Part shown: positions 1 to 64,000 of the stretch, piece after piece | How positions within the stretch are numbered: the stretch's first letter is position 1 | Layout of the letters: the number at the start of each line of letters is the position of its first letter | Origin: Nanobdellota archaeon | GTDB taxonomy: Archaea; Nanobdellota; Nanobdellia; Woesearchaeales; UBA10107 | Length of the DNA stretch: 64,000 bases | Assembly: GCA_042571125.1 (NCBI GenBank) | Contig: JBHPFU010000001.1 | Location: 259,230-323,229, forward strand | Direction: 5' to 3' | Notes under the pieces: generated by a model | The model's database searches: none | Seen by the model: only the letters and a program-made list of their open reading frames with translations | Told to the model about the DNA's origin: nothing | Made by a program: the position numbers and the translations under genes

Positions 1-135
1 TAAGCTTTATTTTGGAGGTTTTTCTGAAAGATTCAGAGATTTACTGAAGCATTTATAAATAGAGCCCCTTTTTTTCCTGTAGAAACAACCCTCTGAAACA
101 AAATCTTTATAAATGCCCGAATCTTTTCCATTAAA

Positions 136-1728
136 ATGCACACAACCGAATATAAGATTTTAGCTGTATTTCGTGAAAAACCACAGAACGAGCTCTCTAC
201 AGCAGAAATCGTCTCTTCTGTATTTCCTGACAAACATAAAAGAATTGAAACCGTTTTAGAAGATACGCTCTCTGGTAAAGAGAAGATTTCTGGTGCTAAA
301 CAAGAACTTGGCCAATTACATAGAAATGTTCTGCATCATCTGAATAAGTTAGTAAAAGAAGGCATATTAAGAGTAAGCAAAGAAGGATCAAAAGGTAAAA
401 AGTACTTCGTGCTTGCGATATCTGCGGGAGAAGAACTTGTTTTTGAAAAGCATAGGAAAAGAATTGTTATTTCTAAACCGAGCTTGCCTGCAATGCCAAT
501 CGAAGGACACGAACAAAAAGGAGTTGTTCATAAATTTGAGCAGGCCACCTGGATAGATCGATTAAACTCTGTTCTGTTCGAATGTACAAAATTCGAGACA
601 TTTGGGGATCTTCTAGATGTAATCTTTGAATCATTCTCTTCTGTGAACGATGTTTTAGGTTTGAATGAATTCGAAACATTAACTGGAGATACTTTTTCCT
701 TTTTCCAAAAATTAGAAACAGAATGCGAAGATTATGGAAAAAAAGTAAATGTAATCATAAACCTATTTAATCTAAATCCAACAAAGAAAGAAAAAATAAT
801 AGCAATAGTATTAGATTTCATTAGAGTAAAACCAAAAAACATAGATATTGTATTTAACATAAAAAGCAGAGCGCTAACAAAAGAACCAGAGTTTTTTGAA
901 CGTATATTTAATGAATTTATTGAATCAAAACAAGAACTGCACATTAAAAATCAAGATTTAGTAGAAGCACCATGGATGATTGGAAGAGCAGGACCTTACA
1001 CATTTGATAAAGAAGAATGGCAGACATACCAGACAAAAATAAAAGGAAAAACATACGGTCTATCCTGCGCGCAGTCGACATTTGTTGTTGATGTTGCGTC
1101 ATTTCTAAAAGAAAACAAAAACTTAAACGAATTTAGAACATTTATCATGAATGTTGCTAAATCTTTGCTCTCTGTAAACTCAATACAAAGAAAAAGATCA
1201 GAAGAATTTTTTAGAAATTTAATCAAGCTGAATAAAGAGAATAGCAGAGAGTTCTTCATGTTCAGCAGGAATTACATTCGATTCTGGAACTACGGCTGGA
1301 AACAACCTGATATTGATCAAGATTACGTCTTAGATCTGATTAAAAGTACAAGAGAAGAAGTTGCCGAGTTTTCTGCTTCAGAAGAAACAATCTACAAATC
1401 CGTAGGAATGCCTACTAGATTTAAGATAGCTTTCGCACCAGGATTTGCAGAGGTTGCACAGCTTAGCGAAGGAAAATACGAAAAAATACAGATTGGAAGA
1501 TCAGATGATATAAATTCAAAAGAGATTAAGGAAGCATTATTGTCTAAAGAAAAGATATCTTCCTTATTCGATGGAGGAGATGCTGCAACATTTTACAGAG
1601 CAGAGGGAGCAAAACCAGAAGATATATCGAGGGAGCTGATCGCTATCATGAATACGTATAATCTCCCTTTCTTTAGTTATGATTTCGGAGGCATAAAAGC
1701 AGATCAAAAATTAACAAGTTTTATCTAA
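136..1728 (+). CDS. Large protein with N-terminal winged helix-turn-helix domain, C-terminal region of unknown function
   Basis: N-terminal 'ELSTAEIV...LHRNVLHHLNKLVKEGILRVSKEGSKGKKYF' fits an ArsR/MarR-like wHTH; TATA-like TTTATAAAT at ~106; 1-nt gap to next gene. Confidence 0.65.
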   Translation: MHTTEYKILAVFREKPQNELSTAEIVSSVFPDKHKRIETVLEDTLSGKEKISGAKQELGQLHRNVLHHLNKLVKEGILRVSKEGSKGKKYFVLAISAGEELVFEKHRKRIVISKPSLPAMPIEGHEQKGVVHKFEQATWIDRLNSVLFECTKFETFGDLLDVIFESFSSVNDVLGLNEFETLTGDTFSFFQKLETECEDYGKKVNVIINLFNLNPTKKEKIIAIVLDFIRVKPKNIDIVFNIKSRALTKEPEFFERIFNEFIESKQELHIKNQDLVEAPWMIGRAGPYTFDKEEWQTYQTKIKGKTYGLSCAQSTFVVDVASFLKENKNLNEFRTFIMNVAKSLLSVNSIQRKRSEEFFRNLIKLNKENSREFFMFSRNYIRFWNYGWKQPDIDQDYVLDLIKSTREEVAEFSASEETIYKSVGMPTRFKIAFAPGFAEVAQLSEGKYEKIQIGRSDDINSKEIKEALLSKEKISSLFDGGDAATFYRAEGAKPEDISRELIAIMNTYNLPFFSYDFGGIKADQKLTSFI

Positions 1729-1729
1729 A

Positions 1730-2380
1730 ATGGAAATCGAAGAAAAAACAACATTAAGGGCATGGAAAGAAGCGTTGAAGAAAACAATAGACTTTGGCTC
1801 CGATTTCATTGATGTAGATAAAAGAAAGTGTAGACAGGCCTTAAATTTGCTTGTTAAGATAGATAATCCCGAAGCAGATATCAAAAAACCTGTTCAGCTA
1901 ATGAACGCTTTCAAAAAATGGGAATACCCCCCTATGGATGAACTTGCAAATATTATGTTGTCTAAAAAAGTAAGTTCTGCATATGTTTACAGTTATGGGT
2001 CTAGATTGTTTAATTTTTCTAAAGAAGTAGACCAGATTGATAAGTTTGTTGTTCCTTTGCTTAAGAAAGATCCTACGTCCCGAAGAGCTTTTGTTGTTGT
2101 TTGGGATCCTAAGATTGACGCGAATCTAGTAAGCAAAGAAGTTCCAGGATTAGTTTCAATTGATTTTAAGATTCATGAAGGAAAGCTACACTTAACAGCA
2201 ACAATTCGAAGTAATGATATGTTTTTTGGCTGGCCAGCGAATATTTACCAGTTATTTGTTCTGCAGAAATATGTTGCTGATAAATTAGATGCGGGGATAG
2301 GATCATTATCTACCTTCTCAACATCTGCGCATATATTTGAAGAACATTTTGAAGATATAAGAGAAATTATTGAATCCTGA
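1730..2380 (+). CDS. Thymidylate synthase-fold protein (archaeal short type), catalytic Cys replaced by Gly
   Basis: Motifs YSYGSRL, PTSRRA, RSNDMFFGWPAN, SAHIF; the usual PC catalytic motif reads VPGL. Confidence 0.85.
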   Translation: MEIEEKTTLRAWKEALKKTIDFGSDFIDVDKRKCRQALNLLVKIDNPEADIKKPVQLMNAFKKWEYPPMDELANIMLSKKVSSAYVYSYGSRLFNFSKEVDQIDKFVVPLLKKDPTSRRAFVVVWDPKIDANLVSKEVPGLVSIDFKIHEGKLHLTATIRSNDMFFGWPANIYQLFVLQKYVADKLDAGIGSLSTFSTSAHIFEEHFEDIREIIES

Positions 2381-3320
2381 ATTTTTCAACATTTTTTATT
2401 TTAAAAATAATTATCTCTTTTTTATCATATTTTACAATAACTTCATCTTTATCTGCATCAGAATATCTTGCTGTTAATTTTGCTGCCAACTCGATTGCTT
2501 TTTTTGTTGGTTTGCCTTGTAATAATGTTGTTGGCCCCACAAAATCTTTTGCTTCTAATTTCAAACCTTTTTGTTTTACTAATATGTCATTATCTACTTT
2601 GTTCCTTCCTACAATTATCTTGTTTTTTCCAAGTCTGAAATGTCTTCCAACTTTTAATAATTTTATGTCATCCACAGAAACAGTCTTGCTGTTCTTGAAC
2701 AGGTCTCTTAATTTGTTTGAATATTCTTCTGTTGTCAGCAAGCATCCGCCGCCCGGAGTCTCAAATTCTTTTATCTTAAATTTTTTTACCAGTTCAAACT
2801 GTCTTTTTCTTGTTCTTCCTCTGATATCCATCAATTTATTTCTATCAACAAAACCTTTTTTTTCTGCTTCTGTTTCTTTCAGCAATTTTGCAGACAAAGG
2901 CCTTAATAATTTTCCAGTCAAACCTGCTTCTTTTTCTACTATTCTTAAAGATCCTCTGTTTTGGCTCATTGGACGTTCATCAAGAACTTCTCCTGTAAAA
3001 ACAAACTTTGCTTTGATCTTTTTTGCGTACCCCTTGGCTTTTTTTAGCATAAAAGCATGACAATCAATGCAAGGATTCATGTTTTTCCCATGACCATGTT
3101 TTGGTTTCTTTACAATTTTGAAATATTCAGGACCAAATTCAATGAATTTTACCTTGAATTTGTGTTTTTTTGCTGTTTTTTCCAATGTTTTTTTCTTTTC
3201 ATCAGAAATAAAAAATGGAGAGCGAAAAGAAACCGCAATTACTTCAAAACCTTGCTTTTGAATTAATTTAATTGCTAGTAAAGAATCCAATCCTCCTGAG
3301 AACAAACCAACAGCTTTCAT
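2367..3320 (-). CDS. PP-loop tRNA thiouridine synthase-like protein (ThiI/MnmA-related, DUF814-type C-terminus)
   Basis: SGGLDS PP-loop, NPCIDCH, TGEVLDERPMSQ, PGGGCLLT, GRHFR. Confidence 0.8.
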   Translation of the reverse strand: MKAVGLFSGGLDSLLAIKLIQKQGFEVIAVSFRSPFFISDEKKKTLEKTAKKHKFKVKFIEFGPEYFKIVKKPKHGHGKNMNPCIDCHAFMLKKAKGYAKKIKAKFVFTGEVLDERPMSQNRGSLRIVEKEAGLTGKLLRPLSAKLLKETEAEKKGFVDRNKLMDIRGRTRKRQFELVKKFKIKEFETPGGGCLLTTEEYSNKLRDLFKNSKTVSVDDIKLLKVGRHFRLGKNKIIVGRNKVDNDILVKQKGLKLEAKDFVGPTTLLQGKPTKKAIELAAKLTARYSDADKDEVIVKYDKKEIIIFKIKNVEKFRIQ

Positions 3321-3511
3321 TTGATTATTTTAATACACTGAACAGGACATCCGTCTGCCGCATCCTGATTGCAGCCGATATCATCTACTTCTGTTTCGAT
3401 TGGGGTTGATTTACCATCTTCTTTTAATTCCCAGTTTTCAGGACAGACAGCAGCGCATGCTCCGCAACCGATGCATTTTTCTCTGTCAATCTCAATCTTT
3501 ATCTTTGTCAT
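3317..3511 (-). CDS. Single-cluster ferredoxin
   Basis: CIGCGACAAVCP...CPVQCI; ATG at 3511 preferred over upstream TTG. Confidence 0.9.
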   Translation of the reverse strand: MTKIKIEIDREKCIGCGACAAVCPENWELKEDGKSTPIETEVDDIGCNQDAADGCPVQCIKIIK

Positions 3512-3512
3512 T

Positions 3513-3749
3513 TTATTCAATTCCTAATGCTTTCTTTAACTCTTCTTTATCAAAACCAATTATTATCTTGCCGTCAATATCAATCACAGGCACAGCCATC
3601 TGTCCTGATTTTTCTATCGCGTCTTTTGCTTTCTGTTTGTCCTGAGAAACATCATAGTCAACAAATTCTATGTTATTCTCTTTAAGGAAGTCTTTTGCCA
3701 TAACGCAGTATGGGCAAGTTGGTGTTGAATAAACAATAACTTCAACCAT
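3513..3749 (-). CDS. Glutaredoxin-like protein (NrdH/YruB type)
   Basis: YSTPTCPYC, GQMAVPVI, IIGFD; AGGTGA RBS upstream. Confidence 0.9.
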   Translation of the reverse strand: MVEVIVYSTPTCPYCVMAKDFLKENNIEFVDYDVSQDKQKAKDAIEKSGQMAVPVIDIDGKIIIGFDKEELKKALGIE

Positions 3750-3849
3750 TTTATCACCTTTTACTTGTTTTATTTTTCATGTTTTTAAAGGTTTTGAAAT
3801 TCACAGCGTTAAGGAAAGATTTTTAAATAAACTGCAGATTTAAAGGTAT

Positions 3850-4977
3850 ATGAGAAAAATACTATTTTTAGCTTTGTTTTTAGTTTTAGCTAGTACTGTT
3901 TATGCACAGAACGAATCAGTTGACATTTATTATTTTGCTGGGCAAGGATGCCCTAACTGTGTAAAAATGGAAACTTTCTTAGAAGATATAATTGAGGAAA
4001 ATCCCCATGTAACCGTCTTTAAGTATGAGATATATTTTGATAACAATAATCGGCAATTATTTTATGCAATGGCTGATGCGTACGGCGTAGATATTGAAGG
4101 CGTACCAACTCTTTTTATCGATAAAAAAGTATTTGTAGGTTTTTCAGGAACAATCGCAACAGAACTTTACAAAGAAATTGAAAGATGTTCTGTTGAATCT
4201 TGTATTTCTCCAGCAGATAAAGTCGGAGGAGAAGACGGGGTATCACAGATAGTTGCCGACGCATCTCCAGAAAGAATTGAAAAATTAAGAGCATTAACAC
4301 TCGGTGCTGTCATTGGTGCAGCCACTGTTGATGCGATAAATCCATGCGCATTTGCTGTCTTGATTATATTATTAACAGCAATTCTAGGAGCAAGCAGTAA
4401 AAGAAGAGCACTTGGAGCAGGATTAGCATTTACACTCGCAATATTCATCTCCTATTTCCTAATGGGTTTTGGTTTGTACTCAGCAATACAGATATCAGGT
4501 ATAACGCACTTGTTTTATGCAATTGTTGCTGTCCTAGCGATTCTTGTCGGTTTATTTAATCTTAAAGATTATTTATGGTATGGAAAATGGTTTGTTATGG
4601 AAGTTCCTTTGTCATGGCGTCCTAAAATGAAGATGCTTCTTAAAGGAGTGACTTCAATACCTGGAGCATTTTTGATTGGTTTTGTTGTTAGTTTATTCTT
4701 GCTGCCCTGCACATCAGGACCCTATATTGTAATTTTAGGATTATTAGCGCACACAACAACAAAAGCAACCGCAATCGGCTGGTTGCTGATTTATAATTTG
4801 ATCTTTGTAATCCCTATGCTGGTCATAACTGCATTAATCTATTTCGGATTCACAACAACAGAAAAAGCAGAAGAATGGAGACAAACAAAACTAAAAGTAC
4901 TGCATTTGATTGCAGGAATAATCATATTATTATTAGGTATTGGTATGTTAGTCGCAATGGCGCTTGGAATGATTTAA
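3850..4977 (+). CDS. CcdA/DsbD-family membrane electron transporter with N-terminal exported thioredoxin-like domain
   Basis: Signal peptide, CPNC and VPT thioredoxin motifs, DAINPCAF and LPCTSGPY transmembrane Cys motifs, about 6 TM helices. Confidence 0.85.
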   Translation: MRKILFLALFLVLASTVYAQNESVDIYYFAGQGCPNCVKMETFLEDIIEENPHVTVFKYEIYFDNNNRQLFYAMADAYGVDIEGVPTLFIDKKVFVGFSGTIATELYKEIERCSVESCISPADKVGGEDGVSQIVADASPERIEKLRALTLGAVIGAATVDAINPCAFAVLIILLTAILGASSKRRALGAGLAFTLAIFISYFLMGFGLYSAIQISGITHLFYAIVAVLAILVGLFNLKDYLWYGKWFVMEVPLSWRPKMKMLLKGVTSIPGAFLIGFVVSLFLLPCTSGPYIVILGLLAHTTTKATAIGWLLIYNLIFVIPMLVITALIYFGFTTTEKAEEWRQTKLKVLHLIAGIIILLLGIGMLVAMALGMI

Positions 4978-5033
4978 ATGGAAAGATTTAAAAATAAGAA
5001 AAGTATATAAAAATTGGGGGTTAAGTGATAAAA

Positions 5034-5804
5034 ATGACAAAAAAACATAAAAAGCTTAAAATGACTAAAAAAGACGTCTGGAGGGTATCTACTATTGTTT
5101 TAGGAGTACTATTGCTAATCTCTCTTTTTACAAGCGGATTTAGTTCTTTAAACGCAGTCTCAGAAGATGTTGCCGTAGAAAAAGCAGTCAGTTTCATAAA
5201 TGCAAACTTATTGCAGCCAGGAACAACAGCGCAGCTTGTTGAAGTAACAAGTGAAGGTGGGCTGTATAACTTACATCTTGATATTGGCGGAAGAACATAT
5301 AATTCTTTTATCACAAAAGACGCTAAAATACTTTGTCCGAGTGCGATTCCTTTAGAAGCAGCAATGACAGAAGTAACAGGTTCCGCAGTTGAACAAACAT
5401 CTGTTGATGTAGAAGGAATTAATACATTCTCAGCAACAGGCGATGAACTTTGTACTGAAAATGGAAAACCAGTTGTAAGATTATTCACAACAACATGGTG
5501 CCCGCACTGTACTTGGATCAAAGATACATACGACAGCGTTGTTAAAGAGTATGTTGATTCTGGAAAGATTGTTGCGTATCATTGGGAAGTTGACACTGGC
5601 GACAATACCCTAACAACAGACGTAGAAACAGACGTTCCTGAATTAGAAATGGGAGTTTACAGAAAATACAACCCTGGCGGATCAATTCCAACATTTGTAT
5701 TTGGATGTGAATACTCAAGAACCGGAAACGGATACGAAGGATCTGGAACTCTAGCTGACGAAGAAGCTGAGTTTAGAGCTGTTATCGAAGATCTGTTAGC
5801 ATAA
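5034..5804 (+). CDS. Membrane-anchored thioredoxin-fold protein
   Basis: N-terminal TM anchor; FTTTWCPHC and SIPTF cis-Pro motif. Confidence 0.8.
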   Translation: MTKKHKKLKMTKKDVWRVSTIVLGVLLLISLFTSGFSSLNAVSEDVAVEKAVSFINANLLQPGTTAQLVEVTSEGGLYNLHLDIGGRTYNSFITKDAKILCPSAIPLEAAMTEVTGSAVEQTSVDVEGINTFSATGDELCTENGKPVVRLFTTTWCPHCTWIKDTYDSVVKEYVDSGKIVAYHWEVDTGDNTLTTDVETDVPELEMGVYRKYNPGGSIPTFVFGCEYSRTGNGYEGSGTLADEEAEFRAVIEDLLA

Positions 5805-5842
5805 ACAAAACCTTTTTATACACTTTTTCTTTTTTTCTTTTT

Positions 5843-6586
5843 ATGTTCACACACAACATAGATCCTGTTTTATTTAATCTATTCGGATTAGAGATAAGAT
5901 ACTATGGAGTTGTCTTTTTAGTAGGATTCATTATTGCTTATTTTTTCCTGAATTTCTTGGCAAAAGAAAGAAAATTAAAGATAAAAAAAGATGATGTGTT
6001 AGATCTTCTTGTTTACATTGCGGTTGGTGCTGTGATTGGTGCAAGAATCCTGCATGTTTTAGAAGAGTTCAGTTTTTACATTTCAAATCCTTCCGAAATT
6101 ATAGCAATTTGGCACGGAGGCCTATCGTTTTACGGAGCAGCAGTCGGAGCAGCTCTAACCGGTTTATTATTTTGTAAGAAAAAGAAGATTAAATTCTATG
6201 ATATTGCAGACATGCTAGTCATTCCTTTAGCACTTGGGTTAGCTATGGGCAGGATATCAAATTTCATAAATGCAGAGCTATACGGAAAAATAACAGATCT
6301 TAACTGGTGCGTAAACTTTCCGAACGCAGAAGGATGCAGACATCCATCACAGATATATGAATCTTTCAAGAATCTAGCAATCTTTTTTGTCCTATTTTTT
6401 AGTAGGAATAAAAAACTCCCAAAAGGGGCTCTGTTCTGGTCTTTCATAACATTATATTCTTTCTTAAGGTTCTTTATGGAGTTCTTCAGAGAGCAAACGG
6501 CTCTCTTTTTAGGGCTTAGTGTATCTCAATTCTTAGCAATACTCGCCTTTATCACAGGATTGTTTTTTCTCATTAAAAAGAAGTAA
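5843..6586 (+). CDS. lgt: Prolipoprotein diacylglyceryl transferase
   Basis: IRYYG, IGARI, WHGGLSFYG, GRISNFINAELYG, HPSQIYE, RFFMEFFR motifs of bacterial Lgt. Confidence 0.92.
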   Translation: MFTHNIDPVLFNLFGLEIRYYGVVFLVGFIIAYFFLNFLAKERKLKIKKDDVLDLLVYIAVGAVIGARILHVLEEFSFYISNPSEIIAIWHGGLSFYGAAVGAALTGLLFCKKKKIKFYDIADMLVIPLALGLAMGRISNFINAELYGKITDLNWCVNFPNAEGCRHPSQIYESFKNLAIFFVLFFSRNKKLPKGALFWSFITLYSFLRFFMEFFREQTALFLGLSVSQFLAILAFITGLFFLIKKK

Positions 6587-6643
6587 GTATATACTATATT
6601 TACCAAACTTATATATATCATTATTTGGAGTTTCAAAATTAAG

Positions 6644-6802
6644 ATGGCTGACGAATACGAAGAATTTGAAGGATATTCAGATAAAAAATCCGAGGACCAG
6701 CTAGAAGACGACGAAGTAAGCGCAGGCGAAGAAGGCTTCATGAGAGGATACGAAGAAGCTGACGAAATAGAGAAGAGCGCTGAAGAGGAAGACGAAGAAT
6801 AG
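6644..6802 (+). CDS. Small very acidic protein (52 aa), not in ORF track
   Basis: MADEYEEFEGYSDKKSEDQLEDDEVSAGEEGFMRGYEEADEIEKSAEEEDEE; TTATATATA box ~30 nt upstream; fills the intergenic gap. Confidence 0.75.
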   Translation: MADEYEEFEGYSDKKSEDQLEDDEVSAGEEGFMRGYEEADEIEKSAEEEDEE

Positions 6803-6886
6803 AGGGGTCCAGACTTCTTATACACACCACTCTCTTGTTCTATTAAAAACATAAAATTAATATATAGAGCGAATTTAAGCTAGCTT

Positions 6887-8566
6887 ATGAACAAGTTTGA
6901 AGAAGCAATAAGAAAGGGATTAAAAGAGGCTAGAATTGATAATATCGAGCTGGAAGTACCTCCAGATTCTTCTATGGGAGACTATGCCTTTCCCTGTTTT
7001 GCATTAAGCAAGAAATTTAAGAAATCACCAAATGAGATCGCTCAGGACCTAGCAAGAAAAATAAAACTAAGTACTTTAATAAAAAGGATAGAGATCAAAG
7101 GACCTTATCTTAATTTCTTTATCAATAAAGCAAAGCTAGCTCAAGCCACCCTGGAGAACATTTACAAAAACAAAGAAAAGTATGGTTCTGGTCCTGAAAA
7201 AAAGGATAATATTTTGGTTGAGTATAGCGGACCTAATTCAAACAAACCTCTTCACGTAGGTCATATCCGTAATAATGTTCTTGGGATGGCTCTTGGAAAT
7301 ATCCTGAAGTTTAATGGTCATAAAACAGTTCTTGCAAATCTTGTGAATGATCGCGGAGTACATATCTGTAAATCAATGCTTGCGTATCAGAAATGGGGCA
7401 AGAACGAAAAACCAAAAGGAAAACCGGATCATTTTGTCGGAAAATATTATCAGATGTTCTCAAAGAAAGCTAATGAAAAATTAGAAAAGGAAAATCAAGA
7501 ATTATTAAATAAATGGGAAGCTAAAGATCCTGAGACAATTAAGATTTGGAGAAAAATGAATGATTGGGCAATCAAAGGAATGAAAGAGACGTATAAAAGA
7601 ATGGGAACTAAGTTTGATGTGTGGTATATGGAATCAGACTTCTTCGACAAAGCAGATCTTGTTTTGAATCTTGGAGTTAAAAAAGGTTTATTTGTTAAGG
7701 ATGAAACAGGAGCGATTGTTGCTGATCTGGAAAAGCATGGTTTGCCAAATAAAACAGTGTTAAGAGCAGACGGAACTTCTATTTATTTAACAAATGATTT
7801 GGCTTTAACACCATACAAATACGAGAGCAACGATATAACAAAAGCAACATGGGTTGTAGGATCTGCTCAAAATCTTTATTTCAAACAATTATTCAAGATT
7901 TTAGATTTATTGGGTTACAAATGGGCAAAAAATTGTCATCATTTCAGCCACGGAATGGTTTACCTGCCAGAAGGAAAGATGAGCTCTAGAGAAGGAACAG
8001 TTGTAAATGCTGATGATCTCATCGATAAAGTTGTTGGAGTATCTAAAAAAGAGATTAAAAGAAGACATAAAGACCTATCTGCTAAAGAGATAGATAAACG
8101 AGCAGAAATAATCGGATTGGCTGCTATCAAATTCTACATGCTTCGTATTGATGCTCACAGAGATACGACTTTTGACTGGGACAAAGCATTGGATTTTGAA
8201 GGAGAGACAGGAACGTACCTACTTTACACATATGCAAGAGCAGGGTCTGTTTTAAGAAAGAGTAAAAAGAAAGCTTCTGTAAAAGTTAAATTTGATTTAT
8301 TAGAAAAAGATGTTGAGCAAAAGATAATCGATTTACTTGAACAATTCCCTTCTGTTGTTCAGGAAGCTGCGAATTATAAACCTGCTTTGGTTTCTAGATA
8401 TCTTGTTGATCTGTCCCAAGCATTTAATGAGTTTTATCATTCATGTCAAATTCTTAAAGAAGAAAAAGATTTGAAAGAAGCAAGATTATTATTAACAGAT
8501 TCTGTTAAACAAGTTTTATCTAATGGGCTTGGTTTGCTTGGTATTGAGACAATTGAAAAGATGTAG
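6887..8566 (+). CDS. argS: Arginine--tRNA ligase
   Basis: GDYAFPCF, PNSNKPLHVGHIRN (HIGH), KMSSREG, FEGETGTYLLYTYAR, EKM C-terminus. Confidence 0.97.
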   Translation: MNKFEEAIRKGLKEARIDNIELEVPPDSSMGDYAFPCFALSKKFKKSPNEIAQDLARKIKLSTLIKRIEIKGPYLNFFINKAKLAQATLENIYKNKEKYGSGPEKKDNILVEYSGPNSNKPLHVGHIRNNVLGMALGNILKFNGHKTVLANLVNDRGVHICKSMLAYQKWGKNEKPKGKPDHFVGKYYQMFSKKANEKLEKENQELLNKWEAKDPETIKIWRKMNDWAIKGMKETYKRMGTKFDVWYMESDFFDKADLVLNLGVKKGLFVKDETGAIVADLEKHGLPNKTVLRADGTSIYLTNDLALTPYKYESNDITKATWVVGSAQNLYFKQLFKILDLLGYKWAKNCHHFSHGMVYLPEGKMSSREGTVVNADDLIDKVVGVSKKEIKRRHKDLSAKEIDKRAEIIGLAAIKFYMLRIDAHRDTTFDWDKALDFEGETGTYLLYTYARAGSVLRKSKKKASVKVKFDLLEKDVEQKIIDLLEQFPSVVQEAANYKPALVSRYLVDLSQAFNEFYHSCQILKEEKDLKEARLLLTDSVKQVLSNGLGLLGIETIEKM

Positions 8567-8572
8567 GGTTCT

Positions 8573-9349
8573 ATGAAATTAATTAAAATTCCATTTGGTG
8601 GCGGAGGATTAGGAAAAGGAGATGGAGCCAAAGATGCACCAGATAAGATTATAGATTCTATGAAAGAGATGTATCTTAATGAGAATGGTCTAAAACCAGA
8701 TTTTGATATTGATTCTGTATCTGTTGATAATAATAATATTGGAGACAGTCATAAATCAATCTATGAGAAAGTAAAATCATTAAATTCAAAAGCTATTCTT
8801 TTGGGAGGAGATCATTCAATTACTGGCCCAGCTTTCAAGGGGTTCGCTGAGAATAACGAAGGCCCAGGATTAATCGTATTTGACGCACATCCAGATCTAA
8901 TGGAATCCATAGGACCGGATTCACATGAGGACTGGTTAAGATCGTTGATTACCTCGGGGATCGTTGATAAAAGCAAAGTAATAATCATAGGATTAAGAAA
9001 CTGGGACGGACAAGAAAAAGAATTCCTAGAATTAAACAAAATCAGATATTTTAACATGAAGCAAGTTTTCAGCAACAAACATGTCTGCGATACTGTGATG
9101 GAAACAGTAAGAAAATGGCAATCTTTCTACTTATCTATTGATATTGATGTTATTGATCCTGGATTTGCCCCGGGAACAGGATATCAGGAACCTGGCGGAC
9201 TAAGCTCGAGAGAAATGATATATTTTATACAGCGGATTAAAATGCTTAAGAATCTCGGAATGATTGACCTTGTAGAGGTTAACCCCTCCCAAGATAATAA
9301 CGATTTAACGGTTAAACTGGCTGGAAAGCTTGTTTTCGAGCTTTTCTAG
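8573..9349 (+). CDS. Arginase/agmatinase family ureohydrolase
   Basis: GGDHS, DAHPD, SIDIDVIDPGFAPGTG, EPGGL, VEVNP. Confidence 0.92.
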   Translation: MKLIKIPFGGGGLGKGDGAKDAPDKIIDSMKEMYLNENGLKPDFDIDSVSVDNNNIGDSHKSIYEKVKSLNSKAILLGGDHSITGPAFKGFAENNEGPGLIVFDAHPDLMESIGPDSHEDWLRSLITSGIVDKSKVIIIGLRNWDGQEKEFLELNKIRYFNMKQVFSNKHVCDTVMETVRKWQSFYLSIDIDVIDPGFAPGTGYQEPGGLSSREMIYFIQRIKMLKNLGMIDLVEVNPSQDNNDLTVKLAGKLVFELF

Positions 9350-9401
9350 CTTTCTAAACCTGTACGAAAGCTTTTTAAATGACTATTATTTCTTTAAAAC
9401 C

Positions 9402-9587
9402 ATGGGACGGATAAAGACTTCATTGATAAAACGTGTAACAAAGGAACTAGTAGATAAACATAGAGAAGAACTTAAAGGAACATTTGACGAAAACAAAAAT
9501 CTAGTAGCACAGTTTACAGATGTAACATCAAAGAAACTGCGAAATGTTATCGCAGGATATGTGACTCGATTGATTAAAAGCGAATAA
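9402..9587 (+). CDS. rps17e: 30S ribosomal protein eS17
   Basis: MGRIKT...FDENK...SKKLRNVIAGYVTR; start at ATG 9402. Confidence 0.95.
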   Translation: MGRIKTSLIKRVTKELVDKHREELKGTFDENKNLVAQFTDVTSKKLRNVIAGYVTRLIKSE

Positions 9588-9616
9588 TTATCAGTAATAA
9601 CTAGCGAGGTGGAGAA

Positions 9617-9913
9617 ATGGATGAAAAACCAAAAAATGAAGACAATTCGATGTTTATTGGCGGAAAACCGTTCATGAATTATGTGACTGGCGTAGTGATG
9701 CAATTTACGACAAAAGGAGCTAGCGAAGTTCTATTGAAAGCAAGAGGAAAATTTATTAGTAGAGCAGTAGACGTAGCAGAAGTAGCAACTAAAAGATTCC
9801 TCGCAGGAGACTCAAGCATAAAAGACATAAAAATAGACAGCGAAGAATTCACAAATAAAGAAGGAAAGCAAGTCAGAGTGTCTACAATTGAAATAACACT
9901 ATCGAAGAAATAA
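9617..9913 (+). CDS. albA: DNA/RNA-binding protein Alba
   Basis: IGGKPFMNYV, KARGKFISRAVDVAE, VSTIEITL; GAGGTGG RBS. Confidence 0.95.
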   Translation: MDEKPKNEDNSMFIGGKPFMNYVTGVVMQFTTKGASEVLLKARGKFISRAVDVAEVATKRFLAGDSSIKDIKIDSEEFTNKEGKQVRVSTIEITLSKK

Positions 9914-9920
9914 GTTTATT

Positions 9921-9968
9921 CCCATGAAAATGTATTCATTTTCAGGGCGCAGAAAATCAATATTTTCT
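9921..9968. repeat. Tandem double hairpin (REP-like element or terminator)
   Basis: CCC(A)TGAAAATG-tatt-CATTTTCAGGG followed by AGAAAAT-caat-ATTTTCT and a T-rich tract. Confidence 0.55.
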
Positions 9969-10016
9969 TTCGTTTTTGGTTAAATTTATAAATCGAGTTA
10001 TTCTATTTTATTTTAT

Positions 10017-10121
10017 GGGCCTATAGTATAGCCTGGATAGTACGACCGGCTTCGGAGAGGAAAGCGAGCGAGCTTTACTCGCAGTTACCGGTAGACGGGG
10101 GTTCGAATCCTCCTGGGCCCG
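10017..10121 (+). tRNA. tRNA-Arg(TCG) with ~31-nt intron at 37/38 (about 10056-10086)
   Basis: Acceptor GGGCCTA/TGGGCCC, D-loop GGATAG, anticodon stem ACCGG/CCGGT with CT-TCG-G, T-arm GGGGG-TTCGAAT-CCTCC. Confidence 0.88.
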
Positions 10122-10125
10122 TTTT

Positions 10126-10980
10126 ATGAACCACTATCTAATTGAAAATGGATACATCCCCTTAGATAAGTCATGGATTATTAGGATGGGATTACTTGAT
10201 CTTTTGAATAGCCATAAAAATATTATTGAATTTCTTGAAAAACAAAAAAATTTAAGTGACGATCTAAAAGCACTCTACAGAGCATTAATAGATTGGAATT
10301 CTGATGAACCAATCGATGTAGGGGAATCAGGAACTCTTTACAGATTTCTTAAATTTGCATCTTGGAAATTAGGTTTAAAGAAAGAATTTATTTTAAGTGG
10401 CACCCTTAAGAATAGAAATATTTGTGATAACCCTGAGATAATAAATTGGCCGCAGGAAAAACTCATCACATTGGATGGTGGAACTTCGCAATGGGCCAGT
10501 GCTGCCGCTTTGGCTGGAGATGATGAAGAGATCGACAATCCACCATACAAACTAAAAATTACTTACGAAGCGATCAAACATTGGAAAACTTCAAATTGGG
10601 AAATAAGATTTGACAAAACAATATTGGCTCAAGCTTCTGCATATTTGCAATGGTTAAAAACAGGAAAAATGGATTTTAAACCAGAACAAGCAGAAGATTA
10701 TTGTTTTGCTCGCGCATTTGATTTAATCTCCGCAGAAGAAGGAGAAAAGCTTTGGCCTAGTTTACATGGTCATGAATCAGATAGAATAAAAGAGATGGAA
10801 GAACAACTCCAAAAAGAAAAAATAACCTCAAAAGATCACAGAGTAGTACATGCCATTGCAATGCTAAGAAAAAGCAAGGAAAATGTACAAAATCCAGAAT
10901 GTGTAAATAAGAGTTGGCCACAATTTTGGATGTTTTTACAAGATTCAGTCGAATTAGCCAATAAAGCTAAACACCAATAA
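10126..10980 (+). CDS. Shortened EPSP synthase (AroA)-like protein
   Basis: DKSWIIR, GESGTLYRF, TSQWASA, HESDRI, DHRV, VNKSWPQFW motifs; only 284 aa. Confidence 0.75.
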   Translation: MNHYLIENGYIPLDKSWIIRMGLLDLLNSHKNIIEFLEKQKNLSDDLKALYRALIDWNSDEPIDVGESGTLYRFLKFASWKLGLKKEFILSGTLKNRNICDNPEIINWPQEKLITLDGGTSQWASAAALAGDDEEIDNPPYKLKITYEAIKHWKTSNWEIRFDKTILAQASAYLQWLKTGKMDFKPEQAEDYCFARAFDLISAEEGEKLWPSLHGHESDRIKEMEEQLQKEKITSKDHRVVHAIAMLRKSKENVQNPECVNKSWPQFWMFLQDSVELANKAKHQ

Positions 10981-11012
10981 TTTTATATATGACAACATCG
11001 ACTTTCTATATT

Positions 11013-12449
11013 ATGGCAGCTGAAAAAGAGAGCATGGGCATTAAAGTCAAAAAAGCAGATGATATGCCTTCTTGGTATGGTGAGGTTTGTATAAAAGCAG
11101 AATTAGCAGATTATGCTCCAACAAAAGGATGTATGATAATAAGGCCAAGAGGATATGCGATTTGGCAGAACATCCAAGATATTTTTAACAAAAGGTTAAA
11201 AGAGCTAAATGTAGAAAATGCATACTTCCCTTTATTTATTCCAGAATCATTTTTCAAAAAAGAAAAAGAGCACGCAGAAGGATTCAATCCAGAAGTTGCT
11301 TGGGTAGAACAAAGAGACCCAAAAGAAGAACGAATTGCAGTCAGACCAACATCAGAAACAATAATGTATGATTCTTATTCAAGATGGATTAGAAGTTATA
11401 GGGACCTACCGTTAAGAATAAATCAATGGTGCAATATTGTTAGATGGGAAACAGAAGCAACAAAACTATTCTTAAGATCAAGAGAATTTCTTTGGCAGGA
11501 AGGACATTGCGTTTATGAGACAGAAGAGGAATGCGATAAAGAAGCAAGAGATATGCTAGAGGAATACCGAAAACTTGTCGAAGATAATTTAGCCTTGCCA
11601 TTATTATTAGGAAGAAAAACAGAAAAAGAGAAATTCGCAGGAGCAAAAACAACTTATACTATCGAAGCATTTATGCCAGACGGAAAAGCATTACAATGCG
11701 GAACATCGCATAACTTAGGACAAACATTTTCAAACGCATTTAATATTTCATTTACTGATAAAAACGAAAAGAAACAAAAACCATGGCAAAATTCATGGGG
11801 CGTTTCAACGAGATTAATCGGCGGGATGGTAATGACTCATTCAGATGATAAAGGTTTGATCATACCGCCTAAAATTGCATCTGTAAAAGCAGTTATTGTT
11901 CCCATATTCTTTGAAAAGACAAAAGCAAAAGTTCTTTCAGAAGCAAAAAAGATACAAAAAATGATTGACGATTCTATTTTAGATGATAGAGAAGAATATT
12001 CTGCAGGATGGAGATTTTCTGATTGGGAATTAAAAGGAGTTCCCGTCAGGATTGAGTTAGGACCAAAAGATTTAGAGAAAGATCAAGTAATTGTAGCAAG
12101 AAGAGATAATGGAGAAAAAATACCAGTTAAAATTTCTAAATTAAAAGAAGAACTTCCAAAAATATTAGATGACATTCAAAATAACTTGTTTAACAAAGCA
12201 AAGAAGTTTTTAAAATCAAGCATTATAGAAGTAAAAACAGTACAAGAAATGAAAAAAGCAGCGGACGATGGGAAATTATCTTTGGCTCCTTTCTGTGGAG
12301 GGACAGGATGCGAAGAATGGATAAATGAAAAGACCGCAGGAGTGACTCCAAGAGTGATCCCTTTTAATGATAAATTAAAGAAAGGATCAAAATGCATTCA
12401 TTGTGAAAAAGAAGCAGAATATAATGTTTATTTCTCTAGAGCTTATTGA
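11013..12449 (+). CDS. proS: Proline--tRNA ligase (archaeal/eukaryotic type)
   Basis: RPTSET, NQWCNIVRWE, FLRSREFLWQEGH, QCGTSHNLGQ, SWGVSTRLIG, C-terminal Zn site and RAY. Confidence 0.97.
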   Translation: MAAEKESMGIKVKKADDMPSWYGEVCIKAELADYAPTKGCMIIRPRGYAIWQNIQDIFNKRLKELNVENAYFPLFIPESFFKKEKEHAEGFNPEVAWVEQRDPKEERIAVRPTSETIMYDSYSRWIRSYRDLPLRINQWCNIVRWETEATKLFLRSREFLWQEGHCVYETEEECDKEARDMLEEYRKLVEDNLALPLLLGRKTEKEKFAGAKTTYTIEAFMPDGKALQCGTSHNLGQTFSNAFNISFTDKNEKKQKPWQNSWGVSTRLIGGMVMTHSDDKGLIIPPKIASVKAVIVPIFFEKTKAKVLSEAKKIQKMIDDSILDDREEYSAGWRFSDWELKGVPVRIELGPKDLEKDQVIVARRDNGEKIPVKISKLKEELPKILDDIQNNLFNKAKKFLKSSIIEVKTVQEMKKAADDGKLSLAPFCGGTGCEEWINEKTAGVTPRVIPFNDKLKKGSKCIHCEKEAEYNVYFSRAY

Positions 12450-12847
12450 TTGTTTTTAGCAATATCTTCAATTGTAAGATCATATACTTTCATAACAAAA
12501 TTATACCCTTCAGAATGAGCGCCATATTTATCTTTTAAATATATCACTGCTTGATGTAATTGATCAGGAACCGATTTTGGTTTATCTTTTGATGCATCTT
12601 TAACTTCTAAGCCAACATAGGAAACAATCGCCCCTTCTTTTTTCAGACATTCTAACATTCTTGCGTCAAGAGTTTTATCTGATTTTTTCTCGATTGGTTT
12701 GGGCGCTCCACCATCTTTGATTTCTACTCCGTGGACAGACATGCCGGGGGGATCTAACTCAACATTTGCTCTTTCTAATGCTTCTTCTATGTTTTCTGTC
12801 TGTATGAATAAATAATCCCCTACCATGCGGCAGTGGACTTGGTTCAT
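12443..12847 (-). CDS. Hypothetical protein
   Basis: 134-aa ORF filling the gap between proS and psmB; no motif recognised. Confidence 0.55.
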   Translation of the reverse strand: MNQVHCRMVGDYLFIQTENIEEALERANVELDPPGMSVHGVEIKDGGAPKPIEKKSDKTLDARMLECLKKEGAIVSYVGLEVKDASKDKPKSVPDQLHQAVIYLKDKYGAHSEGYNFVMKVYDLTIEDIAKNNQ

Positions 12848-12970
12848 ATTTAAAAACTTTACTATTTAGTGGTTACTTGCTCCGTAAATCTTTCGGTTTC
12901 CAAAATTCAATATATTTCCGAAACCTTTATAAATCACCTTTTGTTACTATATAACAGAATTCTGATTAAA

Positions 12971-13609
12971 ATGAAAGAAGAAACAATAAAAACTGGAACA
13001 ACAACAATAGGTCTTGTATGTGCTGAAGGAGTTGTTTTAGCAGCAGACAGAAGAGCAACTTCTGGGAATATGATTATTGATAAGAATTTTACTAAGATTC
13101 ATAGTATTACAGACAATATCGCTCTTACAATTGCCGGAACAGTATCAGATGTTCAGCTATTAGTTAAGTTAATCAGAGCAGAATTAAAATTAAAAGATAT
13201 AAGAACAGACCGAGAAGCAACAGTTAGTGAAGCTTCCAATCTGCTTGCAGGGATGGTTTATGCAAACATAAGAAAATTTTCAGTAATCCCCGGAATCTCT
13301 CACTTTATTGTTGGTGGAAAAGACCAATCAGGATTCCACCTATTTGATGTTTACCCAGATGGTTCTTTGAAAGAATCTACAGAATATATTTCGTCTGGAT
13401 CTGGATCAGTAATGGCGTATGGTGTATTGGAGACAATGTACAAAAAAAACATGCCAATAAATGATGCAGTAAAATTAGCAGTCACATCTTTGAACGCAGC
13501 GATACAAAGAGATTCAGCATCAGGTTCTGGCTTTGATGTCATTACAATCACGAAGGACGGAGTAAAAAAAGTTGCAGAAAAAGACCTAACAGTAAAAGTA
13601 GAGTTATAA
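12971..13609 (+). CDS. psmB: Proteasome subunit beta
   Basis: Propeptide ...KTG|TTTIG, AADRRAT, SGSGS, RDSASG. Confidence 0.96.
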   Translation: MKEETIKTGTTTIGLVCAEGVVLAADRRATSGNMIIDKNFTKIHSITDNIALTIAGTVSDVQLLVKLIRAELKLKDIRTDREATVSEASNLLAGMVYANIRKFSVIPGISHFIVGGKDQSGFHLFDVYPDGSLKESTEYISSGSGSVMAYGVLETMYKKNMPINDAVKLAVTSLNAAIQRDSASGSGFDVITITKDGVKKVAEKDLTVKVEL

Positions 13610-13642
13610 GATTCTTATCGTGCCTTCTTAACGGGGTAGAAA

Positions 13643-15535
13643 ATGAGTGTAATTATAGACGAAATATTAAAACATATACCTAAAGAAAAAGTTAGCGCAG
13701 CGGTTTTTGAAGGCGCTAATATAGTTCTGTATACAACAGACAAGGACTTTTTCCTAGATAATAAAGGAGAGATAAAGAAAGTAGTTGATCTGATTAAGAA
13801 GAGAGTAGAGCTTAGACCAGATCCAAGCATAACTATGGACTCTGAAAAGGCGAAAAAAGAGATAGAAAAAATAATGCCAAAAGAATCTGGTATCTCACAA
13901 ATCATTTTTGATCCTCAAAGAAGTAGCGTTGTTATTGAAGCAGAAAAACCAGGATTAGCGATAGGAAGACAAGGTTCATTGCTTAGAGAGATAAGAGAAA
14001 AAACACTTTGGGTTCCTTTAATCAGAAGAGCTCCCGCAATAAAATCAAAAATCATAGAAGATATTCGAAATGTTCTTTATGAAAATTCAGAAGAAAGAAG
14101 AAAATTCTTAGATACAACTGGCCATAGAGTTTATGATGGATGGACAAGAGGTAAAAAAGAAGAATGGGTAAGAATGAGCTGTTTAGGCGGAGCTCGTGAA
14201 GTTGGACGTTCTTGTTTTTTGATTCAAACTCCAGAAAGCAGAGTACTGCTTGACTGCGGGATAAATGTAGCATCAGATGAGCATGCATATCCAATGTTAG
14301 AAGCACCAGAATTTAATATTGAGGAACTGGATGCAGTTATTGTTGCTCACGCTCACTTAGACCACAGCGGTTTTGTTCCTTACCTTTTTAAGTTTGGATA
14401 CAAGGGTCCTGTTTATTGTACTGCTCCTACGCGAGATATTATGTCTTTATTGCAATTAGACTTGATTAAGATTCAAAGAAATGAAGGAAAAGAACCAATC
14501 TACAATTCAGATCACGTGAGAGAAATGGTTAAACATACAATCTGTTTAGATTTTGAAGAAGTCTCAGATATAACCCCTGATATTCGTATCACTCTCTATA
14601 ATGCAGGACACATCCTGGGAAGTGCAATGGTTCATCTCCATATAGGAAATGGTTTGCATAACATGCTTTACACTTCTGACTTAAAGTATGGAAAATCACA
14701 ACTCCTAGAACCTGCGGCAGTAAAATTCCCAAGATTAGAAACATTAATGGTGGAATCTACATATGGTGGCAAGGAAAATGTGCTTGCGCCTGCAAAAGAA
14801 ACAGACGAAGGAACGATTGCGATTATAACTGATACTATCAAAAGAGGAGGCAAGGTTTTAATTCCTGTTCTTGGTTCGGGTAGAGGTCAGGACATAATGA
14901 TATTGGTCGAAAATCTTGTTCGTACTGGAAAGATTCCAAAAGTTCCAGTCTATATCGACGGAATGGTGTGGGATATCACAGCAATCCATACAGCATATCC
15001 AGAATTCCTTAATGCGAATATTAGAAAACTTATTTTCCATAAAGATACAAATCCTTTCTTGAATCCAATCTTTAAAAGAGTTGGTTCAGGCAAAGAAAGA
15101 AAACAGATTCTAGAAGCTGAAGGACCTTGCATTATTCTTGCTACATCTGGTATGCTTGTTGGAGGACCATCTGTTGAATACCTGAAAAACCTATCAGAAG
15201 ATAAAAAGCACGCATTAGTATTTTCATGTTACCAGGGAGAAGGTTCTTTAGGTAGAAGAATCCAAAGAGGAGAGAAAGAATTTAATTTTGTAGGTGCGGG
15301 CGGAAAGCAAGAAGTTATGAAACTGAACATGGAAGTTCATAAGATTGAGATTACAGACCACTCAGACAGAAACGAATTAATGAATTTTGTATCATCTTGT
15401 GAACCTCATCCTAAGAAAGTAATCGTAAATCATGGTGAAAGTTCAAGATCATTGGATTTAGCTAGTTCTATACACAGACAATTTAGAGTAGAAACTTCAG
15501 CTCCGAAGGATTTGGAAGCTGTAAGGCTTAAGTAG
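13643..15535 (+). CDS. fttA: KH-domain beta-CASP ribonuclease aCPSF1 / transcription termination factor FttA
   Basis: N-terminal KH region (KPGLAIGRQG), LGGAREVGRS, HAHLDH, AGHILGS, ESTYGG, NHGE; conserved psmB-aCPSF1 synteny. Confidence 0.95.
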   Translation: MSVIIDEILKHIPKEKVSAAVFEGANIVLYTTDKDFFLDNKGEIKKVVDLIKKRVELRPDPSITMDSEKAKKEIEKIMPKESGISQIIFDPQRSSVVIEAEKPGLAIGRQGSLLREIREKTLWVPLIRRAPAIKSKIIEDIRNVLYENSEERRKFLDTTGHRVYDGWTRGKKEEWVRMSCLGGAREVGRSCFLIQTPESRVLLDCGINVASDEHAYPMLEAPEFNIEELDAVIVAHAHLDHSGFVPYLFKFGYKGPVYCTAPTRDIMSLLQLDLIKIQRNEGKEPIYNSDHVREMVKHTICLDFEEVSDITPDIRITLYNAGHILGSAMVHLHIGNGLHNMLYTSDLKYGKSQLLEPAAVKFPRLETLMVESTYGGKENVLAPAKETDEGTIAIITDTIKRGGKVLIPVLGSGRGQDIMILVENLVRTGKIPKVPVYIDGMVWDITAIHTAYPEFLNANIRKLIFHKDTNPFLNPIFKRVGSGKERKQILEAEGPCIILATSGMLVGGPSVEYLKNLSEDKKHALVFSCYQGEGSLGRRIQRGEKEFNFVGAGGKQEVMKLNMEVHKIEITDHSDRNELMNFVSSCEPHPKKVIVNHGESSRSLDLASSIHRQFRVETSAPKDLEAVRLK

Positions 15536-16157
15536 TTCTTACATAAACCGTTGGATCCCAAAGAAAAGGAGTTGCTTTTTGTGCTTTTTTTGTTAAGTCT
15601 TTATGTATTTTTGATCCTTTAACATCTCCAATGTGGCTTGCTGAATAAATTAATCCACCAACAGGAATTAAACCTAACACTCTTTGTACGTCTTCTCCAT
15701 CAATTGCAGCATTTGAAAGATAAACTTTTGAATATTCTCCTTGGTGTTCGAAAATATCTCCCTGAGTAAAATTCAAATTATCAAGTTTTCCTTTTATTTT
15801 TTCTAAACGATCCTCGGCTCTGAAATATGTGTTTCGAGGTATAAAAAAACCAAACATCGGATTATCATACATTAAAAGCATAAGCTCATTAGTTTTAGGA
15901 TGTCTTTTTGTTTCATTACATCTTAAGAATTTTTCATAATCTCCTGTTTTTAGAAGTTTTGCTCTTTTTTGCGCATATTCTAATTGAGATTTAAAATGAT
16001 CAATTGCAGTTATTCTCGCTCCGATTTCAAGCATTGCGAATGATTGGTCACCAGATCCACAGATAGCAAGAACATTGTCGTTCGGTTGTACATCTAGACC
16101 TGCCATAACTGCGTCTAAATTTTCATTTGTGTATGTGTATTCAACTTCTGGGTGCAT
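15528..16157 (-). CDS. SAM-dependent methyltransferase-like protein (DUF3419/BtaA-like N-terminus)
   Basis: YTYTNEN...VLAICGSGDQ...ITAID...SQL pattern; VYLSN. Confidence 0.65.
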   Translation of the reverse strand: MHPEVEYTYTNENLDAVMAGLDVQPNDNVLAICGSGDQSFAMLEIGARITAIDHFKSQLEYAQKRAKLLKTGDYEKFLRCNETKRHPKTNELMLLMYDNPMFGFFIPRNTYFRAEDRLEKIKGKLDNLNFTQGDIFEHQGEYSKVYLSNAAIDGEDVQRVLGLIPVGGLIYSASHIGDVKGSKIHKDLTKKAQKATPFLWDPTVYVRTT

Positions 16158-16182
16158 TTTTATCTCCTTTTGAAACTATTAT

Positions 16183-17010
16183 CTATCTTTTATAAGGTTT
16201 TACAGTCGGGGTAGGTTTTGGGACTCTTGGTGGAACATATGTTACTGTTTTCTTTTTTTCTGTAATCTTTTCATCATTATCAGATTTATCTGCCGCATTA
16301 GGTAACCGTTCTTTCAATTTTATGAATGATCTGTACCAAGTTGGATCTATATCAAAATTTCCTTCTTCAGTCGATACAGTAAGCCAAGCATGATAGCTTT
16401 CTTTTTTCCCGTCTTTTATTGTCCTCCCAAATACAAGATTAGAGTGAACCCCTGCAACAGTAAGTAAAGGGAGATAAGCACTAGCTATATCATCGCAGTT
16501 GCCCCCGCCATTGAAAATTAATTCATCTACGCTCAATATTTCTTCTTGAGGTTCTTCCTCTTTTATTGTGCGAGATATGGCATTATACGCAAGCTCAGCT
16601 CTTTTTGTAGGACTAAGCCGTTTATCCCATCGAATGTTGCTTAACTCTATCATCAACTGTTTGAGTGGTTTGTATGGAAGTTTTAATTTCTCCAAAGGCA
16701 CATCCCATACCTTAAGAATGATTTCTGAATTTAGAACGGTGTTTTGGTTTGTTTCGATTCTAGAAAATACTGCCTCAATACCTTCCGTGGGCATAAATTT
16801 GTATCTATCCTCCTGCTCCTGTACAGCAAAACAATATTCTGCGCGAGTAAGGAGTACATCCGTTTTTACTTTTTTAGATTCATGTGCTTGAGGGATTTTG
16901 GTAGGTCTGGGCGTTGGTTTGATAAAATCAGCTCTGTCTGCGATCCCTGCAGTTGGAATTAAACTTGCAGCCAACAAACAAATTGTAGTTTTTTTAGGAA
17001 TATTTTTCAT
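16183..17010 (-). CDS. Secreted transglutaminase-like (Cys-His-Asp) protein
   Basis: Signal peptide; GGNCDDIA, YHAWL, DIDPTW triad motifs. Confidence 0.8.
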   Translation of the reverse strand: MKNIPKKTTICLLAASLIPTAGIADRADFIKPTPRPTKIPQAHESKKVKTDVLLTRAEYCFAVQEQEDRYKFMPTEGIEAVFSRIETNQNTVLNSEIILKVWDVPLEKLKLPYKPLKQLMIELSNIRWDKRLSPTKRAELAYNAISRTIKEEEPQEEILSVDELIFNGGGNCDDIASAYLPLLTVAGVHSNLVFGRTIKDGKKESYHAWLTVSTEEGNFDIDPTWYRSFIKLKERLPNAADKSDNDEKITEKKKTVTYVPPRVPKPTPTVKPYKR

Positions 17011-17015
17011 TTTCT

Positions 17016-17693
17016 TTATGATACTCTGTAAGGTGTAAATCTTACTGGTTTTAATAGCGCTTCTATTAATTCAGATGTAGGAATTCTTGGATTTTCTAAA
17101 AATCTTCTTGCTTTATATTCTCTGATCGGTTCAGCTATTTGGTCGCCTATCCTTTCAAACTCGTCACAATCCATAAGAAACATCTCTCCATCATTTCTTT
17201 CTCTGTAATTTTTTAAGTATGCATCAGTATGGACCCATCCTGCCCCAACAATTTTTTTGTTAAGTGTACAAATCTTATCTGATGTTTGTCTTGAAGGTAT
17301 AACTTTCCCTCTAAGATCTTTTCCTGGAACGTATTCCATCCTAATCGCAGGATGTTTTTTTGTTCCCTTAGCAAGCTTTCCTCTGATCCTGTTTGTTAGT
17401 GTTGCTAAATTAAAACCATATTCATCTTCGCTAACTTTAACTTCATCCATTTCAATCGGCTGAGGAATATTGATTCCTTGTTCTGCGATCTCTACAGAAT
17501 TATCAAATGTTCTCTTTATTCTTTCAGGGCTAAGTCTGCCGTAACAGTAGACTTTTACACATGTACCATCGGTCAGTCTATAAACATTTGAGAAGTACCC
17601 ACTCCCGATTAGTTCTTTCTTAATTCTTTTACGTGGCCATTTGCGCCGCATTTGCCGCTTATGCTTTTTCCAACGTATTGAGTTTCTTTTCAT
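17016..17693 (-). CDS. Protein kinase-like fold protein (RIO/Kdo/Ser-Thr kinase-like)
   Basis: IGSGYFSNVY Gly loop, VKVY, MEYVPG, HTDAYLKN catalytic loop, LMDCD. Confidence 0.75.
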   Translation of the reverse strand: MKRNSIRWKKHKRQMRRKWPRKRIKKELIGSGYFSNVYRLTDGTCVKVYCYGRLSPERIKRTFDNSVEIAEQGINIPQPIEMDEVKVSEDEYGFNLATLTNRIRGKLAKGTKKHPAIRMEYVPGKDLRGKVIPSRQTSDKICTLNKKIVGAGWVHTDAYLKNYRERNDGEMFLMDCDEFERIGDQIAEPIREYKARRFLENPRIPTSELIEALLKPVRFTPYRVS

Positions 17694-17785
17694 TGTGATT
17701 ATGGGTTTTTTGCCATTTGCCCCAACTCTTTTCTATAAATATGGAATATAACCACTATTTAAACTTTTCTAATTGTTACCACTAC

Positions 17786-17830
17786 AAAGTTACTATAAAT
17801 AGAAAGGTTTATATACTAGTTCTTACATCC
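17786..17830 (+). promoter_or_regulatory. Extended BRE/TATA promoter shared with 26141-26184
   Basis: AAAGTTACTATAAATAGAAAGGTTTATATACTAG matches 26141-26174 at 27/34 positions; both are followed by ACATCC. Confidence 0.5.
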
Positions 17831-17865
17831 AATATGCTGAGGGGTGTTCTAGGGTGGTTAAAACA

Positions 17866-18360
17866 ATGAATAAAGCAATTATATTGCTATTTGTGGCCGT
17901 TTTCGGCTTAGGATTCATTTCTGCTAGCTTGACTGATACAATAGCCAAGTTCCCTTTGTCATGGGATTCAATAGCAAGAGGAATCGCACCTGAACACAAC
18001 TCACCTGGAGATCACATAGAGAACAACCAAATACATGTTTACAAAGATAGAATTGTTCTAGATATCCAGAACGCTGTTTGGTCTGAATTTGCAGACACAA
18101 ACTCAATGGACCCTTTGCTTGATATAGGAGCAAATGGAATTGAGATTAGACCAAAAACAGCAAATCAAATTTCTGTAGGAGATGTTATTTCATACGAATC
18201 AGAAGAGATCGGAGGAATAGTAATCCACAGAGTTATTGAGGTTTCTGAAGATGAAGAGGGATGGTTTGCAGTTGTTAGAGGAGACAATAATCCTGTGAAT
18301 GATCCTGGAAAAGTAAGATTTGAACAAGTACAAGGAATACTTGTTGGAGTGATTTATTAA
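17866..18360 (+). CDS. Signal peptidase I (S26, archaeal/SipW type)-like protein
   Basis: N-terminal TM; TNSMDP (Ser), VGDVI, IHRV (His), RGDNN..D. Confidence 0.8.
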   Translation: MNKAIILLFVAVFGLGFISASLTDTIAKFPLSWDSIARGIAPEHNSPGDHIENNQIHVYKDRIVLDIQNAVWSEFADTNSMDPLLDIGANGIEIRPKTANQISVGDVISYESEEIGGIVIHRVIEVSEDEEGWFAVVRGDNNPVNDPGKVRFEQVQGILVGVIY

Positions 18361-18361
18361 A

Positions 18362-18562
18362 ATGAATACACAACTAGATGAAATTTCAAAACTTTGGGAA
18401 CAAGCAATCGGTGCAGGTATTGATAAAAGAGAACCTCCAAAACAAGATTTTAATATGGGCATCTTTGATCCTAATTTAATGTACTTTTCACGTACTTTGC
18501 CAGACGGCAGCACTAAATCAGCATTTATAACAGTACACAGAGATACTTATAAAAAGATTTAA
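18362..18562 (+). CDS. Hypothetical small protein
   Basis: 66-aa ORF, 1 nt after upstream stop. Confidence 0.5.
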   Translation: MNTQLDEISKLWEQAIGAGIDKREPPKQDFNMGIFDPNLMYFSRTLPDGSTKSAFITVHRDTYKKI

Positions 18563-18586
18563 ATACCCTCAATTGAATTCTTTTTT

Positions 18587-19456
18587 ATGGAAAATTGGAG
18601 AAAAGCTGGAAAGATAGCTAAAGAAGCATTAGAATACGGAAAAACTTTAGTTAAAACAGACGCTTTGCTTATTGAAGTTGCAAATAAAATAGAAGATAAG
18701 ATAGTTGAACTTGGAGGACAAATTGCATTTCCAGTTAATATTTCTTTGAATCATGTTGCAGCACATTATACTCCAGCACCAAATGAAGAAACAAAGTTTA
18801 AAGACGAGATTGTTAAGTTAGATGTAGGCGTACATGTTGAAGGTGCAATAGGAGATACAGCATTAACAATTGATTTAAGCGGAAAAAACCAAGAATTAGT
18901 CCAAGCTTCAGAAGATGCTCTAAACCAAGCAATAAAAATCATAAAACCAGGAATAACTTTAGGAAAAATAGGAAAAGCAATTGAAGATGCGATAACAAAA
19001 CGAGGTTTTGTTCCAATCAGAAATCTTTCAGGGCATAGCATGGATATTTACAACTTGCATGCAGGACTTACAATACCTAATTATGATACAGAAGATGATA
19101 CTAAACTAGAAGAAGGAATGATCATAGCAATAGAACCTTTCGCAACAACCGGTTCTGGGATGATTGAAGAAGGAAGTAATGCAGAAATATTCATGTTAGA
19201 ACAAGTTAGGCCATTAAGAAATATGACAGCAAGAAAGATACTGAAAGAAATTGAATCATTTAACGGACTGCCGTTTTGTTCAAGAGTTCTTGTAAAGAAA
19301 TTTAATCTAATGCAGGTAAGAATAGCATTAAAAGAAATGAGCAATATAGATATGCTTAAACTTTATCCGCCCTTACCTGAAGTAAATAAAGGTCTAGTCT
19401 CACAAGCAGAGCATACCATCCTTATTACAAAGGACGGCTGTGAAGTTCTAACTTAG
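18587..19456 (+). CDS. map: Methionine aminopeptidase type II
   Basis: AFPVNIS, AAHYT, KLDVGVHVEGAIGDTA, NLSGH, AIEPF, SQAEHT. Confidence 0.97.
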   Translation: MENWRKAGKIAKEALEYGKTLVKTDALLIEVANKIEDKIVELGGQIAFPVNISLNHVAAHYTPAPNEETKFKDEIVKLDVGVHVEGAIGDTALTIDLSGKNQELVQASEDALNQAIKIIKPGITLGKIGKAIEDAITKRGFVPIRNLSGHSMDIYNLHAGLTIPNYDTEDDTKLEEGMIIAIEPFATTGSGMIEEGSNAEIFMLEQVRPLRNMTARKILKEIESFNGLPFCSRVLVKKFNLMQVRIALKEMSNIDMLKLYPPLPEVNKGLVSQAEHTILITKDGCEVLT

Positions 19457-19599
19457 CTTTTTTTGATCTTGTCTTGTATTTCTTTCAATGCTGCTTGGAT
19501 TTCTGCTTGCTTAACACCTTCGTTTGGTGTGCTTGCTGTTGTTTTCCCTTTCTTTTCCATACTTTTTAGCATTGTTTCCACAAAGTCTTCTGCTGACAT
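19453..19599 (-). CDS. Small protein (48 aa) downstream of hisS, not in ORF track
   Basis: MSAEDFVETMLKSMEKKGKTTASTPNEGVKQAEIQAALKEIQDKIKKS, preceded by a strong GGAGGTGA RBS at the hisS stop. Confidence 0.75.
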   Translation of the reverse strand: MSAEDFVETMLKSMEKKGKTTASTPNEGVKQAEIQAALKEIQDKIKKS

Positions 19600-19613
19600 C
19601 ACTTTTTCACCTC

Positions 19614-21131
19614 CTACATGAACCTCAACCAAGGTTCTTCACTTTCTGAACCTAATTTATCAATAGGAACTTTTTCCTCTTTTCCAGTTGCCATATCCCT
19701 CACAACAACTTTCCCGAACTTAACTTCGTCAGGACCTACTATTATGATTTTTTTAGCTTTGATAGAATCCGCATAGCTAAACTGTTTGCCAAGCTTACGG
19801 TCTACCAGATCAACTTCAACTTTGAAATTCTTTCTTAGCTGTAAGGCAATCTCTTCTGCCTTTTCATTCATATCTTTGTTTACAGGAGCGATATAGTAAT
19901 CCGGGCCAAGATCGATCTTTGGTTTTACTCCTTTTTGTTCTAATAGAATTCTTAATGTTTCATAGCCCATTCCAAATCCAGTTGCCGGGGTTGGCTCGCC
20001 TTTGAACTGTTCTACCATCTTGTCATAGCGGCCACCACCAGCAATGGCGCGGAGTTTTTCTTCTTTATCAAAAATCTCAAATACAGTTCCTGTGTAGTAT
20101 GCAAGGCCACGGGCAACCGAAAGATCAACTTTAATAAAATCTAGGTTTTGTTTTAGATTATCAATCACTTCTTTTAGTTCTTGGTAACCTTCTTTTGCTA
20201 AATCCGAAGTTGGTTTTATTTTTTGGAGAATATCTAAAGGTTTTCCTTTCAATTTAATTATATTTTTTACTTTTTCAATGTCAGAATCTACTAATCCTAG
20301 TTTTCTTAGTTCTGATTCGAGCTCATCTTCTGTTATTTTCTCGGATTTATCGATTATTCTGATTACATTATCAAGAATTTTACTGTTTACTACTTCTAAT
20401 AATAATCCTTGTAATAATTTTCTGTTGTTTACCTTAACAACAATATCATTTTCTGTTAATTTTAGATTTTTTAATGACTCTAATGCAAGATTTATTACTT
20501 CCGCATCCGCTTTTGGAGATTGTGAACCGAACAGCTCACAACCATACTGATAGAATTCCCTTAATCTTCCTTTTTGCGGAGCTTCATAACGCCACATTCT
20601 GGTAATGTAAAACCATTTGACCGGTTTAACTAGTTCCCTTTGCTTCGTTACAAACATTCTTGTCGCTGGAATTGTAATATCAAATCTTAATCCTAGTTGT
20701 TCATTGCCTTTTTGTTCTAACTTAAAGATTTGATCTGCTACTTCTTCGCCACCTTTTGCTGTTAATAGTTCAAGGGTTTCAAAGCTTGGAGTCTCTACTT
20801 CTTTAAAATTAAAGCGAATCGCTGTTTTCTTTAGTTTTCTGAAAATACTTTCTTTTAGAAGTTTCTCTTCTGGGTAGAAATCAACTGCTCCCTTGACTTT
20901 TTGGTATTGATTCGTTTCTTGTTTTATTACTGCTCGTATCTCGTTTTCTACGTTTTGCTCTAGTTGTTTAACCATTACAGGAGGTGCTCCCTGCTCTTTG
21001 GCTAAGATCAGTCGTCTTACTGCGTCCCTTACTGCTTCTGATTTGCTTGGGTATATATCTCGGCCTACTAAAGTATCGAGTTCCCTGATTAAACCGCTTG
21101 TCAGGCGTATTTGAATTGTTTCCATTACCAT
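19614..21131 (-). CDS. hisS: Histidine--tRNA ligase with N-terminal ribbon-helix-helix domain
   Basis: KGAVDF, LRFDITIP, WRYEAPQKGRLREFYQ, RGLAYYTG, GGGRYD; N-terminal METIQIRLT...ELDTLV...YPSKSEAVRDAVRRLI RHH pattern. Confidence 0.95.
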   Translation of the reverse strand: MVMETIQIRLTSGLIRELDTLVGRDIYPSKSEAVRDAVRRLILAKEQGAPPVMVKQLEQNVENEIRAVIKQETNQYQKVKGAVDFYPEEKLLKESIFRKLKKTAIRFNFKEVETPSFETLELLTAKGGEEVADQIFKLEQKGNEQLGLRFDITIPATRMFVTKQRELVKPVKWFYITRMWRYEAPQKGRLREFYQYGCELFGSQSPKADAEVINLALESLKNLKLTENDIVVKVNNRKLLQGLLLEVVNSKILDNVIRIIDKSEKITEDELESELRKLGLVDSDIEKVKNIIKLKGKPLDILQKIKPTSDLAKEGYQELKEVIDNLKQNLDFIKVDLSVARGLAYYTGTVFEIFDKEEKLRAIAGGGRYDKMVEQFKGEPTPATGFGMGYETLRILLEQKGVKPKIDLGPDYYIAPVNKDMNEKAEEIALQLRKNFKVEVDLVDRKLGKQFSYADSIKAKKIIIVGPDEVKFGKVVVRDMATGKEEKVPIDKLGSESEEPWLRFM

Positions 21132-21178
21132 GGTGATTCACTAACGTTACAGACGTAATGTTTATAGAAGTATTTAAA
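21123..21178 (-). promoter_or_regulatory. hisS promoter (TTTAAATA at 21178-21171) with two palindromic operator-like sites
   Basis: CATTAC-catg-GTGATT (21123-21138) and AACGTTAC-agac-GTAATGTT (21143-21162); centres 22 bp apart. Confidence 0.6.
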
Positions 21179-21247
21179 TCTTTCGAATCGCGCAGATTAA
21201 GCTAATTTTTAAGAATTTAAGGGCTAGAAGGGCTGAAACCGCAAAAT

Positions 21248-22198
21248 TTAAGCAATAGTTCTCAAATAAACTTCTGTTATCAGGAACAAAACATAGAGAA
21301 GAATCAAAGAGGTTCCAACCCTCCAACCCAACCTTTTTGTTATGCTTGTGTAGGTAGCAAAGATAAAAGCAACGGTTATCATAAACAATGCGCTTACAAG
21401 GAATGTTAGGTAATGAGCAGATATTGGGAATATCAATGCTGTGACTCCTAAAACAAGGGTAGAGTTAACAACAACAGATCCAATCAGATCACCAAGAGCT
21501 AAAGAAGACTGACCCATCCTAACCGCTTTTGTTGTGAACACTAATTCTGGCAGTGTAGTGGATAGCGCAATAAGCAATAAACCAATTAGAACAGGAGGGA
21601 CCCCTAATGTAAAAGAGATGTCCCCTGCATACCCCACAACAAAGCTAGCGGAATAGAACAAAATAACCAGAGCAATAATAAATAACGCAACACTTCTAAC
21701 AACTTCCCATCTTTTAATTTTGTTTTCTAATTCTTGTTTAAATACGTGGCCTTCTCTGATTAAATGCTTTGCATACCAAAAGAAGAGTAAAATAAGAATG
21801 GCGCCGTCAATCCTTGATAATTCATTTCCTAAAAAAGTTAAAACCATTGCAACAGAAGCAATTCCAAACATGTATAAAGAATCTTTTTTTGTTTTTGATG
21901 ATTCTATTTTTATCCCTCTTGAAAGGATTATAGCAACTCCAATAACCAATGTTAGATCAATAATATTCGCACCAATTACAGTACCTAATGCAAGTGCAGG
22001 CGTTTTGGCTATTGCTGATGTAATCCCGACAAATAATTCAGGAATTGACGTTGCAAAAGCCATAATTATAAATCCAATAACAAATCCTGACAATTTTAAG
22101 AATGTAGCAATTTTAGTTAAGGAACGAACAAGAACAGTTCCTGCACCAATCATAACTAGAACAGATACAATTAATAATAGTATGTCTATCCAAAGCAT
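21248..22198 (-). CDS. Ca2+/cation antiporter (CaCA, YrbG-like)
   Basis: Two alpha repeats ATSIPEL..GTVIGANI and STTLPEL..GDLIGSVV; about 10 TM helices. Confidence 0.9.
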   Translation of the reverse strand: MLWIDILLLIVSVLVMIGAGTVLVRSLTKIATFLKLSGFVIGFIIMAFATSIPELFVGITSAIAKTPALALGTVIGANIIDLTLVIGVAIILSRGIKIESSKTKKDSLYMFGIASVAMVLTFLGNELSRIDGAILILLFFWYAKHLIREGHVFKQELENKIKRWEVVRSVALFIIALVILFYSASFVVGYAGDISFTLGVPPVLIGLLLIALSTTLPELVFTTKAVRMGQSSLALGDLIGSVVVNSTLVLGVTALIFPISAHYLTFLVSALFMITVAFIFATYTSITKRLGWRVGTSLILLYVLFLITEVYLRTIA

Positions 22199-22199
22199 C

Positions 22200-22799
22200 T
22201 TATCTGTGCTTATACCTTCCTCTTTTTTCTACTTTTTCTAATCTTTCTAATACTTCCTTAGATTCCGGATAAAATTCTGAATATCCTTTTATAACATTAT
22301 CAAAAGCATTCTCAAAAACAGTAAAATGTTTTGATTCTAATGCCTGCTTTAGTAAATGCAAGTCAACTGCTTTATCTTCATCTTTTTCTGAGAAAAAACT
22401 TAATCCAAAATCTATGAAATTTATTTGATTATTAGCTAATATCATATTTGATGTTGTTAAGTCACCATGGATTATTCCTTTATCGTGTAAAAGAGCTATT
22501 TGTTTTCCAATCTTTTCGCTGAATTCCTGGTGATTATCTTCAAAAACATCCCTTATTTTTGGTCCTTCTAGGAAATCCATTTCTATCTTCATATCTTTAT
22601 CGCAGAATTCTAGTAGTTTTGGGCCTGGGAAACCTAATGAATCTACTTTATCCATTACTTTTGCCTCTCTTCTTGTTCTGAACTTTCTTAGTTTTTCATC
22701 AAGAATAGGATGTCTGTAGCCCTTGCTAAACCTGTCTTTTACTATTTTTTCTCCATCTTGGAATATTTTAGCTTCTGCGCCTTGAGATATCTGTTCCAT
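22200..22799 (-). CDS. bud32: KEOPS complex kinase Bud32
   Basis: QGAEA, KGYRHPILD, RTRREA, HGDLTTSN, IDFGL, EDKAVDLH, RGRY. Confidence 0.95.
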   Translation of the reverse strand: MEQISQGAEAKIFQDGEKIVKDRFSKGYRHPILDEKLRKFRTRREAKVMDKVDSLGFPGPKLLEFCDKDMKIEMDFLEGPKIRDVFEDNHQEFSEKIGKQIALLHDKGIIHGDLTTSNMILANNQINFIDFGLSFFSEKDEDKAVDLHLLKQALESKHFTVFENAFDNVIKGYSEFYPESKEVLERLEKVEKRGRYKHR

Positions 22800-22903
22800 A
22801 AGATTTAGAACGCTTTATTGCTTTAAAAAGGTTTTGATTGTTTAGAAAAAATCATTAAAAAAATAAAAACTGATCTTGGTACTCATCTTTTGTTCGATTC
22901 GCA

Positions 22904-23137
22904 TTATGCCGCTTTTTCTTCTTCTTCGACTGGTGCTGCTTCAGAAGATTCTAAAGCAACATTAACTGCTTTTGGCCCTCTGTCGCCTTCTTCAACATCG
23001 AATGTAACTGCATCGTTTTCGTTAAGATTTGTTCCTTCAACTAATCCTGTTTGATGTACAAAGTATTCTTTTCCATCTTCTCCAGCAATGAATCCAAATC
23101 CTTTTCCAGTATTGAAAAATTTAACTGTTCCTTTCAT
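22904..23137 (-). CDS. Cold-shock domain protein
   Basis: [15 protein letters not shown] (RNP1), YFVH (RNP2), GPKAVNV; GGAGGTGA RBS. Confidence 0.95.
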
Positions 23138-23266
23138 ATTTTCACCTCCGCATTAATTTTTAATTGACATTTGTCACAGTAATATCTTTTTGATTGTCCG
23201 TTCATAACAACAAATCGGTCTTTACATAATCTGCAATATTTAATTATTTTATATTCAACCATTTAA

Positions 23267-24019
23267 TTATTCCTTAGAAATCACTTTTTCAGCTTCTTCC
23301 TTTTTTTTAGGTTCCTCTTTTACTTCTTCCTTAGGTACTTCCTTTATTTCTTCTTTTGGTGCTTCTGCAACAACAATCGGTTCCTTTAAAAGCCCTTCGG
23401 GTTTTTTGGGCCCAGAAACTTTAGGAGTTTCTTGGGTTTCCTTAGTAATGAACTCTTTTTTCTTCTTTAGTTCAAGAACTCTGATCTCGCAAGTCTTCAA
23501 AGGATATATCTTGCTTAGCTTACTTCTAACTTCTCTTTGCAATCTGTTAGTTATAACTTCTCTGAACAGGTCAGCATATTTTGTTTTGCTCACTCTTTCT
23601 TTTATTGCTGCAATTGCCGCTTTTCTTAGTGATGTTTGATGTGCGCCCCCTGTTTTTTTAAGTGTTAGTAGGAATGGTTTTATTATAACTGATTTGCCGT
23701 CTTCTGTTTCACAAACAAAAGACATGTCAAGACGATCTTTTCCTTTTCTTACGAATCTTTTAATAGAAGCAGGATTTAATTTATATTTTCTGATCTCAGT
23801 AATTGCATTTTCATCTCTGACATTTGTTACCTCAAAAGCAATTGTGATATTCTGTCTTTTCATCTCGCCTGTTAAGTGCATCATGCTCACAGAAACAGGT
23901 CTTCCCATAAGACTCTGTGGTTCTTCTGCCAGCGTCTCTCCTATCTGTCTGCTGTTGAAATGAGGACTAGCTAGAATCTTAAACCATCTCTTCTTCTTGA
24001 TTTTGGATTTTATAGCCAT
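23267..24019 (-). CDS. rps3ae: 30S ribosomal protein eS1 (S3Ae) with charged C-terminal tail
   Basis: KKRWFKILAS, IGETLA, KIYPLK..EIR; E/K/P-rich extension. Confidence 0.88.
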   Translation of the reverse strand: MAIKSKIKKKRWFKILASPHFNSRQIGETLAEEPQSLMGRPVSVSMMHLTGEMKRQNITIAFEVTNVRDENAITEIRKYKLNPASIKRFVRKGKDRLDMSFVCETEDGKSVIIKPFLLTLKKTGGAHQTSLRKAAIAAIKERVSKTKYADLFREVITNRLQREVRSKLSKIYPLKTCEIRVLELKKKKEFITKETQETPKVSGPKKPEGLLKEPIVVAEAPKEEIKEVPKEEVKEEPKKKEEAEKVISKE

Positions 24020-24056
24020 TATAAAATAAGAGAAAAAGGTCCTTTATAAAGGTTTC

Positions 24057-25970
<1,914 letters not shown>

Positions 25971-26195
25971 TTATTTTCCCCTCAACATAGGCAGAAAACC
26001 GCCTCTTTTACAACTAAAAATAAGGTGCTTTTCTTTATAAATCTATCGATTTTAAAAGGGGGATAGAGCGCTTGTACTTACTGAATTTTAGTGTTTCAGA
26101 GACAGGAATTTAGCCACTTCTGAGTGTAATTTACTATATGAAAGTAGTTACAAATAGAAATGTTTAAATAGTAGGATAACATCCTACTTTATGGG

Positions 26196-26879
26196 ATGGT
26201 TATGAAACAAAAAAAGATAGAATTTGTATGCACAGCGAATTGCGGTAGAAGTGTTCCTTCTGAAATATTTGCGAATCAATACTTGGCAAAACTAGGAAAA
26301 TTAGGTGAATACCTTGCAATATCTTCTGGAAGTGCTGTAGATGCGATTCAAAAAAAAGATTATTCTATTGGATTAAAACAAAGTCTTATCAAACTAGGAG
26401 TAGAGGGGAACTTATACGGCGAGCAGAGAGCTACTGCTGCGTTGATTGTTCAAAAAGAAAACCTAGAACAAGATTACAATAAACACCTGCATGTAAGAGC
26501 GGCTGTCGACACTTTGTTTGAACAGGCATTATCTGTATTTGAAGCGAATGAAGTAAATAATAGGTATAAAGCTCTTAAAGAATTAGGATTAGAAGATAAG
26601 ATCAAAGAAAAAGGAGAACAAACAGTCCCAAGAGAGGATGTTGTTGCAATTCTGCCTATGGCAAAAAAGAATCTTGAACTAGTTAGAGGAATCTATCAAG
26701 CAAGCGAATACGAATTACCATCAGAATTTGATGTCTTGAAATCTTATGTTACTGGAAATCCTGCTGATGAAGTCGCAGATGGATTTGGCAAAGGTCAAAA
26801 ACATTACAATTCAATGATCAGAGAACTTCAAGAAATAGTTCCACCAGCAGTGGATAAAGTTTTAGTTAATACAAAATGA
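26196..26879 (+). CDS. Low-molecular-weight protein-tyrosine phosphatase/ArsC-like protein with large insertion
   Basis: P-loop FVCTANCGRS (CX5R), ISSG, ILPM, EVADGFG (DP[YF]-like loop). Confidence 0.75.
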   Translation: MVMKQKKIEFVCTANCGRSVPSEIFANQYLAKLGKLGEYLAISSGSAVDAIQKKDYSIGLKQSLIKLGVEGNLYGEQRATAALIVQKENLEQDYNKHLHVRAAVDTLFEQALSVFEANEVNNRYKALKELGLEDKIKEKGEQTVPREDVVAILPMAKKNLELVRGIYQASEYELPSEFDVLKSYVTGNPADEVADGFGKGQKHYNSMIRELQEIVPPAVDKVLVNTK

Positions 26880-27145
26880 TACAAAAAAAGCCAGAATTTA
26901 AAGTTTATCTGAAAGGAGAATGTTTCGGATTATACGGAAGAGGAGATGTAGTTTTAGCTGTTCGTGATGAAACTCCGAAAGTTGTTAAAGATAGTTATTA
27001 CACTATAAAAAAAGTTGTTGAAACTGAAAAAGGAGCATGCGCAAGAAATCTTGCTGTGATCTTACAAGAAGTTGAAGGGGCGTATTCTAGAAGAACCTTC
27101 AGGGCAGATAAGACTTGCTTAGAAATGAAGGAAAAAAGAAAATGA
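26876..27145 (+). CDS. Hypothetical protein
   Basis: 89 aa, ATGA overlaps at both ends. Confidence 0.55.
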   Translation: MIQKKPEFKVYLKGECFGLYGRGDVVLAVRDETPKVVKDSYYTIKKVVETEKGACARNLAVILQEVEGAYSRRTFRADKTCLEMKEKRK

Positions 27146-27276
27146 AACAAAAAATAAGCATAACAATTGATGAAGAAATTGTTCAGCAAATAGAACAATT
27201 GTTAGAAGGAACTAGATTCAGAAATAAATCTCACATAATTGAGCATGCTGTTGATAAGTTTTTGAGGAAAGAATGA
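27142..27276 (+). CDS. Ribbon-helix-helix (CopG-like) protein, 44 aa, not in ORF track
   Basis: MKQKISITIDEEIVQQIEQLLEGTRFRNKSHIIEHAVDKFLRKE; ATGA-coupled at both ends. Confidence 0.88.
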   Translation: MKQKISITIDEEIVQQIEQLLEGTRFRNKSHIIEHAVDKFLRKE

Positions 27277-27809
27277 CACCAGAAAAACCCGAAACAAATC
27301 TAGAAAAAGCAAGGGAATTAATTAAGAGATACGTTGAGATATCTTCAATTGCAGGAGAGTCTGAGCAATTACAAGATCCAGAAGAAGAATTAAAGTATAG
27401 TAAACAAGCATACGATCTTTTAGATGATGCAATAGAACTTTGCCCTGAATGCGGAGATATTTGGTATGAATATCGTAAAGATATTGGACTAAGGATACAG
27501 CAAATTGAAGAAACAAAAACAAATCAGTCATTCAAACCTGGATTTGACAGAGAAAAATATAATTCTCATGTTTTTGCTGCAAGAGTCGCACTTAATCAAG
27601 AGAATTTATACAAAGCACTTCATAATTATTCAATCGCGAGAGATTTACTTAACAAACAACCAGAAGATAGTCTTTCTTCAGAGCAGGAAATAGAATTGGA
27701 AACACTTTCAGGAATATGTAAAGGACTTCAAAGTAAAATTGACATCTCTGTTTCAGAAATGTTTGAGGAGAGAGACGGCAAGTGTTACTTGTCTGAAAAA
27801 TATAAATAA
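27273..27809 (+). CDS. Helical-repeat (TPR-like) hypothetical protein
   Basis: AYDLLDDAIELCP and ALHNYSIARDL resemble TPR helices. Confidence 0.5.
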   Translation: MTPEKPETNLEKARELIKRYVEISSIAGESEQLQDPEEELKYSKQAYDLLDDAIELCPECGDIWYEYRKDIGLRIQQIEETKTNQSFKPGFDREKYNSHVFAARVALNQENLYKALHNYSIARDLLNKQPEDSLSSEQEIELETLSGICKGLQSKIDISVSEMFEERDGKCYLSEKYK

Positions 27810-27810
27810 A

Positions 27811-28746
27811 ATGAAAAAACCAACAACAACCGGAACTTGTCTTACAGCGCTAGGAATGTTAGTAGCACCTAATCTAGCTAATGCTCAAGAACATAAACTT
27901 TTCCCGACTGCAATAGAAATTTCTGATAAAGAATATGCGATTTATGAAACTTCACAAGAAGATGGAGAAAGACAACTGCTTGAATTATCAAAAAGACATG
28001 ATAGAGAAGATGCATGGATATTCAAAGATGGTGTAAATCCGATATGGATAGATGTTGGAGGAAAAAATAAAACTAAAGAGGCAAAAACAGAAGAAGGGTA
28101 TAGAATGCAGGCATCTGTTCAAACAGTACTTGAAGATATGCTTTTCCAAAAAAAAGAAGATGTAATAACACTTTATCACACTCACCCATTAATCACAAAA
28201 AAGTTTCTTGAAAGATCGCTGCCCTTTGAAGCTCCAACTATTGATGATTTTATTTTGCTTTTTAAAGATACAAAAGTAATGAGAAAACTTCTTCCTTCCT
28301 CACAATTTCCCAGTTTCAGAGATTATGCCTCTTGCGCATCAAAAAAAGTAGATATGCGTAGATTACCGAACGTTAGATTAAAACCAAGCAGAATAGTCGG
28401 TCCTTTGTTAACAGTATCGTATGATGTTGATAATCCTATTGATGGGCTTGAAGAAGCATTAGATGCTATGAATGAAAAATATTCCGAAGTATATTCAAAA
28501 AAGCACGGATTAAAAGAAATGGCAGAAATGTATGTTAGAGATGCAAAAAAATTAGGAATAAAGTTAGAGATAATATCTTTTAATTATTCAGAGGATAATA
28601 TCGCAACGAAAGAATACAAAGACGGCAGGAAAGTATTTATGCAGTCTCTAGATGGCAATCCCAAAATAATTTTGTATGATGAGAATAATAAAAGAATAGA
28701 AGAATTAGAATGGGGAGGATCCGAATTACTTCAAAACTCAGATTAA
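27811..28746 (+). CDS. Secreted JAB/MPN-like protein, paralog 1
   Basis: Start at ATG 27811 (MKKPTTTGTCL...ANA signal peptide); REDAWIF, ITLYHTHP, APTIDD. Confidence 0.55.
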   Translation: MKKPTTTGTCLTALGMLVAPNLANAQEHKLFPTAIEISDKEYAIYETSQEDGERQLLELSKRHDREDAWIFKDGVNPIWIDVGGKNKTKEAKTEEGYRMQASVQTVLEDMLFQKKEDVITLYHTHPLITKKFLERSLPFEAPTIDDFILLFKDTKVMRKLLPSSQFPSFRDYASCASKKVDMRRLPNVRLKPSRIVGPLLTVSYDVDNPIDGLEEALDAMNEKYSEVYSKKHGLKEMAEMYVRDAKKLGIKLEIISFNYSEDNIATKEYKDGRKVFMQSLDGNPKIILYDENNKRIEELEWGGSELLQNSD

Positions 28747-28747
28747 A

Positions 28748-29467
28748 ATGAAAAAACCAAATACAGCATTAACTTGCGGAGTCAGTCTTGCAGCACTTTT
28801 GGCTAGCGGAGGCTGCTCTTCAGTAGAAGTAAGAGATATTAGCTATCAGCCAGACCGGATTGATGTATATCGCGGTCAGGAAGAAAGAGTTTATCATCTA
28901 ACACAAGAAGAAGGAGAAAAGCAGCTAGTAGAACTTGCTAAACAAGGAAAGCAAGAAGACGCATGGATATTCAAGCATGGAGAAAACCTTTGGATTGATG
29001 TGGGAAAGAGAACATACCCTGGAAGAAAAGATAAAGTATCTGTTGATCCAAACAGAGCCCTAAAATTCTTAACAGAAGGAGATGAAATAACATTTTATCA
29101 TTTCCATCCTTGGCGCAGGTTTGAGACAATCCTTTTTGAAGAAAGGAGAAAAAATATGTTTATTAATCTCCCCCCTGAAGACGATTATGCTGCTCATATT
29201 TACCTAAAGACAGAATTTCCTAAAATGGGGGTCTCTGTTAACCCAAGCAGAGTCGCAGGAGCACTTTTTACAGTCTCTTACGATTTAGATAAACTAAAGA
29301 ATGAAAGAGAGCTAGAAAGAGAACTAAAATCTCTGGCAGACAGGACTATTCTGAACAGTTGGGGAGATGATCTTAACAAGAAAGTTGAAGATTATATCGA
29401 TAAAGTAAAAGAATTAGGGATAGACCTAAAAATAATTAATTATAATCATCCAGCGTTAATAAAATAA
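28748..29467 (+). CDS. Putative lipoprotein, JAB/MPN-like, paralog 2
   Basis: Leader ending LASGGC; QEDAWIF, WIDVG, ITFYHFHP, PPEDD, PSRVAG..TVSYD shared with upstream paralog. Confidence 0.55.
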   Translation: MKKPNTALTCGVSLAALLASGGCSSVEVRDISYQPDRIDVYRGQEERVYHLTQEEGEKQLVELAKQGKQEDAWIFKHGENLWIDVGKRTYPGRKDKVSVDPNRALKFLTEGDEITFYHFHPWRRFETILFEERRKNMFINLPPEDDYAAHIYLKTEFPKMGVSVNPSRVAGALFTVSYDLDKLKNERELERELKSLADRTILNSWGDDLNKKVEDYIDKVKELGIDLKIINYNHPALIK

Positions 29468-29469
29468 AA

Positions 29470-29763
29470 TTATTTCTGATTTTCTAATTTCTTAAGAACA
29501 GAATCCATCACAACGAAGATGTTCTGCCCAGTGACTTCTGATGTGTTAACTTTTCCGTTATCAGTAAGTTTCCCATGCACTTCAAACTGGCTGTTACCAA
29601 CTTTCTTCATGGTCAAACCTAACTTTTCAAACTTTTCGGATCTGTCAGAAAACTTTCTTGCATAAGATCCTACAATCTTTTTAACAACAACAACTTGAGC
29701 TCTATCTAGCTCTTTAAATCCAGTTAACTCTATTCCTCCGCCAAGAACAAGTGTGTCATCCAT
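29470..29763 (-). CDS. Small protein, possible RaiA/HPF-like fold
   Basis: beta-alpha-beta-beta-beta-alpha pattern ending NIFVVMDSVLKKLENQ; GGGGTGA RBS. Confidence 0.5.
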   Translation of the reverse strand: MDDTLVLGGGIELTGFKELDRAQVVVVKKIVGSYARKFSDRSEKFEKLGLTMKKVGNSQFEVHGKLTDNGKVNTSEVTGQNIFVVMDSVLKKLENQK

Positions 29764-29840
29764 ACAAATTCACCCCATCCCTATTTTTATATTAGTATGT
29801 ACGCAAAGTTTAATAACTTTTCTCTTAATATATCAAAATC

Positions 29841-31055
29841 ATGAAGATATATATTGAAACAATGGGTTGTTCAGCAAATCTGAGCAATGCTGAGATAATG
29901 GCAGGGTTATTAGAAGATGCGGGGTACGAAATAGTAGATTCTGAAGTCGGAGCAGACTTAATAATATTTAATACATGTATAGTCAAAGGACCTACTGAAA
30001 AAAGTTGTATAAAAAGAATAAATGAAATAAAAAAACCTTTGATTGTGACTGGTTGCTTTGCAAATATTCCAGAGTTAACAAAAGAATTGAAACATCCTGT
30101 TCTAAGTACATATAATATTACTCAAATTGTTGAGACTGTTAAGGACTTAACAAGTAGAACAGAAAGAAAATACGAAGAAAAACTTAACATATCAAAGAAA
30201 AGAAAAAATAATTTAATAAATATTGTTCAAATATGTGAAGGATGCCAGGGAAACTGTACTTATTGTATCACTAAACTAGCAAAAGGAGATTTATTTGTTT
30301 ACCCAGAAGATAAAATCTTAAAAGAAGTTGAAACTTCAATAAAGCAAGGTTGCAAAGAAATATGGTTAACAGCACAGGATACAGGATGTTATCCTAACTT
30401 ACCTAGCTTACTAAATAAAATATGTTCTTTAGAGGGAGATTTTAGGGTTAGATTAGGAATGATAAATCCTAATCATGTTCTAAAATTCTTTCCAGAATTA
30501 ATTCAGTCCTTAAAAAACAAAAAAATGTTCAAATTCTTGCACATTCCTGTACAGGCAGGAAATGACAGAATATTAAAATTAATGAATAGATTTTATACGG
30601 TTGAAGACTTTAAAAAAATAGTAAAAGAATTAAGAAAGGAAATTCCAGATCTAACAATCTCAACAGATGTTATCTGCGGGTTCCCAACAGAAACTGATGA
30701 AGAATTTAACCATTCTTTAGAACTGATAAAAGAAACAGAACCAAACGTAATAAACATATCACGATTCTGGCCGAGAGGGAAAACAAAGGCAGCAGAAATG
30801 GAGCAATTAAACGGAAGAATAACAAAAGAAAGATCACAAAAACTAACAAAATTATTCAATGATATTAAATTGAAACAAAAACAAGCTTTGATTGGTAAGG
30901 AATTCTCAATATTAATAGACGAAAAAGGAAAGGATAATACAATGGTAGGAAAAACAGATAATTATTTAGCTGTTGTTGTAAAAAATGCTAAATTAGGAGA
31001 AAGGCTGAAAGTTAAAATAATCGATGCCAGAAAAGATTGTTTGTTTGCTGATTGA
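29841..31055 (+). CDS. tRNA methylthiotransferase (MiaB-like, archaeal MtaB type), radical SAM + TRAM
   Basis: ETMGCSAN, NTCIVK, VTGC, EGCQGNCTYC, HIPVQAG, TDVICGFPTET, C-terminal TRAM. Confidence 0.9.
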   Translation: MKIYIETMGCSANLSNAEIMAGLLEDAGYEIVDSEVGADLIIFNTCIVKGPTEKSCIKRINEIKKPLIVTGCFANIPELTKELKHPVLSTYNITQIVETVKDLTSRTERKYEEKLNISKKRKNNLINIVQICEGCQGNCTYCITKLAKGDLFVYPEDKILKEVETSIKQGCKEIWLTAQDTGCYPNLPSLLNKICSLEGDFRVRLGMINPNHVLKFFPELIQSLKNKKMFKFLHIPVQAGNDRILKLMNRFYTVEDFKKIVKELRKEIPDLTISTDVICGFPTETDEEFNHSLELIKETEPNVINISRFWPRGKTKAAEMEQLNGRITKERSQKLTKLFNDIKLKQKQALIGKEFSILIDEKGKDNTMVGKTDNYLAVVVKNAKLGERLKVKIIDARKDCLFAD

Positions 31056-31066
31056 AATGATTAAAT

Positions 31067-31561
31067 CTAATCTTGTCTCGGGTTTTGTAAATCTGCCCAG
31101 AATACCACATCTCTTGAAAAGTCTAGACTATAATCGCTGATTTTAAACCCTTCATCTTTTAATGCACCGACCAAAGTAATTTCTGGTCTTCTCACAGTTT
31201 TATCGATTTCTCTGATTTCCTTTCCTGCTCTATCTCCAAGCAATTCCCATATCAAAGAAAGAAAAGAAGGATCTTTTGCATATTTATTTATTTTAGCTAA
31301 GTAAGATTCAGTTTCTTTAGAAGGATTGGCTTGTTGATTACATAGACCACATCCCCCCGTATGACTTCCCTTGATGCTAGTTGAATGGTCTGGCTGATCA
31401 GAATAAGTTGACTCAACATTTACTCTAAAAACATCTTTTGGTTGACCGTCCTTGTGATAAGACAGATGAAATTCGTAGGAAAGGTCCTGGTTAGTTCTAA
31501 CTATTATCCCCTTAGGCAATACTCTTTCTAATTCTCTTGAAACAACTTCTATGTGACTCAT
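31067..31561 (-). CDS. Hypothetical protein
   Basis: 164-aa ORF with HTGGCGLC motif; TATA upstream. Confidence 0.55.
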   Translation of the reverse strand: MSHIEVVSRELERVLPKGIIVRTNQDLSYEFHLSYHKDGQPKDVFRVNVESTYSDQPDHSTSIKGSHTGGCGLCNQQANPSKETESYLAKINKYAKDPSFLSLIWELLGDRAGKEIREIDKTVRRPEITLVGALKDEGFKISDYSLDFSRDVVFWADLQNPRQD

Positions 31562-31673
31562 GTTTAAATTAAATTAGACCCCTCTTTATATATTTTTCTA
31601 CTTGATAGTAATGATATGCATATATATAAACTAATCCAACATAATCTTATAAAAACAGAGGATAGTGATTGAT

Positions 31674-32990
31674 ATGCCAACACATCAACAAAAAATAAAG
31701 AGAATTATAAAACAGTTAAAAGAACGCAAAAGTACTAAACCAGTATCTTTAAAGAAAAAAACTGTTTCTCATGAAGTTCCCAAGCTAAAGGATAAGAGAC
31801 ACTTAGATGAGAAGATCGACATCAGCGATTTAAATGATATTATTAGTATTGACCCAAAAAAGAAGATTTGCATTGCAGAGCCAGGAGTCACTTTTGTTGA
31901 TTTGGTAAATGCTACTTTTAAGTATGGTCTTGTTCCTATTACTGTTCCAGAATTAAAGACAATTACAATCGGGGGAGCAGTTGCAGGCTGCTCAATAGAA
32001 TCAATGTCATTCAAACATGGAGGATTCCACGATACCTGCCTTGAATATGAAGTTATTACTGCAAAAGGAGATGTGCTTATTTGTACTCCTAACAATAAAA
32101 ACAGTCTGTTGTTCCAGATGATTCATGGTACATTCGGAACCCTGGGGATAATCTCAAAACTGAAGTTTAAGTTAATACGTGCTAAACCATTTGTGAAAGT
32201 AGTCTATGAAAAATACAACAATCTTGAAGATTACAAGTCAGCAATATGGAAGCATTTCAAGAATAAAGATGTTGATTTCATGGACGGGATAATTCATTCT
32301 CCAACAGAATGGGTACTCAGTGTGGCAAAGTTTGTTGATAATGCGCCGTACACCCACAGTTATGATTGGATGAGAATTTATCACAAGAGCACAAGAGAAC
32401 GAAAAGAGGATTACCTCGAAACTCCTGATTATTTTTTTAGGTATAATAAAGGCATAACCAAGGTTTCTCCTAAATCTTTTTTAGGCAGGCTCCTCTTTGG
32501 AAAATTCATAAATTCTACTGTAGTCCTGAGAACAGCTGAAAAGTTTCGCAAGTTTATTCCTTCCAGCAGAATCCCTGTTACTGTTGATCTCTTTGTGCCA
32601 TTCTCAAAAGTCAACAAGTTTTTTAAGTGGTATGAAAAAGAGATTAACTTTTTTCCATTATGGTGCGTGCCATACAGGTGCCCGCATAAATATGAATGGA
32701 TGTCTAAGAATTTCACGGATAAAACAAAAGATGAACTTTTCTTGGACTTGGCGATTTATGGAATGAAAAAGAAGAGCGGCAAGAATTATTATAAGATTAT
32801 AGAAAAGGCATTGCTGAAACTTGGATGTATCAAGACGCTTATCTCGAGTAATTATTACTCTGAATCAGATTTCTGGAAAACATGGAATAAGGAGAATTAT
32901 TTTAAGGTCAAGAATAAAACTGATCCAAATAATATTTTTCGTGATCTTTACACAAAAACCTGTAAAACAACAAGAGGTTTAGGCAGGTAA
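31674..32990 (+). CDS. FAD-binding (VAO/PCMH-type) oxidoreductase, DHCR24/Rv3719-like
   Basis: AEPGVTF, VPELKTITIGGAVAGCSIESMSFKHGGFHD, GTFGTLG, PLWCVP, KTDPNNIFRDLYTK. Confidence 0.85.
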   Translation: MPTHQQKIKRIIKQLKERKSTKPVSLKKKTVSHEVPKLKDKRHLDEKIDISDLNDIISIDPKKKICIAEPGVTFVDLVNATFKYGLVPITVPELKTITIGGAVAGCSIESMSFKHGGFHDTCLEYEVITAKGDVLICTPNNKNSLLFQMIHGTFGTLGIISKLKFKLIRAKPFVKVVYEKYNNLEDYKSAIWKHFKNKDVDFMDGIIHSPTEWVLSVAKFVDNAPYTHSYDWMRIYHKSTRERKEDYLETPDYFFRYNKGITKVSPKSFLGRLLFGKFINSTVVLRTAEKFRKFIPSSRIPVTVDLFVPFSKVNKFFKWYEKEINFFPLWCVPYRCPHKYEWMSKNFTDKTKDELFLDLAIYGMKKKSGKNYYKIIEKALLKLGCIKTLISSNYYSESDFWKTWNKENYFKVKNKTDPNNIFRDLYTKTCKTTRGLGR

Positions 32991-32991
32991 A

Positions 32992-33636
32992 TTATCTAGT
33001 TCGCTCATAAATATGTTGTAAACCAGTTCCTGGTTTGTCTTGTTCCATCTGTTTACTTTGGTTTCCTACCCGATAAGCTAATTCTCTTGTACCTTTTCCT
33101 TGGAATGCTATATGAATTAACTGCTTCGCAATCCAAAGTTTTCTTTCATCCCCTTCTTTAGGTAAACCCTGTGAAGACATATCCAAATAAAAAGAGGCTA
33201 CTGCATCAGCGGCAATTTTATAATGGGGTATTATTCTATTGAACATATTCATATCTCCTATTTTCAGAACAAGCGCCCAATCAAGATATCCTTTTTCATC
33301 AAACCTAGGTTCAGAAACCTCAACAACCCCAGACCCCCTTTTGTATGCAACAGGATGCCTATTTAATCCTACGCCACCAAACGGGTCATTATCAACAACT
33401 CTCGCATCCTTTTCTCCAATAACATAAATAGAATCAGTTACTTCTTCTAACGCTCTCTTTTTTCTGCTATCTGAAAGATGCTGCGTAAATACATTAAATA
33501 CAGGAGAAACTCTTTTTCTTAATCTGCTTTTATCTACTTTCAAAGCAGTTCTTTCAAGATAATCCATTTCTGCTATTGCGGCAGCAGCACCTACTGATGG
33601 CATTTCATTCCCCCATAAATTAAGAAGAGTATCCAA
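32992..33636 (-). CDS. Hypothetical protein
   Basis: 214-aa ORF, start uncertain. Confidence 0.5.
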   Translation of the reverse strand: MDTLLNLWGNEMPSVGAAAAIAEMDYLERTALKVDKSRLRKRVSPVFNVFTQHLSDSRKKRALEEVTDSIYVIGEKDARVVDNDPFGGVGLNRHPVAYKRGSGVVEVSEPRFDEKGYLDWALVLKIGDMNMFNRIIPHYKIAADAVASFYLDMSSQGLPKEGDERKLWIAKQLIHIAFQGKGTRELAYRVGNQSKQMEQDKPGTGLQHIYERTR

Positions 33637-33762
33637 CTTATAAATATTTCTATAAGATATTTATGGCTGGATGGTGACGATAAGTCAACTTAAAAATTGA
33701 ATCTAATGTTGTTAGGTTCCCTACGAAGCAGGTAGAACGAAAAAGAAAGATTAATAACTTTG

Positions 33763-34863
33763 TTAGTTTTTACTAATATCCGCAACCTTCAATTTATACG
33801 TAAACTCAAGGTTATAAAATCTGTCCACATCTTCTGGGCAAATAAATGTTAAAGAATATCCTGGCTTATCGATCCTTCCTGTTCTTCCTATCCTATGTAT
33901 ATAGAATTCTTCTTTTGTAGGCACATCATAGTTTACTACTATGTCAACCTTTTCAATGTGAAGACCACGAGATGCAACATCTGTTGCAACTAGAATCTTG
34001 ATCTTTCCATCCTTGAACAAATTAAGATGATTAAGTCTTTCAGTCTGTTCAAGATCGCTGTTTAATGATTTGGCATTGAAACCATTATCCTGCAAAAATT
34101 CAGATATGTTGTATGATTTTAGTTTTGTGTTGCAGAATACCATTGCGCGTTTGAATTTTCTTTTTGAGAATAGATTTAGCAATATTTCATTTTTCTCTAA
34201 TTTTTCACAATATAACTTTTCCTGTACAATATTTTTAGGAATTAATTCACCAATACTCAATAATTCATAATCAACCATCTCATTCTCTATGAAACTTTTA
34301 ACTTTGTCAGTCATTGTTGCCGATGAGAATACAATCTGTGCATTTTTACTTACTCTTTGTTTCATGTATACGCAATCATCATAGAATCCGTTGTCAAACA
34401 TCTGGTCAGATTCGTCATAAACTAGGTATTGGACTTCACCAACTTTGATTTTTTTCTCGTTTACATGGAGAAGAAGTCTTCCTGGAGTTCCTACTATAAT
34501 CTGGTTTTTTTTACTTAATGTTCTTGAATCTCCTGGAACATCTCTTCCACCATAAAGCATTCCAACATTAACTCCTATTGGTTCACAGACTTTTTGCATT
34601 TCCTTGCCTACCTGTATACAAAGTTCTCTTGTAGGTACAAGAACTGCCATTTGAATTCCTTGTTTTTTATTGATTTTTCCTAAAAAACCTAAAAGATATG
34701 CAAGCGTCTTTCCGCTTCCTGTTCTGGATGTGAAAGCAAGGTGTTTTCCTTTTATCGCCAATGGTACTATTTTATCTTGTACTTCAAGCGATTCATTAAG
34801 TTTTAGTTTAGATAAAACATCAAGAATTTCTTTTTTTAATCCTAGTTTAGTAAAATCTCCCAT
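33763..34863 (-). CDS. DEAD-box RNA helicase (core only; motif II DESD)
   Basis: Q motif, TGSGKT, PTREL, TPGR, DESD, SAT, ATDVASRG, HRIGRTGR. Confidence 0.93.
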   Translation of the reverse strand: MGDFTKLGLKKEILDVLSKLKLNESLEVQDKIVPLAIKGKHLAFTSRTGSGKTLAYLLGFLGKINKKQGIQMAVLVPTRELCIQVGKEMQKVCEPIGVNVGMLYGGRDVPGDSRTLSKKNQIIVGTPGRLLLHVNEKKIKVGEVQYLVYDESDQMFDNGFYDDCVYMKQRVSKNAQIVFSSATMTDKVKSFIENEMVDYELLSIGELIPKNIVQEKLYCEKLEKNEILLNLFSKRKFKRAMVFCNTKLKSYNISEFLQDNGFNAKSLNSDLEQTERLNHLNLFKDGKIKILVATDVASRGLHIEKVDIVVNYDVPTKEEFYIHRIGRTGRIDKPGYSLTFICPEDVDRFYNLEFTYKLKVADISKN

Positions 34864-34888
34864 CGTAAGAATGAATTATTTGTTAAAC

Positions 34889-35359
34889 TTATTTTTTGGT
34901 AGTCTTAGAATCTTTTTTAATCTTTGCTGCTTTCACGACAGGTTTTTTTGTGTTCTCTAATGCTTCCATTATTTTATCGAGTTTTTGATTAATTTCCTCA
35001 AATTCTTTACCATAATCTTTAGAACCAGAACTTCTAGTGCTTGAGCCTGAATCTTTCTTAAAACAATCAGAACAATAAACTGGTTTGTTAGAAGTTGGTT
35101 TAAATGGCACTTCGCATTCTTTGTTACATGTAGCACAAATAACTTTTGTCATTTCTGACCGGTCTGAACTTCTCCCGCCAAATCTTCCGGAATCTCTTCT
35201 GTTAAATCCTCCAGAACTTTCTGAACTCCTTCGGTTGAATCCCCCTGAACCTCTTCTTTCTGAACGGCCGGAATCTCTTCTACTAGACCCCCTATCGTCC
35301 GATTTCTTGGACCATCTTCCCTTGGATTTGCCCGGATCACGAAATTTAAAATCTCCCAT
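34889..35359 (-). CDS. CxxC-x17-CxxC domain protein with R/G/S-rich N-terminus
   Basis: CATCNKECEVPFKPTSNKPVYCSDC; repeated GGFNRR. Confidence 0.88.
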   Translation of the reverse strand: MGDFKFRDPGKSKGRWSKKSDDRGSSRRDSGRSERRGSGGFNRRSSESSGGFNRRDSGRFGGRSSDRSEMTKVICATCNKECEVPFKPTSNKPVYCSDCFKKDSGSSTRSSGSKDYGKEFEEINQKLDKIMEALENTKKPVVKAAKIKKDSKTTKK

Positions 35360-35435
35360 GATTATTTAGTTAAATGGGCCCTTTATAAAGCTATGGTTCA
35401 AGATATTACAAACTAAGTTATATATATTTCCCGGC

Positions 35436-35636
35436 TTATTTCAAATAAGCTTTGTTGAATGGTCTTATTGCTGCTAATACAAAGATTAGACCATACCAGT
35501 ACCAAGCTAAATTAAGCAATGGTGCCCAAAGTTTTGCTATCATTAAAATAAATCCAGCAACACTAAGTTTTATTAGACCCATATCTTTCCAATCCAACTT
35601 TTTTATACCTTTTTTCCATAAGTTTATTAAACTCAT
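35436..35636 (-). CDS. Small membrane protein
   Basis: Two hydrophobic segments; AGGTGA RBS. Confidence 0.7.
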   Translation of the reverse strand: MSLINLWKKGIKKLDWKDMGLIKLSVAGFILMIAKLWAPLLNLAWYWYGLIFVLAAIRPFNKAYLK

Positions 35637-35740
35637 TTTTTCACCTCTTTTTATTATACGTGCATTGTTAGAGTATATAATCTTTACTAAAAATTATTTA
35701 AAACAAATAATTTTAAATAAAAAGGCATTATTATATTGTT

Positions 35741-36145
35741 ATGTCAGATCAAAAACCTAGATTAACTAGTGCAGTTCTTGTGGTTCAAGATGGAAAATAT
35801 CTTTTAGCTGAAAGAAATAAAGAAAATTATAAAGGATATTGGATAATTCCTGGCGGTGGTGTCAAATTTGGAGAAACAGTACAAGAAGCAGCCATCAGAG
35901 AAATTAAGGAAGAGACAAATCTTGACGTAGAAATAATAAAGTTAATAGGTCATAAAGAAGTAATAAATGTTCCAGGAGAATATCACAGTATTGTTTTTTT
36001 CCATCTTGCAAAACCAAAGCACACAAATATTGAAGCCAAAGAAGATGTTTCTTCGGCAAAATTCTTTGATATAGAAGAAATAAAAAAATTAAAAATAGCT
36101 AAAAGTGTAGAATGGGCTTTGAGAGAAGCAGGCTTTTGGAAGTAA
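35741..36145 (+). CDS. NUDIX hydrolase
   Basis: PGGGVKFGETVQEAAIREIKEETNL Nudix box. Confidence 0.92.
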   Translation: MSDQKPRLTSAVLVVQDGKYLLAERNKENYKGYWIIPGGGVKFGETVQEAAIREIKEETNLDVEIIKLIGHKEVINVPGEYHSIVFFHLAKPKHTNIEAKEDVSSAKFFDIEEIKKLKIAKSVEWALREAGFWK

Positions 36146-36215
36146 ATTCTTGTTTTCTATTAAGTAAATGTTGTTATCCGAAAACTATTTAAAACAATTA
36201 AACTTAGATTACAAT

Positions 36216-36599
36216 ATGAAAACAATATTAGTTGATGCGGTTAATGCGTTTGTGATTAAAGGCGAAGGTATCTTTCAAGAAATGCATGAACTTCTTGAAG
36301 AGTATTCTAATAGAAAAATAATACTAACTAATGCTAATGCTGAAGAGAGGGAAAAATTTGGATTAAACAATGTTCCATATGAACTTTTTACATTAGAACA
36401 TAGCCCAGAAAAAACAGACCCAGAATATTTCAAAACCATGCTCCAGCATTTTAATTTAGACGCAAATGACGTAATTTACTTTGAACACAACGAAGATGCC
36501 GTAAAAAGTGCTCAGTCAGTAGGAATAAATACATTCCATTATGATAAAGATAAAAAAGATTTAATCTCATTAAAGAAGTTCATAGATGAAAATGTCTAA
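36216..36599 (+). CDS. HAD-superfamily hydrolase-like protein
   Basis: ILVDAVN, ILTN, EKTDPEYF, YFEHNEDAVKSAQSVG. Confidence 0.75.
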   Translation: MKTILVDAVNAFVIKGEGIFQEMHELLEEYSNRKIILTNANAEEREKFGLNNVPYELFTLEHSPEKTDPEYFKTMLQHFNLDANDVIYFEHNEDAVKSAQSVGINTFHYDKDKKDLISLKKFIDENV

Positions 36600-36810
36600 A
36601 ATAACAAAAGATATGACAATTGGAGATATTATTTCCAAACATCCGGAAGCAGCCTTTGTTATGATGAAGTATGGTCTGCATTGTGTAGGATGTCATGTTG
36701 CTGCAGATGAAACTTTAGAACAAGGATGTATTGCTCACGGATTAGATGAGAAAAAAATAAAAGAATTAATAAAAGAAATCAATCAGTCTTTGGAGAAGAC
36801 TTCTTCTTAA
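36592..36810 (+). CDS. DUF1858 (hybrid-cluster-associated redox disulfide) domain protein
   Basis: ITKDMTIGDII..HPE...GLHCVGCHVA..ETLEQG..AHG. Confidence 0.88.
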   Translation: MSKITKDMTIGDIISKHPEAAFVMMKYGLHCVGCHVAADETLEQGCIAHGLDEKKIKELIKEINQSLEKTSS

Positions 36811-37510
36811 GTATATATGCTATAACTCCCAGTACTGCAAACACAGCAACAAGTACTACACTCACAATAAACGCTTTGCTTAGAGCAGGGTTAAGCCATT
36901 CTAAAATGATATTTGGAATCAAACTTGTTAATTCTGATTCTGCACCCATGCCCGCGGCACTTGATGAAACCAGTTTTTCAATCAAAAAAGGCATAACCTT
37001 GAAATTAACTCCAGCAATAAAAGATGCAAATGCACTTTCATAGGCTATTACTCCAAGGGCAGCAATGAAATCAAATGATTTTCCGAATAGAATAATTACA
37101 GAACCTCCGATAAACAATAATATCCCGTATAAAAATAGATTTTTTTGTTTAACATCATCAAGCATAGTAAGTAAGTCTGTGATAGGTCCGCCGGACTCTC
37201 TTATATCAATCTGTTTTTTAATCTCTTCTTTTAATAATTCGTCATCACAAAGAGTTTGACCGGGAGTTTGTTCGCATGCTCTTTCAAAATCTTCCAAAGA
37301 AATGCCTTGTGTTTTCAGTTGTTCTTCTTTTATCCCATCTAGATTTGAATCGATCATAGAATCTATTTTTTCATCAGCGATTGTATAAAGACCTTCGCTG
37401 TCAAGAGAGTCCACAAAGAAAGACATCGTGAACATAGAAATACCAAATAACAGAACAAAGAATCCAATCGCATTCATCAACCATGAAAATAAGCTTTTTC
37501 CAAATCCCAT
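36779..37510 (-). CDS. Hypothetical membrane protein
   Basis: About 4 TM segments with an extracellular loop. Confidence 0.65.
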   Translation of the reverse strand: MGFGKSLFSWLMNAIGFFVLLFGISMFTMSFFVDSLDSEGLYTIADEKIDSMIDSNLDGIKEEQLKTQGISLEDFERACEQTPGQTLCDDELLKEEIKKQIDIRESGGPITDLLTMLDDVKQKNLFLYGILLFIGGSVIILFGKSFDFIAALGVIAYESAFASFIAGVNFKVMPFLIEKLVSSSAAGMGAESELTSLIPNIILEWLNPALSKAFIVSVVLVAVFAVLGVIAYILKKKSSPKTD

Positions 37511-37533
37511 ACAGAAGTTATTTATTATTTTCT

Positions 37534-37938
37534 TTATAAATTTTTAGGTTGAGAATAACGTCTGCAGTATTCCATGGCATGGCCCCACAGGTCTGGTTGG
37601 TGATCGCTTCTTCTTTCTTCGCAATTAAAATCTAACCGGTACACCAAAGGCAGAGAGGTCAATCTTCTCGACCTAAACTTAACCCCAAAAAAAGGAAGAT
37701 TCTCACTATACTGTTTTATTACCTGCTTAATTGTTTTCTCAGAATCATCGGTTTCATGTATCCTGACTCCCCAATTAGGGTTCCCAAACAATTCTTCTGC
37801 CCAAGCCATATTAATAGGATTATTTTTAGCCAAGTACATAACAATCTTCCCCTCATCTAGTCTAGGGCAGTATAACGCAATGTAAGAATCTTGTTCAGGA
37901 TTGCACCCGCCATCTATTACCTTTAACATGAGAAACAC
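37534..37938 (-). CDS. Hypothetical protein
   Basis: 134-aa ORF, start uncertain. Confidence 0.45.
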   Translation of the reverse strand: MFLMLKVIDGGCNPEQDSYIALYCPRLDEGKIVMYLAKNNPINMAWAEELFGNPNWGVRIHETDDSEKTIKQVIKQYSENLPFFGVKFRSRRLTSLPLVYRLDFNCEERRSDHQPDLWGHAMEYCRRYSQPKNL

Positions 37939-38076
37939 AAAATATAACTAATTATTATACTTATAGTAACCTTTATAAATCTAAATATCTATAAATTCTA
38001 TAGAGAGAAAAGGAGAAACAAGGCTTTATAGCTGTTTTCTCGTGTAATGAACCTATAAAAGGGGGAAATAAAGCCA

Positions 38077-38427
38077 ATGAAGAGGATGAAACCGATTTTA
38101 CCAACTTTAAGGGAAAAGAAGCGCTATTTAGCATTCGAAATACTCTCTGAAAATAAAATAAACGATCCTAAGAAGGTTTCAGAAGCAATCTGGGAATCTT
38201 CACTTGATTTTTTAGGCACAGATGGGGCATCCCAAGCAGGAATTTGGGTGTTACCAGATAAGTACAAAAATCAAAAAGGAATACTCAAAGTAGGCCACAG
38301 ATATGTTGAAAAATTGAGAACGTGCTTGGCTTTAATAAAAACAATAGGAAAGAAACCAGTTGTTGTAAGAACGATTGGGATCTCAGGAATATTAAAAAAA
38401 ACAGAAAAAAAATTCATAACAGGGTGA
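38077..38427 (+). CDS. rnp2: RNase P protein Pop5/Rpp14
   Basis: LPTLREKKRYLAFEI, ISGILKK; precedes psmA in the conserved superoperon. Confidence 0.9.
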   Translation: MKRMKPILPTLREKKRYLAFEILSENKINDPKKVSEAIWESSLDFLGTDGASQAGIWVLPDKYKNQKGILKVGHRYVEKLRTCLALIKTIGKKPVVVRTIGISGILKKTEKKFITG

Positions 38428-38431
38428 TAAA

Positions 38432-39160
38432 ATGCAACCAATGCAGCATCAAATGATGGGATATGACAGGGCAATTACAATGTTCAGCCCTGACGGAAGA
38501 TTATTACAAGTTGAATACGCTAAAAAAACAGTAAGGCAAGGTTCAACTGCAATCGGAATAGTCTGTAAAGACGGAGTTCTATTAGTAGCAGACAAAAGAA
38601 TAGTTGATAGTTTAATTGTGCCAGAAGCACTGGAAAAAACATTCCAGGTTGATGAACATATCGGAGCTACTGCTTCAGGTATTTTATCAGATGCCCGTGT
38701 TCTTGTTGAAAGAGCACAAGTAAAAGCACAACAGCACAGAGTAACTTACGATCATCCAATTGACATACTAACAGTTGTGAAAGACGTAAGCAACTTAAAA
38801 CAGGTAACAACACAAAGCGGAGGATTAAGGCCTTTCGGCGTTTCCCTGCTAATTGCTGGAGTTGATGAAACTGGTCCAAAATTATTTGAGACCGATCCTA
38901 CAGGCATCTTTTTCCAATACAGAGCAACTGTAATCGGAGAAGGAGAAACAGAAGTTGAAGAAATTCTTCAAAAAGAATACAAAGAAAGCTTAACAATAAA
39001 AGATGCCCTAGAGTTAGCAATCAAAGCTCTAATAACTGTAGTTGACGAAAAAATATCTGCAGAAAGATTAGATTGCGCATATATCGACACTACAAAACGG
39101 AAATTTACTAAATTCAGCAAAGCAGAAATCGACGTTGTAATCAAAGAGAGCAAGAAGTAA
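38432..39160 (+). CDS. psmA: Proteasome subunit alpha
   Basis: YDRAITMFSPDGRLLQVEYA, RPFGVSLL, TDPTG. Confidence 0.97.
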   Translation: MQPMQHQMMGYDRAITMFSPDGRLLQVEYAKKTVRQGSTAIGIVCKDGVLLVADKRIVDSLIVPEALEKTFQVDEHIGATASGILSDARVLVERAQVKAQQHRVTYDHPIDILTVVKDVSNLKQVTTQSGGLRPFGVSLLIAGVDETGPKLFETDPTGIFFQYRATVIGEGETEVEEILQKEYKESLTIKDALELAIKALITVVDEKISAERLDCAYIDTTKRKFTKFSKAEIDVVIKESKK

Positions 39161-39162
39161 CA

Positions 39163-39855
39163 ATGACATTAATAGAAGACGCAGTTGTTGCAAGACTGCA
39201 AAGCGGAAAATCAAAGTTTGAAATTCTTGTAGACTGTGAAAAAGCTTTAGCATTAAAAGAAGGCAAAAACATAGACATATCAGAAGTGCTTGTAGATGAT
39301 AAAGTATTTTCTGACAGCAAAAAAGGGCTTGTTGTTGCTCAAAAAGAACTGGAAAATATATTTGGAACTTCTGAAATAAACGAAGTTGCAAAACAAATAA
39401 TCGAAAAAGGAAAAGTACACACAACAAGCGAACACCGAGACAAAGAAAGAGATGAAAAATGGAAAAGAATCGCTTCTTTAATTCATACAAATGGTGTTGA
39501 CCCAAAAACAGGGATACCTCATCCTTTGGAAAGGGTTGAAAATGCGATGAGAGAAGCAAAAGTAAACATAGACGGAAGAAAAGCAGAAGATCAATTTCTT
39601 GATGTTATCAAAGCTTTGAAAGTTATCATTCCGATATCTTTTGAAACAAGACAGATCGAATTGGTCATACCTCCAAAGCATACCGGCCCTGTTTTTCCTG
39701 TTGTAAAAAAAATGGCAACAATACAGAGAGATGAATGGAAAAACGACGGTTCATTGCACTTAACAGCAGAAATTCCTGCGGGATTAAGAGATGAATTTAT
39801 GGATAAATTAAATGCTTTAACACATGGAGAAATCGAAATTAAGATATTAAAATAA
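39163..39855 (+). CDS. Ribosome maturation factor SBDS/Sdo1
   Basis: KFEILVD, VFSDSKKG, DPKTGIPHP.ERVENAM; synteny. Confidence 0.93.
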   Translation: MTLIEDAVVARLQSGKSKFEILVDCEKALALKEGKNIDISEVLVDDKVFSDSKKGLVVAQKELENIFGTSEINEVAKQIIEKGKVHTTSEHRDKERDEKWKRIASLIHTNGVDPKTGIPHPLERVENAMREAKVNIDGRKAEDQFLDVIKALKVIIPISFETRQIELVIPPKHTGPVFPVVKKMATIQRDEWKNDGSLHLTAEIPAGLRDEFMDKLNALTHGEIEIKILK

Positions 39856-39865
39856 GGTGAAAAAA

Positions 39866-40585
39866 ATGAGTGAACTAAAAGTAAAAGAAAAGGAAATTGT
39901 TGTTCCTGGTGAAGTTATCGCAGACGGAATGGGATACTTGCCAAGCTATGGAACATATAGAGAGGGCGACACAATAAAGGCCCAAAAATTAGGAATCGTT
40001 CATATCGAAGGAAAAGTAATAAAACTTATGCCTTTAACAGGACGGTACACACCTAAGAAATTTGATACAATAATCGGCAAAGTATTTGACATACTTATGT
40101 CAGGATGGAGACTTGAGACAAACTCAGCTTATTCGGCTGTGTTGCCTTTGAAGGACGCATCATCTGACTTTATCCCTCGGGATGCAATATTGTCAAAATA
40201 TTTTGAAATTGGAGAGTATCTTGTATGCAAGATAACAAATGTTACATCACAAAAACTTGTAGATGTTACAACAAAAGGTCCTGGCTTAAGAAAGCTTAGG
40301 GGCGGAAGAATCATTGAAGTAAATACGCACAAAGTACCAAGAATAATTGGTAAGCAAGGTTCAATGGTTACAATGATAAAAGAATACACAAAGTGCCAAA
40401 TTGTGGTTGGGCAAAACGGATTGGTTTGGATATCTGGAGAAGATCCAAAGATGGAACATCTAACAGAAGAAACAATCAAGAAAATAGAAAAAGAAGCCCA
40501 CACAGAAGGACTAACCGACAACATAAAGGCATTCTTGGAAAAACAAATAGGAAAGCCTAAAGCGGTTAAGGAGGCGAAGAAATGA
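39866..40585 (+). CDS. rrp4: Exosome RNA-binding subunit Rrp4
   Basis: VVPGE, S1 and KH domains (KVPRIIGKQGSM, VGQNGLVWI, EAHTEGLT). Confidence 0.95.
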   Translation: MSELKVKEKEIVVPGEVIADGMGYLPSYGTYREGDTIKAQKLGIVHIEGKVIKLMPLTGRYTPKKFDTIIGKVFDILMSGWRLETNSAYSAVLPLKDASSDFIPRDAILSKYFEIGEYLVCKITNVTSQKLVDVTTKGPGLRKLRGGRIIEVNTHKVPRIIGKQGSMVTMIKEYTKCQIVVGQNGLVWISGEDPKMEHLTEETIKKIEKEAHTEGLTDNIKAFLEKQIGKPKAVKEAKK

Positions 40586-41292
40586 GTTACGCAAAACGAT
40601 TAGACGGACGTAAACAAGACGAAACAAGACCAATCGAGGCAAAAGTGGGAGTAATCCCTAGAGCAGATGGATCTGCTATATTCAAGATTGGAAAAACAAT
40701 TGCATATGCTGCTGTGTACGGACCTAGAGAAATGTTTCCAAGGTTCCAGCAGAACCCAACAAAAGGAATTTTAAGATGCAATTATAATATGATGCCATTC
40801 TCAAGTCTTGGAGATAGAGTAAGACCTGGCGGAAACAGACGTTCAAAAGAGATTTCTTTTGTAATAGGAAACGCATTAGCACCGGTTGTAGATTTGAAAG
40901 CATTTCCTAATGCAGTTGTTGATGTTTTTGTTGAACTATCACAAACAGATGCAGGAACAAGATGTGCTGCAATCTGTGCAGCTTCAATGGCATTAGCAGA
41001 CGCAGGAATAGTCATGAAAGATATGGTGGCTTCAGTTGCTGTCGGTCGAGTAGATGATAAGATTGTCGCAGATCTTAGCTATGATGAAGAATCTCACGAA
41101 TCTGATAGGGGCGTTGCAGATATTCCTCTTGCAGTAATCCCTTCCACAGGAGAGATTAGCTTATTGCAGATGGATGGCAAGCTTTCTAAAGCTGAACTTG
41201 CAAAAGCATTAGAATTAGGAAAGAAAGTATGTGCTAAAATATATGAAGTACAGAAAAAGGCACTTAAGCAGAAATACGAGGTAAAAAAATGA
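40582..41292 (+). CDS. rrp41: Exosome catalytic subunit Rrp41
   Basis: RLDGR, ADGSA, VYGPRE, RRSKEIS, DAGTRCA, LADAG. Confidence 0.95.
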   Translation: MSYAKRLDGRKQDETRPIEAKVGVIPRADGSAIFKIGKTIAYAAVYGPREMFPRFQQNPTKGILRCNYNMMPFSSLGDRVRPGGNRRSKEISFVIGNALAPVVDLKAFPNAVVDVFVELSQTDAGTRCAAICAASMALADAGIVMKDMVASVAVGRVDDKIVADLSYDEESHESDRGVADIPLAVIPSTGEISLLQMDGKLSKAELAKALELGKKVCAKIYEVQKKALKQKYEVKK

Positions 41293-42050
41293 GCAAAGAA
41301 ATGATCGCTTCATTACTAGCAAAAGGAACAAGACTTGATGGAAGAAAGCCTGAAGACTTCAGAGAAGTCTCTGTTGAATATGGTGTCTCTACAGGTGCAG
41401 AAGGTTCTGCGCGTGTTAAGATCGGAGAGACAGAAGTACTTGCAGGTGTAAAGCTAGAACTTGGAACGCCATACTCTGATACGCCTGACCAAGGTGCATT
41501 GATGGTTGGAGCAGAATTCCTCCCAATGGCTTCTCCTGAATTTGAATTAGGACCTCCAAGGATTAACTCAATCGAACTGGCAAGAATCGTAGACAGAGGA
41601 ATAAGAGAGAGTCATACTGTTGACATGAAAAAACTATGCATAGAAAAAAATGAAAAAGTATGGATGGTTATTATCGATGTCTGTACAATCAATGACGCTG
41701 GAAATCTTATGGACGCAGCAGCATTAGCAGCTATTGCAGCTCTTAAGGATACTAAATTTCCAGAGATTGACGGAGACCATGTCGATTACAAGAAAAAGAC
41801 AACCAAAAAACTTCCTCTAAACGAAGCACCAGTTGCAATAACTGTTTTCAAAATAGGAAAGGATATTTTTGTAGATCCGACAGTTGAAGAAGGAAAAGAA
41901 TACGATGCAAGAGTAACTTCTGCCATAACAGAGGATGGAAATCTTTGTGCTATGCAAAAAGGCGGAGAAGCAACTCTTAGTGCAGACGAAATCGTAAAAA
42001 TGGTTGATCTAGCGATAAAGAAATCAAAAGAGCTAAGGGCAAAACTATAG
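41289..42050 (+). CDS. rrp42: Exosome subunit Rrp42
   Basis: [35 protein letters not shown]. Confidence 0.95.
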
Positions 42051-42060
42051 GGTGAGCAAT

Positions 42061-42264
42061 ATGACTGATAACTATACCAAATACGAAAAAGCAAGAATGA
42101 TCGGCTCAAGATCTCTTCAGATTTCAATGGGAGCTCCTTTTTTGATCAAACTAAGCAAGAAGGATTTAGAAGAGTTAAAATTTAATCCTTTAGAGATCGC
42201 TAAGAAAGAGTTTGAGAAAGGAGTACTGCCGATAACAGTTAAAAGGCCCTTGCCTGGCGAATAG
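42061..42264 (+). CDS. rpoK: RNA polymerase subunit Rpo6 (K)
   Basis: [36 protein letters not shown]. Confidence 0.95.
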
Positions 42265-42300
42265 ATAGATTTAAATATTCTTTTTTCTTTTTTTAATATT

Positions 42301-42513
42301 ATGAAGATAAATAAAAGACTAGAGGTTTTCTTGGAGTTTCTTATTTTTGGGCTTATATTTGGAATTGCAGAAGATCTTATTGCTGTTAAATTCGCAACAG
42401 GCGAAGCCATAACTTGGAATATAATTGGGATTGTTTTCTTGGTTGCATTACCATTTGCGATTATTGGAGAGTTAGTTGTAGACAGAACAAACTGGCTTGG
42501 AATTAAGAAGTAA
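42301..42513 (+). CDS. Small membrane protein
   Basis: Two TM segments, GIAEDLIA and PFAIIGELVVD. Confidence 0.7.
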   Translation: MKINKRLEVFLEFLIFGLIFGIAEDLIAVKFATGEAITWNIIGIVFLVALPFAIIGELVVDRTNWLGIKK

Positions 42514-42518
42514 TAATT

Positions 42519-42989
42519 CTAGATTAAACCTGCAGCCCAGTCACCAACAAAGTGAGTTACGATGACTACGAAGATAGTTATTAGAACATGTTCGAGAACA
42601 ACCATGTAAGGTTTTACATTTTCTTTTGTTGCTATGTAATAGCTGAAGCCAGATATTAGCAATAGGCCCCAGATAATACTTATTACTATTGCAGTTGTTA
42701 AAGGAAATAGCAGAATAGGAACTAAAAATGTCAGAGCAAAAAAGAATTTAGAGAATAGTGTAGCAATTGTTGATCTCCAGACCTCTTTTTCAGACTTTTT
42801 TGAAGCCTCTTCTGAGATGTGCATTCCCATAGCATCTGACATTGCATCAGCAACAGCAATCACCAGAATTCCTCCAAGAATTACTAATTTTGAATGAGTG
42901 CTGGAATGCAATCCAACAATCAAACCAAGTGTTGTGATTATTCCAGAAGTTAGGCCAAAACTAAAACCTCTTCTTACTGATCCGTCCAT
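42519..42989 (-). CDS. VIT1/CCC1-like membrane transporter
   Basis: FGLTSGIITTLGLIVG, AVADAMSDAMGMHISEE. Confidence 0.75.
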   Translation of the reverse strand: MDGSVRRGFSFGLTSGIITTLGLIVGLHSSTHSKLVILGGILVIAVADAMSDAMGMHISEEASKKSEKEVWRSTIATLFSKFFFALTFLVPILLFPLTTAIVISIIWGLLLISGFSYYIATKENVKPYMVVLEHVLITIFVVIVTHFVGDWAAGLI

Positions 42990-43073
42990 ATATTAATATT
43001 TAATCTATAATATTTATAAATCTTCTGGGTAAAACAACAAGTTTTATTAATATCTTAAAGCAAAGCACATATT

Positions 43074-44522
43074 ATGGAAATGCCGCCCATAGGAAAATTT
43101 GGAAAACTTAAACCAATGGTTACAAGGAAATATGTCCCTCTAATCGGAGATTTTTTTATGGGGAGTTATGCTGATATTGAAAATTATCAAAAGCTTTTCT
43201 TTGTGGATTATTATACAAGATGCGGATATCTCGGTGGAAAATTTTATTATGGTGATGAAGCCCAAAAATTTGGAGAGGTTATTCTTGTTGAAGAAGAGAA
43301 AGAAGAAGGATTTATCAATAAAGTATTTTCTACGATATACGCTTTTGGAGAAAAACTTCTCACTCTCTCAGAAGAGATTAGAGAGACCGACTACTCAAAT
43401 AAATCTATGGAAGAATTATTAAATAATTTCAAAGAATTTTCAAATATGTACAAAACATTCGCAATATCCTTGATGGGATTTAACATACAATTTCCTGTTG
43501 AGGAAAAACTTAAAAAAATATTAGAATGCAGTAAAAATCCAGATGAATACCTAAGCATTTTATCATCCCCAAGAAAAGATAATTTTGCTGCTCTGGAACA
43601 AGCAAATTTATTGAAAATATGCATACCGGTAAAACAACACGATATAAAAAAGTTTGAAGATTTACCGTCTGAAATTTTAGAAAGAATAAAAAAACATATA
43701 TACGAATTTGGATGGATAAACGCCAGAGGAGGACAAGCAGAGTCTTGGAGCGAAAAGGAACTATTTGAAAGAATGACTCATATTGAAGACGATCCTGCAC
43801 AAAAACTTGTTGAATCTGAAAACCATAAAATCGAATCACAAGAAAAAACAGAATTAATCCTTAAAGAATTGAAAGCAGACAAGGAAACAATCAAATTAGT
43901 GGATATTGCAAAAGAATTAGTCTACTTTAGAACGTATAGAACTGATTACCTGAATAAAATTTTCTTTAATATAACGCCCATTTTAGAAGCAATAGCAAAA
44001 AAAAGAGGACTAACATACCAAGATATGCTGCATCTAAGAATAGATGAAATAGAAGATGATAAAAAAATTGAAAAAGACGAAATTGAAAGAAGAATAAATG
44101 ATTACGCTTTAATCACCTTAGAACCAAACAAGCTAATTTTTTCTTCGGACCCAGAAGAAATAAAAAAATTGAAAGATTATTGCTGCGAAGAGTTTGTTAT
44201 CTCTTCTGAGATCACAGGAAGAACCGCATTTCCAGGAAAAGTAAAAGGCAGGGCAAAGATAGTTATTGATAAATCAGATTTAGGCAAAGTAGAAAAAGGA
44301 GATATTATGATTTCACCAATGACTACGCCTGATTTTGTTCTTGCAATGGAAAAAGCAGCGGCATTTGTTACAGATGAAGGAGGTATAACTTGTCATGCGG
44401 CAATTGTTGCCCGTGAAATGAAAAAACCATGCATAATAGGAACAAAAACCGCTACACAGGCATTGAAAGATGGAGATTTGATAGAACTAGATGCTGATAA
44501 AGGAGTTGTTAAGAAAATATGA
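43074..44522 (+). CDS. Protein with C-terminal PEP-utilising phosphohistidine (swivel) domain
   Basis: GKVKGRA, MTTPD, VTDEGGITCHAAIVAREMKKPCIIG; helical N-terminus with no ATP-grasp. Confidence 0.85.
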   Translation: MEMPPIGKFGKLKPMVTRKYVPLIGDFFMGSYADIENYQKLFFVDYYTRCGYLGGKFYYGDEAQKFGEVILVEEEKEEGFINKVFSTIYAFGEKLLTLSEEIRETDYSNKSMEELLNNFKEFSNMYKTFAISLMGFNIQFPVEEKLKKILECSKNPDEYLSILSSPRKDNFAALEQANLLKICIPVKQHDIKKFEDLPSEILERIKKHIYEFGWINARGGQAESWSEKELFERMTHIEDDPAQKLVESENHKIESQEKTELILKELKADKETIKLVDIAKELVYFRTYRTDYLNKIFFNITPILEAIAKKRGLTYQDMLHLRIDEIEDDKKIEKDEIERRINDYALITLEPNKLIFSSDPEEIKKLKDYCCEEFVISSEITGRTAFPGKVKGRAKIVIDKSDLGKVEKGDIMISPMTTPDFVLAMEKAAAFVTDEGGITCHAAIVAREMKKPCIIGTKTATQALKDGDLIELDADKGVVKKI

Positions 44523-44803
44523 GAGAGATAACAGACGAGAAACTAGAGAAGTATTTCAATATAACAAAAGAAGCTTTGGATAAAGCAAAGGCTGCAGAAA
44601 AAACAGATAAGAGAGCAGATGATGTTCTTGATATGGCAGAACGATATTATAATGATGCAAAACATTTCAAAGAACAAGGCAATATTGTGAATGCTTTTGC
44701 AGCATTAAACTATGCTCATGGATGGCTTGATTCAGGAGCCAGAGCAGGATTCTACAAGGTCAATGATTCTAGATTATTTACAGTAGATGACGTCTCTAAT
44801 TAA
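44519..44803 (+). CDS. DUF357 family protein
   Basis: MAERYYNDAKHF...AFAALNYAHGWLDSGAR. Confidence 0.9.
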   Translation: MREITDEKLEKYFNITKEALDKAKAAEKTDKRADDVLDMAERYYNDAKHFKEQGNIVNAFAALNYAHGWLDSGARAGFYKVNDSRLFTVDDVSN

Positions 44804-44843
44804 TAACGAAACCTTTATATAAACCTTATAAATACATTTTACC

Positions 44844-46658
44844 ATGGCTAAACAAGAAAAAAAGGCAAAAGAAGAAGAAATGCCTGATGAACTGAAAGAC
44901 CTTCCGCCAGAGGTCCAAAAAAAGCTTAAAGCAATTAAAGAGAAAGTAGAGAAGTTCAAGAAAAAAGTTCTAACTAAATTTGAGAAATATGTTCTAGGTA
45001 TTGCATTGCTTCCTCCGGAAAAACCAAAAGAAGGAGAAAAGCCAAGCGAAAATATCAATACATTAATTCTTGTTGATGATTCTGACTCAAAAGAGATGGG
45101 CAAAGAAGAGTTAGCAGATAAGCTTCATAAAATAATAGAGGAAATGGCTAAAGAAGTCGATAAAAACATTAAGGTTGAGACAGTTATCCTATCTGAACTT
45201 TGGCAGGACTGTTCTGACGGAAAATACGATTTACTGCAAATGATTGCAATAAGCGCTCCTGTTTATGACAAAGGAATGCTTGCAGCAATAAAAATATCAG
45301 AAGTCCACAAACAGATGGTTCTAAAGAAATTCGAAAAATATATTGTGAGCTATGTTTTAGCAGGTTCATTTGTTCAGGGAAAACCAAATCCGCATGATAT
45401 TGATGTTTACATTGTTATTGATGATACAGATGTCAAAAGAATGACAAGAACAGAACTAAAAGATAAGTTAAGAGCGATAATCATTGGAATGGCAATCGAA
45501 GCAGGACAGATCACAGGGATTGAAGGAAAACTTCACGTCCAGGTTTACATACTAACGGATTTCTGGGATTCACTAAAAGAAGCAAATCCGGTTATACTTA
45601 CTTTCCTGCGGGACGGTGTTCCGTTCTATGATCGAGGAGTTTTCACAGCATGGAAACAATTATTGAAGATGGGAAAGATCAAACCCTCTCCAGAAGCTAT
45701 TGAGATGTACATGAGTTCAGGAGAGCAGGTTATTGAGAGAGTTAGATTCAAATTAAATGACATAGGTATGGAAGATATTTTTTATGCAATCCTAACTCCG
45801 TCTCAAGCAGCTCTGATGTTATATGGCGTATCTCCGCCAACACCAAGAGAGACCGCATCCCAGATGAGAGAATTATTTGTTAAGAAAGAAAAGATCCTTG
45901 AAGAAGAATATGTAAAGATTTTTGAGAAGGTATTCAAATTAAGAAAAGAGATGGAATATGAAAAGAAAAAACAATTCACAGGAAAAGAGATTGACGATCT
46001 TCTTAAAGATGCTCAAAAATATCTTGGAAGATTAAAGAAACTTTACGAGCAGATTGATACTATGAAAGAAAATGAGAACATGCTTAATATTTATGAAAGC
46101 TCTATCACAGTGATAAGGGATGTTCTGAGATCAGAAGATGTTGAACGTACTAAAGATGTTGAAGCAATCGCAATGTTCAAGACAGAGCTTGTCAATACGG
46201 GAAAGATTCCAGAGAGGTACTTAAGAATATTAAATAATATTGTAAAAGGAAAGAAAGATTACGATCTAAATAAATTAACAAGACCAGAAATAGAAAAAGT
46301 AAGAAAAGATTCAAGAGAATTTTTTAAGTTTTTGATTGAGTATATCCAAAGAAAACGTGGGCAAGAATTAGAAAGAACAAAAATAAGAATAAAACACGGC
46401 GATAAATACGGAGAAGTGACTTTGCTTGGAGAAGAAGCATTCATTATATATGATATTGATGCTCAGGAAAAAGAAGTTACAAAAGCGAAAATAAAACCGA
46501 ACGGCTCACTTGGTTCTGTGACACGCTCTTCATTAGAAGAATTTGAAGAAGCATTATCAAAAGTAGAAATTCCTAAGAAAGCTTTCATCAAAGAAGCAAT
46601 CTTTGGAGACTTAACCAAAATATTCGGCGAGAATATGGAAGTTCTAATTAATTACTAG
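44844..46658 (+). CDS. Tandem nucleotidyltransferase-domain + HEPN-like protein
   Basis: Degenerate first NTase domain; second with LAGSF..G...HDIDV; HEPN-like FYAILTPSQAALMLYG..P...LRKEMEY. Confidence 0.7.
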   Translation: MAKQEKKAKEEEMPDELKDLPPEVQKKLKAIKEKVEKFKKKVLTKFEKYVLGIALLPPEKPKEGEKPSENINTLILVDDSDSKEMGKEELADKLHKIIEEMAKEVDKNIKVETVILSELWQDCSDGKYDLLQMIAISAPVYDKGMLAAIKISEVHKQMVLKKFEKYIVSYVLAGSFVQGKPNPHDIDVYIVIDDTDVKRMTRTELKDKLRAIIIGMAIEAGQITGIEGKLHVQVYILTDFWDSLKEANPVILTFLRDGVPFYDRGVFTAWKQLLKMGKIKPSPEAIEMYMSSGEQVIERVRFKLNDIGMEDIFYAILTPSQAALMLYGVSPPTPRETASQMRELFVKKEKILEEEYVKIFEKVFKLRKEMEYEKKKQFTGKEIDDLLKDAQKYLGRLKKLYEQIDTMKENENMLNIYESSITVIRDVLRSEDVERTKDVEAIAMFKTELVNTGKIPERYLRILNNIVKGKKDYDLNKLTRPEIEKVRKDSREFFKFLIEYIQRKRGQELERTKIRIKHGDKYGEVTLLGEEAFIIYDIDAQEKEVTKAKIKPNGSLGSVTRSSLEEFEEALSKVEIPKKAFIKEAIFGDLTKIFGENMEVLINY

Positions 46659-47013
46659 GCTCAGTGCCCATATAAAAATCTCCACTGCTAAAAAGATGAA
46701 TACCTAATTTTTTTGTAAGTTCATAGAAATCATGTTTTGGGAATTTTTTCATTGGATCATCGGTTCCAACAATAATCGAAGTTGGAAGACCAGAATTAGT
46801 TTTGTTTCCTACCAAAACTTCATAACCTCTTTTTGATAATTGTTGTTTTAGGATTTCTGCTGCTTTAGGAATATCTTTTGTTATTCCATGTCTTTCCCTT
46901 ACTTCTTCAATCATAATAAGTTCTCCTAAGTCAGTGTCTGTTTCTTGAGAAGCAAGAAGATTATTCGTTATTGCTTCCCAATTGATATTAAACTGTTGGT
47001 ATAGTTTTGTCAT
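46648..47013 (-). CDS. Hypothetical protein
   Basis: 121-aa ORF with upstream TATA. Confidence 0.5.
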   Translation of the reverse strand: MTKLYQQFNINWEAITNNLLASQETDTDLGELIMIEEVRERHGITKDIPKAAEILKQQLSKRGYEVLVGNKTNSGLPTSIIVGTDDPMKKFPKHDFYELTKKLGIHLFSSGDFYMGTEPSN

Positions 47014-47126
47014 TTTTATTTTATCTTGCCTGTCAAATTTATAAATTTTTTCATTTTAAAGTAATTACAATCTTATCTTCAAACATTCTCAAAACCTTTA
47101 TAAATATCACTCTATATTGTTAATAT

Positions 47127-47672
47127 ATGGCTGAAGATATGGATTTTAAGGCTACAAGACATAGTGCGAGGATTAGATTCGAAGGACTGGCAGATATGGA
47201 AGGCCTTTTTCAGATGATCCGTGAATGGCTCCACTATAGAAGATTTGAGGTTCATGAACCAGCTCATAAAAGGAAACCAATGCCTCGCGGTTTTGAGCAT
47301 GAAACTACATTCTATGGAGAAAGAAAAGAATCAGACTATGTTATGTTTATAATTAATGTATATGTGCACTCTCATTTCACAGAAGATGTAGAGATAATAG
47401 AAAACGGAGTAAAGAAAAAGATACAAAAATCAGGATCTATGGTTATCGAAATCTGGCCTACTCTAAGATTAGACTGGCAAAACAGATGGGAAACATCAGA
47501 ATTCAAAAAGAAACTTAGAAAGTTCTTTCATGACGTGATAATCAAAACATACATCGAGATTATTTGGTGGGACAGATTGTACTATATTACATACAAATTG
47601 CATACAAAAATCAAAGAATTTTTAAATATGCAGAGCCATTATAACGCATATGAGAATATGTGGCAGACCTAG
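47127..47672 (+). CDS. Hypothetical protein, paralog of downstream gene
   Basis: Shares FEGL/YEGI, DY..[FY].I.V, DW/DI...RWE and LH..[IV]K.FLN with 47682. Confidence 0.75.
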   Translation: MAEDMDFKATRHSARIRFEGLADMEGLFQMIREWLHYRRFEVHEPAHKRKPMPRGFEHETTFYGERKESDYVMFIINVYVHSHFTEDVEIIENGVKKKIQKSGSMVIEIWPTLRLDWQNRWETSEFKKKLRKFFHDVIIKTYIEIIWWDRLYYITYKLHTKIKEFLNMQSHYNAYENMWQT

Positions 47673-47681
47673 GTGACCAAA

Positions 47682-48182
47682 ATGCCTGAAAGAAAAATTG
47701 TTGTTGACGAACTGCATCTGGATTACGAAGGTATATTCGATGCAACACAATTGCTTAATGTAATTGAGGATTTCTTTAGAACTCGCGGTTTTGACAAGAG
47801 AGAACTTAGCAATGTTGAGAGTGTAAGACCTTCTGGAAAACATATTGAACTTGTTCTTATGCCTTGGAAAACAGTAACAGACTATGCAAGATATGAGATT
47901 AAAGTAAAAATTGACATGGACAATCTTAAAGAAGTTGATGTTAAGAAGGACGGAGCTAAGCTTAAACTTAACCAGGGCAAAATAAAGTTTGTATTTGATT
48001 CATACTTACTTACAGATATCGAGGGCAGATGGGAAGCAAAACCAATATTCTTCTTCATAAGAACATTTGTTGATAAGTTCTTCTTTAGGTTCTATACTAG
48101 CAAATGGGAAGAACAACTTATCCAGTATACAAAAGAGCTTCATGGAGAAGTCAAATCATTCTTGAATTTAAACAGATATTAG
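47682..48182 (+). CDS. Hypothetical protein, paralog of upstream gene
   Basis: AGGTGA RBS; same motifs as above. Confidence 0.75.
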   Translation: MPERKIVVDELHLDYEGIFDATQLLNVIEDFFRTRGFDKRELSNVESVRPSGKHIELVLMPWKTVTDYARYEIKVKIDMDNLKEVDVKKDGAKLKLNQGKIKFVFDSYLLTDIEGRWEAKPIFFFIRTFVDKFFFRFYTSKWEEQLIQYTKELHGEVKSFLNLNRY

Positions 48183-48227
48183 CAAAACTTTTAAAAACAA
48201 ACTAGCTTAGTTCTAGATATCCTTTAT

Positions 48228-48349
48228 GCGGGGGTAGCAAAGTCTGGTCAAATGCGCAGGACTTAAGATGGGACAGCACAACACCGGTTGTGTATAAGAT
48301 ATCCTGTCCCTTAGTGGGTTCGTGGGTTCGAATCCCATCCCCCGCACCA
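48228..48349 (+). tRNA. tRNA-Leu(TAA) with 33-nt intron (48268-48300), encoded CCA
   Basis: GCGGGGG/CCCCCGC-ACCA, anticodon stem CAGGA/TCCTG, long variable arm; BHB helix CTTA/TAAG. Confidence 0.93.
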
Positions 48350-48358
48350 TTCTATTTT

Positions 48359-48430
48359 GCCCCATTGGCTTAGTGGTAGAGCACTGCCTTGGTAAGGCAG
48401 AGACCCCGAGTTCGATCCTCGGATGGGGCT
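48359..48430 (+). tRNA. tRNA-Thr(GGT)
   Basis: GCCCCAT/ATGGGGC, CTGCC-TTGGTAA-GGCAG, CCGAG-TTCGATC-CTCGG. Confidence 0.95.
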
Positions 48431-48591
48431 GTTTTTACTACTGACATATAACAAAAAGAGAAAAGTTTATATACTCCTATAGGGTATAGAGAATACTGAG
48501 AAGGGGTTGGTAATAGACGAAATAAAGGCTTAAATAGGCTGATTTGAGCTCTATTTGGCTAATAAACAGCAAATATAGGTGCAATAATAAA

Positions 48592-50223
48592 ATGAGTCAA
48601 GAAATACAGTATGAAAATGAAAATAAAGCTAATTTAGGTTCTAAAGTTTTTATCGCAGGTCTTGCATTAGCAACACCAGCACTTCTTAGTGCAGGAGAAG
48701 CTGAAGTTAAGAACATTCTAAAAGGAAGTACAGACATTAAAATATATCAAGCAGGAGATACAGGATTCGAACATTATGTTAATAAGAAAAATACATTTGA
48801 TTTAAGCACAATAGATCAAGCAAAAGCAAGTATTCTTGCAGCTTATACAGACAATGATGGAAAACGTTGGGCTACTGTTTATGATGCTAAAGACAAAAAT
48901 ATATCAAATAGAATTCCTATGTGGAGTAAAGTTGAAAAAGCCGCATGGAAATCTATGGGGGAGAATATAAGTCCAGAAGAGCTTGAAAAAGCACAAGATC
49001 ATTATTTAAGACAGTTCAATAGAGATGAAAGCAAGATAACAGATGCTTTTGATTCTTGGGAAAAGAACATAAAAGGAAAAACAACTGTAGCATACCAAGG
49101 TAAGCCATTATCAGCTGTACCTGAACTAAGGTACGCTTCTCTTGATCCAAACAAGAGTAATCGAGCTCTAAATCACAGATTTGTTCGTGAAAGCGGTATA
49201 GCTGGAAAAAAGTTCTACAAATATGAGCAAATTGATTCCACAACTATTGATGGAACTGTATGCGGTGGTTGCGAACTTACAGGCCCCGGTCTTATCACAT
49301 TTATCAGCCCAGAAACAGGACAAGTTGAGTTCTATGCTGGCAAGGATGGAAAAATCAAGAAATTAAAATCTCCGACAGATGATTCAAGAGCTATCAGCGA
49401 AGCATTCATAAATGCAGATAGAGGAAACAAGTATTTTGATCTAGAAGGAAGCTTTACTTTAGTTCCACTTAATAGAGCAGCATCAGATTCACAAACTTCA
49501 CCAACAAAATACGGAAGTAAGTTCTCACTTGATAATATGCTTAGAGTTCAAGTTAAAGTTCCTAAAGTTGGCGGAGAACTTGATGTTGTATTAGAACATG
49601 AGAGACAAAGATACAAAAATCCTGAGTTTGCTGAAGAATTAACAAACACAGACAAAAGAATGAGAATTGGATACTTGAAAGATGTCAAAGGAATAAATCT
49701 GGGAGCTGGATTAACAATGCCAGGACAGAAATTTGTTGCGGATACAACAGATGATACTCCAAATCACATTGTAAATCCGATTGCAGTCGAACTTAACTCA
49801 AAAGGAAAAGGCGGATATGCTTTACTAGAAGTAGGAGATTCATATTTCTTGCTTGAAGCAAGCGAATCCGATGTTAATCAAAAAACTACAAATCTTGCTG
49901 TTCCTATACCTAGTGAACAAACTACTGAAACAAACGGAAGAGCAAGCGAAACAAGAATCGCAATGGGATCGCAGTATAATGGATTAGGTCGCGTACATCC
50001 TTCATTAGCAAAGTACAGCCTTGTTGGAGCGATTGAGATCTCAAACAAGAGAGGAATGATTCATAACAGAACTATTGATCTTAAGTATGGTGTTAAGGCA
50101 AATGTAATAGAAGGACTAAACGCATACGTAATGCTTAAGAATGGAATGGAATCTGGAAAAGATGTGATAGGTTCAAGTACAGTAGGCATGAAAATAGGAG
50201 CAGAATACAAATTCGGAAAATGA
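48592..50223 (+). CDS. Exported protein with C-terminal amphipathic beta-strand (barrel-like) region
   Basis: ATG 48592; hydrophobic leader VFIAGLALATPALLSAG; alternating strands ending GMKIGAEYKFGK. Confidence 0.55.
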   Translation: MSQEIQYENENKANLGSKVFIAGLALATPALLSAGEAEVKNILKGSTDIKIYQAGDTGFEHYVNKKNTFDLSTIDQAKASILAAYTDNDGKRWATVYDAKDKNISNRIPMWSKVEKAAWKSMGENISPEELEKAQDHYLRQFNRDESKITDAFDSWEKNIKGKTTVAYQGKPLSAVPELRYASLDPNKSNRALNHRFVRESGIAGKKFYKYEQIDSTTIDGTVCGGCELTGPGLITFISPETGQVEFYAGKDGKIKKLKSPTDDSRAISEAFINADRGNKYFDLEGSFTLVPLNRAASDSQTSPTKYGSKFSLDNMLRVQVKVPKVGGELDVVLEHERQRYKNPEFAEELTNTDKRMRIGYLKDVKGINLGAGLTMPGQKFVADTTDDTPNHIVNPIAVELNSKGKGGYALLEVGDSYFLLEASESDVNQKTTNLAVPIPSEQTTETNGRASETRIAMGSQYNGLGRVHPSLAKYSLVGAIEISNKRGMIHNRTIDLKYGVKANVIEGLNAYVMLKNGMESGKDVIGSSTVGMKIGAEYKFGK

Positions 50224-53200
50224 ACAAAACAACACTTTCAATATTTTTAGTATTTCTTTTATGTTTAGTTACTGTATCCGCTACTGGAGGAGTGGTTGTA
50301 ACACCAAGTTCTGCTCAGGTTGGAGCTACACTAACATGTTCAATGCCAGGAGAAAGAGCTAATGATAATTTTTACTGGTCTGGAGCTGTCAGTACAACTG
50401 GAAAAGTTGTTTCTGCAAACGTACCAGGAACATACACCTGTATAATTAAAAGAAATTATCCTCAGGTTGGAGAACTTGAACTAGGAAGAGCTTCTGCAAC
50501 AATAAGTGCAGTACCAGTACCGCCTCCTGTAAATCAAGCACCTACTGCTAATTTTAATTCAAATTCACCCGTAGTTAACGGAACAAATGTCACATTCACA
50601 GATACAAGCACAGATTCTGACGGAACTGTTGTTGCATGGGAATGGAACTTTGGAGATAGTGCAAATTCAACAGTACAAGATCCACAACATCTTTATTCAA
50701 CAACTGGAAACTATACTGTAACACTAACAGTTACTGATAATGATGGAGCAGCTAGCACACCATTCAATAGTGTAGTAGAAGTTACATCAGTTCCAACAAC
50801 ATGCCCTGCACCAGCAAGCGGAAACTGGACAATAAACGGAACACAAAATGTATATTGTGAGGGTGTAACATTAAATTTAGATCAAATAGATATATATGAC
50901 AGCGCAACAGCTGTTTTCAATAATTCTGCCCTAAATATAAATAATGGAATAAGTACAAATAATAATACAATTTTAACTTTAGAAAATTCAACATTGGATG
51001 AGATATACGCAAATGCTAATTCATCTATTAGTGTTGTAAATTCAAACATCACTGACGAAATCGATGTATCTGACAATGCTACTCTTAATGTACAAACAAG
51101 CGATGTTGATGAAATATATTCTACAACAGACGCAAATGTTAACGTAGATAATTCTATTGTTTCAGTTCTAACAATTAACTTAATTGGGGGAGGATCATAC
51201 TCCGGTCTTATTGCAGGAACAACAGTGACAACCACAGTAGGAACTGTTAATCTTGTAAACACCTATGTTGGTTCTGTAGGAGTACAGTTCGCAAATGGAA
51301 TTTTCAATATAGATTCATTCCAACTTAATATGGTTTCTTGGATATTCCCTGATGTCACATTAAACATGCTAGATTCAACTTTAGATGAAATTTTTATTAC
51401 ATCAAATACGCTTTTTAATGCAGATAATGTAACAATTAATGACATACAGTTAATGGGAGACAATTCAACAGTTAATTTCACATCATCTACTTTAGTACAG
51501 TCACTTAGAGCAAACGTAATTGCGACTTTTAATAATTACATACTTGGAACTGTTAACATGTTAGTGCCTCCTTTAGCGACTCAAATACAAGTAAACAACA
51601 CACTCGAAAGACACTACCCTGTTACTGTTGTTAATCAAACAGGACCAATGAATGGAGCTCAAGTTAATATTACTAATTCAACAAGCGATGTTTTATTCAG
51701 CGGAGCAACAGATGCGACAGGAAACTTAGAAGTGGTTCTGACATTTGATAATAACACTGAGGCAGATGTTTATGATGTTTATGTTGATGGAAATCTTCAA
51801 GGAAATATAAGTTTGCTGACAAGCACACCAATTATAATCAATATTAGTTCAATACCGCTCCCGCCTATTGAATTAATCTTAGTAAACGAATTCGAGCAAA
51901 ATCCTATTGTTAATGGAACAGAATGGGTAGAGCTTTACAACCCAGGAGCATCCACAGTTGATATCAGCGCATGGGAGATATGGGATGGATTAACAACACC
52001 TAGCTTGATACACACTGTTCCTGCAAACACAACACTTGCTGCTGACAGTTATTATGTAGCAAATATAAGCGGTACTCAACTGAATAATGCAGATGAATAT
52101 GTAACACTTTACGATCAATATTCAAGAGAGGTAGATAATACATCAACACTAGCAGATGCAGCACCTTTAGCATACTGTTGGGCAAGATTCCCTAATGGTG
52201 CACCAAGTTGGAATTTCCAGAACTGTACATACGGAGCAACAAATAACCTTCCTGGCGTAAACTTACCGCCACAGATAACATCAAATTTCACACTTCCTGA
52301 TGTATCTTCATCTATTAATATTTCAACTAATGTAACGTTCTTCATTAATGTAATGGATCCTGAAGGTAGCAATATGACTATTAACTGGTCTGTTGATGGG
52401 GTGGTTAATCAAACATACCTTGATTATCCGAATGGTTCAGCACTTGTACCAACTTTAGATTATACATTCGATGAAAATAGAAGCTATCTTGTAGAAGTAT
52501 TTGTTTATGATAATGAATCAGCTTATGATTACATGAACTGGACAGTACAAGTTGTTAATGGAACTATTCCAGACACAACAGCACCAGCAGCAATCACAGG
52601 ATTGGCTTTGATAGGAGCAACTAATGAGACATTAACATGGACATGGATGAATCCTGCAGACCCTGATTTCGATCATACAATAGTTTTCCTTGACGGAGTG
52701 AATGTTGTAAATATAACAAACAGCGGTACTGGCGTGGATAATTATACTGCAACAGGATTGCTTAATTACACGCAGCACACAATCAATGTTCATACTGTTG
52801 ATACATCTGGAAACGAAAACCTAACAAATGTAACAGATACTCAATTTACATTACAGAATAATGATACAACAGCACCGGTTATATCAAATGTTCAAGCAGT
52901 AAGCATTACAAATGAATCTGCAATAATCAACTGGACTACAGATGAAGCATCAGATTCAAGCATAAACGTGGAAGGCACTGTAAACACATTCATTGGTCTG
53001 GTAACTAATCACTCAGTTCCAACGCCTGGAACACTAGCACCAAACACAACATACTTTTATAATGTAACAAGCTGTGATGCTAATAGTAACTGCGCAACAT
53101 CAGTTCAATACAACTTTACAACACAAGCAAATATAAACCTAGCACCAAATGCTACAATCACAAATCCATTAACAGGAAGCCAATACCAGAACGGATCAGC

Positions 53201-55031
53201 AATCGTATTCAATGGTACAGGGGTTGACCTAGAAGATGGAAACCTGACAGGAGCATCATTAGTATGGACTTCTGACTTAGATGGAGCACTAGGAACAGGA
53301 AATGGATTATCAGTTTCAACATTAACTATTGGAAATCACACAATCACATTAACAGCAACAGATTCAGGACTTTTAACAGATAATGATTCAATACAAGTTG
53401 AAGTAATTTTAACACCAACAAATAATCAGCCAGTATTTGATAGTTCAGCTGTTAATACAAATGTTCATGTTACATCACCGTACTCATTTGATGTAAATGC
53501 AAGCGACGCAGATCTATTAGATGTACTAACATTTACAGATAACCTTGCTGAGTTTGTTATTAATTCAACAAGCGGACTAATCACATTCACACCAAATACA
53601 GTAGGAATGGTTAGCGGAATATTAACAGTTTGTGATAACTCTGGATTCCCTAATAACTGTACAAACCAAACATTTGACTTAAATGTTACAAACAGTGCAC
53701 CACAATTCAACACATCAGCTGTAAACACAAATGTTCATGTAGGCACATTATTCACATTTGATGTAAATGCATCAGATGCTGACCTTGACACTCTATCATT
53801 CACAGATGATATTGCTGAGTTTGTTATAGATCCAGTTACAGGAGTAATCAGCTTTACACCTGCTAATATTAGTACAATCGCAGGAACAATTACTGTTTGC
53901 GATAACACAGAATCACCAAACAACTGTACAACTCAAGCATTCAATCTTGATGTTACAAACAACGCACCAGTTCTAAACGGAATTGGAGCTCAGGCAGTTA
54001 ACGAAGGTTCATCTTTGAACATTCCTTTAAGTTCAACTGACGCTGACAGCGATACATTAGTACTTGCTGCATCTAACTTACCTAATGGTTCAAGTCTTAC
54101 AGATAATGGAGACGGAACAGGATCATTCAACTGGACACCAGGATTTGCTGACTCAGGAGTTTATGTTGTTACATTCAATGTAACAGATCCTTACAATGGA
54201 TTAGATTCAGAAGCTGTTACAATTACTGTAAATGATAATGTTCAAAACGGATTTATTGACGGATTTGTAAGAGATGACTTAGGAGGAGATATTGCAGGAG
54301 CAACAGTTGAAATCAAAAACGGATCATTCACAGTGGCTTCAGGAATATCTGGGATCACAGGATACTTCAACATAACTATAACTGAAGGAACATACGATGT
54401 TTTAGTATACTCACTAGGATTTGTTGATAACCAAACAAACGGAGTTGTTGTAACTGAATTTGCAACAACAAGAAATAATGCTACTCTACAGACTGTTGTA
54501 ACGACTGGAGACATAAATGGTACTGTAACAGACGGTACAAATAATATTTTCGCAGCAACAGTTCAATTAAAACAAGGAGCATCTGTAATCGCTTCAACAA
54601 CAACAGATATGTTCGGATACTATTCATTTACTGGAGAAAATATTGGTGCATATGATTTAGTTGTAATCAAACCAGCATTTACTGACTCAACAACTGCTGT
54701 AAGTATCTCAGCAACACCAACTACACAAAATGTTGTATTATCAGCACCTGGAACTGCAGGAACAATCTCAGGAACAATAAGAGATGCTCTAAACGCTCCA
54801 ATAACTGCTGTAACAAATGTAACAATCACAAGTTCAACAACAGGAGTTGTACAAATTGTCCAAACAGATGGAACTGGTTACTATGTATTTAACGGATTGC
54901 CAGCAACTGTTGGATTTACTTATGATCTAGATGCTGATCTGGTAGGAGCATACACACAAACATTCCCACCATCAGGATTATCATTAACACAAGGACAAAA
55001 TCTTGCTGGACAAGATATTTACATGATATAA
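50220..55031 (+). CDS. Large secreted surface glycoprotein (PKD, beta-helix-like, lamin-tail, FN3, Ig/cadherin-like, carboxypeptidase-regulatory-like domains)
   Basis: Signal peptide; PKD WEWNFGD..P.HLY; LTD VNEFEQNP..EWVELYN; FN3 segments; many N-x-S/T sequons. Confidence 0.85.
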   Translation: MNKTTLSIFLVFLLCLVTVSATGGVVVTPSSAQVGATLTCSMPGERANDNFYWSGAVSTTGKVVSANVPGTYTCIIKRNYPQVGELELGRASATISAVPVPPPVNQAPTANFNSNSPVVNGTNVTFTDTSTDSDGTVVAWEWNFGDSANSTVQDPQHLYSTTGNYTVTLTVTDNDGAASTPFNSVVEVTSVPTTCPAPASGNWTINGTQNVYCEGVTLNLDQIDIYDSATAVFNNSALNINNGISTNNNTILTLENSTLDEIYANANSSISVVNSNITDEIDVSDNATLNVQTSDVDEIYSTTDANVNVDNSIVSVLTINLIGGGSYSGLIAGTTVTTTVGTVNLVNTYVGSVGVQFANGIFNIDSFQLNMVSWIFPDVTLNMLDSTLDEIFITSNTLFNADNVTINDIQLMGDNSTVNFTSSTLVQSLRANVIATFNNYILGTVNMLVPPLATQIQVNNTLERHYPVTVVNQTGPMNGAQVNITNSTSDVLFSGATDATGNLEVVLTFDNNTEADVYDVYVDGNLQGNISLLTSTPIIINISSIPLPPIELILVNEFEQNPIVNGTEWVELYNPGASTVDISAWEIWDGLTTPSLIHTVPANTTLAADSYYVANISGTQLNNADEYVTLYDQYSREVDNTSTLADAAPLAYCWARFPNGAPSWNFQNCTYGATNNLPGVNLPPQITSNFTLPDVSSSINISTNVTFFINVMDPEGSNMTINWSVDGVVNQTYLDYPNGSALVPTLDYTFDENRSYLVEVFVYDNESAYDYMNWTVQVVNGTIPDTTAPAAITGLALIGATNETLTWTWMNPADPDFDHTIVFLDGVNVVNITNSGTGVDNYTATGLLNYTQHTINVHTVDTSGNENLTNVTDTQFTLQNNDTTAPVISNVQAVSITNESAIINWTTDEASDSSINVEGTVNTFIGLVTNHSVPTPGTLAPNTTYFYNVTSCDANSNCATSVQYNFTTQANINLAPNATITNPLTGSQYQNGSAIVFNGTGVDLEDGNLTGASLVWTSDLDGALGTGNGLSVSTLTIGNHTITLTATDSGLLTDNDSIQVEVILTPTNNQPVFDSSAVNTNVHVTSPYSFDVNASDADLLDVLTFTDNLAEFVINSTSGLITFTPNTVGMVSGILTVCDNSGFPNNCTNQTFDLNVTNSAPQFNTSAVNTNVHVGTLFTFDVNASDADLDTLSFTDDIAEFVIDPVTGVISFTPANISTIAGTITVCDNTESPNNCTTQAFNLDVTNNAPVLNGIGAQAVNEGSSLNIPLSSTDADSDTLVLAASNLPNGSSLTDNGDGTGSFNWTPGFADSGVYVVTFNVTDPYNGLDSEAVTITVNDNVQNGFIDGFVRDDLGGDIAGATVEIKNGSFTVASGISGITGYFNITITEGTYDVLVYSLGFVDNQTNGVVVTEFATTRNNATLQTVVTTGDINGTVTDGTNNIFAATVQLKQGASVIASTTTDMFGYYSFTGENIGAYDLVVIKPAFTDSTTAVSISATPTTQNVVLSAPGTAGTISGTIRDALNAPITAVTNVTITSSTTGVVQIVQTDGTGYYVFNGLPATVGFTYDLDADLVGAYTQTFPPSGLSLTQGQNLAGQDIYMI
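53421..53960 (+). repeat. Internal tandem duplication (~270 nt x2) of an Ig/cadherin-like module
   Basis: SAVNTNVHV..FDVNASDADL..FTD..AEFVI...G.I.FTP...TVCDN...PNNCT.Q.F.L.VTN occurs twice. Confidence 0.85.
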
Positions 55032-55032
55032 A

Positions 55033-55554
55033 ATGAAAAAACCAAATGCAATTTTAACTTGCGGCGTTGGCCTGGCAGCAGTTTTGGCTAGCGGAGGCGC
55101 TTGTTCAACACTACAAAATACAGGAAGCACAGCAAGACAAGAGATGGTGGAACAAAGTAAAGCTTTTGAAAAACAAGGAGATTACGATAAAGCAGTTTCA
55201 TACTTAGCAGAAGCAGGCGAATATAGAAAAGCTAGCAGACTTGCGGAGAGAGAGAAACTTTACAGTACTGCTGCGCATTGGGCAGAATGGGCAGGACAAG
55301 AATATACTGCAAAAAGATTATACAAAGAAGGTCTTGAAGTCTATGAAAAAACAGGAGATTATGGTAATGCTGCACGATGTGCAAACGGATTAGGTCAGAT
55401 CGAAAAAGCAATCCTATATTATGAAAAAGCGGGAGAGTATTCTGTTGCTGGCCACCTTGCAGAAGAAGAAGGTATGTTTGAAGAATCAGAACGACTTTAC
55501 AAAAAAAGTAGAGAATCAAAAAAACCGAATAAGGTCGAGTATCGCTTAAAATGA
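55033..55554 (+). CDS. Putative lipoprotein with TPR/SNAP-like repeats
   Basis: Leader MKKPNAILTCGVGLAAVLASGGAC; repeats FEKQGDYDKA, YEKTGDYGNAA, YEKAGEYSVA. Confidence 0.75.
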   Translation: MKKPNAILTCGVGLAAVLASGGACSTLQNTGSTARQEMVEQSKAFEKQGDYDKAVSYLAEAGEYRKASRLAEREKLYSTAAHWAEWAGQEYTAKRLYKEGLEVYEKTGDYGNAARCANGLGQIEKAILYYEKAGEYSVAGHLAEEEGMFEESERLYKKSRESKKPNKVEYRLK

Positions 55555-57050
55555 AAGCTAAACTATTAACAATAATTGTAATGTTTTTCTTAGCTATGGC
55601 TACAGCATTAGCTGCACCAGTCTCTGGTACAGTTACTGATGCTGGAACCTCAACTGGAATTGCTAACGCATTAGTTGAAGTATTTGATACAACTGGTACT
55701 TTACTAAACTCAACAAATGCTGATGCTAATGGAACATACTCTGTTGATAGTGTTGGAACAGGATTAAGAATAATCAATGCTTCATCTGTTGGATACAATA
55801 CTCAAAGTCAGCCTAGATTTGTAGGTGGCGGAGGAGTAACAGCTAATTTTATATTAGGACCTATTGCTTCATACACATTAAGCGGTACTGAAAGCGGTAA
55901 CCTGGCTAATGTAGATATTAACCTAAAGCAAGGAGGAGTTACTGTTTTCGCAACTCAAACAATTGCTGGAGGAGCATACACATTAAATGTATTAAATGGA
56001 ACTTACACATTCGAAGCTTCATTAGTTGGATATGATACTTATACAAATAATTCAGTTGTTATAGCTGGAAACACAGTTCATAACTTTGCATTATCAGGTT
56101 CTGTAACAACAGGAACTGCTGCGGGATATGTATTAAACACAACTGGTTCACCATTATCTGGAGCTGATGTAAGATTATACTTAGGCGCAGGAATGGTTGC
56201 ACAAGATACAACAGATCCTACAGGATATTACTCTATGACATACAATCAAGGAGATTACAATCTAACAGCTTCATTTACAGGATATAACAGTCAGACACAA
56301 GCAGTCACACTAAACGGCGGACAAACAACAGATACTAACTTTACACTCCCTGCTCAAGGAGCAACATGTACGCAAAGCATAGCAAGCTATGGTTCATGGA
56401 GCACATGCAGCGGTGGAACACAATCAAGATCAATCACATACAATGATTATAACAATGTATGCGGAAATACAGTAACAGTACCGAATGCTCAATCACAGAG
56501 CTGTAGCACTGGCGGTTCATCTGGAGGATCAAACAGAGATCCAGTTGTATCATTAACACCGCAGATTAAATATCCGGACTTTTTCGAATACAATCCTATT
56601 CAATACACTTTGAATAGAATGGATACTGCAATCTTTTACCATGATGATGTTAAATACACTGTTATGATAACAGACATTCAAGAACATACTGCAACATTTA
56701 AACTATTCCCTACATACGATGAGTTCCAAGCAGAAGAAGGAGAGATCCTTGAATTCGAACTTAATGAGGAAGATAGTTTGATGCTTACATTACTAGACTC
56801 AACAGTTAATTCAGAACTTTTCGAAGCTTCAACAGTTAATGTAAACTTACTATTAGATGTTCCTGAAGATGATGAAGAGGAAGAAGACAAACCTGTTGTT
56901 CAGAAGATTAAAGATGCAGTTGTTAAAGTAGTTGGAGAAGTAGTTCCAGAAAACCTAGCACCTTCAGTAGCAGTTGGTGTAAGCGTAAGTGCTTCAACAG
57001 TTGTATTAGGCCTATTGATATTCTTTATAATTAGAAGAGTAACTGGATAA
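55551..57050 (+). CDS. Membrane-anchored surface protein with three carboxypeptidase-regulatory-like domains and a TSP1-like motif
   Basis: Signal peptide ALA; SGTVTD..G.Y..GY repeats; GSWSTCSGGTQSR; C-terminal TM + RR. Confidence 0.8.
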   Translation: MKAKLLTIIVMFFLAMATALAAPVSGTVTDAGTSTGIANALVEVFDTTGTLLNSTNADANGTYSVDSVGTGLRIINASSVGYNTQSQPRFVGGGGVTANFILGPIASYTLSGTESGNLANVDINLKQGGVTVFATQTIAGGAYTLNVLNGTYTFEASLVGYDTYTNNSVVIAGNTVHNFALSGSVTTGTAAGYVLNTTGSPLSGADVRLYLGAGMVAQDTTDPTGYYSMTYNQGDYNLTASFTGYNSQTQAVTLNGGQTTDTNFTLPAQGATCTQSIASYGSWSTCSGGTQSRSITYNDYNNVCGNTVTVPNAQSQSCSTGGSSGGSNRDPVVSLTPQIKYPDFFEYNPIQYTLNRMDTAIFYHDDVKYTVMITDIQEHTATFKLFPTYDEFQAEEGEILEFELNEEDSLMLTLLDSTVNSELFEASTVNVNLLLDVPEDDEEEEDKPVVQKIKDAVVKVVGEVVPENLAPSVAVGVSVSASTVVLGLLIFFIIRRVTG

Positions 57051-57101
57051 TTTCCGGAACCTTTATTAATGACTTCTTATTTCTTTTTTCGGGTGATTTA
57101 A

Positions 57102-57308
57102 ATTACATATGAAAGAAATAATACAAGAAAATACGGTGCTTTGGCTTTAGCGGTTCTTGTACCTACTTTAACAAGCTGTACAATGAGTACAGTCTATGTC
57201 CAGCAAAATGAAACTGCTAGTGTTCAAGAAGTAAACAAAGTAGGGATTGAATTAACATTAGATAATGCAGAGAAGGCTAAGAAAGAGATTGGTCCAATTA
57301 AACAATAA
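57102..57308 (+). CDS. Small putative lipoprotein (68 aa) with ATT start, not in ORF track
   Basis: GGGTGA RBS 5 nt before ATT; (M)TYERNNTRKYGALALAVLVPTLTSC|TMSTVYVQQ...; canonical lipobox LTSC; TATA TTTATTAA upstream. Confidence 0.6.
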   Translation: MTYERNNTRKYGALALAVLVPTLTSCTMSTVYVQQNETASVQEVNKVGIELTLDNAEKAKKEIGPIKQ

Positions 57309-57352
57309 TTCTAAGAAACCTTTATAAATCAAATATCTTTATTTTTGATTAA

Positions 57353-57425
57353 GGGCCTGTGGTCTAGCGGCTATGACATCTCGTTGACTTCGAGGAGATC
57401 GCCAGTTCGATTCTGGCCAGGCCCA
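57353..57425 (+). tRNA. tRNA-Val(GAC)
   Basis: GGGCCTG/CAGGCCC-A, TCTCG-TTGACTT-CGAGG, GCCAG-TTCGATT-CTGGC. Confidence 0.88.
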
Positions 57426-57433
57426 GTACTAAA

Positions 57434-57898
57434 ATGAACGGAGAAGCACCATTATATGTTTTGAAGCCGGATAAGGCGCGAATTGTAATCCCAAATGGAT
57501 TAAAATTGATTCTTCTTGCGATAGTATTCTATGTGGGAGTTCTAATTAATATTAAATTACTAAGTTTAAACATCCCTGACTACATCAATTTATTAATTAT
57601 TATAGTCCTAGTTATTCTTGTTCTTCTTGAATCAATATTATCATTTGTAAGGCTTTCAAAAATACAGTACTTGTTTTATCCAAACAGATTGGAAGTAAAA
57701 GGCACAAAACAGCAGTATGTTATGTTTACAAATGTTCCGGTGGTAAAGTTCGATCAAAACTTTTTTGATAAACTCTTTGATACGGGATCTGTCACTTTTG
57801 GAGCATATAAGATGAAAGCAATACCAAATGTTCAGCAGAATGTTGATTATCTGGAAAAGCTTATACAAAGCTCAAGAACCCAATACGTAGCAAGATAA
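57434..57898 (+). CDS. Membrane protein with bacterial PH-like domain
   Basis: Two TM helices, then YLFYPNRL...V.FDQNFFDKLFDTGSV. Confidence 0.65.
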   Translation: MNGEAPLYVLKPDKARIVIPNGLKLILLAIVFYVGVLINIKLLSLNIPDYINLLIIIVLVILVLLESILSFVRLSKIQYLFYPNRLEVKGTKQQYVMFTNVPVVKFDQNFFDKLFDTGSVTFGAYKMKAIPNVQQNVDYLEKLIQSSRTQYVAR

Positions 57899-57937
57899 CC
57901 AATAAATTTATAAATACTTTTTATAATAGGTTTTACT

Positions 57938-58990
57938 ATGGATAACGGGGAGTACTATTCAAAGATTTTCTTTATAATTGTGTTTGCAGTACTTACATTT
58001 GCAGCACTTTGGATAATAAAACCATTTATAATTATCCTGCTTGGTGCAGGCCTGTTAGCATACGTATCTAACCCGGTTTATAGCAGATTGCTTAAGAAAA
58101 CAAAGAGCAAAGGCCTTTCAGCAACCATTATCCTATTAATAATTATTTTGCTGCTTGCAGTACCTTTTGTTTCACTTACCCAGACCGTATCAAAAGAAGG
58201 AGTTCAACTTTACTTGCTTACAAAACAGAAAATAGCAACAGGAAAGATAATAGATATTGAGTGTTCAGAAGAAGACACCTCGCTTGGTTGCAGTATAAAT
58301 AAAAACGTACAAGAGTTTGTTTCAGATACAAGAAACAAGTTTTATCTTGAAAATGTGCTTAGCAAAGGAGCAAACTTTATTGTAGATAAATCATCAGATT
58401 TTCTTTTAATGCTCCCTCAAATAATCCTATTCTTATTTGTTATGTTATTCACAGTGTTCTACCTTCTTACAGACAGCAAGAATTTTATTGAACAAGTTAA
58501 ATCATGGATTCCTTTAAAAGAATCCCATAAAGAAATGATATTCAAACAATTTGCGAACCTAACTCATGCAACAGTATATGGACAGTTTGTTGTTGCTTTG
58601 ATACAGGGTGGTCTTGGCGCACTTGTGTATCTCGCTCTGGGCATAAGTTCTCCAATAATCTGGGGCCTATTAACCGCATTCTTTGCATTATTGCCTGTTC
58701 TTGGTACAGCAATAATTTGGGTTCCTTTAGCGATTAATCTATTAATAAACGGATTCATCATAAAAGGTATTATTTTATTGCTGCTTGGTACATTCGTGAT
58801 ATCACTTATTGATAATATCTTAAAACCAAGAATAATAGGAAAAAGAACAAAATTACATCCTGTTTTAGTTCTTGTAGGGGTTGTTGGCGGACTTATAACA
58901 ATGGGTCTGATAGGTATAGTTCTTGGTCCTTTGATATTTTCTCTATTGATTAGTTTTGTCGAAGTATATCACAAAGAAAAAAGAAGATGA
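57938..58990 (+). CDS. AI-2E family transporter
   Basis: LAYVSNPVY, FYLLTD, LPVLGTAIIWVP, IDNILKPRIIG, LHP, GIVLGP. Confidence 0.92.
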   Translation: MDNGEYYSKIFFIIVFAVLTFAALWIIKPFIIILLGAGLLAYVSNPVYSRLLKKTKSKGLSATIILLIIILLLAVPFVSLTQTVSKEGVQLYLLTKQKIATGKIIDIECSEEDTSLGCSINKNVQEFVSDTRNKFYLENVLSKGANFIVDKSSDFLLMLPQIILFLFVMLFTVFYLLTDSKNFIEQVKSWIPLKESHKEMIFKQFANLTHATVYGQFVVALIQGGLGALVYLALGISSPIIWGLLTAFFALLPVLGTAIIWVPLAINLLINGFIIKGIILLLLGTFVISLIDNILKPRIIGKRTKLHPVLVLVGVVGGLITMGLIGIVLGPLIFSLLISFVEVYHKEKRR

Positions 58991-59035
58991 AACAACGAAA
59001 ATTTTATAAATTTTCGAGCTTCATTTATAACTAAA

Positions 59036-60532
59036 ATGAAATTAAAAGTTAAAGATATGGACATCGCTACTGGCGGAGTTTTTATTGTCTTAATACACAA
59101 AAAAGATGCAGGCTTATTAGACTTGCATCCTTTGGACAGAGTTCTTGTTAAAAAAGGAAATAAGAAAACAGTTGCAGTTGTGGATATTGCAGAATCTAAA
59201 AAAGCTACACCTCCGGGTTCTGTAGGATTATTTGAAGAAGTAATAAAATGTTTAGGCGCTAAACGAGGAGATACTGTAGATATCTTAATTGAAAAAAAAC
59301 CTAAATCAGTTAGGTGGATTAAAGAAAAATTAAAAGGCATGGAACTAAGTTCAAAAAAGATAAGCGATATCATGAATGATATTGCTAACAATGCTCTCAC
59401 AAATATAGAATTAACATATTATGTTGCTGCTAATTACACTCACGGAATGAGCGCAAAAGAAGAGATAGCATTAACAAAAGCAATGATAAATACGGGCAAT
59501 AAGCTTAATTTTGACCATGCAACTATCGCAGATAAGCATTGTACTGGCGGAGTTGCAGGGAACAGAACAACAATGTGCATTGTTCCAATCCTAACTGCAG
59601 CAGGGATTAAGATGCCTAAGACATCATCAAGAGCGATTACATCTCCAGCAGGTACGGCAGACACAATGGAAGTACTAGCACCTGTTTCTTTGCCTTTGAA
59701 AAAGCTTAAGCAGATTGTTGATAAGGTTAAGGGATGTATAATTTGGGGAGGATCTGTCAATCTTTCTCCTGCTGACGATAAGATAATCGCTGTTGAACAT
59801 CCTCTTCAGATTGATCCAGAAGGGCAATTACTAGCTTCCATATTATCCAAGAAAGGTTCTGTTGGATCTAAATATGTTCTTATTGATATTCCTTTAGGAA
59901 GAGAAACCAAGATTAAGACAAGAAAAAAAGCATTACGCCTGGAAAGAAAATTCGAAAAGATTGGAAAAGCCCTGGGGATGAAAATAAAAGTTATACTAAC
60001 AAATGGAAACCAGCCGATAGGTTCTGGAATCGGTCCTGCTCTTGAAGCTCGTGACTGTTTGTATATCTTAAGTAGAGATAAGAAAAGACCATTAGATCTT
60101 GAGAAGAAAGTAATAGACATGGCCGGGATGTTATTTGAGATGGTTGGCAAAACAAAAAAAGGATGCGGAGCAGACCTTGCAACTTCTATTTTAGAATCTG
60201 GTAAAGCATACAAACAGATGAAAAGGATTATCAAAGCACAGGGAGGAAATCCTAACATTGTTCCAGGAAGGATTAAGATTGGAAAAGTTAAGAAAGACAT
60301 AATCGCTAAAAAATCAGGAATAGTTAAAGATGTTAACAATCTTGGAATCTCAAAAGCTGCAAGAGTTGCAGGCGCTCCTCAAGATAAAGGCGCAGGAATT
60401 TATTTGTATAAACATGAAGGAGATAAAGTAAAGAAAGGAGAAAAAATATTAACTGTTTACGCTTATAACAAAGAAAAATTGAAGTACGCTTTGGATATGT
60501 TAAACTCTTTTCAAACACCTATAGTGAAGTAA
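59036..60532 (+). CDS. AMP phosphorylase (archaeal thymidine-phosphorylase family)
   Basis: N-terminal extension, DKHCTGGVAGN, PKTSSRAITSPAGTADTME, QPIGSGIGPALEA, AGAPQDKGAG. Confidence 0.92.
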   Translation: MKLKVKDMDIATGGVFIVLIHKKDAGLLDLHPLDRVLVKKGNKKTVAVVDIAESKKATPPGSVGLFEEVIKCLGAKRGDTVDILIEKKPKSVRWIKEKLKGMELSSKKISDIMNDIANNALTNIELTYYVAANYTHGMSAKEEIALTKAMINTGNKLNFDHATIADKHCTGGVAGNRTTMCIVPILTAAGIKMPKTSSRAITSPAGTADTMEVLAPVSLPLKKLKQIVDKVKGCIIWGGSVNLSPADDKIIAVEHPLQIDPEGQLLASILSKKGSVGSKYVLIDIPLGRETKIKTRKKALRLERKFEKIGKALGMKIKVILTNGNQPIGSGIGPALEARDCLYILSRDKKRPLDLEKKVIDMAGMLFEMVGKTKKGCGADLATSILESGKAYKQMKRIIKAQGGNPNIVPGRIKIGKVKKDIIAKKSGIVKDVNNLGISKAARVAGAPQDKGAGIYLYKHEGDKVKKGEKILTVYAYNKEKLKYALDMLNSFQTPIVK

Positions 60533-60533
60533 G

Positions 60534-61118
60534 ATGGCATGGACATTAAGGCAAGAAGTAAATAGGAAGATTTTTCACCTGAGTGCGGTATTTATTTTAA
60601 TCGCTTATAATTATCTCTTTAATACTTTCGGAAAAACAACCGCGATGTTTTCTTTACTCGGATTTCTTGTTTTAGTTTTATTTCATGAATATCTCAGAAT
60701 AGACTTGAAATTAAAAACACCATTTGTGAAACTAACAAGAAAACATGAACAGAACACTATGGCTTCTTCAGTATATTTTATTTTAGCTATTATAGTCTGC
60801 TTTGCTCTTTTTGATTTTAAGATTGCCAACATTGCGATTTTGATTACAATATTCTCTGATGTTATTGTTTCTTTAGTCGGAGGAAAATTCAAAATAAAAG
60901 GAAGACTTATGTTTAAAACAAGAACAGTAGAAGCAGTTGCTGCTGCATTCTTAGTAAACTTTGCGATTGGTTATTTTATATTGCCTAATCTTTTAATCAT
61001 CTCTACGATGAGCATTGTTGCAATATTAATAGAAATTCTTACGCATAAAGTAGAAGATAATCTTTCTGTTCCAATTATAACTGGCCTTGTAGGTCAAGTC
61101 TTGCTAATGCTTCTTTAG
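60534..61118 (+). CDS. Dolichol/phytol kinase-like (CTP-dependent) membrane protein
   Basis: EVNRKIFH, RKHE, FSD..SLVG, EDNLSVP. Confidence 0.75.
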   Translation: MAWTLRQEVNRKIFHLSAVFILIAYNYLFNTFGKTTAMFSLLGFLVLVLFHEYLRIDLKLKTPFVKLTRKHEQNTMASSVYFILAIIVCFALFDFKIANIAILITIFSDVIVSLVGGKFKIKGRLMFKTRTVEAVAAAFLVNFAIGYFILPNLLIISTMSIVAILIEILTHKVEDNLSVPIITGLVGQVLLMLL

Positions 61119-61199
61119 TGGTTTTTTTAGCTATTTTATATAGATATTCACCACTCTCTAATAGCAAGGTTTATATATATAATTAATATATCTGGCCTT

Positions 61200-62576
61200 A
61201 TGGGGGGCCAGAAAACCATATTTACGGGTTTGGATTATTTTGAAGATCCGCATCACCTAGTTATCGGAAGAACTCACATAAATACTCCTGATTATAAAGT
61301 CCATCACCTTCACAAGATAGTACCTTCTAAAATCAAAGAATTTGTTGAACACTTAAGCACTGTACATTCTCTTAAAACCGATATTAATTACTTTCCTGCT
61401 GATACAGAATATGGCTGTCTTGAAGGATTGGTCAGAACAGTAATGGGAGACAAACCAATAGAAGAGATGTCAACTCTAAATCAAAACGAAGACAATCTTC
61501 AATATGTTATGCGATGTTTTGGAGTAGCACCAGAACTATTCGAACTTTTCTTAAGTATTGAATATTCAAACGCATTGGGCAAGCTAGATTTTTCAAATGG
61601 ATTCGAATTAATCGGAGCAATAACTCAGTTTTCTTTGGTAGGAAAAAGTAAATATCCTGGAATAGACCCAAATCGATTAGCAGAGACTAAAAAAAAGATA
61701 ACTCATGAACTTATCCTACCCGGCATGATCGGGGGAGGAGATTTATTGAAGGCTACTAAAGAATTCCAAAAATATAGAGAACTTGTTATGGCATATGAAT
61801 TTATGCAGGATGATATTATGGAATTTATGAAAGCTGCAAAAGGAAAAATAGGAGTTCTTTTACCGCTTCCTTATGCAAAAAAAATGAAAGCAATGCTTGA
61901 AGGAAGATTATTAGAAGAGCCAGAGATATGGGATCAACACAAAGATGAGATGAATGAAGAAACAGTTGGTGTGATTGATATGCTTGAAGCGGTTATCTCT
62001 GGAGATGATCCAAAGTCTATAGACAGACCTGGCGATTGGCATAATGAGGGAAGACCCGGACCTTTGGGGGATAGAAGAGATCAAAGATCTTTTGAATGGG
62101 ATCAAAAGTATGGCATGGGTAATTGGAGACTTGTTTGGAAGTGGGCAGATGATCAGAGCGAAAAATATCTTTCATTTGAAAGGGCATGCAAAGAATTTGA
62201 AGGTGCGTATAGTGCAGATTTTTCATCTAATCCAGAAAAATGGAAAGAATTAGCAAGAGAAGCAAGAGAGGTTTATGATATTGAAGAAAGAGATATTGAT
62301 TCTGGGTTAGATTATATGGTTCAGAAAGGGAGGGCAAATCATATTCAAGATATTGCAATAAGAAACGTTCTTAAGAAGAATGGATTGCAATTCACAGGCG
62401 ATAAGTTAGCTCAAGTTAGAGGAGCAAGAACAAAATGGGGTTCTTTATTCAGCCCGACCAGGATTATGTTTCATAAACCGCATCAAATTAAGATGCCTCA
62501 CTTAATTAATTACTGTCATCCTCAGTCTACAGAAGCATTCTGGCAGAACAATAAATACTTGCAGGTGAGAAGATAA
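61200..62576 (+). CDS. Hypothetical protein (apparently two domains)
   Basis: 458 aa; Trp-rich C-terminal domain (YGMGNWRLVW, HIQDIAIRN, STEAFWQNNKYL). Confidence 0.6.
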   Translation: MGGQKTIFTGLDYFEDPHHLVIGRTHINTPDYKVHHLHKIVPSKIKEFVEHLSTVHSLKTDINYFPADTEYGCLEGLVRTVMGDKPIEEMSTLNQNEDNLQYVMRCFGVAPELFELFLSIEYSNALGKLDFSNGFELIGAITQFSLVGKSKYPGIDPNRLAETKKKITHELILPGMIGGGDLLKATKEFQKYRELVMAYEFMQDDIMEFMKAAKGKIGVLLPLPYAKKMKAMLEGRLLEEPEIWDQHKDEMNEETVGVIDMLEAVISGDDPKSIDRPGDWHNEGRPGPLGDRRDQRSFEWDQKYGMGNWRLVWKWADDQSEKYLSFERACKEFEGAYSADFSSNPEKWKELAREAREVYDIEERDIDSGLDYMVQKGRANHIQDIAIRNVLKKNGLQFTGDKLAQVRGARTKWGSLFSPTRIMFHKPHQIKMPHLINYCHPQSTEAFWQNNKYLQVRR

Positions 62577-63331
62577 TGGACATTATACGTGTAAAAGTTA
62601 AAGGACCCAGCAATACTAACAGGGGATATACGTATGCAATAGATGAAGTTACAGGAAGGAATTATTTTATTGCAAATTTTGGTTCTAGTAACTATCGGGG
62701 ATATGTAGATATTGTACGTAAAAACGGCAATAAAGTAACGCTTGCTACAGGTAGAGAAGTAGAAGAGCATAAAGCTAAAGTAGAGGAAGAAAAAAAAGCA
62801 AAGGAGATAGATGATGCTAACTCAAGCCCGTTATACAAACTTATTGAGCCAGTAAAAAGAGAACAAATAGAACAATTTGGTGATAGAAACAAACCTGATT
62901 CTTATGAAACTAAAATGCTTAGTCTTAAGCAAGGAAAGGTTGAAGAATTATTAAAAGAAGATGCTCCTGCAAGACATGTCGTAAGTGCTATATTATCCAT
63001 AGATGAGTTTATGTTTCCAGAATCACAGGGATGCCATCCGGAAACTAAAGACACGATCAGGTTTACTGATTATCAAGATTGGCACATATTCAAAAGAATT
63101 GATCAATTGAAAGAATTTGGGTTATTAGACGATGTTAAATACCATACTGGAACAGGGTGGTGCTTTAATTCAGAGCTTGTTTACAAGCCAGTTGAGGGGG
63201 AGGGCAATTATTCTTCAACACATGCTTGGCGTCCTGGATTTTACCCTAATAAGGGATTAAGAAATGCTTTATTTGGTGTGATGCTTCCTTTTGAAGATTG
63301 TTCAGCACACGTTATTGAAAAAGGGCGTTAA
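62576..63331 (+). CDS. Hypothetical protein
   Basis: TAATG overlap and AGGTGA RBS. Confidence 0.6.
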   Translation: MDIIRVKVKGPSNTNRGYTYAIDEVTGRNYFIANFGSSNYRGYVDIVRKNGNKVTLATGREVEEHKAKVEEEKKAKEIDDANSSPLYKLIEPVKREQIEQFGDRNKPDSYETKMLSLKQGKVEELLKEDAPARHVVSAILSIDEFMFPESQGCHPETKDTIRFTDYQDWHIFKRIDQLKEFGLLDDVKYHTGTGWCFNSELVYKPVEGEGNYSSTHAWRPGFYPNKGLRNALFGVMLPFEDCSAHVIEKGR

Positions 63332-63362
63332 TTTTATATAGTTTCTAACAAATGTGATTATT

Positions 63363-63677
63363 ATGAGTATTGAAGGCAAAAGAAAGGATATAGAAGTTAT
63401 GAAAAAAGAAGTTAAGGCTACTCTTGAGGATCTTCAAAGAGCTCAGAAAAAAGGAGATATGAAAAAGACTGAAAAATTAACAGAAAAACTTTATTCTTTG
63501 AACTCTAAACTTAAGAAAAAAGGAGAAGAGTTAGGAAAATTAGAAAGTAAAGAAACACAGTCTGAACCTAGCCCAAATGTAGGGCCTAGTCAACCAGGAA
63601 GTTTCAAGAAAGCCTTGGTTTGGATATTGGTTATTATTGTTATTCTTGTGATAGCTATATTGGTGAAATCAGCATGA
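63363..63677 (+). CDS. Coiled-coil protein with C-terminal TM anchor
   Basis: K/E-rich heptads followed by ALVWILVIIVILVIAILV. Confidence 0.7.
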   Translation: MSIEGKRKDIEVMKKEVKATLEDLQRAQKKGDMKKTEKLTEKLYSLNSKLKKKGEELGKLESKETQSEPSPNVGPSQPGSFKKALVWILVIIVILVIAILVKSA

Positions 63678-64000
63678 TAGATCTAACAGAGTTACTAATG
63701 CCGCAAGATTATTCAGGACGGAGAATTTATCATTTTGAATCTATCGCAGAGATGAGAGAGAAATGTCAAGATGCTCATAGTTGTCTTGCATTCCTTGAGG
63801 ATGTTGTTTACAGAGATGCAAGAAAAGCGTGGTCTGAAATCTGTAATTATGAACATAAAGGAAAATTCAAAAAAGATGAATGTATTATTAAAGATGCTGA
63901 GGGAGATGAATATATTTGGGCATTTGATAAATCTGCAAATACTTTAGTTAAAAAGTTAACAAAAAAGATTATCACCGAGGTTTATTCAGATGGAGAGACT
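63674..64000 (+). CDS. Hypothetical protein, runs off the window end
   Basis: ATGA overlap, GGTGA RBS; open frame MIDLTELLMPQDYSGRRIYHF... to the end of the window. Confidence 0.6.
   Translation, partial: MIDLTELLMPQDYSGRRIYHFESIAEMREKCQDAHSCLAFLEDVVYRDARKAWSEICNYEHKGKFKKDECIIKDAEGDEYIWAFDKSANTLVKKLTKKIITEVYSDGET

What the first reader, a model, noticed from the sequence alone, without database searches (positions are those of the whole stretch)
19614..21178. HisRS fused to a ribbon-helix-helix DNA-binding domain, with phased operators on its own promoter
Seen: the first ~45 aa form an RHH pattern (TIQIRL strand; YPSKSEAVRDAVRRLI) in frame with a complete HisRS through a helical linker. Between the TATA box and the first codons lie two related palindromes, consensus CRTTAC-N4-GTRAT, 22 bp (two helical turns) apart. 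Established: RHH dimers bind tandem phased sites, HisRS is a homodimer, and PutA is a precedent for an RHH-enzyme autorepressor. Inference: an aminoacyl-tRNA synthetase acting as its own transcription factor, possibly sensing His or tRNA-His.
Basis: partly seen in the sequence, partly recalled or inferred. Interest (0 to 1): 0.8.

Follow-up and report, generated by a model that had tools for sequence, protein, structure and literature searches.

The report
HisRS fused to DNA-binding repressor domain
In a group of tiny uncultured archaea, the enzyme that loads histidine onto tRNA carries a small DNA-binding domain at its front end, and matching binding sites lie on the gene's own promoter, so the enzyme very probably turns down its own gene.

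Summary
Window 19614..21131 (-) is one 505-aa frame: a ribbon-helix-helix (RHH) domain (aa 1-46), a helical linker (aa 47-76) and a complete HisRS, the only one found in this 803-kb genome. The fusion is not an artefact. 34 database proteins share it. So do 12 of 201 sampled genomes of the same order (Woesearchaeota by source names), and at least 6 of 7 genomes of the window's own family.

CATTAC-type hexamers are spaced 10-11 bp from just after the TATA box into codons 2-3, which explains the conserved 'MVM' start (ATG GTA ATG). The same operator precedes stand-alone ~80-aa RHH genes of the same family. It is missing from 11 unfused hisS starts. A matrix built from 28 other loci ranks the window's hisS promoter first in its genome. 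Hexamer sequence changes together with the RHH beta-strand. The RHH-linker-promoter cassette sits on two HisRS lineages only 31-38% identical.

Most likely this is a synthetase that represses its own transcription. Sensing of histidine or tRNA-His is untested. Six literature searches found no description of it. New variant of a known kind; interest 0.7.

The parts
19614..21131 (-). RHH-HisRS fusion gene, 505 aa, stop codon included
   Evidence: Single open frame. Only hisS-family hit above cut-off in the genome.
20994..21131 (-). Ribbon-helix-helix domain, aa 1-46: strand ~aa 4-10 (TIQIRLT), helix 12-23, helix 30-46
   Evidence: RHH_1 at 25.3 bits when scanned alone. Profile hits to the NikR and ParD RHH domains. 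AF2 helices at 12-23 and 30-47, pLDDT 93-97 over aa 11-40. Nearly invariant across 30 fused proteins.
20904..20993 (-). Linker, aa 47-76: short Pro-containing hinge, then one long charged helix (aa 52-75)
   Evidence: AF2 helix 52-75, with low pLDDT at aa 48-54 and 72-81. Aligns with the C-terminal tail of the stand-alone RHH proteins.
19941..20903 (-). HisRS class II catalytic core, aa 77-397
   Evidence: PF13393 over aa 82-392 at 183.9 bits. TIGR00442 over aa 77-489 at 387.7 bits.
19650..19895 (-). HGTP anticodon-binding domain, aa 413-494
   Evidence: PF03129 at 65.7 bits.
21171..21185 (-). Archaeal BRE-like CGAAAGA plus TATA box TTTAAATA. A second TATA-like TATAAA lies at 21161..21166.
   Evidence: Read. 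The same CGAAA-N2-3-TTTAWATA layout occurs in relatives. A T/A-rich block at -33..-26 is conserved over 29 loci.
21145..21160 (-). Operator site 1: CATTAC-gtct-GTAACG, between the TATA box and the inferred transcription start
   Evidence: Read. L023 and L030 carry the same arrangement, CATTAC-ctct-GTAATG.
21123..21138 (-). Operator site 2: AATCAC-cATG-GTAATG, spanning the start codon and codons 2-3
   Evidence: Read. GTAATG at +3..+8 is present in 22-27 of 29 loci, column by column. Val codon 2 is GTA in 21 of 22 genes, against 181 of 490 Val codons elsewhere in the same genes.

Best explanation
The gene encodes a working histidyl-tRNA synthetase whose N-terminal RHH domain binds an array of CATTAC-type hexamers on its own promoter and represses its own transcription.

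Shown: the domain architecture, its conservation, and the conserved operator that goes with the RHH.

Inferred:
- Each HisRS dimer supplies two RHH chains, which form one beta-ribbon reading head on a flexible helical stalk.
- Several dimers occupy hexamers spaced one helical turn apart, from just after the TATA box across the transcription start into codons 2-3.
- This blocks RNA polymerase recruitment, so enzyme concentration feeds back directly on hisS transcription.

Origin: the cassette (promoter, operator, RHH, linker) comes from a stand-alone ~80-aa autoregulated RHH gene. It has been joined to two different HisRS lineages.
For: 1. Fusion is real and conserved.
- 34 proteins of 348-523 aa match aa 1-100.
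- 12 of 201 sampled genomes of the order have frames of 419-507 aa.
- In the window's family, G025, G150, G220, G277 and G353 plus the window are fused.
- It is the only HisRS above cut-off in the genome.

2. The RHH is under stronger constraint than the linker: QIRLT and SEAVRD are invariant in 30 of 30.

3. Operator footprint over 29 loci.
- ATTAC at -17..-13: 18-27 of 29 per column.
- ATTAC at -6..-2: 23-28 of 29.
- GTAATG at +3..+8: 22-27 of 29.
- Flanking columns are near random.

4. The operator goes with the RHH, not with hisS.
- It is present at 17 stand-alone RHH genes and at a fused gene of the second HisRS lineage (L053).
- 0 of 11 unfused hisS starts in genomes that hold the stand-alone RHH have two pentamers.

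5. Controls.
- 24 of 31 RHH-gene starts against 2 of 94 other ORF starts.
- Codon-2 GTA in 21 of 22, against 181 of 490 elsewhere.

6. The window's promoter is the top matrix hit in its own genome. Hexamer pairs are not enriched genome-wide against reversed-pattern controls in 5 genomes.

7. The reading strand and the site change together.
- T[ILMK]QIRL goes with (C/A)ATTAC.
- V[TAV]Q[VA]RLP goes with GTA(C/T)TAC.

8. G025 (99% complete, one contig) and G150 show no second RHH of this family with this query. If this family reads the operator there, the fused protein must do it.

9. Position. The TATA block at -33..-26 puts the start of transcription near -3. This uses the recalled archaeal rule that the TATA box is centred about 26-27 bp upstream. 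The sites therefore cover the start.

10. N-terminal modules 70-84% identical sit on HisRS bodies only 31-38% identical. The combination has been kept or rebuilt.
Against: - No binding, expression or transcription-start data exist for any member.
- The window's own operator is the most divergent of the set: matrix score 15.3, against 24-37 for 23 of the 28 training loci, and only one strict pentamer in -25..+9.
- RHH_1 falls just below Pfam's cut-off in the full-length scan (19.6 against 20.5).
- Foldseek gave no match at E <= 0.001.
- The fusion occurs in a minority of the order (12 of 201), so HisRS works without it.
- The sequence co-variation between strand and site amounts to roughly one clade split, and kin are not independent.
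- Repression rather than activation is inferred from position only.
- Some fused genomes hold other weak RHH matches that could also bind (G348 has 3 matches).
- The regulon scan used strict patterns, and the own genome is 80.75% complete.
Confidence: 0.68

Rival explanations
1. The RHH appendage has been re-used for something other than DNA binding, such as tRNA capture, oligomerisation or partner binding, in the way of appended domains of eukaryotic synthetases. On this reading the upstream hexamers are read by another factor or are a relic.
For: N-terminal helical appendages on HisRS exist in eukaryotes (WHEP domain, recalled). No binding data exist. Some fused genomes hold other weak RHH matches.
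Against: The operator is as well kept at fused genes as at stand-alone genes. This includes genomes where no other RHH of this family was found with this query (G025, G150). The DNA-reading strand is invariant in 30 of 30 fused proteins.
Confidence: 0.1
2. The RHH-HisRS binds the hexamers but activates or fine-tunes transcription rather than repressing it.
For: Direction of regulation was not tested. A few archaeal regulators act both ways depending on site position (recalled).
Against: The sites lie downstream of the TATA box and across the inferred start and the start codon. That is the usual repressor position in archaea (recalled). Small RHH proteins are typically autorepressors (recalled).
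Confidence: 0.1
3. The conserved element works in RNA: a CAUUAC/GUAAUG hairpin that hides the start codon, possibly bound by HisRS in the way E. coli ThrRS binds its own mRNA operator.
For: In many loci the last CATTAC, N4 and GTAATG form a perfect 6-bp inverted repeat around the AUG.
Against: - The universal feature is a direct repeat with 11-bp period, which cannot pair with itself.
- The V-T-Q-V-R-L-P clade keeps the direct repeats but lacks the inverted half in codons 2-3.
- The TATA position implies near-leaderless transcripts that would not contain the upstream arm (plus the recalled promoter geometry).
Confidence: 0.05
4. Artefact: a chimeric assembly or a mis-called start joins a separate small RHH gene to hisS.
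For: None found.
Against: The same uninterrupted frame appears in 34 database proteins from several sources. It also appears in 12 of 201 sampled genomes, including a single-contig genome. No stop lies between the domains. The one short form is cut by a contig end.
Confidence: 0.01

Closest known systems
E. coli alanyl-tRNA synthetase autorepression of alaS
   Same: A synthetase that binds DNA at its own promoter and lowers its own transcription. [quoted passage not shown]
   Different: AlaRS has no recognisable appended DNA-binding domain. Here a canonical RHH module with its own operator is bolted onto the enzyme. The system is archaeal rather than bacterial. Ligand dependence is unknown here.
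BirA, biotin protein ligase and bio repressor (recalled)
   Same: An adenylate-forming enzyme with a class II synthetase-like catalytic fold and an N-terminal DNA-binding domain, which represses an operon linked to its substrate.
   Different: BirA uses a winged helix-turn-helix domain, regulates biosynthetic genes rather than itself only, and binds DNA on adenylate-driven dimerisation. HisRS is already a dimer.
PutA (recalled) and NikR
   Same: An N-terminal RHH fused to a larger C-terminal functional or sensor domain. The NikR RHH is the best solved-structure match by sequence profile (2bj1 at 3.8e-5, 1q5v at 1.3e-4). By fold, 2caj_A aligns at 1.4 A over 40 residues.
   Different: The C-terminal parts are unrelated: proline catabolic enzymes, or a Ni-binding domain. 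Those operators are different palindromes.
Small RHH autorepressors and antitoxins (CopG, Arc, omega, ParD) (recalled, except the ParD hits)
   Same: A beta-ribbon dimer reads short repeats set about one turn apart in direct or inverted orientation at its own promoter. ParD antitoxins are among the top profile and fold matches. The stand-alone relatives have the RHH-plus-tail layout.
   Different: Here the tail continues into an essential translation enzyme. No co-directional toxin gene is present.
CdrS / aCcr1 archaeal cell-cycle RHH regulators
   Same: Best NCBIfam hit of the domain is CdrS: 28.4 bits for the window and 23-38 bits for the stand-alone forms.
   Different: These scores are far below the 100-bit cut-off. 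No ftsZ neighbour was seen in the loci examined.

Membership tests
Histidine--tRNA ligase (TIGR00442, class IIa) | Full-length match above the curated equivalog cut-off | tested here: met
   387.7 bits against 286.75, covering model positions 1-405 of 406.
Histidine--tRNA ligase (TIGR00442, class IIa) | Catalytic core plus HGTP anticodon-binding domain | tested here: met
   PF13393 at 183.9 bits and PF03129 at 65.7 bits. The motif-2 region (RYE..GR.REF.Q) and GGGRYD are invariant or nearly so in A1. The motif names are recalled.
Histidine--tRNA ligase (TIGR00442, class IIa) | Sole copy in the genome, which argues against a HisZ-like regulatory paralogue | tested here: met
   One hit above cut-off in G000. 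HisZ models score below their own cut-offs. HisG was not found. The genome is 80.75% complete.
Histidine--tRNA ligase (TIGR00442, class IIa) | Aminoacylation activity | not testable with these tools
   Needs an enzyme assay.
Ribbon-helix-helix (CopG/Arc/MetJ, PF01402) | HMM match above the gathering score | tested here: met
   25.3 bits against 20.5 for aa 1-75 scanned alone. The full-length scan gives 19.6, just under the cut-off.
Ribbon-helix-helix (CopG/Arc/MetJ, PF01402) | Strand-helix-helix topology of about 45 residues | tested here: met
   AF2 predicts helices at 12-23 and 30-47 after an extended N-terminal segment, with pLDDT 93-97 over aa 11-40. Top Foldseek rows are RHH chains at 0.8-1.6 A over 40-46 residues, but none reaches E <= 0.001.
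Ribbon-helix-helix (CopG/Arc/MetJ, PF01402) | Homodimer forming a two-stranded antiparallel ribbon | tested here: inconclusive
   The complex prediction returned no verdict. HisRS dimerisation would bring two copies together (recalled).
Ribbon-helix-helix (CopG/Arc/MetJ, PF01402) | Binds repeated short sites at its own promoter | tested here: inconclusive
   The conserved phased hexamers and their co-variation with the strand fit this feature. Binding itself was not measured.
NikR | C-terminal nickel-binding tetramerisation domain | tested here: not met
   NikR models match only aa 3-47 and score far below their cut-offs. The C-terminal part is HisRS.
CdrS / aCcr1 | Score above the NCBIfam cut-off | tested here: not met
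   CdrS 28.4 bits against 100; aCcr1 12.2 bits against 60.
Type II antitoxin (ParD/VapB-like) | Co-directional toxin gene immediately downstream | tested here: not met
   Genes downstream of fused hisS are M24 peptidase, a methyltransferase or unassigned. Stand-alone forms have a convergent, not co-directional, PIN gene in 12 of 17 loci. TIGR02606 scores 19.5 bits against 46.2.

The most novel reading that the evidence does not exclude
The fusion is a one-component sensor that ties transcription of hisS to the charging state of tRNA-His. On this reading, synthetase molecules busy with uncharged tRNA-His, or in a particular His/ATP/His-AMP state, cannot stack on the hexamer array. The promoter then opens exactly when charging capacity is short. 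This would happen in an organism that probably cannot make histidine: HisG and HisD were not found (genome 80.75% complete). The promoter-operator-RHH-linker cassette would be a portable regulatory module that evolution has transplanted between two distant HisRS lineages.
Probability: 0.25. Interest if true: 0.85.

Novelty: new variant of a known kind. Interest (0 to 1): 0.7.

Why it matters
How archaea regulate their aminoacyl-tRNA synthetases is largely unknown, and they lack the T-box and attenuation systems of bacteria (recalled). Here the regulator, its operator and its target sit in one gene, so the circuit can be read from sequence and tested with one purified protein and a 70-bp DNA.

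It would be a clear case of a synthetase carrying a canonical transcription-factor domain, next to the older and structurally unexplained AlaRS case.

It also shows a regulatory cassette moving between enzyme lineages in genome-reduced DPANN archaea. The half-site and reading-strand pairs are a small natural data set on RHH specificity.

Tried and rejected
- Complex prediction of two copies of aa 1-75: no verdict. It counts neither for nor against.
- Public sequencing runs: no run held more than a tenth of the sampled words and no RNA holder was listed. Conservation in independent assemblies replaces the read check.
- Foldseek on the domain model: no match at E <= 0.001.
- Wider regulon: exact searches in G000, two pair patterns in 5 genomes and a matrix scan found no second promoter with the array.
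- 'The stand-alone RHH regulates hisS in trans': rejected for the 11 unfused hisS starts examined.
- 'hisS was inserted between the RHH gene and its convergent PIN neighbour': rejected, since the downstream genes of 3 fused loci are not PIN.
- 'Split RHH plus hisS intermediates': the matches with stops are ordinary unfused hisS, and G319 is cut by a contig end.
- Other fusion partners: 35 of 35 longer hits were HisRS. The profile search added one RHH-metallophosphoesterase.
The single-protein scan gave 6 loci, none fused.
- Literature searches listed no paper on an RHH-synthetase fusion. Supplements were not consulted.

Full report
**What is there**

Window 19614..21131 on the minus strand is one 505-aa open frame.
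- Its first 75 residues, scanned alone, match Pfam RHH_1 at 25.3 bits against a 20.5 cut-off. In the full-length scan the same match is 19.6 bits.
- Residues 77-489 match the hisS equivalog TIGR00442 at 387.7 bits against 286.75.
- PF13393 and the HGTP anticodon-binding domain are both present.
- It is the only HisRS-family hit above cut-off in the window's genome, which has 803,570 bp in 10 contigs and is 80.75% complete.
- An AlphaFold2 model built on 30 fused homologues (mean pLDDT 82.5) has helices at 12-23 and 30-46, one long helix at 52-75, then the HisRS body. Confidence is low at 48-54 and 72-81, which suggests a tethered domain.
- A model of the first 75 residues alone gives pLDDT 93-97 over aa 11-40.
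- By profile, the nearest solved structures are the RHH domains of NikR (2bj1, 3.8e-5; 1q5v) and ParD antitoxins.
- Foldseek ranks the same proteins first, at 0.8-1.6 A over 40-46 residues. No row reaches E <= 0.001.

**The upstream sequence**

Read on the minus strand:
- CGAAAGA-TTTAAATA (BRE-like element plus TATA box) at 21185..21171.
- CATTAC-gtct-GTAACG at 21160..21145.
- AATCAC-cATG-GTAATG at 21138..21123. This site contains the start codon.

The two sites begin 22 bp apart.

**The fusion is conserved**

- A search with aa 1-100 returned 34 proteins of 348-523 aa among 174 candidates. All have HisRS domains, and the named ones are 'Candidatus Woesearchaeota' or 'Nanoarchaeota'.
- In an alignment of 30 of them, the RHH is the best-kept part: M3, T5, QIRLT 7-11, Y27, S29, SEAVRD 31-36 and VR 38-39 are invariant.
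- In 201 sampled genomes of the window's order, 12 including the window have the RHH in a frame of 419-507 aa continuous with HisRS. One of these, G132, is an unpublished genome.
- In the window's own family, G025, G150, G220, G277 and G353 are fused. In G319 the contig ends inside the RHH.
- Searching for longer proteins with the 50-aa RHH gave 41 hits among 101 candidates. All 35 that are longer than 130 aa are HisRS.
- A profile search of 1.84 billion representatives gave 2,353 hits at E <= 0.001. The best 150 are mostly 42-130 aa. Of the 7 longer hits newly scanned, two were HisRS pieces (P0054, P0049), and a third long hit, P0009, was already annotated as HisRS. One was an RHH-metallophosphoesterase.

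**The operator is conserved and belongs to the RHH**

- Upstream regions of the 12 fused loci all carry CATTAC-type hexamers between a TTTATATA box and the start.
- The commonest layout is TATA-N5-8-(G)CATTAC-N4-(G)CATTAC-N-ATG-GTAATG.
- The last CATTAC and the GTAATG in codons 2-3 form an inverted repeat around the ATG. This explains the odd conserved 'MVM' N-terminus.
- 17 stand-alone RHH genes of 65-85 aa from other families of the order have the same promoter layout.
- Anchored on codon 1, the 29 loci show:
  - ATTAC at -17..-13: 18-27 of 29 per column.
  - ATTAC at -6..-2: 23-28 of 29.
  - ATG: 26-28 of 29.
  - GTAATG at +3..+8: 22-27 of 29.
  - A T/A block at -33..-26.
- At least two ATTAC/GTAAT pentamers occur in -25..+9 at 24 of 31 RHH-gene starts, against 2 of 94 other ORF starts in the same loci.
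- Valine codon 2 is GTA in 21 of 22 genes, against 181 of 490 valine codons elsewhere in the same genes. The third base is therefore held by something other than the protein.
- In 10 genomes that hold the stand-alone RHH, 0 of 11 unfused hisS starts have two pentamers.
- The stand-alone proteins align with the fused N-terminus over their whole length, tail against linker.

**The window's own promoter**

- A position matrix built from the other 28 loci (-19..+9) puts the window's promoter first on both strands of its genome. It scores 15.3; the next hit scores 13.0; 32 positions score above 8.
- This promoter is nonetheless the most divergent member. About 14 bp more separate the TATA box and the ATG. 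The TATA-proximal pair is inverted, as in L023 and L030, rather than direct.
- Exact searches in the genome found no other CATTAC-N4-GTAATG site or direct pair. The looser hits lie inside genes.
- The pair patterns ATTAC-N5-7-ATTAC and ATTAC-N4-5-GTAAT are no commoner than their reversed controls in 5 genomes. Only the hisS promoters carry overlapping pairs.
- I therefore see no regulon beyond the gene itself, within these strict patterns.

**Reader and site change together**

- Loci whose strand reads T[ILMK]QIRL[TSN] have (G/A/C)(C/A)ATTAC hexamers and ATGGTAATG.
- The nine whose strand reads V[TAV]Q[VA]RLP, or a near variant, have GTA(C/T)TAC or GTAATAC and no GTAATG in codons 2-3.
- In RHH proteins the strand is the DNA-reading element (recalled), so this fits direct recognition.
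- It amounts to about one clade split and is weak as statistics.

**A movable cassette**

- A tree of 50 HisRS bodies was built: 40 fused and 10 unfused, quick IQ-TREE with SH-aLRT support.
  - Left out: the truncated P0009, P0019, P0023, P0029 and L030.
  - Left out: the fragments L045 and L046.
  - Left out: the own-genome duplicate L005.
- It has two deep clades split by 100% branches. Fused forms occur in both: 36 fused with 6 unfused, and 4 fused with 4 unfused. Well-supported branches force at least two changes.
- The four fused proteins of the second clade have N-terminal modules 70-84% identical to those of certain first-clade proteins. Their bodies are only 31-38% identical.
- In a 401-genome sample, most listed HisRS are unfused members of that second type. 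Two genomes carry the fused second type: G348, and G210, which is unpublished.
- G348 has the same operator.
- So the promoter-operator-RHH-linker unit has been joined to two HisRS lineages, or one body replaced the other behind it.

**Mechanism**

Shown: the architecture, its conservation, and an operator that travels with the RHH.

Inferred:
- The TATA position puts the transcription start near -3 in most relatives. This uses the recalled rule that archaeal TATA boxes are centred about 26-27 bp upstream. The transcripts would be near-leaderless, the upstream hexamers would be DNA elements, and the array would cover the start.
- A protein bound there should block polymerase recruitment, as archaeal repressors typically do (recalled).
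- Each HisRS dimer would give one RHH dimer, so a 3-4 hexamer array would need several enzyme dimers. That would give a cooperative, concentration-dependent shut-off.
- A precedent for a synthetase repressing its own gene is E. coli AlaRS (passage read in PMC6918089).

Whether histidine, ATP or tRNA-His modulates binding is open. HisG and HisD were not found in the genome, while one PF00977 protein is present. The genome is 80.75% complete, so histidine auxotrophy is likely but not shown.

**Rivals**

- An RNA hairpin hiding the AUG is unlikely. The universal feature is a direct repeat, and one clade lacks the inverted arm.
- A re-purposed, non-DNA-binding RHH is unlikely. The operator is kept in genomes where no other RHH of this family was found with this query.
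- Activation instead of repression cannot be excluded.
- An assembly artefact is excluded.

**Novelty**

- Six full-text searches listed no paper describing an RHH-synthetase fusion. I saw listings only, apart from passages of PMC6918089. Supplements were not consulted.
- The kind is known: an enzyme with a built-in repressor domain, a synthetase that autoregulates, an RHH autorepressor.
- The combination, its operator written into the first codons, and its transfer between HisRS lineages are new as far as these searches go.

**Limits**

- There are no experimental data of any kind.
- Related genomes are not independent samples.
- Two unpublished genomes (G132 as L007, G210 as L054) entered the alignments and counts. 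Removing them leaves 11 of 12 fused loci and the G348 example, and changes no conclusion.

Noticed in passing
L015-L022, L025, L028, L029, L033 (stand-alone RHH loci): In 12 of 17 stand-alone RHH loci, a 141-170-aa gene on the opposite strand overlaps or abuts the 3' end of the RHH gene. All 4 that were scanned are PIN-domain proteins. A convergent RHH-PIN pair is not the usual antitoxin-toxin operon layout.
   Followed up: partly
L027:1840-3156 (+); L031:1860-3155 (+): In L027 the stand-alone RHH gene is followed about 94 nt downstream, on the same strand, by a class IIb synthetase (tRNA-synt_2 plus OB anticodon domain). L031 has a 432-aa gene in the same place that was not scanned. This may be a second link between this RHH family and synthetase genes.
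   Followed up: partly
L026 (G009:C1:91081-91105): A second copy of the three-hexamer array (CATTAC-gtaa-GCATTAC-gata-GTAATG) lies about 86 bp upstream of the hisS operator, in the intergenic region next to a divergent 111-aa gene. It could support looping or control of the neighbour.
   Followed up: no
L014 (G188): This fused locus has three direct CATTAC copies at 11-bp period right after the TATA box, followed by a ~20-nt leader. It starts MMQ rather than MVM. It is another operator layout.
   Followed up: no
window 19453..19632 (-): A 59-aa ORF on the same strand overlaps the hisS stop by 19 nt. It has no Pfam match. It may or may not be a gene.
   Followed up: partly
window 18587..19456 (+) and L066 (G025): A methionine-aminopeptidase-like M24 gene converges on hisS both in the window and in the same-family genome G025. 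Local gene order is kept within the family.
   Followed up: partly
L042, L044, L045: Unfused hisS starts directly after sequence that looks like the 3' end of a tRNA gene, with a T-arm-like GGTTCGAATCC-type motif. No tRNA scan was run to confirm this.
   Followed up: no
L059 (G380): Unfused hisS directly follows a gene whose C-terminus looks like histidinol dehydrogenase; the match spans one in-frame TAA (851-aa frame figure). Some members of the order therefore seem to keep histidine biosynthesis genes next to hisS.
   Followed up: no
G056 (L036 and L040): One genome holds two unfused HisRS genes, one of each deep lineage.
   Followed up: no
P0130; P0046: P0130 (337 aa) is an RHH of this family fused to a calcineurin-like metallophosphoesterase. 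P0046 (2,308 aa) shows 13 RHH-like stretches and a scatter of weak, repetitive Pfam hits; it may be a repeat or low-complexity protein.
   Followed up: partly
L051, L052 (Desulfurococcales records); L047 (Aenigmatarchaeota record): Related RHH domains occur fused to an unassigned ~210-aa C-terminal region in Desulfurococcales. They also occur as a 48-aa stand-alone protein starting MVMETIQIRLT in an Aenigmatarchaeota genome, without CATTAC repeats upstream.
   Followed up: no

Follow-up and report, generated by a model that had tools for sequence, protein, structure and literature searches.

The window, which is the whole stretch of 64,000 nucleotides analysed here, contains on its + strand a tightly coupled row of three genes, designated below by their first positions. 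The row starts with 27273 (27273..27809), which encodes a helical protein of 178 aa that has no signal peptide and a weak TPR_14 match, below the cut-off. It is followed by two tandem paralogs, 27811 (27811..28746, 311 aa) and 28748 (28748..29467, 239 aa), whose products are 33% identical (E 2e-31). The product of 28748 is a JAB/MPN-like protein, predicted to be secreted and probably a lipoprotein. A surface-protein operon, also on the + strand, lies 26 kb away. It includes the gene of a giant surface protein of 1603 aa (50220..55031; PKD, LTD, Big_9 and CarboxypepD_reg domains), the orphan TPR gene 55033 (55033..55554, 173 aa) and the gene of a 499-aa surface protein (55551..57050) which has three CarboxypepD_reg stretches and a hydrophobic C-terminal stretch, and which the TPR gene overlaps by ATGA. 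The TPR gene is flanked by two + strand copies of the 10-base direct repeat TAAAATGAAA: the left copy (55029..55038) consists of the giant gene's stop codon, a single A and ATG AAA, and the right copy (55547..55556), 518 bases downstream, lies where the 499-aa gene begins.

Genes 28748 and 55033 begin with nearly the same leader. Copy A (28748..28819, + strand) has 24 codons and encodes MKKPNTALTCGVSLAALLASGGCS, a lipoprotein-type signal peptide whose lipobox cysteine is residue 23. Copy B (55033..55107, + strand) has 25 codons and encodes MKKPNAILTCGVGLAAVLASGGACS, with one additional Ala codon ahead of the cysteine. Counted from the ATG, 56 of 66 bases are identical, and blastn aligns the two leaders with 85.7% identity over 70 nt (E 7e-11); the near-identity described in the earlier note is thus real, with the sequences and positions that it gave. 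The homologous tract is short and has sharp edges, at roughly −10 and +84. Among the 2,355,535 pairs formed by the 2,171 ORF starts of the whole genome, this is the sole pair with at least 42 matches over 66 bases: the mean is 20.9 (sd 3.8), the runner-up has 41, and the 56 matches of the pair lie about 9 sd above the mean. When 154 signal-peptide-like starts are compared over their first 26 residues, the two leaders score 98, the next score, that of 27811, is 46, and the background does not exceed 39, so that the likeness is well above that of random signal peptides of this genome.

The 24 aligned leader codons comprise 15 identical codons, five synonymous ones and four conservative replacements, in addition to the one-codon indel. 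At the 19 positions with the same residue (the initiator Met is left out), 14 use the same codon, compared to 7.69 expected (P = 0.0025). This identity of codon choice implies common descent of the leaders, without convergence. The mature parts, described earlier as unrelated (JAB-like and TPR), indeed show no homology (BLASTP E 45). The helical protein 27273 is also unrelated to the TPR protein (E 2.3).

The three genes whose products start with MKKP (27811, 28748 and 55033) all have their ATG one base past the preceding stop, in the context TAAAATGAAAAAACCAA, as had been noticed before. The context itself is common: TAAAATG is found ahead of 91 of the 738 proxy genes, and MKK starts occur in 18 of 738. 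The shared context of the MKKP genes is therefore less special than it first appears. Apart from 17–18 bases of this context, 27811 shares with the leader pair only MKKP..T.TC. The resemblance of its start to the two leaders, also pointed out in the earlier note, is genuine, but it is that of a diverged tandem paralog. Its leader, MKKPTTTGTCLTALGMLVAPNLANA followed by QE, has no lipobox cysteine and ends in an AxA-type site resembling that of signal peptidase I.

Both leaders have the n- and h-regions of an export signal: K2 and K3 are followed by a stretch with no charge from residue 6 to the lipobox cysteine. Their cores are weakly hydrophobic, the best 10-residue hydropathy (Kyte-Doolittle) being 2.23 and 2.31, compared to 2.9–3.8 in 12 clear lipoproteins of the genome, chosen by eye. 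Their lipoboxes, ASGG-C in 28748 and SGGA-C in 55033, are atypical, with Ser or Gly at −3, whereas in all 12 clear lipoproteins position −3 is occupied by L, V or I and position −1 by Gly. The strict lipobox, [LVI]−3 [ASTVI]−2 [GAS]−1 C+1 as quoted in PMC12462473, does not describe S-G-G-C (28748) or G-G-A-C (55033), whose −3 and −2 residues are outside the allowed sets. The relatives P0008 and P0013 carry a G-A-G-C lipobox. A looser rule of the PROSITE type would presumably accept both 28748 and 55033. The lipobox cysteine of family relatives shares an alignment column with Cys23 of 28748, and the data support the idea, already put forward from the sequence, that the leader is a transplanted signal for export and, probably, lipidation, carried by unrelated proteins; both proteins would thus be predicted to be exported and lipidated. 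Since the lipoboxes are atypical and the cores weakly hydrophobic, cleavage by signal peptidase I with no lipidation is a possible alternative.

The enzyme that would act on the lipobox cysteine is encoded in the window, at 5843..6586 (+ strand). It is an intact, bacterial-type prolipoprotein diacylglyceryl transferase (Lgt; PF01790, 247.6 bits; TIGR00544, 185.6 bits for a cut-off of 118.9), and LspA is encoded on another contig (PF01252, 112 bits; TIGR00077, 85.2 bits for a cut-off of 73.95). The Lgt was aligned to E. coli Lgt (5azb), and both proteins keep motifs that are conserved in the solved bacterial enzymes. Of the suggested link between the leader and Lgt, the presence of the enzymes is established and the link itself is plausible. 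The literature search found no paper reporting Lgt or LspA in these archaea, and passages of PMC6098224, PMC12462473 and a 2026 preprint state that none are known. The occurrence of bacterial Lgt and LspA in this archaeal order, at odds with such statements in reviews, is context here and not the novelty. The search for genes of ether-lipid core synthesis found none: UbiA gave no match and PcrB a match below the cut-off in this genome, which is 80.75% complete.

Many of the 72 representatives of the JAB-like family carry a lipobox. In an alignment of 31 sequences, the lipobox cysteine of relatives (LLTGC, VLSGC, LMTGC, LGAGC) falls in the column of Cys23. In G001, a genome of another genus, the ortholog of the JAB-like protein carries the core SGVGLAALL, encoded by DNA that is similar to both leader copies. 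Because the cysteine aligns with that of the relatives and the G001 ortholog keeps the hydrophobic core, the leader is, judged by these comparisons, native to the JAB-like family.

The JAMM motif is defined as E...HxH...S-x-x-D. In the JAB-like family, E...HxHP...PSxxD is nearly invariant: E70, H118, H120, S143 and D146 are kept in at least 90% of the 31 sequences. The product of 27811 has all five, and that of 28748 keeps E70, H118, H120 and D146 and has Pro at the near-invariant Ser143. The search for a curated JAB model gave no Pfam family for 28748, only a sub-threshold DUF357 for 27811, and no NCBIfam model for either. The MPN fold is supported by structural alignment of the predicted model of 28748 (pLDDT 85.3). 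With VIA-align, this model matches RadC (2qlc_E) with Z 9.1 and rmsd 3.4 over 111 residues and P. furiosus JAMM1 (5lda_A) with Z 8.2 and rmsd 3.4 over 114 residues, and MPN-fold chains make up most of the 50 matches listed. Foldseek alone gives a weak signal (E 0.05–0.1).

The TPR protein matches PF23774 just above the cut-off (34.0 bits, cut-off 33) and TPR_12 just below it (30.0 bits, cut-off 30.1). Nine other Pfam families match it below their cut-offs, eight of which are TPR or related helical-repeat models. Its Atlas model aligns to TPR proteins with TM 0.6–0.67, which is consistent with a TPR fold, and the Atlas feature matches, all at most 0.83, are to be taken as leads only. No homolog of near or greater length was found among 5.8 billion proteins, and none in 40 relatives. 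The genome holds no protein paralog of the TPR body and no DNA paralog, the best DNA matches being 16–31 nt long, at chance level. Since the gene has no homolog, relative or paralog, it is read as lineage-specific and as the probable recipient of the leader.

The site of the TPR gene appears empty in a close relative. In the run X1, from an organism about 90–93% identical, one contig of 219 bases joins 55038 to 55558 and skips 519 bases; this bridging contig is single, short and of depth 3.6, and comes from one run. The TPR stretch is otherwise uncovered in X1. This empty site agrees with an insertion and equally with loss of the unit by deletion between the repeats. The sequencing runs include one DNA holder (share 0.05), and no RNA holder is listed. 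Synteny of the surface operon was examined in five genomes of the same family and gave one match (E 1e-12, 27% identity); this match being weak and single, the relatives give no ancestral state.

These observations are probably best explained by a one-off event of gene building, in which the leader of the JAB-like gene 28748 was copied onto the unrelated TPR gene, whose product would have gained export and, probably, lipid anchoring. The shared stretch would be a Sec-type, lipobox-bearing signal peptide inherited by 28748 from a secreted JAB/MPN-like family. About 80–95 bases, from the junction TAA-A-ATG through a few codons beyond the lipobox cysteine, would have been copied from 28748 to the 5' end of the TPR gene, a lineage-specific unit of 518 bases between the two TAAAATGAAA copies in the surface-protein operon. 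Recombination at microhomology may have been the mechanism of the transfer; it is inferred, as is the direction, which rests on the comparison of the family, there being no TPR ortholog that shows the state before the graft. The TPR protein would then be exported and probably anchored by a lipid on the cell surface through the action of the bacterial-type Lgt and LspA.

An unlikely alternative is gene conversion: both genes would have had signal peptides of their own, one of which was overwritten by a short tract, and no new exported protein would have arisen. The small size and sharp bounds of the tract agree with it, and the same junction context at both starts would provide homology for pairing. 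However, there is no known TPR ancestor that bears a different leader, the X1 contig lacks the entire TPR gene and not the leader alone, and an identity of 85% speaks against a recent or ongoing conversion.

It is still less probable that the leader was born on the TPR gene and then copied to the JAB-like gene. Two near-identical copies give no direction by themselves, but the lipobox cysteine is a feature of the JAB-like family, whose G001 member has the same hydrophobic core and whose tandem member 27811 shares the first residues, whereas the TPR gene is entirely without relatives.

The earlier note had proposed that the leader is a shuffled tag that defines a dedicated class of exported cargo, with an extra cysteine (Cys10) at the start of the h-region. 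Three observations speak for a tag that directs sorting or lipidation and in which Cys10 has a function: the two leaders differ from the usual Leu-rich lipoprotein leaders of the genome, their replacements are conservative, and Cys10 is present in all three MKKP genes. A genome-wide count, with a listing of the cargo, nevertheless finds no copy beyond 28748, 55033 and the diverged tandem paralog 27811, with JAB-like and TPR cargo, in an 803-kb archaeal (DPANN) genome that is only 80.75% complete, so that additional copies could be absent from the assembly. No copy was found in 40 relatives with up to three mismatches allowed. There were also no matches in genome_contigs, with two peptide-degenerate DNA patterns, or in metagenome_contigs, with one; these patterns need the exact peptide and miss diverged copies. 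The leader is absent from the other 69 family representatives, as is a cysteine at the place of Cys10. Since its three bearers are related by descent, the persistence of Cys10 in them gives no independent support for a function. A special cargo class marked by this leader is thus very improbable, there being two types of cargo in one genome, and the claims of such a class and of a role for Cys10 are not supported. The two leaders in this assembly descend from a common source, their cargo is unrelated, and exactly two copies are present. A new export route or export class is not supported by the leader pair.

That the two signal peptides came to be alike by chance, or by convergence under shared constraints, is scarcely credible: signal peptides are compositionally simple, and both MKK starts and TAAAATG are common in the genome, but the uniqueness of the pair among 2.36 million, its codon identity and its peptide score all stand against it.

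Two other starts were considered as members and set aside. The leader of 17010 (minus strand, MKNIPKKTTICL...), in which a weak form of the K-P...T-C start had been perceived, scores 32, 22 and 17 when compared with the three MKKP leaders (ranks 3, 25 and 71 of 153); these are background scores, and 17010 is ruled out as a fourth member. C3:48269 (leader MTPNKTLCMTLAALLGTSGGFAG) has a best score of 39, which is the top of the background, and was left uncounted.

In the favoured reading, a leader copied from 28748 onto the TPR gene, the pair would show, in a clean and datable manner, how an ultra-small archaeon put together a new exported protein: an existing lipoprotein leader would have been reused by a gene lacking any relatives, and a close relative has no such gene at that site. 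The case is thus of interest for the diversification of the cell surfaces of DPANN archaea, which change fast. A broader and rather doubtful idea is that the junction TAAAATGAAA (stop, one base, ATG AAA), which is generic for translationally coupled genes of this lineage, serves as a recombination site through which leader-bearing gene units enter or leave surface-protein operons. If so, ultra-small archaea with Lgt and LspA could quickly build lipid-anchored surface proteins from the 5' ends of existing lipoprotein genes, and the TPR gene would be an instance of this, seen in a polymorphic state. TAAAATGAAA is a common junction motif, with 34 copies in the genome, and it is therefore weak evidence of mechanism.

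The leaders resemble bacterial Sec/SPII lipoprotein signals by their KK start, hydrophobic core, small residues before the cysteine (residue 23 or 24) and a Ser at +2, by the homology of this cysteine to the lipobox cysteine of the family relatives, and by the presence of intact Lgt and LspA genes. They differ from them by Ser or Gly at −3 instead of Leu, Val or Ile, by a core that is Ala/Gly-rich and weakly hydrophobic, and by their archaeal host, in which lipidation is predicted from sequence. The conserved-leader lipoproteins of Mycoplasma (vlp, vsp) and Borrelia form families of many members, whose common 5' end has a role in phase or antigenic variation. They have in common with the present case a near-identical junction and a prolipoprotein signal peptide ahead of differing mature parts, but here there are two genes, with leaders that are 85% identical.

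Bacterial TPR lipoproteins such as BamD, LpoA, NlpI and PilF scaffold envelope assemblies. Like them, 55033 encodes a small protein made up of TPRs and preceded by a leader of the lipoprotein type, among genes of large surface proteins. No sequence relation to them was found, and a scaffold role, which its fold and gene position suggest by analogy, may be envisaged. The JAB-like proteins, for their part, are predicted to be secreted or lipid-anchored, unlike the cytoplasmic JAMM metalloproteases (P. furiosus JAMM1 5lda/5ld9, RadC 2qlc, Rpn11, AMSH), and they also differ from them by the lack of a Pfam or NCBIfam match, by a best Foldseek E of 0.05 and, in 28748, by the Pro at the motif Ser; they resemble these enzymes by the E...HxHP...PSxxD motif, which is nearly invariant in the family as a whole, and by structural alignment.

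The leaders of the JAB-like gene at 28748 and of the TPR gene at 55033 are the same at 56 of the 66 bases counted from the ATG. Re-reading the window DNA bears out the sequences and coordinates of the leader genes in the earlier note, as well as its observation that these two starts are near-identical at the DNA level, while the mature parts are, as it held, unrelated (E 45). When the first 66 bases of 2,171 ORF starts of the source genome are compared (ORFs of at least 100 aa, each entered with its first start and with ATGs from its early portion), 28748/55033 is the sole pair with at least 42 identities among 2,355,535 pairs; the background, from a sample of 200,000 pairs, has a mean of 20.9 identities (sd 3.8) and a maximum of 41. 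A blastn search of the genome with either leader as query recovers its counterpart at 85.7% identity across 70 nt (E 7e-11). At the peptide level, among 154 signal-peptide-like starts, the two leaders score 98 and that of 27811, the tandem paralog of 28748, scores 46, all others being at or below 39. The likeness is real and far beyond chance. It does not extend to the minus-strand gene 17010, proposed as a weak further member, whose scores (32, 22 and 17) are background. A 207-aa ORF on another contig (C3:48269, plus strand), which starts with MTPNKTLCMTLAALLGTSGGFAG, weakly resembles the leader; its score of 39 is at the top of the background and it was left out of the count. Its start is followed by a helical region that contains a DYDKA-like motif, and a lipobox cysteine is absent.

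Of the 24 aligned codons, 15 are identical, 5 synonymous and 4 conservative replacements (T/A, A/I, S/G, L/V), and the 55033 leader has one additional Ala codon ahead of the Cys. Both leaders have the same residue at 19 positions (initiator Met excluded), and at 14 of these the same codon is used, compared to 7.69 expected from the codon usage of the genome (P = 0.0025). Codon choice shows common descent of the two leaders, not convergence. The five synonymous differences show that the copying event is not recent.

As tandem paralogs, the JAB-like proteins encoded by 28748 and 27811 share 33% identity (E 2e-31), and they match no family in Pfam or NCBIfam. An exhaustive HMMER search returns 72 family representatives at E ≤0.001, 18 of them at ≤1e-10. 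In an alignment of 31 sequences chosen from this list, fragments and multidomain proteins being excluded, E70, H118, H120, P121, P142, S143 and D146 are near-invariant (position 143 is Pro in 28748), a set that corresponds to the JAMM pattern. The AlphaFold model of the 28748 protein (pLDDT 85.3, pTM 0.81) matches MPN-fold chains: Foldseek hits are weak (best E 0.05), and in VIA-align the Z-score is 9.1 for RadC and 8.2 for P. furiosus JAMM1. The family (window 27811-29467; proteins P0003-P0073) is predicted to be secreted or lipid-anchored and keeps E...HxHP...PSxxD. One 4732-aa protein, P0011, contains the family domain at residues 1697-1900.

Three observations show that the leader is native to this family. 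Many of the 72 representatives have a lipobox-type signal at the N-terminus, and the lipobox Cys of family members aligns in the same column as Cys23 of 28748. In a genome from another genus of the same taxonomic family, the ortholog has a leader (...FSGVGLAALLSISPAFA) whose core DNA resembles both window copies. Lastly, MKKP..T.TC is common to 27811 and the leader of 28748.

The TPR protein is lineage-specific. It matches PF23774 with 34.0 bits (cut-off 33), other TPR models being just under their cut-offs. A search among 5.8 billion proteins gave no homolog of similar or greater length; none was found in 40 relatives either, and the genome has no paralog at the protein or DNA level. The gene starts one base past the stop of a gene for a 1603-aa surface protein, and its end shares ATGA with the surface-protein gene that follows. 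The 10-mer TAAAATGAAA flanks it, at 55029 and, 518 bases further on, at 55547; it is also found at the head of 27811 and of 28748 and has 34 occurrences genome-wide. TAAAATG precedes 91 of 738 proxy genes.

One public sequencing run holds part of the stretch (share 0.05). A 219-base contig from this run, at depth 3.6, aligns to 54974-55038 (7 differences) and to 55558-55700 (10 differences), and skips 519 bases, with four other letters in their place; it leads in frame from the stop of the 1603-aa protein gene directly into the start of a 499-aa gene. This one short contig from one run joins both neighbours and therefore points to a related organism, with flanks about 90-93% identical, that has no TPR gene at this site. 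It fits an insertion in the source genome as well as a deletion in the relative. The best reading is that a native lipoprotein-type leader was reused once, for a TPR gene that is lineage-specific and lies in a surface-protein operon; such an event is of an ordinary kind but is neatly documented here.

At 55510-55521, where the TPR protein ends in ...ESKKPNKVEYRLK, the bases AAAAAACCGAAT repeat 11 of the 12 bases after the leader's ATG (AAAAAACCAAAT), which may be a coincidence or else a relic of the unit's construction. A second contig of the same run (1877 bases) matches only the part of the 499-aa surface-protein gene that codes for its signal peptide (47 bases, 55549-55595), with unlike sequence on both sides; it may represent another shared leader, from a different organism.

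The proposal of a dedicated class of exported cargo is not supported, since there are only two copies of the leader plus the diverged paralog 27811. In the genome, blastn with the leader as query finds the second copy and, apart from it, just a stretch of 17-18 identical bases at 27811 and some 12-14-mers at chance level. Allowing up to 3 mismatches, no copy was found in 40 relatives; peptide-degenerate patterns, which require the exact peptide and would miss distant versions, gave none in genome_contigs or metagenome_contigs. The role given to the extra cysteine, Cys10, finds no support either, as this residue occurs only in three genes related by descent.

Lipidation of the two leaders is somewhat favored, because the Cys is homologous to the family lipobox, small residues precede it, and Lgt and LspA are intact. 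On the other hand, the leaders depart from 12 clear lipoproteins of the genome (picked by eye from a list): position -3 is Ser or Gly in the leaders but L, V or I in all 12, which also have Gly at -1, and the cores of the leaders are rich in Ala/Gly, those of the 12 in Leu. Both enzymes are of the bacterial type and were identified by family profile matches. Lgt (window 5843-6586, plus strand) keeps GR..NFIN.EL.G and EFFR, and LspA (contig C9:2150-2548; L010 1477-1908) keeps GNL.DR and FNLAD, in alignments to solved bacterial enzymes. By eye, the translated neighbors of LspA resemble aIF1A and ribosomal protein S8e. Among 151 genomes sampled from the order, PF01790 (Lgt) is above cut-off in 141 and PF01252 (LspA) in 139; setting aside the three unpublished genomes G117, G126 and G137, each of which has both families, leaves 138 and 136 of 148. 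In a phylum-level sample, matches are found in 76 of 81 genomes, including 11 of 14 from the class's other orders. According to passages of PMC6098224, PMC12462473 and a 2026 preprint (10.64898/2026.03.08.710431), no archaeal homologs of Lgt or LspA are known; our literature search found no paper reporting them in these archaea, and PMC8204110 is silent on them.

The source genome comprises 803,570 bases in 10 contigs (~34% G+C). At a completeness of 80.75%, it has no match to UbiA-type prenyltransferases and only a below-cut-off match to PcrB; a CDP-alcohol phosphatidyltransferase is encoded on the window's contig (C1:173695-174117). The archaeon may lack its own ether-lipid core synthesis. 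The genome is archaeal, and the proteins encoded in the window include both proteasome subunits, exosome Rrp4/Rrp41/Rrp42-type proteins, ribosomal protein S3Ae, FttA, Pop5 and SBDS. Two plus-strand tRNA matches, of 105 bases (10017-10121) and 119 bases (48228-48346), were found by Rfam and missed by ARAGORN, probably because the genes contain introns. At 47127-48182 (plus strand), two neighboring unnamed proteins (181 and 169 aa), neither with a Pfam match, have C-terminal ends that are similar by eye, and may be tandem paralogs.

Follow-up and report, generated by a model that had tools for sequence, protein, structure and literature searches.

Outer-membrane-type transmembrane β-barrels count as a defining trait of diderm bacteria and of their organelles, and archaea are not, to our knowledge, known to make them. 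The locus analyzed here therefore raises the question of what a gene with a barrel-like C-terminal half does in the small (803 kb, 80.75% complete), DPANN-type genome of a Woesearchaeota-type archaeon. The window, i.e., the whole stretch of 64,000 nucleotides under analysis, carries this gene in a slot bounded by tRNA genes, immediately upstream of a gene for a giant adhesin. The answer we favor, which we regard as evenly poised between right and wrong, is that its product is an exported barrel-shaped protein serving as a putative socket that tethers the adhesin to the envelope of the archaeon. The features on which the argument draws are as follows:

5843..6586 (+), Lgt, a prolipoprotein diacylglyceryl transferase (E 1.5e-73), context for the lipoprotein-like member of the operon
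47127..48182 (+), two paralogous small genes (181 and 169 aa) lying 5′ of the slot and kept in 5/5 sister genomes searched
48228..48430 (+), tRNA pair at the upstream edge of the conserved slot: an intron-bearing tRNA (48228–48346) and tRNA-Thr(GGU) (48359–48430)
48462..48476 (+), AAAGTTTATATACTC, BRE/TATA-like box about 120 nt 5′ of the ATG, a putative promoter from a reading of the sequence only
48592..50223 (+), open reading frame of the predicted barrel protein, 543 aa (translation spanning 48592–50220)
48592..48696 (+), residues 1–35, Sec-type signal peptide or signal anchor with the h-region VFIAGLALATPALLSAG, probably cleaved
48697..49431 (+), residues 36–280, variable N-domain
49432..50220 (+), residues 281–543, a 263-aa domain predicted to be a 12-stranded outer-membrane-like β-barrel (the C-domain)
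50206..50220 (+), the tag YKFGK at the C-terminal end of the same protein
50220..55031 (+), adhesin-like surface protein, 1603 aa, with PKD, LTD, Big_9/He_PIG, and CarboxypepD_reg domains; its ATG overlaps the stop codon of the barrel-protein gene (ATGA)
50283..50519 (+), adhesin residues 22–100, the 'head' domain, with two invariant Cys and one Trp (alignment A6)
55033..55554 (+), TPR protein, 173 aa, with a lipoprotein-like N-terminus (…LASGGAC)
55551..57050 (+), CarboxypepD_reg-repeat surface protein, 499 aa, with a C-terminal TM anchor; the last gene of the operon, its start overlapping the stop of the TPR gene
57353..57425 (+), tRNA-Val(GAC), closing the slot on its 3′ side

The archaeal setting assumed in the preliminary description of this DNA is borne out by the surrounding genes: Rpp14/Pop5, proteasome alpha, SBDS, Rrp4, Rrp41, and Rrp42 are located at 38–42 kb of the window, placing the archaeal exosome/proteasome operon 6–10 kb from the barrel gene, and the window holds two intron-bearing tRNAs. 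The locus is therefore archaeal, which argues strongly against a bacterial mis-assembly. The broader possibility of an artefact, namely mis-binned or mis-assembled bacterial DNA or a common bacterial porin acquired very recently, might draw on the exclusively bacterial fold neighbors of the C-domain (see below) and on the presence of bacterial-type Lgt and Lsp in the genome. Against it stand the placement of the gene within a 323-kb contig between intron-bearing archaeal tRNAs, its GC content (0.36–0.38 at the locus vs about 0.35 for the window), the synteny of slot and operon in sister archaeal genomes (one of them a single contig), and the want of any bacterial sequence homolog among 1.84 billion representatives; we consider it extremely improbable and close to refuted. 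No convincing integration-site repeats were detected between the slot-flanking tRNAs, and the TPR lipoprotein-like protein used as a query had no match in 5 sister genomes.

Searches with the barrel protein (P0001) itself were uniformly sparse. A profile search of the same 1.84 billion representatives recovered a sole homolog, P0002, encoded on a 4-kb contig and 43% identical over 264 aligned columns (residues 281–540 of P0001), and a word-index search returned the same single relative. A six-frame search of 60 relatives gave 0 matches, and a pattern plus tblastn search of JGI metagenome contigs and GTDB genome contigs found no homolog. Neither P0001, its C-domain, nor P0002 matches a Pfam family at E <= 10; at the same cut-off, none of the outer-membrane family HMMs matches P0001, for which PDB sequences gave nothing relevant and NCBIfam only a chance-level YD-repeat match. 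In hhalign comparisons of the P0001/P0002 profile with 138 targets (7 E. coli OMPs, 12 archaeal candidates, and 119 own-genome ORFs), the E. coli OMPs ranked no better than random proteins of the own genome. As far as sequence comparison can tell, the protein is outside every known family. Its N-domain has no Pfam match, cannot be aligned with the N-half of P0002, and carries no period-2 signal (1 strand, z = –0.6). A hydrophobic 19-mer occurs just once in the protein, at residue 19 (KD mean 1.58), and signal-peptide-like N-termini recur in P0002 and in the positional analogs described below.

The case for a barrel begins with the strand pattern. All the amphipathic strands listed in the preliminary description are present in the translation of 48592–50220, namely MLRVQVKV (316–323), LDVVLEHE (330–337), MRIGYLK (357–363), INLGAGLT (368–375), GGYALLEV (407–414), YFLLEAS (418–424), TRIAMGSQY (454–462), YSLVGAIEI (475–483), IDLKYGVKANV (495–505), and LNAYVML (509–515). 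Their onset was correctly placed at about 49500 (residue 305 corresponds to nt 49504), and the protein does end in GMKIGAEYKF-GK. Scanning residues 281–543 with 9-residue dyad-amphipathic windows yielded 7 strands, a number reached by 6 of 1000 shuffles (shuffle value 2.82 ± 1.36), and a period-2 hydrophobic moment of z = 2.5; the C-domain of P0002 gave 6 strands against 2.37 (10/1000 shuffles) and z = 3.4. The hydrophobic alternation of the C-domain thus exceeds chance. Amphipathic strands occur in soluble β-proteins too, and the crude detector does not discriminate proteome-wide, with 59/677 ORFs showing at least 7 windows within 263 aa. A composite filter that isolates P0001 (1/469 ORFs) was tuned after the fact and is given no weight.

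Structure prediction points in the same direction. In the ESM Atlas, residues 281–543 reach a best feature score of 0.95, the matches listed being all bacterial outer-membrane barrels (Tsx, OmpG, KdgM, autotransporter, Phage_OMP), and the C-domain of P0002 separately scores 0.92–0.94 to OmpG, Tsx, KdgM/NanC, and CymA. Nine of the 10 listed clusters align with the Atlas model over 227–244 residues at TM 0.60–0.70 (query-normalized); eight are autotransporters and one (row 3) is without a family name. The tenth row stands at TM 0.49. AlphaFold2, advised in the preliminary description, gave no usable model for either the whole protein or its C-domain from 2-row alignments (pLDDT 27.2 and 28.3); a short low-confidence helix appears at 265–273, a region not conserved in P0002. 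All structural statements made here come from one lineage of mutually non-independent language-model predictors (ESM Atlas and ESMFold2), and the confidence for the barrel protein is low in both (0.56 in the Atlas and pLDDT 60 in the complex model discussed below).

A 12-strand topology for the C-domain, fixed in writing before the complex model was run, alternates turns of 5, 2, 3, 11, and 3 residues with loops of 16, 13, 26, 26, 6, and 7, the predicted long loops L1–L6 lying at about residues 294–309, 342–354, 382–406, 428–452, 487–491, and 523–528. All seven indels relative to P0002 fall in predicted connections. On this topology, the hydrophobic face has 3/60 charged residues and 4 Gly, and the opposite face has 23/60 charged and 11 Gly.

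The downstream adhesin carries a Sec signal peptide of its own. It lacks a C-terminal TM segment and hence needs a tether. Its two-Cys head domain is found in 119/301 genomes of the order, is different from the TPS domain of two-partner-secretion adhesins, and has no Pfam match when adhesin residues 1–104 are searched. ESMFold2 docks this head on all six long loops of the predicted barrel with a median ipSAE of 0.81 (0.86, 0.36, and 0.81 in the individual runs, which have at least 33% of contacts in common), the best of 3 controls being 0.00; the ipSAE mark is reached by 58/80 solved complexes and 2/110 mismatched pairs, counts that apply only roughly here because our own alignments were used. 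In the model, the adhesin partner has a pLDDT of at least 80, and the head is predicted to make contact through residues 22–24, 42–44, 46–51, 60–61, and 78–89. On the barrel side, the confident interface comprises 42 residues, with 350/352, 381/383, 399/401, and 430/432 as examples; every one of the 42 lies at most 3 residues from the six predicted long loops and none at a turn, and the N-domain makes no confident contacts. In 7/7 strands whose contacts are of a single parity, these contacts are on the face opposite the hydrophobic one, so the hydrophobic face would point outward. A hydrophobic outer belt and a polar lumen are thus indicated by the predicted topology and the predicted complex. 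Together with the Atlas features and structure, these models support an outer-membrane-type β-barrel look of the C-domain, in agreement with the initial reading of the C-terminal half of the protein.

Such a domain could also act as an adaptor in solution or in the S-layer, i.e., a β-rich extracellular barrel or sandwich, never lipid-embedded, that serves the adhesin head as a binding partner or chaperone, its hydrophobic face being covered by oligomerization or by contact with a different envelope protein. Consistent with this, neither AlphaFold2 model confirms a barrel, and the most conserved stretches shared by P0001 and P0002 are polar (EHERQ, TNTDKRMRIGYL, MPGQKF, and KGKGGY), a pattern not typical of membrane barrels, in which the loops tend to be variable. 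Yet a closed 12-stranded barrel is too wide for a packed hydrophobic core, the contact parity turns the sparsely charged hydrophobic face outward, and the ESM feature neighbors listed for both homologs are all membrane barrels. With the further points on assembly and on the C-terminal tag given below, we hold this adaptor to be unlikely, though worth keeping in view.

The pairing of a Gly-rich, amphipathic-β protein with a downstream adhesin is recurrent. A second locus of the own genome (C1:72116..74212 followed by 74209..76521) has the same gene order, and the pairing also occurs in the tRNA-Thr/tRNA-Val slot of 4 sister genomes (G001, G002, G003, and G004), with the tRNA-Thr … tRNA-Val frame around the analogous operon in G001, as well as in G005 and G010. 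The 16 assessable loci of 16 other genomes all have, on the strand of the adhesin, an ORF of 269 aa or more whose end lies between –88 and +11 nt relative to the adhesin start. Thirteen of these 16 upstream ORFs combine Gly >= 9.5% with Cys <= 1 in their last 250 aa, against 15/370 background ORFs, and 12/16 have a period-2 z of at least 2, against 5/150. Homology between P0001 and its positional analogs is not demonstrated (hhalign probability 0.12%; BLASTP E 0.3–3), and searches with P0003, the analog in G001, alone and with the 3-row profile A4 recovered only the input proteins. P0003 matches OMP_b-brl (E 0.0016; 19.1 bits vs a gathering score of 28.7) and ShlB (E 0.0026), both below the curated cut-offs. 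OMP_b-brl (PF13505) matches 4/24 upstream proteins, likewise sub-threshold and partly circular in that up to 4 were found with the same model; in a six-frame search, it matches 8/101 genomes and, among 14 control genomes, only 5 diderm bacteria. PF13568 matched 1/101 genomes, the own genome not being the one. The notion of an undescribed surface module with the adhesin is accordingly supported by the recurrent pairing and the predicted docking.

The gene order and translational coupling, which resemble tpsB-tpsA, allow another reading, in which the barrel is a pore that threads the adhesin across an outer layer by recognizing its conserved head, in the manner of a two-partner-secretion translocator. 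The conserved N-terminal domain common to the adhesins, the sub-threshold ShlB match of P0003, and the predicted contact of the very N-terminus of the adhesin with the barrel lumen agree with this. The known TpsB mechanism, however, uses POTRA domains and a 16-stranded barrel, for which 12 strands make too narrow a pore; the genome offers no Omp85/ShlB match and only a sub-threshold POTRA match, the N-domain is not conserved, and the adhesin already combines a Sec signal with 1600 residues of folded Ig-like domains. We judge such a translocator to be quite unlikely.

The preliminary description took the terminal G-x-x-Y-x-F for the β-signal of BAM-assembled proteins. This is not supported: P0001 ends in F-G-K, two residues past the Phe, P0002 ends in …GYKH, and neither thus has the aromatic end of a C-terminal β-signal. 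Moreover, 3/677 ORFs of the genome end in YKFGK, and a relaxed motif has 6 C-terminal matches against 0.28 expected; the exact tail also closes a 265-aa helical-looking membrane protein, YKFGF closes another, and the TPR lipoprotein-like protein ends in VEYRLK. Among the 24 upstream proteins, the strict motif stands at the very end in 3 and at most 3 residues from the end in 8, against 26/674 other ORFs. Because non-barrel proteins of the adhesin loci carry this tail or similar ones, YKFGK is not barrel-specific and behaves, to judge from its distribution, as a putative shared C-terminal tag of adhesin-locus proteins, a pattern that also suggests protein–protein docking and in that respect favors the adaptor.

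The assembly machinery for which the preliminary description advised a search was not recovered either. Omp85/BamA (PF01103) has no match at E <= 1 in the genome, whose 80.75% completeness leaves its absence unproven, ShlB has 0 matches, and POTRA (PF07244) gives only 16.6 bits with a model that matches archaeal controls too. The lipoprotein pathway noted earlier is real, with Lgt located in the window and Lsp in the genome. We know of no second membrane in this lineage, which, like the missing machinery, speaks for the adaptor. Self-inserting monomeric barrels need no BAM, and a barrel that enters the host membrane and lets nutrients or lipids pass to the symbiont would be consistent with the missing BamA, the small genome, and the linkage to adhesins. 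However, insertion from outside would, on the predicted geometry, carry the head-binding loops across the host membrane, away from the side of entry, and similarity to known pore-forming toxins is lacking in Pfam and among PDB sequences, making a host-directed pore very unlikely. The same geometry counts against an anchor inserted from outside into the own membrane, as the adhesin-binding loops would then be in the cytoplasm.

Returning to the socket, we propose that a two-domain accessory protein of the giant-adhesin operon would leave the cell by Sec. Its C-terminal 263 residues would fold into a 12-stranded outer-membrane-type barrel that is hydrophobic on its outer belt and has a lumen rich in charges and Gly; both termini would lie at the end with the short turns, and the opposite end would bear the six long loops. 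The loop end and upper lumen are predicted to grip the adhesin head by its mature N-terminus and loops 42–51 and 78–89, so that the barrel would tether the otherwise anchorless 1603-aa adhesin to the cell envelope, with the variable N-domain and the YKFGK tail probably at the opposite, cell-proximal end. The hydrophobic belt may be embedded in a second lipid layer, in the S-layer, or in an oligomer. The stronger version, in which membrane-embedded, outer-membrane-like barrels assembled independently of BAM serve as giant-adhesin sockets lineage-wide in Woesearchaeota-type DPANN archaea, is a possibility that we lean against. If true, it would entail an undescribed outer lipid layer or a new BAM-independent placement in the archaeal or host envelope, with a YKFG[KF]-type C-terminal tag marking the proteins sorted to that compartment, and both the envelope architecture of these uncultured symbionts and BAM-free assembly would need rethinking; if the barrels are not membrane-embedded, they would put the fold to a new use in soluble form. 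In both cases, an orphan archaeal protein becomes a member of a two-gene module spread over many families of one DPANN order and provides a handle, comprising two small domains, named predicted contact residues, and a C-terminal tag, on the display of adhesins thought to mediate host attachment.

Among known systems, the autotransporter (type Va) β-domain (PF03797) has the architecture predicted for P0001, an approximately 260-aa, 12-strand C-domain behind a variable N-part and a Sec signal, and the Atlas model superposes on it at TM 0.60–0.69 in 8 of the 10 listed clusters. Unlike it, P0001 has two residues after the terminal Phe and no HMM match in the protein, the genome (0 at E <= 10 in six frames), or 100 relatives (0/101 genomes in all), and no BamA was found; further, an autotransporter threads its own passenger through the lumen, whereas the predicted cargo here is a separate polypeptide at the loop end. 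The KdgM/NanC, Tsx, and OmpG channels, the nearest language-model feature neighbors (0.92–0.95), are similar in size and strand number to the predicted barrel; they have no counterpart to the adhesin link and the extra N-domain, and Tsx, OmpG, and NanC show no profile similarity to P0001/P0002 (hhalign ranks 15, 44, and 129 of 138). Two-partner secretion (TpsB/FhaC/ShlB with TpsA; PF03865/PF01103) likewise has a barrel gene next to that of a very large adhesin recognized through a conserved domain at its N-terminus, but its barrel has 16 strands against the 12 predicted here, where Omp85/ShlB matches are wanting.

In the literature covered, which takes in little of the subscription journals, we found no outer-membrane-type barrels linked to adhesins in DPANN; the only published hint of such a barrel in a DPANN-labeled archaeon is a possible PopA-superfamily relative in Altiarchaeales (PMC12228718), perhaps listed in Supplementary Table 3 of that work. 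The PopA superfamily, unlike the predicted barrel of P0001, comprises 8-strand oligomeric, lipid-trapping proteins, and Altiarchaeales are known to be double-membraned. The LapA-LapE system of Pseudomonas fluorescens (bioRxiv 10.1101/198937) is reported to have a giant adhesin held by an N-terminal retention module inside an outer-membrane pore, and so likewise combines an anchorless, repeat-rich giant adhesin with an N-terminal domain lodged in a channel of the same locus. LapE is a trimeric TolC-like type 1 channel and the exit of LapA from the cytoplasm, whereas the archaeal module would pair its adhesin with a predicted monomeric 12-strand barrel, both proteins carrying Sec signals of their own.

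The gene for P0001, the barrel protein, runs from an ATG at 48592 to 50223 and encodes 543 residues; a start at the in-frame TTG at 48544, upstream of this ATG, is less likely. Residues 17-35 form its sole strongly hydrophobic stretch, which resembles a signal peptide. The N-domain (residues 36-280) has neither detectable relatives nor detectable periodicity. The C-domain (residues 281-543) contains 10.3% Gly, no Cys, and alternating hydrophobic/polar runs, and every strand quoted in the preliminary description is present in the translation. The C-domain has seven dyad strands vs 2.82 ± 1.36 in shuffled sequences (a number attained by 6/1000 shuffles), with a period-2 z of 2.5; the same shuffle test gives no alternation signal in the N-domain. 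No match to P0001 was found in Pfam, NCBIfam, or PDB sequences, and 0/60 relatives carry the C-domain. A word-index search and a profile search against 1.84 billion representatives each recovered a single homologue, P0002 (497 aa, on a 4-kb contig), which is 43% identical to P0001 in the C-domain only, the N-halves being unrelated. P0002 has six dyad strands vs 2.37 in its shuffles (attained by 10/1000; z = 3.4), and all seven indels between the two proteins fall in predicted strand connections.

From the sequence we derived a 12-strand topology for the C-domain, recorded before any complex prediction, with turns of 5, 2, 3, 11, and 3 residues on the side that bears both termini and loops of 16, 13, 26, 26, 6, and 7 residues on the opposite side. 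Counted over the ten residues per strand closest to the turns, one strand face carries 3/60 charged residues and the other 23/60, along with 11 Gly. The ESM Atlas entry for P0001 (whole-protein pTM 0.45, pLDDT 0.56) gives residues 281-543 a top feature score of 0.95, a value that by the tool's own statement shuffled proteins reach about 1 time in 100, and the listed neighbors are all bacterial outer-membrane barrels. The Atlas model of this region superposes on nine of the ten listed clusters (TM 0.60-0.70 over 227-244 residues), eight being autotransporter beta-domains and one without a name, and the P0002 C-domain independently scores 0.92-0.94 to OmpG, Tsx/OmpK, KdgM/NanC, and CymA. The outer-membrane-type barrel fold proposed earlier is thus favored by the Atlas features and superpositions and by the 12-strand topology, but not by AlphaFold2, which with two sequences gave no usable fold (pLDDT 27.2 and 28.3), or by outer-membrane HMMs, none of which matches P0001. 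In hhalign comparisons with E. coli Tsx, OmpG, NanC, OmpT, FadL, OmpA, and the Ag43 beta-domain it behaved the same as random proteins of its own genome, and PF03797 had no match in 101 genomes.

The window is the terminal part of a 323-kb contig in an 803-kb genome of 10 contigs (80.75% complete, 0.26% contaminated). Genes for Rpp14/Pop5, proteasome alpha, SBDS, Rrp4, Rrp41, and Rrp42 all lie within 10 kb upstream of the P0001 gene, the closest public relatives of the proteasome alpha subunit being from Candidatus Woesearchaeota, Nanoarchaeota, or Nanoarchaeia MAGs (66-75% identity), and the GC content of the region is unremarkable. Features of the window include:

10017-10121 (105 nt): tRNA gene, presumably intron-bearing, full-length match to the tRNA model
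47127..48182: tandem paralogous pair, 181 + 169 aa, no Pfam match, adjoining the tRNA/adhesin slot
48228-48346 (119 nt): tRNA gene, presumably intron-bearing, full-length match to the tRNA model

One of these two tRNAs is directly upstream of the P0001 gene; both escaped ARAGORN in bacterial mode. The paralogous pair is conserved in 5/5 sister genomes searched, and just upstream of it lies a 604-aa protein (44844-46658) with DUF6932/nucleotidyltransferase-like and weak HEPN signals. Between tRNA-Thr and tRNA-Val are four operon genes, each one downstream of P0001 abutting or overlapping its predecessor: the P0001 stop codon overlaps the ATG of the adhesin (1603 aa; PKD, LTD, Big_9, and CarboxypepD_reg domains; no C-terminal anchor), which is followed by genes for a 173-aa TPR lipoprotein-like product and a 499-aa anchored CarboxypepD_reg protein. 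In four sister genomes (G001-G004) the product encoded in the same slot is 394-422 aa long and has a signal peptide and an amphipathic C-half rich in Gly and aromatic residues, and a homologous giant adhesin follows it immediately; the tRNA-Thr/tRNA-Val frame was also confirmed in G001. Given this synteny, it is very unlikely that the P0001 locus arose by mis-assembly. In G004, a 237-aa ORF of homing-endonuclease-like appearance (L021 3094-3807; …LAELIGITIGDGCIS…) lies between the conserved pair and the slot. The slot proteins of G001, G002, and G004 are connected via that of G001 (E = 2e-19 to G004 with 27% identity, E = 1e-5 to G002), a direct G002 vs G004 comparison being non-significant (E = 7.1). 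Homology of the slot proteins to P0001 was not demonstrable (hhalign probability 0.12%), the best link being between P0003, the slot protein of G001, and P0002 (E = 0.007 in a six-sequence database). Sub-threshold Pfam matches of P0003 are OMP_b-brl (E = 0.0016) and ShlB (E = 0.0026), with otherwise nothing of note.

The preliminary description had also pointed to Lgt as an envelope clue. Lgt (5843-6586, E = 1.5e-73), part of the bacterial-type lipoprotein machinery, and signal peptidase II/Lsp (own-genome C9:2150-2548, E = 1.6e-32) are indeed both present, and the Lsp model matched only bacteria among the control genomes; these sequence matches show the bacterial lipoprotein pathway in this archaeon, but are silent on a second membrane.

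A six-frame OMP_b-brl search gave weak matches in 8/101 genomes; of the 14 control genomes it matched 5, all diderm bacteria. One of the eight is a second locus of P0001's own genome:

C1:72116..74212: second barrel-like gene, 698 aa, signal peptide, beta-rich C-domain, OMP_b-brl E = 0.0025, ending ...IKATYKFGK

It overlaps the 5' end of the gene for a 770-aa adhesin-like protein that has the same head domain at its N-terminus (pair C1:72116-76521, loci L027/L038), and the matches in G005 and G010 are likewise directly upstream of adhesins with this head. Omp85 and ShlB were not found in the 80.75% complete genome, and POTRA gave a non-specific sub-threshold match only. In G010 the barrel-like gene is itself preceded by one for a 275-aa signal-peptide protein (L025 547-1371, ending ...DVKIPKIPISHY); certain modules may therefore have two accessory proteins of this kind. 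The relative G098 has a 195-aa ORF (L024, G098:C19:3297-3467) with a canonical-looking 8-strand OMP_b-brl above cut-off (32.1 bits), OMP_b-brl_2 at E = 1.5e-5, a signal peptide, and the end ...GLVFYF. Its contig is short, with a GC of 0.44, and the ORF may be either a true barrel of an archaeon or a bacterial contaminant in the bin.

The adhesin head, an ~80-aa N-terminal domain with two invariant Cys and one Trp, is common to all these adhesins, and its profile matches 119/301 genomes of the order (a tally taking in five unpublished genomes). Of 24 loci examined, 16 have upstream DNA and an ORF that begins with a signal peptide and the head; in 16/16 the adhesin is preceded on the same strand by an ORF of ≥ 269 aa, whose end falls between -88 and +11 nt relative to the adhesin start. 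Several of these upstream ORFs have a terminal aromatic residue (…GGLHVEF, …GFGVNARF, …AGVGFGF).

Upstream ORFs compared with own-genome ORFs
Gly ≥ 9.5% and Cys ≤ 1, last 250 aa: 13/16 vs 15/370 background ORFs
Period-2 z ≥ 2, last 250 aa: 12/16 vs 5/150 background ORFs
Outer-membrane-like terminal strand ≤ 3 residues from the end: 5/16 vs 26/674 ORFs

The G-x-x-Y-x-F motif near the end of P0001 had been read as the C-terminal beta-signal of outer-membrane proteins, a reading that is not supported: YKFGK also ends a helical-looking protein, and P0002 ends ...GYKH, so that the terminal Phe is not conserved. YKFGK C-termini occur in 3/677 own-genome ORFs, viz., the two barrel-like proteins and a protein of 265 aa containing four hydrophobic helices rich in Gly, whose gene adjoins that of a 1628-aa surface protein. 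YKFGF ends a 207-aa protein encoded beside a 2099-aa surface protein, and the operon's TPR protein ends in the related VEYRLK. The Y-K-F-G-[KF] tag or VEYRLK is found at:

50206-50220 and 55537-55551 of the window
C1:72116-74212, C1:223765-224562, and C3:48269-48892 of the own genome

All five are exported or membrane proteins at giant-surface-protein loci, and a relaxed motif ends 6 C-termini vs 0.28 expected. Because non-barrel proteins at adhesin loci carry related ends, the motif is, as judged from sequence, not a signal for barrel assembly but a putative tag on accessory proteins encoded at adhesin loci.

We modeled barrel protein residues 36-543 (2-row alignment) with adhesin residues 22-115 (6-row alignment). 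The ESMFold2 complex scores were 0.86, 0.36, and 0.81 (median 0.81), the best of three controls scoring 0.00; the mark used is reached by 58/80 solved complexes and 2/110 mismatched pairs, a rough calibration as our own alignments were supplied. At least 33% of contacts are common to runs, with pLDDT of at least 80 for the partner and 60 for the barrel protein. Its confident interface residues are all (42/42) within three residues of the six long loops, with none at a turn or mid-strand, and on strands with single-parity contacts these lie opposite the hydrophobic face in 7/7 cases. ESMFold2 and the Atlas are of one lineage and not independent; the sequence-derived topology is independent of both. 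The loop-only contacts and strand parity place the modeled adhesin on and in the loop end of a barrel with its hydrophobic face outward, the adhesin's mature N-terminus and loops 42-51 and 78-89 being the predicted points of contact. The model supports, and does not show, binding of the head.

Most likely, the barrel-shaped C-domain would hold the adhesin head as a tether; we give this reading of P0001 as a socket about even odds. When a barrel inserts from outside, its termini stay on the side of entry while its loops come to lie across the membrane. For a secreted adhesin to reach the loops, the barrel would have to sit in no bilayer or else span some layer beyond the cytoplasmic membrane, and its surroundings may be an outer lipid layer, S-layer embedding, or oligomeric burial.

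No description of the barrel-adhesin module was found in the searchable literature, the nearest hint being a single sentence in PMC12228718 that mentions a possible relative of PopA in Altiarchaeales. The barrel fold is already known from bacterial autotransporters. Bacteria likewise already offer the idea of a membrane pore that holds an adhesin, LapA being said to be lodged in LapE (10.1101/198937). What are new in the P0001 module are the apparent lack of BAM, the sequences, the domain of life, and the arrangement as separate polypeptides.
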